A program made the position numbers and the translations under genes. The notes below the pieces were generated by a model. That model was given only the letters and a program-made list of their open reading frames with translations, ran no database searches and had not been told where the DNA came from. Of a stretch of DNA of 28,804 bases, positions 1 through 28,804 are shown in pieces. Numbering within the stretch: position 1 is the stretch's first letter; every line of letters starts with the position of its first letter. Source of the DNA: an uncultured bacterium (lineage in GTDB: Bacteria > Verrucomicrobiota > Verrucomicrobiia > Verrucomicrobiales > DEV007); the NCBI GenBank assembly GCA_963977015.1, contig CAXBMO010000042.1, positions 1 through 28,804 of the forward strand, given 5' to 3'.

Positions 1-592
1 TCGCATGCATTCTCGACTGGATCAGGTAATTTCTAGGTTCTAAAACACGACCTAGATGAACCGCGCCGACTTGAACGGGAACACACATGGCTCCGTAGTT
101 ACGACGGATCGGTAGGATTTCAGCGCTGGAGCCGGGAGAGTATCCCGTCAAGACTCGCAATTGGTTGGTTCGATAGTCAATCTGCACGGTTCGACCATGG
201 AAGAAATCAGCGCCCAGTAGGCCATCCAACCGGCGGCCAGCTTTGCGGCTGGCTGGCGCCAGGTCCAACGTGAGAAACGATTTTCGGATGGTGACTCCGG
301 CACTATGAACGCTCGTTTTCGCCGATCGGTAGGCATGCGACAAGCCGCCGACACCTTGAACCGTTTCTTTTCGACCCAAGGCCAAATTCAGCTTCTTGGC
401 CGCCTTAAGGTCGAGCACGGTTTCCTCCGCTCCCGTGTCCACAGCAAATTGAAGCGGAGTCTTTTGGGCCCCGACACTTACATTCGTCCAGATGAGTCCG
501 CGTTTGGTAGTGATTGAGCATTGACTAGCAAAAATCGTCCCGGCAAGGGAGAATGCTGTGAAAAAATGGACACTTAGGGCAACGAATCGCAT
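1..592 (-). CDS. Secreted retropepsin-like aspartyl protease, partial (runs off the window edge; second domain probably interrupted)
   Basis: Not in the ORF track because it has no stop in the window. Hand translation from ATG at 592 gives MRFVALSVHFFTAFSLAGTIFA (signal-like)...LQFAVDTGAEETVLD...RLDGLLGADFF...VQIDY. DTGA and GLLGxDF are the clan AA retropepsin motifs. Confidence 0.85.
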   Translation of the reverse strand, partial: MRFVALSVHFFTAFSLAGTIFASQCSITTKRGLIWTNVSVGAQKTPLQFAVDTGAEETVLDLKAAKKLNLALGRKETVQGVGGLSHAYRSAKTSVHSAGVTIRKSFLTLDLAPASRKAGRRLDGLLGADFFHGRTVQIDYRTNQLRVLTGYSPGSSAEILPIRRNYGAMCVPVQVGAVHLGRVLEPRNYLIQSRMHA

Positions 593-685
593 GATTGCTA
601 CAGGAAGTAAGAACGGTGCCAATCAGATGTAGCGATGCCCTAAAAAAACGGCAATTCACACTTTGCGCAGATTCCTGAAAAAATG

Positions 686-714
686 TGAGGGGTCTTCAAA
701 AAATCGGCGTTTAA
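686..714 (+). promoter_or_regulatory. ECF-type promoter P1 (A-type)
   Basis: TGAGGGGT-N14-CGTTTAA, 26 nt upstream of ATG 741. Confidence 0.85.
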
Positions 715-740
715 CCCTTTAAAGCACAACTTTAAAAACT

Positions 741-1004
741 ATGAAATACCCCATCTACACAACAACTCTCCTTGCCCTCTTTGCTGGCGTTTCCTGGGCC
801 GTACCTCCAACCAAAAGCCACCACTCCATCGTCCGGGCAAAAAATGCCAAGGCCCACCAGGAGCAGATGCAACAAACGAAGCAGACCGCGAGTCAGCGCC
901 CCACAACCATCGCTCTGGACGTTGGTAAGGGTAAAGCTAAAGCGATTGTGAAAGGGAAGCGAAATCAATTCCAGGCCTATCATCATCGCAACAAAGGTCA
1001 CTAA
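741..1004 (+). CDS. Small secreted basic peptide, paralog 1 (xPPxKS...HHRNKGH family)
   Basis: Signal peptide ending VSWA; clear paralogs at 10150-10407 and 21244-21507. Confidence 0.9.
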   Translation: MKYPIYTTTLLALFAGVSWAVPPTKSHHSIVRAKNAKAHQEQMQQTKQTASQRPTTIALDVGKGKAKAIVKGKRNQFQAYHHRNKGH

Positions 1005-1039
1005 ATCTCTCTCTTCGCGGCCCAATCGATGGGCAAACG

Positions 1040-1080
1040 GGAGTCCTAGCGAATTCTACAGCAGAAGCGCTAGAGGCTCC
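1040..1080 (+). terminator. Imperfect stem-loop downstream of peptide 1
   Basis: GGAGTCCTAGCG...CGCTAGAGGCTCC inverted repeat; weak U-tract. Confidence 0.45.
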
Positions 1081-1155
1081 TGTAGTTCATGAAGATTGAT
1101 AATTTAGAATAGTTAAGGCTTGCAAATCGCCCAATTGCAGTTTCTCTTCCTCCCC

Positions 1156-1554
1156 ATGCGGGTGCCTACCGCCATCACAATCCTTTTTCTTTGGGTGAGT
1201 TGTTATCTCAACTGCACCACGGGACTGTTTGCGCAACTCAGTGAAGAAATTAGGGGCGGTGATTTTCGCGCAGAGTGTTCAACCTGCCCTCACGATCAAC
1301 CTGTCCCAGAAGAGCAAAAGAGGCCCTGCGGAGATTGCGACTCGATCGCAAAATTAGCTGAAACGGAGACTTTTTCTCCTAAGCTGATGGAGAGTCGCGA
1401 TACAGAAGGCGTCTTCCATGCGTCTTTGGCAGGCGACTCGATCAGGCAACTGGTTTTGCTGAATCAGCGTCCCAAATCCACGGAGGCGCTTTTTTCCTGT
1501 GGTGAGCCAGCTTGGGCTCACATTTCGCGGCCCATTCGCGGCCCGGCGGTGTAG
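1156..1554 (+). CDS. CzcI/DUF2946-like leader protein with two CxxC motifs and an arrest-like C-terminus
   Basis: Hydrophobic N-terminus, CSTC and CGDC motifs, ends AWAHISRPIRGPAV; lies directly upstream of the TolC-MFP-RND operon. ATG 1156 preferred over TTG 1120. Confidence 0.7.
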   Translation: MRVPTAITILFLWVSCYLNCTTGLFAQLSEEIRGGDFRAECSTCPHDQPVPEEQKRPCGDCDSIAKLAETETFSPKLMESRDTEGVFHASLAGDSIRQLVLLNQRPKSTEALFSCGEPAWAHISRPIRGPAV

Positions 1555-1687
1555 TTCTGCGCCGGAGAAGAATTTCCGGGGACCGCTCGTTCCCGCCCAT
1601 TTCTCAGGCGCACGGTTCTGGTCTTTTTTCGGCTTCCTCGTGCCCACGTGGTGCGCCCTTTGCCAGCGAATTGCATTTTTCTTTCCT

Positions 1688-2959
1688 ATGATCCTTCCGT
1701 CTTGTTACTCACTCACACCTCTATTCTTCATCAGCTTACTGGCTGCGAACCATCTCCTTCTCGCGCAAGAGAAACCTGCTCCGTTTACAATTGAGGAGTT
1801 GGTCACTCAAGCTTTGGAAAGCAATCCCGAGCTTCAATTTTACGAAGCTGAGATTGCATCCGCGAAGGCTGGCCGGCGGGAGGCTGGCAGACTTGGAAAT
1901 CCCGAACTCGACTTCGACTTCGGCCGGAAAAGGTCAACCGGCGCCGATTTTCGAAGCGAAGGCGTGGCTTATGCCGTGGCCTTGGCGCAGCCGCTGGAAT
2001 GGCCGGGCAGAATCGGTTTGCGCAAGGCAATTGCAGATGGCGAAATCGACTTGGCGGAGCTTGGCCTGAAGCGTTTCAAATACGCCTTGGCCGGTCAGGT
2101 GCGGCAGTTGGCTTTCCGCGTTTCAATCGCTCAGGAAAAGGCCGCCGTGGCTCGCGATGTGGCCGGTCGGTTTAACGCCGTGAAGGATGTTTTGCTCCAG
2201 CGCGAAGTGGGTGGAATCGCTCCCCACCTGGAAATCAAAGTCATCGACGCTGCCACGATGACGATGGAGAAGGAGTCGCTGGAGGCGGCGGTGGAGGTTC
2301 AGATGGCGCTTCTGGAGCTAAACCAATTGATGGGCAGGTCTGCGGTCTCCCCTCTGGTAGTTGCCCGCGCGAAAACCGATTTTCCCGACATGCCGGAAGT
2401 CGCCAGACTGATGGAACTGGCGGTCGAAAGGAATTACGAAATGCAGGTGCTGCGGGCGGAACTGGCGCAGCAAGGCTTCCGCGTTTCGCTGGCGAAAAAT
2501 GAACGTTATCCCACGATTAAGGTCGGCCCCTACGTCTCCCGCGAGGAGGCCGGTGAGGTGGAGAGCGAGGCCGGAATTGGTTTCTCGCTAGAGCTGCCCA
2601 TTTTTCGAAACGGCAAAGCCAAGGTGTCCCAGGCCCAAGCCCGAGAAGCCCAGGCCGAGGCAACGATTAATGCTGCCGCCCGGAGGTTGGAGCGCGAAGT
2701 GGCGTCCGCCGCGCTGGTTTATTTGAACTCGCGCAAGCAACTGCAAGGCTGGCCGGCCGAACGAATCGACGCGCTTCAAGATTCGGCGCAGTCGGCGGAC
2801 CGGCATTACCGGCTGGGTGCGGTTCCTGTAGCGACTTACATCGAGCTTCAGGAGAAATATCTAGAAGCTTTGGAGGCCGTCAACGACGTGAAAGCCGATG
2901 CTCTGGAAGCTTGGCTAACTATCGAGCAACTGACCGGCGCGACGCCTGAATTTGACTAA
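1688..2959 (+). CDS. TolC/CzcC-family outer membrane efflux protein
   Basis: Signal peptide from ATG 1688, ALESNPEL motif, two OEP helical repeats. Confidence 0.93.
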   Translation: MILPSCYSLTPLFFISLLAANHLLLAQEKPAPFTIEELVTQALESNPELQFYEAEIASAKAGRREAGRLGNPELDFDFGRKRSTGADFRSEGVAYAVALAQPLEWPGRIGLRKAIADGEIDLAELGLKRFKYALAGQVRQLAFRVSIAQEKAAVARDVAGRFNAVKDVLLQREVGGIAPHLEIKVIDAATMTMEKESLEAAVEVQMALLELNQLMGRSAVSPLVVARAKTDFPDMPEVARLMELAVERNYEMQVLRAELAQQGFRVSLAKNERYPTIKVGPYVSREEAGEVESEAGIGFSLELPIFRNGKAKVSQAQAREAQAEATINAAARRLEREVASAALVYLNSRKQLQGWPAERIDALQDSAQSADRHYRLGAVPVATYIELQEKYLEALEAVNDVKADALEAWLTIEQLTGATPEFD

Positions 2960-2988
2960 CCAACACATTCCACAACCCAAACCAAATC

Positions 2989-3717
2989 ATGAAAAAACAA
3001 CTGAGACATGGCTACCGCGTTATTGGCTTGGCCGTGAGCGCCGCCTTGGGCTTCGCCATCCCGGCAAACGCGAACGATGAACTGGAACGCCCCCCCGGCC
3101 CGGTGACGGGCGACAACCCGAACATTGGCATCAAGTATGACAAGAAGCAGGGCCTCTACGTGACCCCGTTTTCCGCAAAGTTGCTCGGCCTGGAAATGGC
3201 CGACGTAGATGAATCCGAGATCTTCTCCACGCTCACACTCCAGGCCCGGGTGTATGACAATCCCGGCGACGGCACAGCTCAGGCCAGCGCGTGGCTTCCC
3301 GAAGAAGAAGCGAAGCTGGTGCAATCCGGTCAGGCGGTCCTGCTCGATGGAGATCGGGCTGGAGAGATTACCGCAGTTTCGGAGAAGATGAACGGTCAGG
3401 CAGAGGTATTGCTGTCAATCGCGGATCCCGCAGGTGGGTTGAAAGTCGGGAAGTTTCTATCCGGAAATCTCGCGATCTCAAGTAACGGCCCGGTGACCGT
3501 GGTCCCGGAGAAGGCCATCATCCATTCCGCGGAGGGAGCGTTCGCCTACGTCGACAACGGCGGCTGGACGGTTCGCACACCGGTGGAAGTCGGTGCCATC
3601 GCTGGAGGTAAAGCCGAGATCATCGACGGGATTTACTTCGGGGATCGCGTCGTGACGCAGCCGGTCATGGCGCTCTGGATGACGGAACTGCAACTCCTGA
3701 AATCGGGCAAGGCCTGA
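2989..3717 (+). CDS. Reduced periplasmic adaptor (MFP, CzcB/CusB-like), 242 aa
   Basis: Signal peptide; C-terminal VVPEKAI...VEVG...EIIDGIYFGDRVV typical of MFPs; located between TolC and RND. Confidence 0.85.
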   Translation: MKKQLRHGYRVIGLAVSAALGFAIPANANDELERPPGPVTGDNPNIGIKYDKKQGLYVTPFSAKLLGLEMADVDESEIFSTLTLQARVYDNPGDGTAQASAWLPEEEAKLVQSGQAVLLDGDRAGEITAVSEKMNGQAEVLLSIADPAGGLKVGKFLSGNLAISSNGPVTVVPEKAIIHSAEGAFAYVDNGGWTVRTPVEVGAIAGGKAEIIDGIYFGDRVVTQPVMALWMTELQLLKSGKA

Positions 3718-3730
3718 AGCTGCGCCCACT

Positions 3731-3748
3731 GAGTGCCGGTCGGCACTC
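3731..3748 (+). other. Intra-operon hairpin between the MFP and RND genes
   Basis: GAGTGCCG-GT-CGGCACTC perfect inverted repeat. Confidence 0.55.
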
Positions 3749-3808
3749 TCGAAGCCAAACCCTCGAACTCGATTTGCAACCCCGACATCTCATGACACGC
3801 CGATTTTC

Positions 3809-6800
3809 ATGATTAACTGGATCGTCACCCAAGCAATGCGGCAGCGCGCCATGGTGGTGCTCGCCACGCTCATTCTCATCGGGACGGGCATCTGGTCTGC
3901 CCTGAACCTCTCCGTGGACGCCGTGCCGGACATCACCCATGTCCAGGTTCAGGTCAATACGGCAGTCCCCGCGCTCGCTCCCGAGGAGATCGAGAAACTC
4001 GTCACATTCCCGATCGAAACCGAGATGGCGGGTCTTCCGGGGATGACCGACCTCCGCTCGCTCTCGAAATACGGCCTCTCCCAGGTGACGATGGTTTTCG
4101 AGGACGGATCGGACATTTACCTGCTTCGCCAACTCGTCGCGGAGCGCCTCCAGACCGTGCAGGAGGAAATTCCCGAGGGCCTCACGCCCCAACTCGCCCC
4201 GATCGCCACCGGGCTCGGCGAGATTTTCTACTACTTCATCGACTACGCGGAGGACGCGGCCAACGCTCCCGAAGATCCGCTGGAGCGACTCATGGCGTTG
4301 AAGCTGATTCACGATCTGCAGGTCAAACCACTCCTGCGGGCCACTCCCGGTATCACCGAGATCAATGTGACCGGTGGTTACGAGAAACAAATTGTCATTC
4401 AGCCCTACCCGGAGCGACTCACCGCTGTCGGAATGACGCTCGAAGACGTCGCCGACAAGATCGCGATGAACACCGAGAACGTCGGAGGGGGGCTCATCGA
4501 ACTCGGCGGCGAGCAGGTCGTCATCCGGGGAGACAACCGTGTCGCCACGATCGAGGAAACCGCCAAACTCCCGCTGAAGTTCGGGGCCGGCGTCGATCCC
4601 TTGCTGGTCGAGGACATCGCCGAAATTCGCATCGGCCACAGCTTCCGCACGGGGGCCGCCACGGTGCGTGGCAAGGAAGCCGTCGTCGGCACGGCTGTCA
4701 TGCTGCTCGGCGAGAACAGCCGCACCGTCTCCGTCGCCGTCGCGGATCGGCTAGGCAAGATCCAGGAAAAACTGCCCGAAGGCGTCATCATCGAAGCCCT
4801 TTACAACCGGTCGGATCTGGTCGATGCGACCATTCACACGGTGGAGAAGAACCTCTTTGAGGGAGCCATTTTCGTTGTCGTTGTCCTGCTCCTCATGCTC
4901 GGAAATTTCCGCGCGGCGCTGATCGTTGCCTGTGCGATTCCGCTCTCGATGCTGTTCGCCTTCACCGGAATGGTCACCAACGAGATATCCGGAAATCTGA
5001 TGAGTCTCGGCGCGATCGACTTCGGCCTCATCATCGACGGAGCTGTCGTCATGGTGGAAAACATCGTCCGCCACCTCGCCGAGAAACAGAAAGCTCTCGG
5101 CCGCAAACTCAACGCGCAGGAACGCTTCGAGGAAGTGCTCGTCTCTGCCCGCGAGGTCGCCAACCCCATGTTCTTCGGCGTCCTTATCATCACGGTGGTC
5201 TATGTGCCGATCCTCGCTCTCACCGGGATCGAGGGGAAAATGTTCCGCCCGATGGCGCTCACCGTGATGTTCGCCCTCATCGGCGCGCTCATCCTCTCGC
5301 TCACCCTGATGCCGGTGCTCTGCTCCTATTTCCTGAAAGGCGAGATCAAAGAGAAAGACTCCCGGCTCGTCACCTTCTTCAAGTTTCTCTACGCACCGAT
5401 CCTGCAATTCGCGCTGCGCTTTCGCTGGATCGTCGCCCTGGCGATGTTCGGGTTGTTCGGCTTTTCGCTGTTCCTTTTCAGCCGGATGGGGGCCGAATTC
5501 GTCCCAGAACTCGACGAGGGCGATCTCACGATCCAGTTCATCCGCAGCATCAGCGCCGGACTCGACGCCTCGCTCGATCTCCAGCTCAAGTCCGAGAAAC
5601 TGCTGCTTGAGAAATTTCCCGAGGTCGAGGACGTCTTCGCCCGGATCGGCACCTCGGAAGTGGCGATGGACCCGATGGGGCCGAACCTCGCCGACACCTT
5701 CCTCATGCTGAAGCCGCGAAGCGAGTGGCGGAAGATCGACGGCCGCACCATCACCAAAGCGGAACTCGGTAGTCTCATGCGCGACGAACTCTCCCTGAAT
5801 GTTCCGGGACAAGGCTACCTCGTCACACAGCCCATTCAGATGCGATTCAATGAGATCATGGCCGGTGCCCGGGCCAATTTGCTCTGCAAAATTTTTGGCG
5901 AAGACTTCGATGAACTCGAACGCCTCGCCGGAGAAGCCCGTGCCTTGATCGTCGCGATCCCAGGAGCCAGCCAGGTCGAGTTTGACAACGTGGGGCGGAA
6001 CCCAACGCTGGAGATCACTCCGAACCGCGACGCAATGCGCAAATTCAACGTGCAGGCCGACGAAATCAACGCCGTCGTCCGTGCCGCCCTCGCCGGGGAG
6101 GAAACCGGCATGATGATCGACGGAAACCGCCGCTACGAGATCGTGGTGAGATTGCCCGAAAGAATCCGCACCGACATCAAAGCCATCAAGCGTCTTCCCC
6201 TCCGCACCGAAGACGAAGGGCTCATCACCCTCGGCCAGGTCGCCAACATCGAGATGGTGCAGCAGGTCGGGACCATCGCCCGCGAAGCCACCCAACGGCG
6301 CGTCTCGATCCTCATCAACAACGAAGGCCGCGACACCGAAAGCTTCGTCGAGGAAGCGCAGGCCGCTCTACGCGAACAGGTCGATTGGCCCGACGGCTAC
6401 TATTTCGAGTTCGGCGGCCAGTTCGAGAATCTGATCAAAGCCAAAAAGCGCCTCTCCGTCGTCGTTCCTGTCGCGATGGGACTCATCTTCGTGCTCATCT
6501 TCATGAGCTTCGGCAGTTTCCGGCAGGCGGCGCTGATCTTCACCTGCGTTCCGCTCGCCATCACCGGCGGCATCTTCGCAATCTACCTGCGCGGGATGCC
6601 CTTCACCATTTCCGCCGGTGTCGGTTTTATCGCGCTGAGCGGGATTGCCGTCCTCAACGGGATCATGCTCATCAGCTTCATCAACCAACTGCGCGAGGGC
6701 GGCATGGGCCTGCGCGACGCCGTCGTCCAGGGGTCACTGACCCGCCTCCGCCCCAAGCTCATGACCGCGTTGGTCGCCTCCTTTGGCTTCATCCCCATGG

Positions 6801-7003
6801 CCATCGCCACCGGACCTGGCGCCGAGGTGCAGCGACCGCTCGCCACGGTCGTGATCGGCGGAATCATCACCTCCACGATCCTGACCCTCGTCCTGCTGCC
6901 CACGCTTTACGAATGGCTGGAGAAAAATTCCGAGCGCCGAAAGCTCATCGAGCGCGAAGAATTCGAACCGTCGCAAGCAGCCGATCCCGTCGCCGCCTCC
7001 TGA
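3809..7003 (+). CDS. czcA: Heavy-metal efflux RND permease, CzcA/CusA family
   Basis: 1064 aa; DAVPDIT, SLSKYGLSQV, TM4 GAIDFGLIIDGAVVMVEN, GAEVQRPLATVVIGG. Confidence 0.95.
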   Translation: MINWIVTQAMRQRAMVVLATLILIGTGIWSALNLSVDAVPDITHVQVQVNTAVPALAPEEIEKLVTFPIETEMAGLPGMTDLRSLSKYGLSQVTMVFEDGSDIYLLRQLVAERLQTVQEEIPEGLTPQLAPIATGLGEIFYYFIDYAEDAANAPEDPLERLMALKLIHDLQVKPLLRATPGITEINVTGGYEKQIVIQPYPERLTAVGMTLEDVADKIAMNTENVGGGLIELGGEQVVIRGDNRVATIEETAKLPLKFGAGVDPLLVEDIAEIRIGHSFRTGAATVRGKEAVVGTAVMLLGENSRTVSVAVADRLGKIQEKLPEGVIIEALYNRSDLVDATIHTVEKNLFEGAIFVVVVLLLMLGNFRAALIVACAIPLSMLFAFTGMVTNEISGNLMSLGAIDFGLIIDGAVVMVENIVRHLAEKQKALGRKLNAQERFEEVLVSAREVANPMFFGVLIITVVYVPILALTGIEGKMFRPMALTVMFALIGALILSLTLMPVLCSYFLKGEIKEKDSRLVTFFKFLYAPILQFALRFRWIVALAMFGLFGFSLFLFSRMGAEFVPELDEGDLTIQFIRSISAGLDASLDLQLKSEKLLLEKFPEVEDVFARIGTSEVAMDPMGPNLADTFLMLKPRSEWRKIDGRTITKAELGSLMRDELSLNVPGQGYLVTQPIQMRFNEIMAGARANLLCKIFGEDFDELERLAGEARALIVAIPGASQVEFDNVGRNPTLEITPNRDAMRKFNVQADEINAVVRAALAGEETGMMIDGNRRYEIVVRLPERIRTDIKAIKRLPLRTEDEGLITLGQVANIEMVQQVGTIAREATQRRVSILINNEGRDTESFVEEAQAALREQVDWPDGYYFEFGGQFENLIKAKKRLSVVVPVAMGLIFVLIFMSFGSFRQAALIFTCVPLAITGGIFAIYLRGMPFTISAGVGFIALSGIAVLNGIMLISFINQLREGGMGLRDAVVQGSLTRLRPKLMTALVASFGFIPMAIATGPGAEVQRPLATVVIGGIITSTILTLVLLPTLYEWLEKNSERRKLIEREEFEPSQAADPVAAS

Positions 7004-7036
7004 ATTTCCTTTAACCAAACCCAAAACAAATAAACG

Positions 7037-7492
7037 ATGAAAACCAAACCAAAAATCCAAACCCTCCTCGCCTGTCTCGCTTTCACTGTCGCCCTCCCGG
7101 CGATGGCCGATGAAGAGGCCAAAGAAGTCGAAGCCGGAGCCCGCGGCGGGCGTCTCCTCGCCACCGAAAGCCCCCGTCCCGAGTTCTTTGTCGAGAAAGA
7201 CCACACTGTTTCGGTGAAGTTCTACAACGAAGCCAAGGAAGTCGTGGCGCCGACCACGCAGCAAGTCACGGTCATCGCAACCGGAGCCAAGAAAGCCAAA
7301 CTGGCCCTGACCAAGAAAGAGGACGCCCTCGTCTCCACCGAGCCGCTGCCTGAAGGCGATGGCTACAACCTGGTGGTCCAGGTTCGCCCCGATGCCGATT
7401 CGCGCCCGGAGAACTTTCGGTTCACGTTTTTGAATCACATCTGCGGCGGCACCTGCGGCAATCCCGAATATGCCTGCACTTGCGACGAGTGA
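7037..7492 (+). CDS. Secreted protein with C-terminal CxxxC-x3-EYACTC motif (paralog A)
   Basis: Signal peptide AMA|DE, GARGGR motif, ends CGGTCGNPEYACTCDE; paralogs at 27319 and 28085. Confidence 0.88.
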   Translation: MKTKPKIQTLLACLAFTVALPAMADEEAKEVEAGARGGRLLATESPRPEFFVEKDHTVSVKFYNEAKEVVAPTTQQVTVIATGAKKAKLALTKKEDALVSTEPLPEGDGYNLVVQVRPDADSRPENFRFTFLNHICGGTCGNPEYACTCDE

Positions 7493-7513
7493 TTGGGAAC
7501 CCGGCTCGTCCCG

Positions 7514-8125
7514 ATGAGCAGTTGCGATTGTCATTCAGAGCAAACCGACACTCTTCAGCGGTCGGTCTTGGCGACTCTGTTAGCGATCAATGGCCTCATG
7601 TTCGCCGCCGAGTTTGGCCTGGGAATTCTGGCCGACTCCACCGGCCTGATCGCCGATTCGCTCGACATGCTGGCCGACGCCACCGTATACGGCCTCTCGC
7701 TGTATGCGGTGGGCCGGGCAGCGAGTGTCAAGACGAATGCCGCGCGCTTGAGTGGCTATTTTCAGATTGCTTTGGCGATCGGCGTATTTCTCGACATCGT
7801 TCGCCGGTTCATCTTTGGCAGCGAACCAGTTTCGACGCTGATGTTTGGGGTGGGGCTGGTTGCCTTGGCGGCAAACGTGGCTTGCCTCTTGCTGCTGGCC
7901 AAACATCGCAAAGGCGAGGTGCACATCCGGGCGAGCTGGATCTTTTCCAAAAACGACGTCATCGCGAATCTGGGGGTGATGGGCGCTGGAGTGTTGGTTC
8001 ATCTGACTGGTCAAAAATGGCCCGATCTTGCAATCGGTCTTCTAATCGTGATCGTCGTCTTTCGTGGTGGGTTGGAGATCACCAAGGATGCCAAGAACGA
8101 GAGCTGTCTTGACTATGAAGACTGA
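7514..8125 (+). CDS. Cation diffusion facilitator (Cation_efflux) transporter, membrane domain only
   Basis: MSSCDCH N-terminus, STGLIADSLDMLAD, SKNDVIAN, WPDL; 5-6 hydrophobic segments. Confidence 0.9.
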   Translation: MSSCDCHSEQTDTLQRSVLATLLAINGLMFAAEFGLGILADSTGLIADSLDMLADATVYGLSLYAVGRAASVKTNAARLSGYFQIALAIGVFLDIVRRFIFGSEPVSTLMFGVGLVALAANVACLLLLAKHRKGEVHIRASWIFSKNDVIANLGVMGAGVLVHLTGQKWPDLAIGLLIVIVVFRGGLEITKDAKNESCLDYED

Positions 8126-8322
8126 TTTATTCAGCCTCGGATGACGTTTGCGGTGACAGCTTTCGCAAGAATTCTCGTTTATCCTCAGTCCTTTGATGTG
8201 TGTTGAGGAACCAATACCCGGCAGCTGGGCGCTCCTAAACTGGTCCAGCCCTTCGTCCAACATGCCGGGCGGCGGCTTCAGAGACGGTGATGGTGGGAGT
8301 CTGTTGGATTGCCTCGCGTAAT

Positions 8323-8580
8323 TCAGTGGTGGCCGTGCCCGTGATGGCCGTGGTGCCCACCGTAGCCGAAATGACCACCGTGACCATGATGGCCATGACC
8401 ATAGCTATGGTACCGCGACGGATAATGCCGATTCGAGTAGTAGCCATGACCGTGACCACTGTAATATCCATAGTGTCCGCCGTACCCATAGGGATATAAA
8501 TAACAACTCGTCAGACCAAGAAGACATGTTGCCGCCAATAGAATAGCCGCGATTTTCGTTGGAATTTCTTTCCGCTTCAT
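8323..8580 (-). CDS. Gly/Tyr/His-rich small lipoprotein
   Basis: ATG 8580; lipobox LTSC followed by YLYPYGYGGHYGYYSGHGHG...GHHGHHGHGHH. Confidence 0.8.
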   Translation of the reverse strand: MKRKEIPTKIAAILLAATCLLGLTSCYLYPYGYGGHYGYYSGHGHGYYSNRHYPSRYHSYGHGHHGHGGHFGYGGHHGHHGHGHH

Positions 8581-8719
8581 CGCAACCGTCAATTAACATC
8601 TAACCATACGCCGGTGCAAGAGATTTGCGGGAATTCAGCCATGCACCCATTCTCTACCATCAGGCAAAGGGCGGCGTCGGAAGGTTGATTCCCAGGGAGA
8701 AACTTTTCCGTGGGAAATT

Positions 8720-8748
8720 TGGGGGGTAAACGTGCATCCGGCGTTTAA
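8720..8748 (+). promoter_or_regulatory. ECF-type promoter P2
   Basis: TGGGGGGT-N14-CGTTTAA, 12 nt upstream of ATG 8761. Confidence 0.8.
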
Positions 8749-8760
8749 AGAGCAGCGCAC

Positions 8761-9540
8761 ATGACTGATTCTGACAACGCAACGAATGGGGGCAAACTTT
8801 CTGCGAATTCTAATCCGATTAGCCTTGCCGGAAAGCTGGCGGCGGTGTTCCGGGAACATGGTTTGTCCGAAGGAGTTGGCGTCTTGATCCACTATGGCGT
8901 GGACCGCGCGGCGGACGCCTGGTTTGGAATTGGCACAAGGCGGTGTGTGAATTTGGCCGGCCTTGGCTATGAATCCGAGGATTTTGTCGATTACGCACCG
9001 ATAACCTACTGGGCGTTCTGGATTGCCCTGAACCGTTGCCGGATTGTCCCGGAAGACGTTTTTGTCGATTTCGGCGTTGGCCGTGGCCGTTGTCTCGTGG
9101 TTGCCGGTACCCGGCGTTTTCGGAAGGTGATCGGCGTTGAATTGGTTCCCGAACTGGCGCAACAAGCCCGCAGCAATATGGAACTGGCCCGAAAACGATT
9201 GCGGTGCAAAAGTTGGGAAGTCGTCGAAACAAATGCCGAACAATTTTCGATACCCGCGGAATCTACCATCCTGCATTTTTACAATCCGTTTCGCGGACCG
9301 ACCTTGGATCGCGTGATTGTGAACTTGGCCGACTCCCTGCGCAATCATCCCCGGCAAATCACGGTTCTTTTCGGCAATCCAGACGATTTCCAACGCATCC
9401 TCAATGTCGGGGAACCGATTCCGGAATCCTGGGTGAAGCAGAATAAGATCGTAAAATGGCCCGGATACCGCCCGAATGACGATTTACTGGGAAATCTTTA
9501 TCGAGTCTACAAAATCGACTCAACAAAAGCCGAAACCTGA
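8761..9540 (+). CDS. Class I SAM-dependent methyltransferase
   Basis: VFVDFGVGRGR (motif I), VIGVEL (motif II), HFYNPF. Confidence 0.9.
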   Translation: MTDSDNATNGGKLSANSNPISLAGKLAAVFREHGLSEGVGVLIHYGVDRAADAWFGIGTRRCVNLAGLGYESEDFVDYAPITYWAFWIALNRCRIVPEDVFVDFGVGRGRCLVVAGTRRFRKVIGVELVPELAQQARSNMELARKRLRCKSWEVVETNAEQFSIPAESTILHFYNPFRGPTLDRVIVNLADSLRNHPRQITVLFGNPDDFQRILNVGEPIPESWVKQNKIVKWPGYRPNDDLLGNLYRVYKIDSTKAET

Positions 9541-9543
9541 AAC

Positions 9544-9711
9544 ATGGAAAAGTTTCTGGCAAAAGAGTTTGACCGAGGGTGCCGCTACGACCGGTCCGTT
9601 TTCAATGCGCGTAGAGGACTGGATCACCAAGATCGCGGGTACGACCGCTTGTCCCATCCCGATCGCGATAATCAGGTCGACCAGTGTCCGCTCAGGCGGA
9701 ACGCCTGGTAG
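9544..9711 (+). CDS. 55-aa Asp/Arg-rich peptide or gene remnant resembling the tail of 15167-16030
   Basis: MEKFLAKEFDRGCRYDRSVFNARRGLDHQDRGYDRLSHPDRDNQVDQCPLRRNAW; starts 3 nt after the methyltransferase stop. Confidence 0.45.
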   Translation: MEKFLAKEFDRGCRYDRSVFNARRGLDHQDRGYDRLSHPDRDNQVDQCPLRRNAW

Positions 9712-9744
9712 CGACGCCACGCCTGAATGAGAGTTTCATTCGAG

Positions 9745-10082
9745 TTCCGACATCTCAAGGCGAATGAAGTCTTTGGCCCGCTGAACCAATATCCACCCTC
9801 ATGTTTGTCGTCGGCTTCGTCGCATTAGGAGCAAACTTCGCCTGCCCCATGCTCCCCGCCAAGCATCGCAAAGGCGAAGTCCTCATCCGTGCCAGCTGGA
9901 TTTTTTCCAAAAACGATGTCATTGCCCATATCGGAAACATCGCGGCGGCGGTTTTGGTCCATTTGACCGGATTACGATGGCCTGACCTCGCGATTGGTTT
10001 GATCATCGTCACCGTCGTCTTTCGCGGCGGGGTCGAGATCGTTGGGGAAGCCAGAAAGGCTGCCAAACTGTCGGAGGCGTAA
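9745..10082 (+). pseudogene. Truncated, degenerate copy of the CDF gene (3' half)
   Basis: KHRKGEVLIRASWIFSKNDVIA...WPDLAIGLII nearly matches 7514-8125; similarity continues out of frame to about 9745; the 5' half is missing. Confidence 0.85.
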
Positions 10083-10116
10083 GCCGAAGCGCGAGGGCAG
10101 GTTCGCGCTCCGGCTT
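10081..10116 (-). terminator. Hairpin between convergent genes
   Basis: AAGCCGGAGCGCGA/TCGCGCTTCGGCTT 14-bp stem with one G-U pair on the minus strand, downstream of peptide 2. Confidence 0.6.
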
Positions 10117-10149
10117 CCGATTGGTTGTCAGGTTGGGAGGGTAGGGAAA

Positions 10150-10407
10150 TTAGTAGCCCTTGCGCTGCAGATGCCTTCGGATGATTGAGGTTTGTCTCTT
10201 TTCTTTGCCGATGTTGAGGCCGACTGTCGATTGGCGTTGCGTGGACTGCTGCACGGTTTGCCCTGATTCCCTTGCCTCTTTCGCTTTTTCCTGGTGCTCC
10301 TTACGAACACGCTGGAACGATTGGTAGTTGGACTTGGTTGGAGGTACAGCCCAGGAAACGCCGACTGCCAAGACCAAAAAGGATATTAAGTAGATGGGTT
10401 TTTTCAT
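10150..10407 (-). CDS. Small secreted basic peptide, paralog 2
   Basis: MKKPIY...VSWA|VPPTKS...TVGLNI...HLQRKGY. Confidence 0.88.
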   Translation of the reverse strand: MKKPIYLISFLVLAVGVSWAVPPTKSNYQSFQRVRKEHQEKAKEARESGQTVQQSTQRQSTVGLNIGKEKRQTSIIRRHLQRKGY

Positions 10408-10431
10408 TGATATAGAGGTTGTTCATAGGGT

Positions 10432-10459
10432 TTAAACCCGCCCAAAGCATCACCCCTCA
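10432..10459 (-). promoter_or_regulatory. ECF-type promoter P3 (A-type)
   Basis: TGAGGGGT-N13-GGTTTAA upstream of ATG 10407. Confidence 0.75.
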
Positions 10460-10525
10460 CGTTCGTTGAAATTTCGGTCTTTTTGGGGCCCGGAAGAACG
10501 GCAACCAAGCCAAATTCAGCTTTTC

Positions 10526-10554
10526 TGAGGGCTTGCCGACCATTTGGTGTTTTA
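10526..10554 (+). promoter_or_regulatory. ECF-type promoter P4 (A-type variant; autoregulation of cascade 1)
   Basis: TGAGGGCT-N14-TGTTTTA, 13 nt upstream of ATG 10568. Confidence 0.65.
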
Positions 10555-10567
10555 TCTTACGACAATC

Positions 10568-10921
10568 ATGAATCCTCCGAATCCAGATTCCGATAACGAT
10601 CCCAAGCTCCGCGAAACGCTGCAATCCTGGGATGTCGAAATGACCGCTCCGCCCGGTTTTCGCCGGGAAGTCTGGCAGCGGATCGCAGTTCGTAGCGAAC
10701 CCAAGGCCTTTTGGGTGCGTCACTTTCAGTCTTTTGGCGAGTTCTTCGCCCACCCCGTGGTCGCCGGAGGGGTGGCACTCTTGGTGATCGGCGTTGCCGT
10801 CGCCAGTGCGCGAGTCCATTCAGGGATCGCTGCCCAACAAAGAATGCACGAGTTGAGCGAACAATACGTCGTCAGCATCGACCCGCTTTTGAGAAGCCAT
10901 TTCCATCCTGAGAAGCCATGA
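10568..10921 (+). CDS. Putative single-TM anti-sigma factor (CnrY position), cascade 1
   Basis: LRETLQSW...FRREVWQRI N-domain and one TM helix; ATGA overlap with the next gene. Confidence 0.8.
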   Translation: MNPPNPDSDNDPKLRETLQSWDVEMTAPPGFRREVWQRIAVRSEPKAFWVRHFQSFGEFFAHPVVAGGVALLVIGVAVASARVHSGIAAQQRMHELSEQYVVSIDPLLRSHFHPEKP

Positions 10922-11433
10922 AAAAGGGACTCTTGATCTTTGTCGCTATTCTTCTGACTGGCGCAGTCGCCTATTGCGCAGTTTTTCGCTGGTCGTATGC
11001 CCATACCGCGATGATGAGCCAGTCGCAAGACGCCGAATTGGAGTGGCTGCGCCACGAATTCTCTCTTTCGGCCGATCAGTTTGAAACGGTGCGCGAACTT
11101 CACGCGGCTCACGATTTGGAATGCCTCAGACACTGCGAAGCCCTTGCGCTCAGCAATGATCGGTTGTTTCGCCTGATGCGGGAGAGCACGGAGATCACGC
11201 CAGAAATCGAAACGGCCCTCCAAGCGGCAACGGAACTGCGCGAAGAATGCCGACGTTCGACTTTGCGACACATCTACGAGGTTAGCCAACACATGAACAC
11301 CGAATCTGCGCAGCGTTACCGTGAGACGATGACGGCGCGCTTGGTGGATTCCGGACTGCACCACCGCACCGCTATTTCGCCCACTTCCCTGGATTGGAAG
11401 GGCTCACACGGTCATCAGCCAGCGAACCACTAG
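10918..11433 (+). CDS. Periplasmic heavy-metal sensor, CnrX/Spy-CpxP-like, Cys-containing variant
   Basis: N-terminal TM, WLRHEFSLSADQF, ECLRHC, EECRRSTLRHIYEV. Confidence 0.82.
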   Translation: MKKGLLIFVAILLTGAVAYCAVFRWSYAHTAMMSQSQDAELEWLRHEFSLSADQFETVRELHAAHDLECLRHCEALALSNDRLFRLMRESTEITPEIETALQAATELREECRRSTLRHIYEVSQHMNTESAQRYRETMTARLVDSGLHHRTAISPTSLDWKGSHGHQPANH

Positions 11434-12039
11434 ATGAAAAGCGACAAGGAGGGATCCGAGCGTGACGCCGCAGACAAGGCTGCGATGACTCAGCTTCGCG
11501 AGGGCAACGATTTGGCGCTCAACGCGATTATGGAGCATTGGGAGCAGCCGTTGCTTTCGTTTCTCTATCGCTACACCACCAATTGGAGCGTGGCGGTGGA
11601 TTTGGCGCAGGAAACCTTCGTTAAAGTGTTTCAGAGCCGAATGCGCTATCGGCCCAAGGGGCAGTTTTCGACCTGGCTCTTTTCAATCGCGATGAACTTG
11701 GCCCGAAATGAGGCGCGTTGGCGCAAACGAAATCCGCAAAGCGCGATGTCGGGCGCGGCTGAAGACGAACGGCAGTTGGCTGCGTTGGATTCCGCGGAAA
11801 TTCGGCCCGATGATGCCGCGGCGGGAAACGATCGTGCGCGAATGGTGCGCGAGGCGATCCGCGAGTTGCCGGGCGATTTGCGCACGGTGGTCTTGCTTTC
11901 CGAGTATGAAGGGATGACGCAGCGGGAGATAGGTGACGTGTTAGGTTGCACACCGAAAGCCGTGGAAACACGACTTTACCGTGCGCGGAAGCTTTTGCGG
12001 GACAAGCTGAAGGATGCCGTTGGCGACGTTATGGCGTAG
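11434..12039 (+). CDS. ECF RNA polymerase sigma factor (CnrH-like), cascade 1
   Basis: Region 2 DLAQETF...FSTWLFSIAMN; region 4 EIGDVLGCTPKAVETRLYRARK. Confidence 0.95.
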   Translation: MKSDKEGSERDAADKAAMTQLREGNDLALNAIMEHWEQPLLSFLYRYTTNWSVAVDLAQETFVKVFQSRMRYRPKGQFSTWLFSIAMNLARNEARWRKRNPQSAMSGAAEDERQLAALDSAEIRPDDAAAGNDRARMVREAIRELPGDLRTVVLLSEYEGMTQREIGDVLGCTPKAVETRLYRARKLLRDKLKDAVGDVMA

Positions 12040-12188
12040 TTTCTGGAATACGAGTTGCCCCAACGAAGGACTCAATGATGTCATCGGACGTCTCTCTCCA
12101 TGAATCGTAGGGGGATTCTTGTGGCGGATGTACAAGTCCCGTTGGCGTGTTGCTCAAGTGCATTTTACCGAAGAAAAGGTTTGCTCGC

Positions 12189-12335
12189 CTAGCAGGGTGT
12201 TGATTTAGTCGTGTATTTTTCTCGTCGAGGATATTTCGTTATGTCGCGGCATTTGTAACTCGTTGATTTTCAGCAGTCAAAATTTTGAGATACTAACCTT
12301 TTTAGATGAGTAACAGTTTTTCAACACCCTGCTAG
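12189..12335. mobile_element. MITE (non-autonomous IS derivative) with CTAG flanks
   Basis: Perfect 15-bp inverted repeat CTAGCAGGGTGTTGA (12189-12203) / TCAACACCCTGCTAG (12321-12335) around an AT-rich non-coding core. Confidence 0.75.
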
Positions 12336-12551
12336 TCACTTCATTGCTGAACACGGGAAAGCTTCCGCGTAATTCCCACTCCCTCACCCAAATTCGAGTT
12401 GACCAAGAGCCTTTGAAACGATTGGTTCCGTGAAATGGGAATGGATTCCATCCTTGCCAGGAAGCAGGCGATCTCGCTGTCGCAGAATTGAAATCTGCAG
12501 TTGCTTCTGTCACCTATAATCGTTTGGCTAAAAGAGGCAAAACCTGTAATC

Positions 12552-13619
12552 ATGGCAAAGCCCCGCGCCTTCCTCAGTTCCACATGTTTCGATTTGAACG
12601 ACGTCCGATCTGGTCTGTCTGCATTCTTGTCTGATTATGGCTTCGAAGTTCTCAATTCACAAGATACGAGTGGCTTCGGAGTCAATCCCGGGACTCATTC
12701 ACATACGGCCTGCATCGAAGAGGTTGCGAATAGTGACTATCTACTGCTGATAATTGGGGGGCGTGCTGGTAGTGCCTACATCGAATCCCTCAGCACTATC
12801 ACGAACGAAGAATTCAATCAGGCACAGAAATTGAAAATTCCTGTAATTGCCTTTGTCCGACGGTCGGTCTTCAACGCAGTTCCGATTTACAAAAAGAATC
12901 CAAAGGGTGATTTTAGCGGCATTGTGGACAATGTAAAAGTATTTCACTTCATCGAATATGTTTCGTCAGGTCACGAATCAAACTGGCTTCATACCTTTGA
13001 AAATGCCGAAGATATAATTGCAATCCTAAAGGGCCAATTTGCCCACTACCTACTCAACTACTCCAAAATATTGAGGACGCCTAGCATGGGCAAACGGGAA
13101 AAAAACGAGTTGGTTGTAGTCCCGCTCCCTGAATCACTTCCACAAATAGATCAACTTTCCGACGATCAAGACGAACTCGTCTCAATCAGGAAAGGCACCA
13201 AGTTGCTTCATCAAATCATTTCTTCAATCGTGAATGGCGAGGGGAGCAAGGCGGGAAAATCTGAGAAACTGAAAACCTTGTGGGTTTTTGGATGTTATGC
13301 AGAGGATTCAAATACCGAAACACTCTATGTTAGACAGCCAGTTTTTAAGGACATGGCGTGGTCATATTCGAAAGGTGAAAGAGTATTTCAGTCGATGCGC
13401 CCTCTCGGTCTGAGCGGCAGTGTCCAAGATATTGTGTCCGAGGGATTTGACCATGAAATTCCTGCTTTTTCGCTATGTTATGATGGGGAAGAGGGAGAAC
13501 GCTGGGACTTTCGACATGCATTGACGAGCATTTCCCAAACCCTAGCCAAGCGATACGGCGAAGCCGATGGTCTCAAGCTCTTTTGCAAAGGCGACTTTCG
13601 GATTCTCGGTGAGGACTAG
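12552..13619 (+). CDS. DUF4062-domain (TIR-like/NDT-like fold) protein
   Basis: MAKPRAFLSSTCFDL...ACIEEVANSDYLLLIIGGRAGS...ITNEEFNQA; visibly lower GC than the efflux genes. Confidence 0.8.
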   Translation: MAKPRAFLSSTCFDLNDVRSGLSAFLSDYGFEVLNSQDTSGFGVNPGTHSHTACIEEVANSDYLLLIIGGRAGSAYIESLSTITNEEFNQAQKLKIPVIAFVRRSVFNAVPIYKKNPKGDFSGIVDNVKVFHFIEYVSSGHESNWLHTFENAEDIIAILKGQFAHYLLNYSKILRTPSMGKREKNELVVVPLPESLPQIDQLSDDQDELVSIRKGTKLLHQIISSIVNGEGSKAGKSEKLKTLWVFGCYAEDSNTETLYVRQPVFKDMAWSYSKGERVFQSMRPLGLSGSVQDIVSEGFDHEIPAFSLCYDGEEGERWDFRHALTSISQTLAKRYGEADGLKLFCKGDFRILGED

Positions 13620-13724
13620 TCTAAAAGTTAGCATGCTACAATCTATCGATGGCAAAGCTTGCGCTACAGAAAGCGTTCTGACCTGGGGGGAGATCAAGAA
13701 TCTATCCCAATAATATTCATCACC

Positions 13725-14817
13725 ATGAGTGTCGACAAATCTTCGATGGGCTTCTTTGAGCGCCATCTTACCGTCTGGGTGGCGCTTTGTATTATCGCGG
13801 GCATTGCCCTCGGCAAACTTGCGCCTAATCTCGCTCAAACGCTCGACGGGATGGCAATCGACGTGAATGGCGCTCTGGTGGTTTCCATTCCCATCGCCAT
13901 TTGCCTCTTTTTCATGATGTACCCGATCATGGTGAAAATCGACTTTGGCGAAGTGGTCCAGGCAAGCCGTAATCCCAAGCCGGTTCTCCTCACCCTGATT
14001 GTCAATTGGGCAATCAAACCCTTCACCATGCTGGGGATCGCTACGTTGTTTCTCAGCTACTTTTTCAAAGACCTCCTTCCAGGCACTGAAGTTCAAAGGT
14101 GGCGCAGAAGTTGAACTCTACCGCTCTTATATATCCGGTGCGATTCTGCTCGGGATTGCTCCCTGCACCGCCATGGTGCTGGTATGGGGATACCTCGCAC
14201 GTGGAAACCAAGGACTCACTTTGGTAATGGTAGCCATCAATTCCCTCACGATGTTGCTGCTCTACGGCATCCTCGGGGGCTGGCTACTGGGTGTCAATCG
14301 AATGCCTGTTCCTTGGCAATCCCTATTGCTTTCGGTCACCATCTACGTCGCGCTGCCGTTGGTAGCGGGTTACCTATCGCGCCGCTGGATCATGAAGGCC
14401 AAAGGCCCACAGTGGTTCGAGCAAAAATTTCTCCACCTCCTGACGCCGGTGTCGATTACGGCACTCCTAGCCACCTTAGTGCTACTTTTCAGCTTTAAGG
14501 GGGAAACCATCCTTGCGAATCCGCTCACCATTCTCTGGATCGCCATCCCGCTTGCCGTACAAACGCTGCTGATTTTTACGCTGACGTATATCGCAGCGAA
14601 GTTTCTAAAGTTCAGCTACGAAAACGCTGCTCCTTCGGCCATGATTGGTACGTCCAACCATTTCGAGGTAGCCATCGCTACGGCGGTAATGCTCTTCGGC
14701 CTATCTTCAGGGGCTGCGCTCGTCACTGTCGTCGGCGTGCTTATCGAGGTGCCGCTGATGCTCTTTCTAGTTCGTGTCTGTCAGAAGGCGCGGGGCTGGT
14801 TTGGTCAGCAAGTGTAG
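13725..14817 (+). pseudogene. acr3: ACR3-family arsenite efflux transporter, frameshifted near 14094
   Basis: [23 protein letters not shown] and NWAIKPFTM in one frame; [20 protein letters not shown] and GVLIEVPLM in the next frame. Confidence 0.88.
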
Positions 14818-15166
14818 GTGCCGGAGTCTTTGTTTAAACTTTCCATTTGCGCGACCAAGATTCCCAGAAATTCGCGGCAAAGGTTGGGCGGGCAAACTCA
14901 TTGAGCCGTCTCAATATACGACGGTTCAAGCGAATTCGAACAGCTTACGAACGAGGAGAACTCATCGGCATCATCGCCGTAGAATGCCGCTACCACAGAC
15001 CGATCGACACGATCGGCATTTCCATCACCGGTTGTCGTGCTTCGAGGATTTCAGATTCTTGGTGACGCCTTGAGTAAACGTTAGTGCTGGCTTCCCAATT
15101 TCGAAGCGACGACCGATTTCTTGAGGCATTTTCGCAGGACCCGCTTTTCCTAGCGTCTACCCGCGC

Positions 15167-16030
15167 ATGACACCTCCCCTCCGTTTGTCCATCGTGGGTT
15201 TGTTCACTGCCCTTTCCGTTCCCTTCGCATTTGCCCAAAACCACGACGGTCACGACCACTCCAGCCATAATCATGTTCATGGTTCTGCCGCTGCCAAGTC
15301 ACCACAAATCAATCAGAGCGACCAAATTACTCTGAATCAGGAAACTCGCGACCGACTGGGAATCCGGCTAGGCATGGTTGACCTGCGAGAGTTTGGCAAC
15401 GGGACTGACGCGGTTATCGCGATTCCGAAAAGCAGCGTATTTCAAGAAAACGGCAAAACCTACGTTCTGGCTCAATCTCAGAATGACAAATCCCAATTCG
15501 AACGTTGGGAAGTGAAATTGGGAGCTAGCGATTCTGAATTTGTGGAGGCCGTGAGCGGCGTTTTCCCTGGCGACAACATTGTGGCAAACGGCACGGAACT
15601 CCTCACTCAGTCCGGCTCCGAAACCGCCGAATCTTCACCTCCGGGCCTTTCTTTTTCCCAACCGAACCAATTCAACGAAAACCGCACGAACCAGTTCAGT
15701 CAGCGTGTAGAGCCCCGTTACGACTCCAGATATGCACCCGACGACAATCAGCACGGTTCGTTTTCCTGCCCATTTGATCAGCACGGCGACACACATTCCG
15801 CTCCCCGCGAGAGGTATTCGCGGGACCATCACGACTACACGCATTCCCGTTCCTACGACTTATACCATCGCGACGATGATTATTCCCATTCTCGCTCCCG
15901 CAGAGATTCATCCGATTACCTGCACGGACACACTTCGCGTTACGATGATTACCATTCCGAAGGTCACGATCGCTACTATGGGCACGATCGCTCATTCGAC
16001 CGCTCTTGCCCGCTGGAGAGGCGTTGGTAA
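15167..16030 (+). CDS. Secreted protein: His-rich N-terminus, MFP-like C-terminal beta domain, long His/Asp/Arg/Tyr/Ser-rich tail
   Basis: AFA|QNHDGHDHSSHNHVH; IAIPKSSVF...VKLGASD...EAVSGVFPGDNIV; tail DHHDYTHSRSYD...CPLERRW. Confidence 0.82.
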   Translation: MTPPLRLSIVGLFTALSVPFAFAQNHDGHDHSSHNHVHGSAAAKSPQINQSDQITLNQETRDRLGIRLGMVDLREFGNGTDAVIAIPKSSVFQENGKTYVLAQSQNDKSQFERWEVKLGASDSEFVEAVSGVFPGDNIVANGTELLTQSGSETAESSPPGLSFSQPNQFNENRTNQFSQRVEPRYDSRYAPDDNQHGSFSCPFDQHGDTHSAPRERYSRDHHDYTHSRSYDLYHRDDDYSHSRSRRDSSDYLHGHTSRYDDYHSEGHDRYYGHDRSFDRSCPLERRW

Positions 16031-16040
16031 TTTCCGCCGC

Positions 16041-16619
16041 TCAGCTCTCTTTCGTCATTTTCAGGGCCAAAAAGCGTTTTGCCCGGCGCACCCGGGATTC
16101 CACCGCCCTCACCGTGCATCCCAGCTTTTTTGCGGTTTCAGCTTGGGAGTGACCTTCCAGCGCGAACAAGATTAATGCGTCTCTTAGCGGTGGCGGTAGG
16201 GTAGAGATAGCTTGGTGCAATCGGGCAATTTCTTCAGACAGCGACGCTTCTTCATCGGGGGCGGCTTCAAGCGCGAGTCTTCCGTCATTTTCAAGGTTGG
16301 ATTCCTGAAGGACGGCGGCAAAGTCTCCCGGACGCCGTTTCCGTTTTCGGAGGTGGTCGCGGCACAAATTGGCAGCGATGGCATAGAGCCAGGTTTGGAA
16401 TTTAGCGTCCGATCTTACTCGATAGCGGTGACGTTTGGAATACGCTCTGTAAAACGTTTGGGAAAGGACATCTGATGCCTCATGGGCATCCTGAAGGTGC
16501 CAGTAAATAAAGCGGAACAGACCTTCGTTGTGAAGCTCAATCAGCTCTTCAAGGGCAGCTTCATCCCCCGTCTTGAATCGCTCGACCAGCGACGAATCGT
16601 CATCCTCCTTCCCGGACAT
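16041..16619 (-). CDS. ECF RNA polymerase sigma factor (CnrH-like), cascade 2
   Basis: DVLSQTF...FQTWLYAIAANLCRD; SQAETAKKLGCTVRAVESRVRRA. Confidence 0.95.
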   Translation of the reverse strand: MSGKEDDDSSLVERFKTGDEAALEELIELHNEGLFRFIYWHLQDAHEASDVLSQTFYRAYSKRHRYRVRSDAKFQTWLYAIAANLCRDHLRKRKRRPGDFAAVLQESNLENDGRLALEAAPDEEASLSEEIARLHQAISTLPPPLRDALILFALEGHSQAETAKKLGCTVRAVESRVRRAKRFLALKMTKES

Positions 16620-16633
16620 AGAGAAGTTTTGGG

Positions 16634-17098
16634 TTACTTGCTCGGACCAGTTGACCGGTTGCGCAGCGCTTCCGTTACCAGCTTTAGCAGCTTTTCAAAT
16701 TGCTCTGGAGTGAGGGCGGCTTCCATCTCCAAAAGGTGCTCGATGGTTGCCTTCTGGAGTTCCCCTTGGATTTCATGGATCTCGGTGATGATGGCGTCTA
16801 CTTGGGACGAGTAGGCGCGGTCGCGTTCCAGTGCGTCGGCCAATTCGGAGACCGCCCTGGCGTTAGCGGCTTTCAGTTCGGCTTCGCGGTCAAGAAAGTG
16901 TTGTTCGATCGTTTCCAGCGAGCTTACTTGCTTCGGGCTCAGCCCCAAATCCCGCTGGAGAACTTCGTGAGCATGGGCGTGAAGTTGGGGATGGTGATCG
17001 GCTGGCCGGAAAAACCGGAGAGCCAACGCACAGCCCAGCGCAGCGGCGGTCAAAACGCACAAAAAGAGAAGCGCCCCGTTTTTCCAGGTCAAACTCAT
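16634..17098 (-). CDS. CnrX/NccX-like periplasmic heavy-metal sensor, cascade 2
   Basis: ATG 17098 (ATGA overlap); TM, HAHAHEVL...IEQHF...ELQKATIEHLLEM, matching the CnrX-type HxxEM site. Confidence 0.88.
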   Translation of the reverse strand: MSLTWKNGALLFLCVLTAAALGCALALRFFRPADHHPQLHAHAHEVLQRDLGLSPKQVSSLETIEQHFLDREAELKAANARAVSELADALERDRAYSSQVDAIITEIHEIQGELQKATIEHLLEMEAALTPEQFEKLLKLVTEALRNRSTGPSK

Positions 17099-17421
17099 CG
17101 GCCCAAGATTATTTGATACGGCATGCCGGAGGCTTCTGCGTCGAAAACGGCCAGCCTCAATGAATCGCGCAGGGGATCGGTCGAGTCTTTGTTTTGTGAG
17201 AATGCTGAGATCCCTCCCCAAACTAAGCCGAACACCAGAGCCACGCAGGCCAAGGCAGCACTTAACTGCGAGAAACTCAGCCAGGCAAAGCAGGGTTCGG
17301 GAGTCGCTTCGGAATCGCGCAATTTGCGCACCGCCCGAAGCACTTGATGAGGAGGTGGGGCAACGGGGAGCGACGTGACACTTAGGTTCTCCAACAATTC
17401 GTCGATGTGTTGTGGCGTCAT
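17095..17421 (-). CDS. Putative single-TM anti-sigma factor (CnrY position), cascade 2
   Basis: MTPQHIDELLENL...VLRAVR, one TM helix, LAVFD; downstream of promoter P5. Confidence 0.8.
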   Translation of the reverse strand: MTPQHIDELLENLSVTSLPVAPPPHQVLRAVRKLRDSEATPEPCFAWLSFSQLSAALACVALVFGLVWGGISAFSQNKDSTDPLRDSLRLAVFDAEASGMPYQIILGR

Positions 17422-17440
17422 GATGTGTGTGTTTAGGGGG

Positions 17441-17469
17441 GTAAACGCCGAGTGGATATGAATCCCACA
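17441..17469 (-). promoter_or_regulatory. ECF-type promoter P5 (T-type variant; autoregulation of cascade 2)
   Basis: TGTGGGAT-N14-CGTTTAC upstream of ATG 17421. Confidence 0.75.
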
Positions 17470-17515
17470 AATTTTCGGACTTTTTTCGCAAGTGCCGATT
17501 CCTGGGAAAATAATC

Positions 17516-17544
17516 TGTGGGGTGGGTGCAAGACCGGCGTTTAA
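17516..17544 (+). promoter_or_regulatory. ECF-type promoter P6 (T-type)
   Basis: TGTGGGGT-N14-CGTTTAA upstream of tolC 17636. Confidence 0.85.
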
Positions 17545-17635
17545 GACGGTGTTCCGTCGCCCCTCCAACCACCAAAAGCATTTGCGTCATGTTAGGATGC
17601 GCCTATTTTGTTAATTTTTTCCTGATATTTAAGTC

Positions 17636-18982
17636 ATGCCCTCATTTCCGAATATCCACCTCCTCATCGCCCATCTGAGTTTGCTCTTTGGAGCGAGCTT
17701 CGTCACCAGTTGCGCCATCCCGGCCCATTCCGAAACGGAGGCTGCTGAGTTACCCAGTGTCGTCGCGAACTCTGGCCCCACAAATGATTCGACCAGCTTC
17801 ACCCCGGCACGCGCCATCGATCACGCCCTGGCTAACAACCCGGAATTACGGGCGGCGCGCTATCAAATCGCAGTGGCGCAAGCAAACTTAAAGTGGGCGG
17901 GTCGGCTGAATGATCCCGAATTCGAACTGGGAGCAAATACCGACCAATGGGGCCTGAACGACAACGAAAGTCTGGTCGAAGTCGCCCTCTCCCAGAAATT
18001 TCCGCTGACCGACCGCCTCAAGCGGGAGCGCAATCTTTCCGAAGTGGACCTGGCCCTGGCCAAGGCCGAAGTGCATGTGGCCGAATGGAACTTGGCTGCC
18101 GAAGTCCGCCAGGCGACCGTCGATGCATTGGCGCTTCAGCGGCAAATCCGGCTTCGACAAGAGTTGAAAGGGGTGCTGGCGGAATTGGCCGGGCAGATCG
18201 AAGAAGCGTTTCAAGTCGCGGAGGCTTCGCCACTGGACTTGACCGAGGCCAAGCTGGAGGTGGAGACGCAAACGCGGACGATCCGCGAATTGGAGGCGGA
18301 ACTGGTTCGCGTGATGGGCGGTTTGCGAGGCTTGCTGGGACTGCCGCCCGAATCCGCTGTAGCGGTCTCCGGAAACCTGGATGAACCATCTGGCTACCGC
18401 ATTGCGCCGGACGCGGAAGTGCTGGCGCAGCGTCCTGATCTGCAACTGAGCTTGCTGCAACAGCGCCGCGCCGAGGCGTCGATTGCACTGGCCCGTTCGC
18501 GGCGCTGGCAAGATGTAGCGGTGCGCTTGTTTTTGGAACGCGATGCGGCAGTGGACGAACCAGAGGGTCTGGAGCGAAACACCTTTGTTGGCGTCGGCTT
18601 TTCCTTGCCGCTTCCCCTGCGCACGCCGGAAGCGCGCCTGACCGATGCGCCCCGCCAGGAACTGGCAGCGGCGGAAGCTTCCACGGACGCGCTGGCCGCG
18701 ATGATTCGCAACGACATTACCACGGCGAACGAGGAACTGGCGCAGCGTCGCCAAGCCTGGGCTCAAGTGACAGCGGAGACTCTTCCGCTCGCTCGCCAAA
18801 ATGTTCGGGAAGTGCGCGAATCCTATCGTCTGGGAAAGGAAGGATTCGTCCGGCTGCAACGCGCTCAGGAGCGCGCGCTGGACATCGAAGAGAGCGCGAT
18901 CGAAGCGCTCCATCAGTATCATCTGGCACTCGCCCGATTGCGCAAAGCGGCGGCCGCAGATGTTTCGGAGCGATCGGATTGA
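17636..18982 (+). CDS. TolC/CzcC-family outer membrane efflux lipoprotein
   Basis: Lipobox VTSC, ALANNPELRAAR, RPDL motif, OEP repeats. Confidence 0.92.
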   Translation: MPSFPNIHLLIAHLSLLFGASFVTSCAIPAHSETEAAELPSVVANSGPTNDSTSFTPARAIDHALANNPELRAARYQIAVAQANLKWAGRLNDPEFELGANTDQWGLNDNESLVEVALSQKFPLTDRLKRERNLSEVDLALAKAEVHVAEWNLAAEVRQATVDALALQRQIRLRQELKGVLAELAGQIEEAFQVAEASPLDLTEAKLEVETQTRTIRELEAELVRVMGGLRGLLGLPPESAVAVSGNLDEPSGYRIAPDAEVLAQRPDLQLSLLQQRRAEASIALARSRRWQDVAVRLFLERDAAVDEPEGLERNTFVGVGFSLPLPLRTPEARLTDAPRQELAAAEASTDALAAMIRNDITTANEELAQRRQAWAQVTAETLPLARQNVREVRESYRLGKEGFVRLQRAQERALDIEESAIEALHQYHLALARLRKAAAADVSERSD

Positions 18983-19039
18983 TAGCGAAGGCCAGTCGAT
19001 GGAGACGCCTTTCCTGGACTTAAAATGAGATCATGAATA

Positions 19040-21100
19040 ATGGAAGACTCCCACGAAAACCACGCTCACGATCAAGGCACTGAGGATTCCGAGGCTCCGC
19101 ATGCCCACGGCGGCATCTTCGGGGAACGAACCGAACTGATATTCTCCCTCATCTGCGGCGCGCTTCTCCTTGTGGGATTCGTGCTCTCGAAAACTATCTC
19201 GTCTGGTAATACCCTCATCCCTTGGGTTTTCTATCTCACGGCCTATTTCTTCGGGGCCTGGTTTACCGCGAAAGAAGCCCTTGAAAAAATCCTGAAACGC
19301 CAGTTCGAGATCGATTTTCTCATGCTCGTCGCCGCGATTGGTGCGGCAACGCTGGGCGAATGGGCGGAGGGTGCCCTACTTCTCTTTCTGTTCAGCCTCG
19401 GTCATGCTCTGGAACACTATGCGATGGGACGCGCCCGCCGGGAAATCGAGGCTCTCGGCGAGCTTGCCCCGAAAACGGCCCTCGTCCGGCAGGGTGATTC
19501 GCTCGAAGAGGTGTCGGTCGAGGATTTGGAAGTAGGCGATATCGTCGTCATCAAACCCGACGAACGCGTTCCCGCCGACGGATTTGTCGTTAAGGGCGAG
19601 AGTAGCGTGAATCAGGCCCCGATCACGGGCGAGAGCGTTCCTGTCGATAAACGACCCGTCGATGATCCGATTGCGACCACCGTAGATTCCGGGAAGATCG
19701 CTCCCGAGCATCGGCTCTTCGCCGGATCGATCAATCAGAGCGGAGCGCTCGAAATGCAGGTGACAAAACTATCCGGCGAATCCACTCTGGCCCGTGTGGT
19801 CCAGATGGTTAGCGAGGCCGAGACGCAACAATCACCGACCCAACAGTTCACCGACCGGATCGAGCGCGTCTTCGTTCCTTCCGTCCTGATTCTCGTCGTG
19901 CTCTTGCTCTTCGCCTGGGCTCTCGTTGACGAAACTTTTGCTCAATCATTCTATCGCGCCATGGCGGTCCTTGTCGCCGCGAGTCCTTGCGCCCTCGCCA
20001 TCGCGACACCCAGCGCCGTCCTGAGTGGAGTGGCACGGGCAGCTCGTGGAGGAGTCCTCGTGAAGGGTGGCGGCCCGCTCGAAAATCTAGGGCAACTTGG
20101 AGCCATCGCCTTCGACAAAACCGGCACCTTGACTGAGGGAAAACCTCGTCTCACCGACGTCGTGCCTGCCGGTGAAGCCTCCGAGGAGGATCTGCTCGAT
20201 ACAGCCATCGCCGTCGAGCAACTTAGCGATCACCCCCTCGCAGCCGCCGTCGTCCGCGATGGCACCGAACGGCTCGGTCGCTCCGCCGGAACCGAAGCCT
20301 CCAATATTCAGAGCATCACCGGTCGTGGAGTTAGCGCGGAAATCGCAGGGGAGATTGTCCACATCGGCAAAGACGACCTTTTTTCAGAAGTCGAAGGTCC
20401 TACTCTTCCTGATGCCATTCGACAAACCGTCGAGAAGCTCGAAACCGAGGGACGCACTACGATGATTGTGCGCCGGGGAAATCGCTATCTCGGCGTGCTC
20501 GGTCTGATGGACACCCCACGCAAGTCCGCTCGGGGCATGATCGAACGGCTTCGTGGACTCGGCATCCAACGCATGATCATGATCTCCGGCGACAACCAGA
20601 AAGTCGCCACCGCGATCGCCAAAGAAGTCGGACTCGACGAAGCGTGGGGCGATCTCATGCCCGAGGATAAAGTATCCTCGATCAAAAAACTGCGTAAGCA
20701 GCAGGAAGTCGCCATGGTCGGCGATGGAGTCAATGACGCCCCCGCCATGGCCAACGCCACCGTCGGCATCGCCATGGGCGCGGCGGGATCTGACGTCGCG
20801 CTGGAGACCGCTGATGTCGCTCTCATGGCCGACGATCTCGACCATCTGCCCTTCGCCGTCGGGCTCAGCCGTAAGACCAGCCGCATCATCAAACAGAACG
20901 TCTGGTTCAGTCTCGGGATGGTCGCGATCCTCATTCCCTCCACCATGTTCGGTTTGAAAATGGGGGTCGCCGTGTTGTTCCACGAAGGTTCCACCCTTCT
21001 CGTCGTGTTCAATGCCCTGCGACTCCTCGCCTACCGGGAAAAGCCGGTTTCCGTCCGTGGTCAGTTGGCAGAACTGCCTCAATCATCGATGCCGATATAG
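19040..21100 (+). CDS. Heavy-metal P1B-type ATPase, P1B-4 subgroup (Co/Zn/Cd, CzcP-like)
   Basis: TGES, SPC, DKTGT, SDHP, GDGVNDAP and HEGST motifs; short His-rich N-terminus. Confidence 0.95.
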   Translation: MEDSHENHAHDQGTEDSEAPHAHGGIFGERTELIFSLICGALLLVGFVLSKTISSGNTLIPWVFYLTAYFFGAWFTAKEALEKILKRQFEIDFLMLVAAIGAATLGEWAEGALLLFLFSLGHALEHYAMGRARREIEALGELAPKTALVRQGDSLEEVSVEDLEVGDIVVIKPDERVPADGFVVKGESSVNQAPITGESVPVDKRPVDDPIATTVDSGKIAPEHRLFAGSINQSGALEMQVTKLSGESTLARVVQMVSEAETQQSPTQQFTDRIERVFVPSVLILVVLLLFAWALVDETFAQSFYRAMAVLVAASPCALAIATPSAVLSGVARAARGGVLVKGGGPLENLGQLGAIAFDKTGTLTEGKPRLTDVVPAGEASEEDLLDTAIAVEQLSDHPLAAAVVRDGTERLGRSAGTEASNIQSITGRGVSAEIAGEIVHIGKDDLFSEVEGPTLPDAIRQTVEKLETEGRTTMIVRRGNRYLGVLGLMDTPRKSARGMIERLRGLGIQRMIMISGDNQKVATAIAKEVGLDEAWGDLMPEDKVSSIKKLRKQQEVAMVGDGVNDAPAMANATVGIAMGAAGSDVALETADVALMADDLDHLPFAVGLSRKTSRIIKQNVWFSLGMVAILIPSTMFGLKMGVAVLFHEGSTLLVVFNALRLLAYREKPVSVRGQLAELPQSSMPI

Positions 21101-21243
21101 GGGGAACGGAAGCCCTGGTGCGAACTCCACGACCGCCGAATTGCGCTTTAATCCAACGCCATGGTATCGTCGAAAAAATAAAGGGAGAGCCAAAGCGGTG
21201 CGCTTCGACTCTCCGGTTGGTTAGGGCAGGTTGGGCAGGGATG

Positions 21244-21507
21244 TTAGTGTCCCTTGTTGCGGTGATGATAAGCCTGGAACTGGCTACTTCGGCTCTCGGT
21301 GGTTTTGGTCTTAGCGTTGCCTTTAACGTCCAACGCGATCGTCTTCGGACGCTGGGCACCGGATTGGTTCTCTTGTTGTTTCTGCTCCTGGCGCTCCTTC
21401 TTGTCTTTGTTCATGAACATCGAGTAGTGGCTCTTCGAGGGCGGAAAGGACCACGCCGCAGCGGCAGAGATTCCAAGAAGGGTTGCGATATAGATTGGGT
21501 ATTTCAT
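21244..21507 (-). CDS. Small secreted basic peptide, paralog 3
   Basis: MKYPIY...AWS|FPPSKSH...QRPKTIALDV...QFQAYHHRNKGH. Confidence 0.9.
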   Translation of the reverse strand: MKYPIYIATLLGISAAAAWSFPPSKSHYSMFMNKDKKERQEQKQQENQSGAQRPKTIALDVKGNAKTKTTESRSSQFQAYHHRNKGH

Positions 21508-21532
21508 TGGTGTGAGGTTTGTTGTTCAAAGG

Positions 21533-21562
21533 TTTAACGCCACCGGCCTCGCCTACCCCTCA
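21533..21562 (-). promoter_or_regulatory. ECF-type promoter P7 (A-type)
   Basis: TGAGGGGT-N15-CGTTAAA upstream of ATG 21507. Confidence 0.78.
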
Positions 21563-21703
21563 ACTTTTCGTGCCAGCCAACGCTTTTTTATTGGAAAGTT
21601 TTGGGTCGATTTCAAATTGTGCAGAAATAATCGAAAGAGTGAAATAGCAGCGGGCAGGATTTGTGCTTCTTCGCGAGTTGGCGATTCTTGCAAATCTTTT
21701 TTT

Positions 21704-21732
21704 TGTGGGGTGTCTGGAACAGAGGCGTTTAA
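21704..21732 (+). promoter_or_regulatory. ECF-type promoter P8 (T-type, probably leaderless)
   Basis: TGTGGGGT-N14-CGTTTAA, 6 nt before GTG 21739. Confidence 0.85.
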
Positions 21733-21738
21733 GCTCAC

Positions 21739-22329
21739 GTGACCAACTCCACCCCACCACCCAACAGACGATCGCACGGCGGGCGATCCGAATTCACTCT
21801 CAACCTGACGATTGTTTCCGCAACGCTGGCGTCAGTTCTTGTTGGAATGACCGCCTACGCAGCCTTCGAATTATTCTTCACGGATTCAACGATGAGTGCC
21901 CGCGATTTCTGGGCTCACCACTTCCTGCCTGCCGCGGTGATTGGATCGATCGTTTGGGTGACCCTGACCGTGCTTCTCCACAAATTGGTAGTGGAGCCGG
22001 TCCGGCAAATTTTCGGGCACCTTTACCGAATCGGTTCGGGAAGACTTGAGCCCCTCGAAATGGATTCTCGGATCCAGGAAATTCGGTCGGTGGCCGAAGG
22101 CGTAAATCTGCTCGTTAGACGCTTGAAAACAGCGCCGGACAACGCGCCGCTTGAGCGAGCAATCGGACACTTGGGCAAAGTTCGATCGGACATGAGCGCC
22201 GCGATTGATGCAGCCGGGAGCGACGCCGATCATCTCGTCGCAGCGATGAGTGACCTCGCCGCATTGGAAGCGGACCTTCTCGCCGTCGCCGAGACGAGTC
22301 GGAGTCTTGCGAGACTTAAACAGGCATAG
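21739..22329 (+). CDS. Two-TM HAMP-domain protein with no recognisable output domain
   Basis: Two TM helices flanking ARDFWAHH, then VVEPVRQI...IGSGRL...EIRSVAEGVNLL (HAMP pattern). Confidence 0.75.
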   Translation: MTNSTPPPNRRSHGGRSEFTLNLTIVSATLASVLVGMTAYAAFELFFTDSTMSARDFWAHHFLPAAVIGSIVWVTLTVLLHKLVVEPVRQIFGHLYRIGSGRLEPLEMDSRIQEIRSVAEGVNLLVRRLKTAPDNAPLERAIGHLGKVRSDMSAAIDAAGSDADHLVAAMSDLAALEADLLAVAETSRSLARLKQA

Positions 22330-22343
22330 AAATTCGAAAATTG

Positions 22344-22372
22344 TGTGGGGTAGCCGAATTGGCGGCGTTTAA
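22344..22372 (+). promoter_or_regulatory. ECF-type promoter P9 (T-type)
   Basis: TGTGGGGT-N14-CGTTTAA upstream of ATG 22411. Confidence 0.85.
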
Positions 22373-22410
22373 GCCATGGAGACCTCCAAAACCTCCAAAA
22401 AGTCCTAACA

Positions 22411-22746
22411 ATGAACAAGAAAATCTGCTTAGCCATGATTGCAACTCTAGCCCTGATGATGGGTTCGGGGTGGGCGGGGCCTTCAAGAAAATCAAACTGT
22501 TTTCTTAAGGCGCTTGGTCAATCAACCCGTGCGACTTCTCCGTATTATTCTCACCGAAAAGCGTCGGCGGTGAAAAAAGGTAATTGGCGCACAACTCGCC
22601 GGCGTTACAAGCGCGTTGCACCTTACCACGGCTACTATGCAATTCCGACCTACAGAAGATACGGCTATTACGGACATTATTCCCATCACTTTCATCATAA
22701 CCATCACGGACACCGTGGTGGCTTTAGCCATCACGGACACCATTAA
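22411..22746 (+). CDS. Secreted Arg/Tyr/His-rich protein
   Basis: Signal peptide GWA|GPSRKS; C-terminus YGYYGHYSHHFHHNHHGHRGGFSHHGHH. Confidence 0.8.
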   Translation: MNKKICLAMIATLALMMGSGWAGPSRKSNCFLKALGQSTRATSPYYSHRKASAVKKGNWRTTRRRYKRVAPYHGYYAIPTYRRYGYYGHYSHHFHHNHHGHRGGFSHHGHH

Positions 22747-22959
22747 CAACCTCCATCGGCGAAAACCGACCTTCTCGCTATACATTCGCGAAGTGCGCGA
22801 AGTGCGGAAACTTGGCAAGGAAAACTTCTTCCCCCGTTGGCTCTCAAAAAAAGGTGCGATCGAAGCACTGCGCGACTATCTCCTGCTCTTGGTCAAACTA
22901 CGCAAAGCTGCCGCTTTGGATCTGGAACATTTCTCGCATACTCCTCACTGACCTCAAAA

Positions 22960-24114
22960 ATGATATCCCGAACATTATTTTTTTCCTTCACCTGTTTGTT
23001 CCCTTTAACCGGCTTCGCCGAAGAGGCGATCGATCCCGAGCGCGCCGCCAACACCATCATTCTGGATGACATTGGCGTAGCCAACCTGCGCATCAAAACC
23101 GAACCGGTACTGGAAACCGATTTCGAGACCACCGTCTTCGCGATTGGTCGGATTCACGAAATTCCCGCGAGACGCGCGGCACTCTCTTCCCGAATTCCCG
23201 GCAGTATCAAGAGCATCAATGTTTACGAAGGTGACTTTGTGAAAAGGGGCCAAGTCCTTGCCGTGGTGGAAAGTCGCCAACCCGGGAACCCTCCTCCATC
23301 AGTCGGAATCGAATCGCCGATTGCCGGCATGGTGATCGCCTCGCATGTGCGCATCGGTCAGCCGGTCGAGCCGGCGGAGGAGTTGCTCGACATTTCCGAC
23401 CGCAGCAACATGTGGGCCGTGGCTCGAATCCCGGAGCAGGAGAATGCCGCGACCAAAATCGGGGCCAAGGCGCGTATCCGGGTTCCCGCGTTAGGCGACG
23501 AAACCATTGTGGCCACGTTGACGCGATACGGAACGTCTGCCGATGACAAAACCGGGACGGTGGAGGGTATTTTTGAGATACCGAATCCTGACCTAAAACT
23601 TCAGCCGGGGATGCGCGCCGAGTTCAACATCATCACGAGTACACGCGATTGGGTCATGGCGGTGCCGCGGGAAGCGGTGCAAGGCGATCCGACCAAGCGC
23701 CTGGTGTTTGTGAAGGATTTCGACCTTCCCAACGCATTCGTCAAAGCGCCGCTGGTATTGGGCGAACGTAACGATCGCTATTTCGAAGTGATCCAGGGCT
23801 TGTTTCCCGGTGACGAGGTGGTGACGAAAGGTTCCTACGAGCTGAGCTTTGCCGGTAGCGGCGGCGGGATGTCGCTCAAAGAGGCGCTGGACGCGGCCCA
23901 CGGCCACGAACACAACGAGGATGGTTCCGAAATGACGGCAGAGCAAAAAGCGGCTGCTGAGTCGGAAGGAGACGGCCACGGACACGGAGCTGGAGGCGAA
24001 CCGGGCATGCTCGATTGGATTATTCGCATTTGGGCCGCCGTGGCCACCGTGCTCCTGCTGGTTTGGCTGCAAGCCATTCTGCGCAAACGCAAAAGCCAAC
24101 CTGTCGCCGCCTAA
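22960..24114 (+). CDS. RND periplasmic adaptor with a His-rich segment and C-terminal TM helix
   Basis: ATG 22960; lipoyl halves, LQPGMRAEF, AVPREAV, GLFPGDEVV; HGHEHNEDG; hydrophobic C-terminus. Confidence 0.92.
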   Translation: MISRTLFFSFTCLFPLTGFAEEAIDPERAANTIILDDIGVANLRIKTEPVLETDFETTVFAIGRIHEIPARRAALSSRIPGSIKSINVYEGDFVKRGQVLAVVESRQPGNPPPSVGIESPIAGMVIASHVRIGQPVEPAEELLDISDRSNMWAVARIPEQENAATKIGAKARIRVPALGDETIVATLTRYGTSADDKTGTVEGIFEIPNPDLKLQPGMRAEFNIITSTRDWVMAVPREAVQGDPTKRLVFVKDFDLPNAFVKAPLVLGERNDRYFEVIQGLFPGDEVVTKGSYELSFAGSGGGMSLKEALDAAHGHEHNEDGSEMTAEQKAAAESEGDGHGHGAGGEPGMLDWIIRIWAAVATVLLLVWLQAILRKRKSQPVAA

Positions 24115-24120
24115 CCTGTT

Positions 24121-27100
24121 ATGCTAAACGCACTCATCAGATTCAGCCTCGCGCAGCGCTCGCTCATTCTCGCGGCAGCGGTGGTCTTGCTCGTATTGGG
24201 CGTGAAAAAGACGCTCGAGCTCCCGGTCGAGGTGCTGCCCGATCTCACCAAGCCCACGGTGACGATCTTGGTCGAGGCTCCCGGTTACGCCCCGGAGGAA
24301 GTGGAGACGCTCATCACCGTCCCGATGGAAACCGCGCTCATGGGCGTGAGTGGCGTCACCCGTTTGCGCACTGTGAACGATATTTCGCTCTCGCTCATTT
24401 TCGTCGAGTTTGAGTGGGGCACGGACATTTACCGCGCTCGCCAATTCGTCCAGGAACGGATGTCCGGCGCGGACGATTTTTTGCCGCCCGGCATTACCCC
24501 TTACATGACGCCGGTAACCTCGTTGATGGGAGACATCATGCTCGTCGGCTTGCGCGATCCCACCGGCAAAACGAGCGACCGCGATTTGCGCGTCTTGGCC
24601 GATTGGGTGATCGCGCGACGCATGCAGTCGATTGCGGGGATCGCGGAGGTGCTGTCGATGGGCGGCGGGGTGAAACAACTTCAGGTTCAGCCTAACCCGA
24701 ATGAAATGCTCGCGCTGGGGGTTTCGTTCGAGGAAATCCGCTTGGCGGCGGAACGATCCGTGAAAAACACCACCGGCGGCTTCCTGACTGAACGCGATCA
24801 GGAAATCATGGTGCGCAACTTGGCGATGACGACCGATGTCGATGAGATTGCCAAAACGGTGGTAAAATACGAGAACGACCGCGCGATTCGGCTCTCCGAT
24901 GTGGCTGAGGTGGTTTGGGACATCGAGCCGATGCGCGGAGACGCTGGCGTCGGCCGCAAAGGCGATGAGCCGGGCGCGGATGGTTACCGCGGCAACTCAG
25001 GAATCGTCATGAGCGTGCGCAAATCGCCCGGTTTTGACACGATTGCGTTGAGCAAAAAGGTTGAGGCTGCGATCGACGAATTGCAGAAGACGATGCCCGA
25101 TGGCGTCGAGCTGTTGACCACTTATCGTCAGCGCGATTTCATCGAGCTTTCGATTGGGAACCTGGAAGAGGCGTTGCGCGATGGCGCGATCATGGTGTCC
25201 ATCGTGCTTTTCCTCTTTTTGCTCAATGTTAGGGTGACTCTGATCACGCTTACCGCGATTCCGCTCTCGCTCGGCATCACGATTTTGGTTTTCGACTTCA
25301 TGGCGATGACGGTGAACTCGATGACGCTCGGTGGATTGGCCGTGGCAATTGGCATGGTGGTCGATGACGCGATTGTGGACGTGGAAAACGTCTACCGCCG
25401 CTTGCGCGAAAACGCCGAATTGGAGGAACCGAAGCCGAAACTGGAAGTCATCGCGCTCGCTTCGGCCGAGGTGCGCTCGTCGATTCTTTACGCCACGATT
25501 CTCATCATTTTAGTCTTCCTGCCGCTCATCGCCTTGAGCGGTGTCGAAGGGCGGCTCTTCACCCCCATCGCGGTAGCCACGATGATCAGCATGGCGGCAT
25601 CTTTCGTCGTCTCGCTCACCGTCATTCCCGTGCTGAGTTCGTATCTCCTGAATCCGAAGCCGGGCAAGGAGCATGGCGACGCCTGGATCGTGAGAATGTT
25701 GAAAAAGGTCTTCAGCGCCACCTGGCTGAAGTTCTCCCTCAGCCAGCCGCTGCTGCTTTTGGCGCTCACGATAGGGTTGCTCGTTGTCGCTGGAGCGATT
25801 TACACCAAGATGGGCGGCAACTTTCTTCCGCCTTTCCGCGAACCGACCATGCTCGTCGCCACGACGATGGCTCCCGGCACTTCGCTGAAGAAAACGACCG
25901 AGATTTCGCGAACCGCGCAAGATCTCCTCTTGGGCGTGAAAGGCGTCGAAGTCGTGAGTTACCGCGTTGGCCGGGCCGAGCGGGGCGACCACGTGGTGCC
26001 CGTCTCTACCGTGGAGTTCGACATTGAGTTCGATGAACATGGCGAGGAGCATCGCGACGAAGTGATGGAGGAAATTCGCAAAACGATGCGCGGCATTCCG
26101 GGAACCTTCAGCGCGATGAGCACGCCGCTGGCCGACCGCATCGGCCACATGCTCAGCGGTGTTTCCGCCAAGGTCGCGGTGAAAATTTACGGCCCGGATT
26201 TGGAAGAGCTGCGGCGTCTTGGCACGCAAATCGCGGGTATCGCGCGGGAAATCCCCGGCATGGATGAGGCACGCACCGAGCAGCAAGCTTCCGTGCCCCA
26301 ATTGCGGATCGAAATCGACCGCGACCGCGCAGCCGCCTATGGCGTGACTCCCGGTGAATTGAACGAGGAGCTGGCCGAACTCATTGGCGGAGGCTACGTC
26401 GCGGAAATCTACGAAAATCAGCGTGTTTACGATCTCGTCGTGCGCCTTCCGGTCGAGTGGCGTGAAGATCCGCAAAAGCTGCGCAACTTCTATATTGATA
26501 CCCAGGACGGCCAACGAATTCCGCTGAGCTACGTCGCCGAAATTCGCCAAGCAAGTGGCCCTAACACGATTCTACGCGAAAACACCCTGCGGCGCTTTGT
26601 CGTATCGATCAACCCGACTACCACCGATCTGAACGCGGTAGTCGAGGAGCTTCAGCTCCAGGTCGCTGAAAAGGTCAAATTGCCAGAGGGCTACTCCATC
26701 GCTTTTGAGGGCGAATATCAGGCACAACAGGAAGCGCGCCGCACCATCTTCGTCATGTCGGCCATTATTTTGGTGGTCATCGTCTTCCTGCTATATAGCT
26801 ATTTCCAAAGCTTCAGCTTCGTGCTCTTGGTGCTGAGCAATATTCCCATCTCAGTCATCGGTGGCATCATCTACACCCGGTTAACACTGGATAATATTAG
26901 CATCGCAACCCTCGTCGGCTTTATCGCGATCTCCGGCATCGCGGCGCGAAACTCCATCATGATGATTTCGCATTATCTCCACCTCATGGCGCATGAAGGT
27001 GAGCAGTTTGACCTCAAAATGGTGATTCGCGGAACCGAAGAACGACTCGTTCCCGTTTTAATGACCGCAATTTCAGCCGGGATCGCGCTTCTACCCCTCG

Positions 27101-27276
27101 TCCTAGCCGCCAACGAACCGGGCAAGGAAATCCTCAACCCCGTGGCCATCGTCATTGTTGGCGGCCTGGTTAGTTCCACTTTCCTCGGCCTGGGCGTGAC
27201 GCCCGCCGTGTTTCACACCTTCTGCCGCAAAGCCGCAGAACGTTCCATTCGACTCAAAGCTGCTGCCTGCGGCTAA
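24121..27276 (+). CDS. Heavy-metal efflux RND permease of a second HME subclass
   Basis: 1051 aa; EVLPDL, TM4 LAVAIGMVVDDAIVDVEN, PGKEILNPVA. Confidence 0.95.
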   Translation: MLNALIRFSLAQRSLILAAAVVLLVLGVKKTLELPVEVLPDLTKPTVTILVEAPGYAPEEVETLITVPMETALMGVSGVTRLRTVNDISLSLIFVEFEWGTDIYRARQFVQERMSGADDFLPPGITPYMTPVTSLMGDIMLVGLRDPTGKTSDRDLRVLADWVIARRMQSIAGIAEVLSMGGGVKQLQVQPNPNEMLALGVSFEEIRLAAERSVKNTTGGFLTERDQEIMVRNLAMTTDVDEIAKTVVKYENDRAIRLSDVAEVVWDIEPMRGDAGVGRKGDEPGADGYRGNSGIVMSVRKSPGFDTIALSKKVEAAIDELQKTMPDGVELLTTYRQRDFIELSIGNLEEALRDGAIMVSIVLFLFLLNVRVTLITLTAIPLSLGITILVFDFMAMTVNSMTLGGLAVAIGMVVDDAIVDVENVYRRLRENAELEEPKPKLEVIALASAEVRSSILYATILIILVFLPLIALSGVEGRLFTPIAVATMISMAASFVVSLTVIPVLSSYLLNPKPGKEHGDAWIVRMLKKVFSATWLKFSLSQPLLLLALTIGLLVVAGAIYTKMGGNFLPPFREPTMLVATTMAPGTSLKKTTEISRTAQDLLLGVKGVEVVSYRVGRAERGDHVVPVSTVEFDIEFDEHGEEHRDEVMEEIRKTMRGIPGTFSAMSTPLADRIGHMLSGVSAKVAVKIYGPDLEELRRLGTQIAGIAREIPGMDEARTEQQASVPQLRIEIDRDRAAAYGVTPGELNEELAELIGGGYVAEIYENQRVYDLVVRLPVEWREDPQKLRNFYIDTQDGQRIPLSYVAEIRQASGPNTILRENTLRRFVVSINPTTTDLNAVVEELQLQVAEKVKLPEGYSIAFEGEYQAQQEARRTIFVMSAIILVVIVFLLYSYFQSFSFVLLVLSNIPISVIGGIIYTRLTLDNISIATLVGFIAISGIAARNSIMMISHYLHLMAHEGEQFDLKMVIRGTEERLVPVLMTAISAGIALLPLVLAANEPGKEILNPVAIVIVGGLVSSTFLGLGVTPAVFHTFCRKAAERSIRLKAAACG

Positions 27277-27318
27277 AACCAACCCAACTCCAAACCCAAC
27301 CCAAACTCCAACTAAGAT

Positions 27319-27858
27319 ATGAAAACCATCCTGAAAACCACCGCCGCGATCTTGATCGCCGGCTACTCCCTGAGCGTCTCCTTCGCGGACGACAAAAAAG
27401 ATGATCACAAGGACCATGACCATGATCACGATCATCACGAGAAGATTGCCGGGCCCAATGGCGGTCGCGTTTTAACCAGCGTGGAACCTCATCTCGAATT
27501 CCTCGTGACGGAAGATCGCAAGGTGAAGATTACCGCGTTAGACGATCACAATAAACCCGTCGCAATTGGCGAGCAAAGCGTGAGCGTCACCGGCGGCGAC
27601 CGCAGCAATCCCACCCGCCTCTCGTTTGCGAAGGAAGGCACCGCTTTGGTCTCCGACGGCGCGTTTCCGGCTGGAAACGACTTTCCGGTCGTTGTCCAAA
27701 TCAAACCGGGCGGTGACGCCAAAGCAGTCATGGAGAAGTTTAACCTGAACCTCGCCGACTGCCCGACCTGTAAATACAAGGAATACGCCTGCACCTGCGA
27801 TCACGACGACGATCACGAGGGCCATGATCACAAGGAAAAGGGAGCCAAGAAAGACTAA
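27319..27858 (+). CDS. Secreted His/Asp-rich protein with CxxC-x3-EYACTC motif (paralog B)
   Basis: SFA|DD, DHDHDHDHH, AGPNGGR, CPTCKYKEYACTC. Confidence 0.9.
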   Translation: MKTILKTTAAILIAGYSLSVSFADDKKDDHKDHDHDHDHHEKIAGPNGGRVLTSVEPHLEFLVTEDRKVKITALDDHNKPVAIGEQSVSVTGGDRSNPTRLSFAKEGTALVSDGAFPAGNDFPVVVQIKPGGDAKAVMEKFNLNLADCPTCKYKEYACTCDHDDDHEGHDHKEKGAKKD

Positions 27859-27870
27859 CTCAATTCCAAC

Positions 27871-27897
27871 GAGCCGGGAGTCTTGAACTCCCGGCTC
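27871..27897 (+). other. GC-rich hairpin after paralog B
   Basis: GAGCCGGGAGT-CTTGA-ACTCCCGGCTC, perfect 11-bp stem. Confidence 0.65.
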
Positions 27898-27912
27898 TCC
27901 CAACCTGGAGCG

Positions 27913-28074
27913 ATGAAAACGATCTACTTTGCACTCGGCGCGCTGTTTGCGGCGCTTGCATTGGTCAGTTGCGCTGGAATGCGGGAAGAAGCCAATACCG
28001 CGAACGCTGGCGCTTGGGAGCAAGATGAACGAGGCCGGTGGCAATTCCATCGGTCGAATCCGAATCCACACTAA
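27913..28074 (+). CDS. 53-aa small lipoprotein
   Basis: MKTIYFALGALFAALALVSC lipoprotein signal; GGAG upstream. Confidence 0.7.
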   Translation: MKTIYFALGALFAALALVSCAGMREEANTANAGAWEQDERGRWQFHRSNPNPH

Positions 28075-28084
28075 AGTCACAGAT

Positions 28085-28708
28085 ATGAAAAGCCTGTATC
28101 ACAATCTATTGAGGCTCGTCGCCGCGCTTGCCGCGCTCGGCATTGCCATCACCCTCACCTCATGCGGTGAAGATGAGCACCACGAAGGCGACGGACACGA
28201 TCACTCCGAAAAAAGCGCTCATCACGACGATGATCATGACGACGATCACGAAGGTCATACCGATGGTGATGACGACCACGATCATGCCGAAAAAATCGCG
28301 GGCCCAAACGGCGGCCGCGTCATCACCGATGTGGAGCCACACCTGGAATTCCTGGTGCTCGACGACCGAAAGGTGAAGATTACCGCGTTGGACGACGACA
28401 ACAAACCCGCCACGATCGCGGGCCAAACCGTCAAACTCACCGGCGGCGACCGTTCTAGTCCAACCCGCATGACCTTCGTTAGCCAAGATGGCGTGCTTCT
28501 ATCCAACGAAGCCTTCCCGGAGGGCAACGACTTTCCCGTCGTGCTTCAGATCAAGAGCGGAGACGGCAAACCGGTCATGGCGAAGTTCAACCTGAACTTC
28601 AGCGATTGCCCAACCTGCGACTTCAAGGAATATGCCTGCGTCTGCGACCACGGTGATCATGATGACCACGACGGTCACGACCACAGCAAAGACAAAGCGA
28701 AAGAATAG
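28085..28708 (+). CDS. His/Asp-rich lipoprotein with CxxC-x3-EYACVC motif (paralog C)
   Basis: ATG 28085, lipobox LTSC, AGPNGGR, CPTCDFKEYACVC. Confidence 0.9.
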   Translation: MKSLYHNLLRLVAALAALGIAITLTSCGEDEHHEGDGHDHSEKSAHHDDDHDDDHEGHTDGDDDHDHAEKIAGPNGGRVITDVEPHLEFLVLDDRKVKITALDDDNKPATIAGQTVKLTGGDRSSPTRMTFVSQDGVLLSNEAFPEGNDFPVVLQIKSGDGKPVMAKFNLNFSDCPTCDFKEYACVCDHGDHDDHDGHDHSKDKAKE

Positions 28709-28723
28709 CCATCCTTTCCCCGC

Positions 28724-28750
28724 CAGCTATCCAACTTGATTGGGTAGCTG
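28724..28750 (+). terminator. Terminator-like hairpin
   Basis: CAGCTATCCAA-CTTGA-TTGGGTAGCTG (one G-U pair). Confidence 0.65.
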
Positions 28751-28804
28751 TGAACTTCCCCCGAAACGGTAGACATGCGGGGCTTGGTCTGAGACCATCA
28801 AAAA
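28751..28804. mobile_element. Probable IS3-family terminal inverted repeat (element runs off the window)
   Basis: TGAACTTCCCCCGAAACGGTAGACA resembles IS3/IS150-type ends (TGAAC..C.CC..AA...T.GACA), recalled from memory. Confidence 0.6.

Follow-up and report, generated by a model that had tools for sequence, protein, structure and literature searches.

Nine probable CnrH-type promoters and two cnrYXH-like modules in a metal-efflux island of an uncultured bacterium

Nine bipartite sites are present in the window (the whole 28,804-nt contig of an uncultured bacterium that was analysed), and we read them as CnrH-type promoters whose sigma factors belong, by gene layout, to the ECF group ECF291. 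We put the probability of this reading at roughly 85%. The motif is most likely the promoter recognised by a metal-sensing alternative sigma factor that is encoded in the same island, in a relative of the CnrYXH switch.

The exact form of the motif, GGGGT-N14-CGTTTAA, occurs five times in the 28.8 kb contig, in each case on the plus strand (boxes starting at 686, 8720, 17516, 21704 and 22344), and no copy is found in 100 dinucleotide shuffles. All five CGTTTAA heptamers of the window fall within these exact sites. The first of them (686-714, TGAGGGGT-N14-CGTTTAA) is located 26 nt, counted like all gaps given here between the end of the -10 heptamer and the start codon, before the gene of small secreted Lys/Gln-rich protein 1 (741-1004, +; 87 aa, lineage-restricted family), and behind it a probable operon (1499-8125, +) encodes an OEP, an MFP-like protein, a CusA/CzcA-family RND pump, a secreted Cys-motif protein and a CDF transporter. 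The second (8720-8748, TGGGGGGT-N14-CGTTTAA) lies 12 nt before the gene of a class I SAM-dependent methyltransferase (8761-9540, +; DOT1-like). The remaining three share the form TGTGGGGT-N14-CGTTTAA and are positioned 91 nt before the genes of an OEP and a P1B-type (Zn/Cd-family) ATPase (site 17516-17544; genes 17636-21100, +), 6 nt before the GTG start of a HAMP-like membrane protein gene (site 21704-21732; gene 21739-22329, +; with two TM segments and a weak match to HAMP, and lacking an output domain) and 38 nt before a gene row (site 22344-22372; genes 22411-28708, +) for a His/Tyr-rich secreted protein, an MFP, a CusA/CzcA-family RND pump and two secreted His-rich Cys-motif proteins. Both RND pumps score above the CusA/CzcA cut-off, and the island also holds MFPs, OEPs, the P1B ATPase and the CDF transporter.

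The consensus given in the earlier note is thus exact at five of the nine sites. Three others, all on the minus strand, deviate from it by one or two bases or by 1 nt of spacer, namely 10459- (10432-10459, TGAGGGGT-N13-GGTTTAA), 24 nt before the gene of small secreted protein 2 (10150-10407, -; 85 aa), 17469- (17441-17469, TGTGGGAT-N14-CGTTTAC), 19 nt before the operon of one of the two sigma modules described below (module B, a case of probable autoregulation), and 21562- (21533-21562, TGAGGGGT-N15-CGTTAAA), 25 nt before the gene of small secreted protein 3 (21244-21507, -; 87 aa). The ninth site, 10526+ (10526-10554, TGAGGGCT-N14-TGTTTTA), is a weak variant located 13 nt before the operon of the other module (module A).

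The placement claimed for the nine copies, intergenic, gene-facing and 6-91 nt from a start codon, is borne out in every case by the sequence and the gene map. No site overlaps a mapped gene, in a window of which 10.9% is intergenic, and all nine face the adjacent gene; three divergent back-to-back pairs are present (10459-/10526+, 17469-/17516+ and 21562-/21704+), in agreement with the several pairs described before. The gaps of 6 nt at 21704+ and 12 nt at 8720+ are so short that the mRNAs would be leaderless or nearly so; alternatively, the start codons are miscalled. Alignment of the sites reveals conservation in the two boxes but none in the spacers, and an upstream ATTC..GAAA block that aligns weakly. 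A position weight matrix trained on eight of the sites (10526+ left out) scores these eight at 26.2-35.5, values that are circular because the same sites trained the matrix, and it gives 10526+ a score of 11.9, whereas nothing else in the window exceeds 7.6.

The closest known system is CnrYXH of Cupriavidus metallidurans CH34, located on plasmid pMOL28 with the promoters cnrYp and cnrCp and the sigma factor CnrH (ECF291s9, formerly ECF20). CnrH promoters are given in the earlier note as having a G-run -35 and a CGTAT-like -10 box, and such boxes are indeed found on pMOL28 before both operons. Read directly, they are CAAGGGGGAG-N12-CCGTATAA upstream of cnrY and CGAGGGGAAG-N13-CCGTATAG upstream of cnrC, with the G-run and CGT 15-16 nt apart, as compared to 15 nt in the window. 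The -10 box of cnrYp, CCGTATA (core CGTATA), is reported to have been confirmed by primer extension and run-off transcription (PMC13492112), and differs from CGTTTAA (core CGTTTA) of the window. With the matrix trained on the window's sites, the pMOL28 promoters stay below a score of 2, so the likeness is one of box reading.

This likeness bears on a different reading, in which the motif, instead of being a promoter, would serve as the operator for a DNA-binding regulator such as a response regulator or a metal sensor of the MerR/ArsR type. Such a role would fit the third, partly palindromic block (ATTCC..GGAAA-like) that most sites carry 12-20 nt ahead of the -35 box, and the gene family of the small secreted proteins does come under other regulators as well, to judge from three paralogues in genome G002 with a different upstream palindrome. 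However, the two boxes themselves are not palindromic, they match those of cnrYp, which are reported as verified, and the sites are strictly gene-oriented, with a spacing fixed at 13-15 nt and at promoter distance from the start codons; moreover, no gene for a metal-sensing transcription factor was found in the window. We consider an operator very unlikely.

The promoter motif is concentrated in this island. In the genome-wide search that the earlier note had proposed, the strict motif was found six times in 6,885,723 bases, of which five copies are in this contig, that is in 0.4% of the genome, and one is at position 86332 of contig C8. The form GGGGT-N12-GGCGTTTAA occurs six times in this genome; the remaining 133 genomes of the family contribute three copies, and the reversed control is found nine times in all 134. 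Of the 28 sigma-neighbour loci taken from other genomes, which add up to 96.5 kb, 11 contain a matrix match of at least 14, where about 0.7 would be expected from the 52 such matches in the 6.9 Mb of this genome.

The boxes can also be followed to homologues of the downstream genes. A related motif is located 40-50 nt before the cnrY-like gene at the sigma B paralogue on C8, at a paralogue on contig C14 and at the orthologues in genomes G002 and G010, which indicates at the sequence level that autoregulation of the sigma operon is conserved. At the C8 paralogue, a divergent partner site precedes an OEP gene. For the HAMP-like gene, a pair of a G-run and GGC(A/G)TT is present directly upstream in 14 of 15 homologues from 14 other genomes (score of at least 7.7; at least 12.8 in 11 of 15). 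Several of these loci are near-identical copies, and related genomes are not independent. All four methyltransferase homologues outside the window have a same-strand upstream site, which in three of them lies 0.4-1.1 kb away, beyond another ORF. Among the small secreted proteins, the motif is present at 7 of 11 copies, including 4 of 8 outside the training set, and missing at the other 4 of 11. The three G002 paralogues mentioned above have a quite different palindrome upstream. The proposal that genes of unknown role belong to the regulon is supported for the peptides, the methyltransferase and the HAMP-like protein, whose homologues carry the motif elsewhere, while the His-rich protein is placed in it solely by its position behind 22344+.

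The three small proteins, the two RND systems and the two OEPs downstream of the sites are paralogues. It could accordingly be argued that the copies are leftovers of segmental duplication, in which promoters were copied along with paralogous genes and have no common control at present, and the leaders of the small-protein genes do share sequence downstream of the -10 box. But the motif also precedes unrelated genes (methyltransferase, HAMP-like, cnrY-like and OEP), its boxes are nearly invariant while the spacers and flanks are not conserved, and the boxes persist before homologues in other genera despite diverged surroundings. Duplication without common control is thus hardly credible as an explanation, and we return to the reading of the sites as promoters of a local sigma factor.

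Two modules with the gene order cnrY-cnrX-cnrH are present in the island, each consisting of a short single-pass membrane protein, a CnrX homologue and an ECF sigma factor. Module B encodes a CnrY-like single-pass membrane protein (17095-17421, -; 108 aa), a candidate anti-sigma by position and hydrophobic span, a CnrX homologue (16634-17098, -), assigned by a Pfam Metal_resist profile match and by likeness to CnrX, and sigma B (16041-16619, -; 192 aa). Module A encodes a single-pass membrane protein (10568-10921, +; 117 aa), also a candidate anti-sigma, a distant, Cys-rich CnrX-like protein of the Metal_resist family (10918-11433, +) and sigma A (11434-12039, +; 201 aa), which is 32% identical to sigma B. 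Both sigma factors match Sigma70_r2 and Sigma70_r4_2 and no other sigma-70 region, as expected for the ECF type, and the TIGR02937 cut-off is exceeded. Both sensors pass the PF13801 (Metal_resist) cut-off. The module B sensor matches CnrX of the solved structure 3zg1 with E=2.5e-14 (residues 30-167) and NccX with 2e-10, over the whole length, and four of the five metal ligands of CnrX (as named in PMC6851896) are kept, namely the equivalents of H42, E63, H119 and M123, with Gln in place of H46. The module A sensor resembles CnrX weakly (E=0.016) and keeps H119 as its sole ligand equivalent. Sigma B is just 29% identical to CnrH, which ranks sixth among its relatives of solved structure, behind AlgU- and RpoE-like sigma factors.

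The candidate anti-sigmas have the size and place of CnrY, with a single hydrophobic span and position -2 relative to the sigma gene. The module B protein has no detectable similarity to CnrY in sequence (E 3.5), and a family search with it gave no match. A complex model of sigma B with residues 1-48 of this protein reached 0.79, against 0.00 for the best of three controls, from 5-row alignments that lie outside the calibration. In that calibration, 58 of 80 solved complexes attained the mark, as did 2 of 110 mismatched pairs. Agreement in contacts is at least 96% among the three runs, the contacts involve sigma regions 2 and 4, and the partner pLDDT is at least 78. The score may stem from likeness to the solved CnrH-CnrY structure. 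We infer that the membrane protein of module B would bind sigma B, which the model supports but does not show.

The two sigma factors probably divide the sites between them. Sigma B is the probable reader of the eight GGCGTT-type sites, while 10526+, with T replacing C in the -10 box, is probably sigma A's own promoter type, from which sigma A would autoregulate. The base before GTT is C in all five sigma-B-type operons (GGCGTT), and in the four sigma-A-type operons (cnrY-cnrX-sigma order) it is T in three and G in one. GGTGTT precedes the sigma A operon, its C14 paralogue and one relative. The pattern is not enriched genome-wide (18 matches, against 26 and 14 for control patterns), so the C/T split rests on few operons. 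The earlier note had both local CnrH-like sigmas driving the motif promoters; the CnrH-like ECF modules and the pMOL28-like boxes agree with this, but the sites are probably split, the two sigmas being just 32% identical.

Taken literally, that claim describes one pooled regulon, in which both sigmas and a 66%-identical paralogue on C8 read all nine sites interchangeably and the C/T difference in the -10 box gives no insulation. The near-identical -35 boxes of A-type and B-type sites (TGAGGG) would allow this, and the C8 promoters match the window consensus exactly. In addition, nowhere else in the genome does GGTGTT have a plausible target, so that a separate sigma A would control just itself, and in other genera sigma-A-like genes adjoin HAMP genes with GGCATT boxes, which means that the A clade is not uniform in its -10 box. 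Against pooling stand the low identity of the two sigmas and the base before GTT, which tracks the sigma type. We regard a pooled regulon as possible but doubtful, and the division between sigma B and sigma A as probable.

Among described ECF groups, the ECF291 neighbourhood given in passages of PMC7826278, with a short membrane protein at -2, a sensor at -1 and adjacent metal-efflux operons, is matched by the window. In the same passages, ECF281 and ECF290, other descendants of ECF20, resemble the window in having a PF13801 protein near the ECF sigma, but there the anti-sigma, of a zinc-finger or RskA-like kind, is at +1 and the PF13801 protein at +2, whereas the window has the ECF291 layout. 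On plasmids, the nearest relatives of the module B sensor are found in sphingomonads (45% identity over 63%; 72 plasmid records match), for example on pTA15-1 of Sphingobium sp. TA15 (NZ_AP025357.1), where such modules are annotated 'periplasmic heavy metal sensor / RNA polymerase sigma factor'. We found no characterisation of these modules in the literature searched. The Sphingobium plasmid has the same three-gene order, a sigma factor 34% identical to sigma B and three GAGGGG(G/T)-N12-TGCGTATT-type sites, of which two form a divergent pair. Unlike in the window, the module is wired to the copper genes copA, copB, copC and copD, and the class I methyltransferase next to it is not homologous to that of the window (E 0.87).

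With CnrYXH, the window shares the order of membrane protein, membrane-anchored periplasmic four-helix sensor and ECF sigma, the sensor homology to CnrX, the adjacent HME-RND efflux genes, the autoregulated regulatory operon, and the G-run -35 and CGT(A/T)T -10 boxes at the same spacing before regulatory and efflux operons. It differs in having two diverged modules side by side and, instead of two cnr promoters, nine sites in 29 kb, with further motif sites on three other contigs of this genome; its host is apparently not a proteobacterium, and its targets also include the Zn/Cd-type ATPase, the CDF transporter, the methyltransferase, the HAMP-like protein and the small secreted proteins.

In the mechanism that we propose for module B, the single-pass protein whose gene lies two positions upstream of the sigma B gene would keep sigma B at the membrane, and this protein would be controlled by the CnrX-like periplasmic sensor encoded by the gene in between. 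Binding of metal by the sensor would free sigma B, and RNA polymerase carrying it would read TGnGGGGT as -35 and GGCGTTTAA as -10; the transcription start points and the inducing metal are steps that we infer. Sigma B would then activate the operon that encodes it, a positive feedback, together with seven further transcription units, which contain two CusA/CzcA-type RND pumps with adaptors and outer-membrane channels, the Zn/Cd-type P1B ATPase, the CDF transporter, the methyltransferase, the three small secreted proteins, the HAMP-like membrane protein and His-rich periplasmic proteins. Sigma A would act with its own membrane protein and Cys-rich CnrX-like sensor, with probable autoregulation from 10526+. 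Given the known nickel/cobalt switch of CnrYXH, the regulon is sound but of an expected kind.

Our analysis confirms the nine-site motif of the window: it is well placed and strongly enriched, and we read it as a CnrH-type promoter motif. The island around it is one of metal efflux and contains two CnrYXH-like modules. The pattern GGGGT-N13-15-CGTTTAA has five strict matches in the whole window (starting at 686, 8720, 17516, 21704 and 22344), all on the + strand and all with a spacer of N14, against none in 100 dinucleotide-preserving shuffles, and each CGTTTAA heptamer of the window is part of one of these strict sites. An earlier note had named nine copies, all of which were found at their positions; the consensus it gave is exact in five of them and the other four are variants. 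These are TGAGGGGT-N13-GGTTTAA at 10459 (-), TGTGGGAT-N14-CGTTTAC at 17469 (-), TGAGGGGT-N15-CGTTAAA at 21562 (-) and the weakest of the nine, TGAGGGCT-N14-TGTTTTA at 10526 (+). In a weight matrix trained on the other eight sites, which makes their own scores (26.2–35.5) circular, 10526+ scores 11.9 and the best other place in the window 7.6.

Intergenic DNA makes up 10.9% of the window in the gene map of this analysis and contains all nine sites. As the earlier note had held, every site is oriented to its adjacent gene, with the site end 6–91 nt from the start codon, and several sites form divergent back-to-back pairs, of which we count three. Alignment of the nine regions reveals conservation of the two boxes while spacers and flanks are not conserved, which argues that the sites are not copies of a single repeated element. 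A weaker third block, ATTC(C)-N3-5-GAAA, partly palindromic (TTCC..GGAA), is present 5' of most of the nine sites, about 12–20 nt upstream of the -35 box (for example at 672–684, 8705–8718 and 17500–17512). This block could be a UP-like element or the site of a second factor.

Family scans of the island detect two CusA/CzcA-family RND pumps with their adaptors, two outer-membrane channel genes, a P1B ATPase above the cut-off of the Cd/Zn-family model, one CDF transporter, His-rich secreted proteins, a DOT1-like class I methyltransferase and a two-TM protein with a weak HAMP match. Three paralogous secreted proteins of 85–87 aa and two ECF sigma genes, sigma A (11434–12039, +) and sigma B (16041–16619, -), are also present. 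Pfam and NCBIfam scans returned nothing usable for the CnrY-like, small secreted and His-rich proteins or for the ORFs at 1120–1554 and 15167–16030. The P1B ATPase (19040–21100) shares 76–87% identity with homologues from several further genera of the family, whereas the HAMP-like proteins neighbouring those homologues are only 38–49% identical; the ATPase gene is either unusually conserved or exchanged between lineages. The gene of the sodium/bile-acid symporter family (SBF) is probably frameshifted, as two overlapping ORFs (13659–14114 and 13999–14817) match successive parts of the Pfam model. An ORF of 93 aa downstream of the methyltransferase (9801–10082) matches the last part alone of the CDF model and seems to be what is left of a CDF gene. 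Three paralogous secreted proteins (7037–7492, 27319–27858 and 27929–28708), without a family match in the family scans, come after RND genes and have more copies on contigs C8 and C2 of the source genome and in the related genome G002. They have His-rich N-termini and a C-terminal C-x2-C ... YAC-x-CD motif, and possibly bind metal in the periplasm.

Each sigma gene is the third of a tight triplet, preceded by a single-pass membrane protein (108 aa in module B, 117 aa in module A) and a Metal_resist (PF13801) protein. The PF13801 protein of module B can be aligned end to end with the solved CnrX (E=2.5e-14) and also matches NccX (2e-10). CnrX metal ligands are listed in a review as His42, His46, Glu63, His119 and Met123 (PMC6851896); the module B sensor retains the equivalents of His42, Glu63, His119 and Met123 and has Gln at the position of His46. 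The module A sensor is a distant, Cys-rich relative of CnrX (E=0.016) in which the His119 equivalent alone is kept. Going by these ligands, the predicted binding is Ni/Co-like for module B and at a thiol-based site for module A. The ECF291 (CnrH) group is described in part of PMC7826278 with a neighbourhood of a short membrane protein, a sensor and the sigma, with efflux genes alongside. The modules of the window resemble it in gene order and in the adjoining efflux genes; the likeness is one of layout, and by pairwise identity sigma B is not especially close to CnrH.

The short membrane proteins, our candidate anti-sigmas, have no family match in the family scans and no similarity to CnrY, and a word-index homologue search with the CnrY-like protein, a method of limited reach, returned the query alone. 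A complex model was built of sigma B with residues 1–48 of its neighbour membrane protein, using alignments of five rows (paralogues and orthologues) for each partner. It scored 0.79, whereas none of three controls exceeded 0.00, a pass which may partly reflect likeness because a CnrH-CnrY structure exists. The score mark is reached by 58 of 80 solved complexes and by 2 of 110 mismatched pairs. Contact agreement among runs is at least 96%, pLDDT of the partner is at least 78, and the contacts fall on both sigma regions. The model thus supports a predicted binding of sigma B by the N-terminal 48 residues of the CnrY-like protein.

The earlier note had described CnrH promoters as having a G-run -35 and a CGTAT-like -10, and both features can be read on the pMOL28 record, upstream of cnrY (CAAGGGGGAG-N12-CCGTATAA) and of cnrC (CGAGGGGAAG-N13-CCGTATAG). 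The published cnr -35 consensus, CRAGGGGRAG, is compatible with both. The G-run ends 15 nt before CGT in cnrY, 16 nt before it in cnrC and 15 nt before it in the window. The -10 box of cnrYp is given in a passage of PMC13492112 as CCGTATA, from primer extension verified by run-off transcription. The window-trained matrix reaches no score of 2 or more on pMOL28, since it is too narrow for CGTATA-type boxes. Among plasmid-borne proteins, those closest to the module B sensor are encoded on sphingomonad plasmids (72 records), one of which carries the same three-gene module flanked by three sites of the type GAGGGG(G/T)-N12-TGCGTATT, two of them divergent. Because boxes and spacing are shared with pMOL28 and with this plasmid, the window motif reads as the CnrH promoter type, its CGTATA replaced by CGTTTA. 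A methyltransferase neighbouring the module in Sphingobium was considered as a counterpart of that in the window; the two are not homologous and the parallel was dropped. In Table 4 of PMC13492112 the ECF291/CnrH consensus is printed as -35 ATACGC and -10 CCCTCA. Its reverse complement, TGAGGG ... GCGTAT, agrees with the cnrY and cnrC boxes of pMOL28 and with the window motif, so the printed orientation may be wrong, which, if true, would touch the ECF291 assignments of that paper.

The two sigmas are 32% identical to each other. B-type modules are also present on C8 (with a sigma 66% identical) and C14 of the source genome, with orthologues in the related genomes G002 and G010, and in all five B-type cases a site of the GGCGTT type lies directly 5' of the cnrY-like gene, and it is often paired with a divergent site that faces an outer-membrane channel gene. 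A-type modules of the same gene order have GGTGTT in the window, on C14 and in the related genome G001, and GGGGTT in G010. As the base before GTT differs between the operon types, the eight GGCGTT sites are probably read by sigma B, possibly also by its C8 paralogue, and 10526+ by sigma A. The earlier proposal that the two CnrH-like sigmas drive the sites is therefore supported in its CnrH-type reading and refined in that the sigmas probably divide the sites. Recognition of the same sites by both sigmas stays a live rival to this division, since few operons stand behind the C/T assignment and a genome search for further sigma A targets (TGAGGG..GGTGTT) gave 18 matches against 26 and 14 for control patterns, which is no enrichment. 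For these promoters, start sites, induction, inducing metal and sigma dependence are what we infer.

In the source assembly (6.89 Mb, 51 contigs) the strict motif occurs six times, five on the contig that forms the window and one on C8. The source genome has six copies of the longer form GGGGT-N12-GGCGTTTAA, the remaining 133 members of the family set have three between them, and a reversed control pattern occurs nine times over all 134 genomes. The exact consensus is thus a peculiarity of the source genome, and relatives carry looser forms. On other contigs the majority of matrix matches of at least 14 lie within long ORFs and look like chance, and those in front of plausible genes are confined to C8, C14 and C4. 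A second large island on C14 (about 24–75 kb) has ten such matches and contains an A-type module, a B-type module whose sigma gene is duplicated and apparently broken (63909–64340), and paralogues of the methyltransferase and of the small protein.

The earlier note had also placed the small peptides, the methyltransferase and the HAMP protein in the metal response, and this is supported by related motifs 5' of homologues outside the window. The HAMP-like protein has 15 homologues in 14 other genomes of six genera, and a G-run/GGC(A/G)TT pair lies directly 5' of 14 of them with a matrix score of at least 7.7 (at least 12.8 in 11 of 15). In the fifteenth the boxes are visible by eye with a shorter spacer. 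Including this case, the gene stands directly behind such a promoter at 16 of 16 loci (15 genomes, seven genera), although several loci are near-identical and the independent count is nearer eight. Most of these HAMP-like genes have a close homologue of the ATPase gene of the window on one side and OEP-MFP (channel and adaptor) genes on the other, or lie just past a sigma A-like gene. The methyltransferase has five copies in three of the 134 genomes, and a site on the same strand precedes all four outside the window, at 6 nt from the ATG on C14 and, in the other three, at 0.4–1.1 kb, past another ORF.

The small secreted protein (85–94 aa, Lys/Gln-rich) is limited to 11 copies in three of the 134 genomes, the same three that hold the closest relatives of sigma B, and a profile search of 1.84 billion representatives gave 13 at E<=0.001. 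The motif is present within 110 nt of seven of the 11 copies, or four of the eight outside the matrix training set. Three G002 copies lack it (L050, L053 and L055, on its contigs C146, C84 and C179). Upstream of these a different palindrome is conserved, ACGTGTAA..AATTACACGT, CGTATAA-like boxes lie close by, and the copies seem to be under a different regulator. Two secreted proteins (8323–8592, -, and 22411–22746, +) have tails very rich in His, Gly and Tyr and no paralogues by BLAST in the genome. The motif is located 5' of the second alone, which is a putative regulon member by position behind 22344+ only. The matrix finds nothing above 7.6 before the DUF4062 gene, the split SBF gene or the genes at 15167 and 8323–8592 (-), and these are not placed in the regulon.

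Taken further, the CnrYXH circuit may here be a network of paralogous modules (two or more in the window, another three on C8 and C14), whose types may be separated by a single -10 base (C for B type, T for A type) and which may have recruited unfamiliar components: the HAMP-only two-TM protein, the cytoplasmic DOT1-like methyltransferase and the small Lys/Gln-rich secreted proteins. We hold this reading tentatively, at a probability of about 0.3. To our knowledge, none of these three families is a known part of any metal-efflux system. CnrH-type regulation is already known and no new kind of regulation is shown; what this case adds is the conserved tie of the three families to the regulon and a possible one-base insulation of paralogous sigmas. 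The apparent one-base promoter difference between co-resident sigma paralogues offers a simple model for avoidance of ECF cross-talk, and synthetic circuits could draw orthogonal parts from it. Beta- and alphaproteobacterial plasmids and this distant lineage have the CnrH promoter type (G-run, about 15 nt, CGT) in common, and the result is a ready, testable regulon map for a metal-resistance island of an uncultured bacterium. The conserved promoter association ties three uncharacterised families to metal stress, and a functional partnership with the pumps or in a signalling step would, if true, make them new components of bacterial metal resistance.

Follow-up and report, generated by a model that had tools for sequence, protein, structure and literature searches.

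Small basic peptides as candidate partners of a predicted periplasmic aspartic protease in Verrucomicrobiota

The window analysed here, a 28,804-nucleotide stretch of DNA from an uncultured member of the Verrucomicrobiota, carries three small secreted-type ORFs that belong to a metal-resistance island, in the neighbourhood of an RND efflux operon and of sigma-factor cascades. The question raised by this locus is what such peptides are for. The initial annotation regarded them as a family with a possible metal-binding, chaperone or signalling role. The three genes and one partly similar ORF are the following.
741..1004 (+): peptide copy 1; length 87 aa, of which 1-20 form the predicted signal peptide; core R53-P-T-T-I-A-L-D-V-G
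10150..10407 (-): peptide copy 2, 85 aa, reading away from cascade 1
21244..21507 (-): peptide copy 3, 87 aa
22411..22746 (+): His/Tyr/Gly-rich secreted-type ORF, promoter motif at 22344, N-terminus resembling that of the peptides

The three window ORFs are genuine, homologous genes. They translate as first proposed (87, 85 and 87 aa), match one another in pairwise tblastn with E values from 1e-27 to 3e-9, and share 22 invariant columns in their alignment. The profile HMM that had been recommended as a check, built from the three peptides, leaves the best unrelated six-frame ORF at only E 0.43. The selection suspected from the pattern of conservation is purifying, with dN/dS of roughly 0.1-0.2 for two highlighted pairs, namely copy 2 and its C14 paralogue (dN 0.12 / dS 1.37) and copy 1 and its relative in genome G125 (dN 0.24 / dS 1.53). 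Furthermore, dN is lower than dS in all seven peptide pairs above 50% identity, the weakest pair giving 0.29 / 0.80. Signal peptides were judged by eye and with a crude hydrophobicity filter. As for the ORF at 22411-22746, the kinship suggested earlier extends only to its promoter, signal peptide and first residues (31 aligned columns); the core strand is absent, and full membership was rejected. Four further candidates were also discarded: G271 and G325 for similarity of the signal peptide only, G118 as a shadow frame, and G130 because it lies within a long protein.

The proposal that the family is undescribed is borne out, as no library family matches the peptides. The window copies give no Pfam or NCBIfam match above the curated cut-off, and a search of 25 + 21 + 23 peptide relatives against the same libraries returned single stray sub-threshold matches only. 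Four peptide types are distinguished, type A being that of the window, and an R-x-x-T-[IV]-[AG]-[LV] strand is common to three of them; it occurs in 55 of the 57 peptides of types A, B and D, the pattern having been derived from the same peptides in which it was counted. Conservation is limited to this seven-residue strand and the ends, with P23, K25, T56 and L59 at 92-96% and R53 at 76%, and the rest of the peptide evolves fast. The peptides are strongly basic (K+R 21%, Q 10%, net charge about +9), and type C has a different composition and a lower charge. With the pLDDT of 0.43 in the Atlas model, this composition makes a largely disordered peptide the best reading. Types A and B align over just 18 columns (probability 7.5%), and type C could be aligned with neither of them, no homology being detected; consequently, a single origin of the types is unproven. 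A search for type C in 301 genomes of the phylum, a sample without positive control, found none.

A key neighbour of copy 1 had gone unnoticed. Although the initial annotation described this copy as a stand-alone gene beside the RND1 operon, a protease gene runs divergently from it at 592-52(-).
1..55 (no strand): terminus of an insertion sequence present in multiple copies, with a CTAG junction; contigs C29 and C3 have identical ends
52..592 (-): two-domain aspartic protease of secreted type, N-terminal portion with the first D-T-G motif; the gene is interrupted by the insertion sequence

The window gene is broken before its second catalytic motif; the remaining part is found terminally on contig C31, whose tail matches the ends of contigs C25 and C5, and an intact copy, L002:9141-9908 on the minus strand, is present on contig C4. 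Members of this protease family are single chains of ~256 aa with two D-[TS]-G lobes and no extra domain, and no match to a PDZ domain was obtained. Their domains are PF13650/PF13975, and PF13650 together with the D-[TS]-G motifs marks them as retropepsin-like; the catalytic aspartates D30 and D164 are invariant across 71 proteases. The predicted model (pLDDT 92.5, pTM 0.89) has a pepsin-like bilobed fold, and its best structural matches are plasmepsins, renin and 9IY9, a putative endopeptidase of Bacteroides fragilis, which among solved structures matches best across the two lobes (E 1.7e-10; TM 0.68). The protein is predicted to be a periplasmic, pepsin-like enzyme of the retropepsin family, with putative activity. 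PF13650/PF13975 are also common to 9IY9 and the bacterial retropepsin-like APRc, RloA and PerP, whose descriptions, in their available parts, contain no peptide partner, unlike the loci considered here. RloA proteins are presented in the accessible text as secreted and serving stress tolerance (PMC11957051). APRc is a homodimer according to the available portion of its description (PMC4140852), whereas the Verrucomicrobiota protease unites two lobes in a single chain.

This proximity extends well beyond the window. A small secreted-type ORF adjoins the protease, within about 0.3-0.5 kb, in 57 of 71 loci of a protease-anchored survey that counts related genomes as if independent, compared with 59/1371 size-matched ORFs of the same genome and 0/26 distant protease loci as controls. 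Peptide type tracks the protease tree, requiring 12 changes against a shuffled mean of 40.6 on a quick tree. Within the host family, 10 of 134 genomes encode a close protease, and these include six of the seven genomes with true type-A peptides; the seventh genome is 59% complete. Eleven of the 18 type-A genomic copies, window copies 2 and 3 among them, are not beside a protease. The closest genomic link of the peptides is to the aspartic protease, not to efflux pumps. Proteases are basic, as are the peptides (mean pI 9.0), in contrast to a pepsin-prosegment pair, and the charges of the two are uncorrelated (rho 0.01); no prosegment-like charge complementarity was found. The T-I-A-L↓(D/N)-V-G strand fits the cleavage preferences given for APRc in the available text, namely P3 V/I, P1 L, P1' D, P2' V/I and P3' G (PMC4140852). 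As a specificity reference, APRc is a distant and moderately specific enzyme. The peptides are likely to serve the protease as a dedicated substrate or brake, and not to be metal-binding proteins. We tentatively favour a reading in which stress induces the peptides, and these largely disordered molecules may act as substrate or decoy of the adjoining protease, all evidence for binding and cleavage coming from gene context.

Stress induction of the peptide genes is predicted from promoter-like motifs, listed below with the 3' hairpins.
686..713 (+): ECF promoter-like motif of copy 1, TGAGGG ... GGCGTTTA, score 21.4
1020..1081 (+): 3' hairpins of copy 1, z -3.0
10081..10117 (-): 3' hairpin of copy 2, z -5.0
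10433..10459 (-): ECF promoter-like motif of copy 2, with the variant -10 GGGTTTA
10525..10553 (+): ECF promoter-like motif of the cascade-1 operon, score 20.4
21184..21214 (-): terminator-like hairpin with a U-rich tail, copy 3, z -5.4
21534..21562 (-): ECF promoter-like motif of copy 3, score 17.9

That each copy has its own promoter, as previously claimed, agrees with the CnrH-like TGAGGG-N-G(C/G)GTT(T/A)A motif found at 686(+), 10459(-) and 21562(-). With a matrix trained on other genomes, the motif of copy 1 ranks third genome-wide; that of copy 2 is not among the 62 matches above the matrix cut-off. The motif lies upstream of 35 of 73 peptide genes, where about 3 would be expected. Scanning of 71 protease genes found no ECF promoter for the protease, the motif occurring at 8 of them against 12.7 expected. 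A palindrome is common to the three G125 peptide copies and was found there only, which suggests that the peptide genes may be under at least two regulatory regimes. Such a dual regime, together with the strongly basic composition and the low pLDDT, would suit a polycationic envelope-stress protein like Asr, a disordered chaperone: the peptide would act as a chaperone or bind LPS, and the protease would only mature or clear it. Conservation restricted to a seven-residue strand and the ends, and the deviating composition and lower charge of type C, speak against this analogy, which we consider distinctly unlikely.

With respect to metals, the anticipated linkage to cnrYXH-like loci is frequent, as 8 of the 18 genomic copies lie in clear metal loci. 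The expectation that homologues would not occur apart from metal genes failed, with 9/18 copies having none nearby; the remaining copy (G000:C4) is uncertain. The promoter motif or a visible variant of it accompanies all eight copies from clear metal loci and is absent from 8 of the 9 copies without nearby metal genes. In other genera the same promoter slot is occupied by Cys-rich, TRASH-like or DUF3347-like small proteins. These two observations would fit a metal buffer or metallochaperone whose ends, which contain His, would bind Cu, Ni, Co or Zn, with the protease merely a co-inherited neighbour, as would the 6 and 4 His of mature copies 1 and 3, the Cys/Met-rich insert of one type-A member and the Cys-rich tails of some type-C members. 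However, the peptides possess no conserved His/Met/Cys ligand set: histidine conservation peaks at 60%, mature peptides contain 0-6 His with one member His-free, a single Cys occurs among 25 sequences, and the net charge is high. PcoE, SilE, CopK and Asr are small, secreted, stress-induced and poorly structured, as is predicted for the peptides. The peptides differ from PcoE, SilE and CopK in giving no Pfam match and in lacking a conserved His/Met ligand set, and the PcoE cluster ranks 23rd in the Atlas comparison with 0.80, a chance-level score. Metal binding as the family function is weakened by the unconserved His, the near absence of Cys and the nine unlinked copies; a buffer, which would also leave the protease adjacency unexplained, appears unlikely.

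The remaining alternatives concern the sigma cascades.
10544..10921 (+): cascade-1 anti-sigma factor, predicted single-pass, C-terminal Y-x-x-S-I-D-P, role assigned from position and topology
10918..11433 (+): CnrX-like sensor of cysteine type, PF13801, invariant H62, C69, C73 and C111
11434..12039 (+): cascade-1 ECF sigma factor
16041..17469 (-): cascade 2, with promoter motif, anti-sigma-like gene, CnrX homologue (E 2e-14) and ECF sigma

Both cascades combine an anti-sigma factor (by position; that of cascade 1 has no Pfam match), a PF13801 sensor and an ECF sigma factor in one operon. The same order beside CzcA-type RND pumps is known from CnrYXH of Cupriavidus metallidurans (ECF291); ECF281 and ECF290 are other metal-linked ECF groups. 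Judged by the available part of the source (PMC13492112), the window motif resembles cnrYp (-35 CCGAGG, -10 CCGTATA), and it equals the printed ECF291 motif once that is reverse-complemented. The cascade-2 sensor keeps four of the five CnrX ligands listed in the accessible text (H42, H46, E63, H119, M123; PMC6851896), H46 being replaced by Gln. The peptide-linked cascade-1 sensor lacks this ligand set; it is a cysteine variant without the Met and one His ligand position. Unlike the window loci, cnr includes neither peptide nor protease in the available portion of that description (PMC6851896).

Peptide, anti-sigma factor and CnrX-like sensor are joined to the protease in 25 of 74 loci, the peptide often standing first in the sigma operon. 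This arrangement recalls MucE-AlgW-MucA-AlgU of Pseudomonas aeruginosa, in which MucE, a small envelope protein dependent on a sigma factor, activates a protease according to the accessible part of the report (PMC3819740); small envelope protein, ECF promoter and periplasmic protease are common to both, promoter motif and signal peptide of the window peptides being predicted. By analogy, the peptide would switch on the protease, which would cut the CnrY-like anti-sigma factor and close a positive feedback loop. However, the sensor cassette occurs in 50 of 134 genomes, 44 of them without a close protease and 6 with one, so the protease is no obligatory activator, and 4 of 10 protease genomes have no cassette match. 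AlgW, in the material available, is an HtrA serine protease that binds a C-terminus via PDZ, whereas the partner here is aspartic and without PDZ, and the window peptides have a basic C-terminus and an internal conserved element, unlike a PDZ ligand. Since CnrH release is moreover described as conformational, at least in the accessible text (PMC6851896), such an activator is improbable.

A second possibility is that the peptide mimics the anti-sigma tail, binding the CnrX-like sensor to reset or amplify signalling. The A-P-[LV]-K-like tails of types B and C resemble, by eye, the anti-sigma S-I-D-P-[LY], the CnrY C-terminus docks in CnrX in the available account (PMC6851896), and copy 2 and the anti-sigma gene point away from each other. 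Type A, the window's own type, lacks that tail, most family cassettes have no such peptide, and peptide-protease pairs occur without a cassette; we regard this mimicry as highly improbable.

On the favoured substrate-or-decoy reading, metal or envelope stress would free the CnrH-like sigma factor, which would drive abundant peptide from monocistronic units, whereas the protease lacks a promoter of this type. After export, the peptide's conserved strand would lie in the cleft of the protease, and the peptide would be cut there, most plausibly after Leu. It could thereby occupy and tune the protease as decoy or adaptor until it is cleared once stress ends, and additional copies in metal islands would raise the peptide dose.

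To our knowledge, few natural substrates or regulators of bacterial retropepsin-like proteases are known. For a protease family that spans the phylum, gene context here supplies both a candidate partner and a putative recognition site of seven residues, so that a single in vitro assay can test the pairing. A broader scheme, which we judge rather unlikely, is that Verrucomicrobiota may possess a periplasmic peptide/aspartic-protease circuit wired into CnrYXH-type sensing, in which the strand would tag fast-evolving peptides, some with metal-binding passengers or repeats, for processing by a single-chain pepsin-like enzyme dedicated to them, a step that would gate or reset the sigma cascade. Release of this metal-responsive sigma class is currently described, in the accessible text, as conformational (PMC6851896); because the pair is joined to a CnrYXH-like cassette in those 25 loci, a role of proteolysis in sigma release or reset becomes directly testable.

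Translation recovers the three small peptide genes as the initial annotation described them. They are homologous beyond chance, with tblastn E values of 1e-27 to 3e-9, the top unrelated ORF among the 95,795 six-frame ORFs of the 6.9 Mb host genome reaching 0.43 (the window is the entire contig C42). The selection proposed earlier is seen as purifying in codon comparisons of paralogues and relatives: dN 0.12 and dS 1.37 for copy 2 vs its C14 paralogue, 0.24 and 1.53 for copy 1 vs its relative in genome G125, with dN below dS in all seven pairs of more than 50% identity. The promoter motif claimed for each copy, TGAGGG...G(C/G)GTT(T/A)A, is likewise found about 30 bases 5' of each start. A hairpin (z -3.0 to -5.4) follows each stop; with its own promoter motif and 3' hairpin, each copy looks monocistronic. 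Signal peptides were predicted by eye and with a crude filter only.

Features of the window
starting at 592 (-): aspartic protease gene, broken, divergent from copy 1 (profile match)
741-1004 (+): peptide gene, copy 1
8323-8592 (-): His/Tyr/Gly-rich ORF or tail, no Pfam match
10150-10407 (-): peptide gene, copy 2
10544-12039 (+): cascade 1
15167-16030 (+): His/Tyr/Gly-rich ORF or tail, no Pfam match
16041-17469 (-): cascade 2
21244-21507 (-): peptide gene, copy 3
22411-22746 (+): His/Tyr/Gly-rich ORF or tail, no Pfam match

Pfam, NCBIfam and the ESM Atlas give the peptides no name, in agreement with the earlier failure to recognise a family, and the Atlas model has a pLDDT of 0.43. A profile search over 1.84 billion representatives returned 14 matches. 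The host genome holds two further close paralogues and a distant one; the peptide search matched 9 of the 134 genomes of the host family, and 7 were left after removals. Two of the nine matches were false, and G124 (59% complete), with only the distant paralogue, was removed from the peptide-bearing genomes. Across 25 aligned members, the most conserved mature positions are P23 (92%), K25 (96%), R53 (76%), T56 (92%), L59 (96%), R83 (72%) and K85 (72%); His conservation tops out at 60%. The mature peptides carry a mean net charge of +9 and 0-6 His, with a single Cys in the whole set. A metal buffer seems a rather unlikely role for them, though one favoured by the Cys-rich or DUF3347-like small proteins that fill the same promoter slot in their place in several genera; the three His/Tyr/Gly-rich ORFs or tails would be better metal-binding candidates.

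Elsewhere in the window, an SBF-family transporter (13659-14817), presumably Acr3-like, is split across two frames, and the CDF transporter of 7493-8125 recurs in truncated form at 9801-10082. Three related secreted-type proteins after RND genes (7037-7492, 27319-27858, 27929-28708) carry G-x-x-G-G-R-[LV] and, at the C-terminus, C-x-x-C...Y-A-C-x-C. Pfam gives nothing for the first two and a single sub-threshold match for the third. In G127:C18, three peptide paralogues cluster on the same strand (L034:5570-8000), each with a 3' hairpin-like sequence, metal genes being absent nearby.

According to flank annotation, a PF13650 aspartyl protease directly adjoins the peptide gene in G000:C4 (the host genome), G125, G127, G115 and G119. 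The profile built from these neighbours matches window 44-601 (-), a neighbour of copy 1 overlooked in the initial annotation. This gene breaks at CTAG beside a multicopy IS end, and its C-terminal part lies at the end of contig C31; the multicopy IS with its CTAG junction (window 1-55, right end of G000:C31) explains both the contig break and the split protease. Identical IS ends occur on C3, C29, C5 and C25. In G109, peptide and protease lie at two contig ends with compatible frames and zero overlap, so that their adjacency there is presumed. The proteases show signal-peptide-like N-termini; structure prediction gives, with confidence (pLDDT 92.5), a bilobed single-chain fold nearest to pepsin-like enzymes and 9IY9.

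A species-genome scan confirmed 122 protease relatives, of which the best 80 loci were kept (74 close homologues, nearly all from Verrucomicrobiota). From 77 near-full-length rows, seven were dropped (L047, L050 and L122, duplicates or near-duplicates; L115, L134 and L145, truncated; L119, mis-started) and L002 was added. In the resulting 71 proteases, from the best 80 of 122 relatives, both catalytic Asp are invariant, and a small secreted-type ORF adjoins 57. In the control, 1371 six-frame ORFs matched for size and taken from the own genome, 59 had such a neighbour; this control is imperfect in that it contains shadow frames. Beside distant protease loci, such an ORF was found at 0 of 26.

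These ORFs sort into four types: A, which includes the window copies, B, C and the loose group D. The strand R-x-x-T-[IV]-[AG]-[LV] occurs in 55 of 57 sequences of types A, B and D, the set from which the pattern was drawn; in type C, S-P-[KR] repeats are found together with an [IV]-A-P-L-K ending. In profile comparison, A and B are joined solely via the strand (18 columns, probability 7.5%) and C is linked to neither, so the types may be analogues. Peptide type clusters on a quick protease tree (12 changes vs a shuffled mean of 40.6), which kinship alone could produce. Several secreted-type proteins of L210-L212 (G625:C25) combine G-I-[AT]-A-S-P-[KR] repeats with the same terminal motif as type C, one enclosing a Cys-rich domain, which suggests a shared processing or sorting tag.

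The promoter motif lies 5' of 8/18 type A, 7/21 B, 17/23 C and 3/11 D genes (expected 0.4, 0.9, 1.4 and 0.4), two observed matches looking misplaced; it precedes 8 of the 71 protease genes from the best 80 of 122 relatives, below the 12.7 expected. The window has seven sites plus a variant ahead of cascade 1. When the whole genome was scanned with a matrix built on 24 sites of other genomes, copy 1 came third with a score of 21.4; the C4 copy reached 20.8 and copy 3 reached 17.9, and copy 2 missed the cut-off. The 62 matches are probably mostly noise. The motif is similar to the mapped elements of cnrYp (-35 CCGAGG, -10 CCGTATA) and, when reverse-complemented, equals the ECF291 motif printed in PMC13492112; PMC7826278 names ECF281, ECF290 and ECF291 as metal-linked groups. 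The cascade 2 sensor is a CnrX homologue (E 2e-14) keeping four of the five ligands named in PMC6851896, and that of cascade 1 is a cysteine variant with C69, C73 and C111 invariant. This cysteine type (C-x3-C, third Cys and His; window 10918-11433; L075-L138, L158-L187) is widespread in Verrucomicrobiota and would sense a metal or redox signal. That the peptide is a sensor ligand is highly improbable.

Small secreted-type, metallothionein-like, very Cys-rich ORFs precede the anti-sigma gene under the same motif at L164:821-1090, L168-L170 and L182. A stand-alone HAMP membrane protein without kinase domain (window 21739-22329) has the motif at 21704. A palindrome, CG(T/C)GTAA-N4-TTACACG, ahead of three peptide paralogues (G125:C84:15119, C146:9059, C179:3302) is a possible operator or 5' hairpin; it is absent elsewhere in five genomes, but a control pattern matched G125 at similar count.

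Protease, peptide, anti-sigma and sensor lie within 3 kb in 25 of the 74 close homologues among the best 80 of 122 relatives, as counted with models built partly from those very loci. On the other side, 11 of the 18 genomic copies of type A, including copies 2 and 3 of the window, lack an adjoining protease. Linkage to metal loci is mixed: eight of the 18 lie in clear metal loci, one (G000:C4) is uncertain, and nine have no metal genes in the flanks examined. Eight of these nine miss the motif, and the three G125 paralogues with the palindrome belong to this unlinked group. The sensor cassette occurs in 50 of 134 family genomes with a close protease in just six, so the protease is not needed to fire the cascade, and 4 of 10 protease-bearing genomes have no cassette. 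A peptide acting as a MucE-like activator is improbable. Both the protease and the peptide are basic, and their charges do not correlate. It is unlikely that the peptide is an Asr-like polycation for which the protease serves just for clearance.

Starting from the observed peptide and protease genes, their motifs, adjacency and conservation pattern, we give slightly less than an even chance to a stress-induced peptide serving as substrate, decoy or adaptor of the neighbouring aspartic protease. The ECF cascade would induce the peptide, both partners would be exported, and the strand would occupy the protease cleft. A cut after Leu is suggested because the strand fits the preferences of APRc, a distant and moderately specific enzyme, as given in PMC4140852; the peptide would act as decoy or adaptor.

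A literature search, with poor coverage of subscription papers, gave no match for the peptide/protease combination or 9IY9. Parts resemble CnrYXH, MucE with AlgW (PMC3819740) and secreted RloA proteases (PMC11957051); by the tests run, neither the peptide family nor its association with an aspartic protease of one chain belongs to any of the three. The peptide family is real and undescribed, and it has a testable candidate protease partner.
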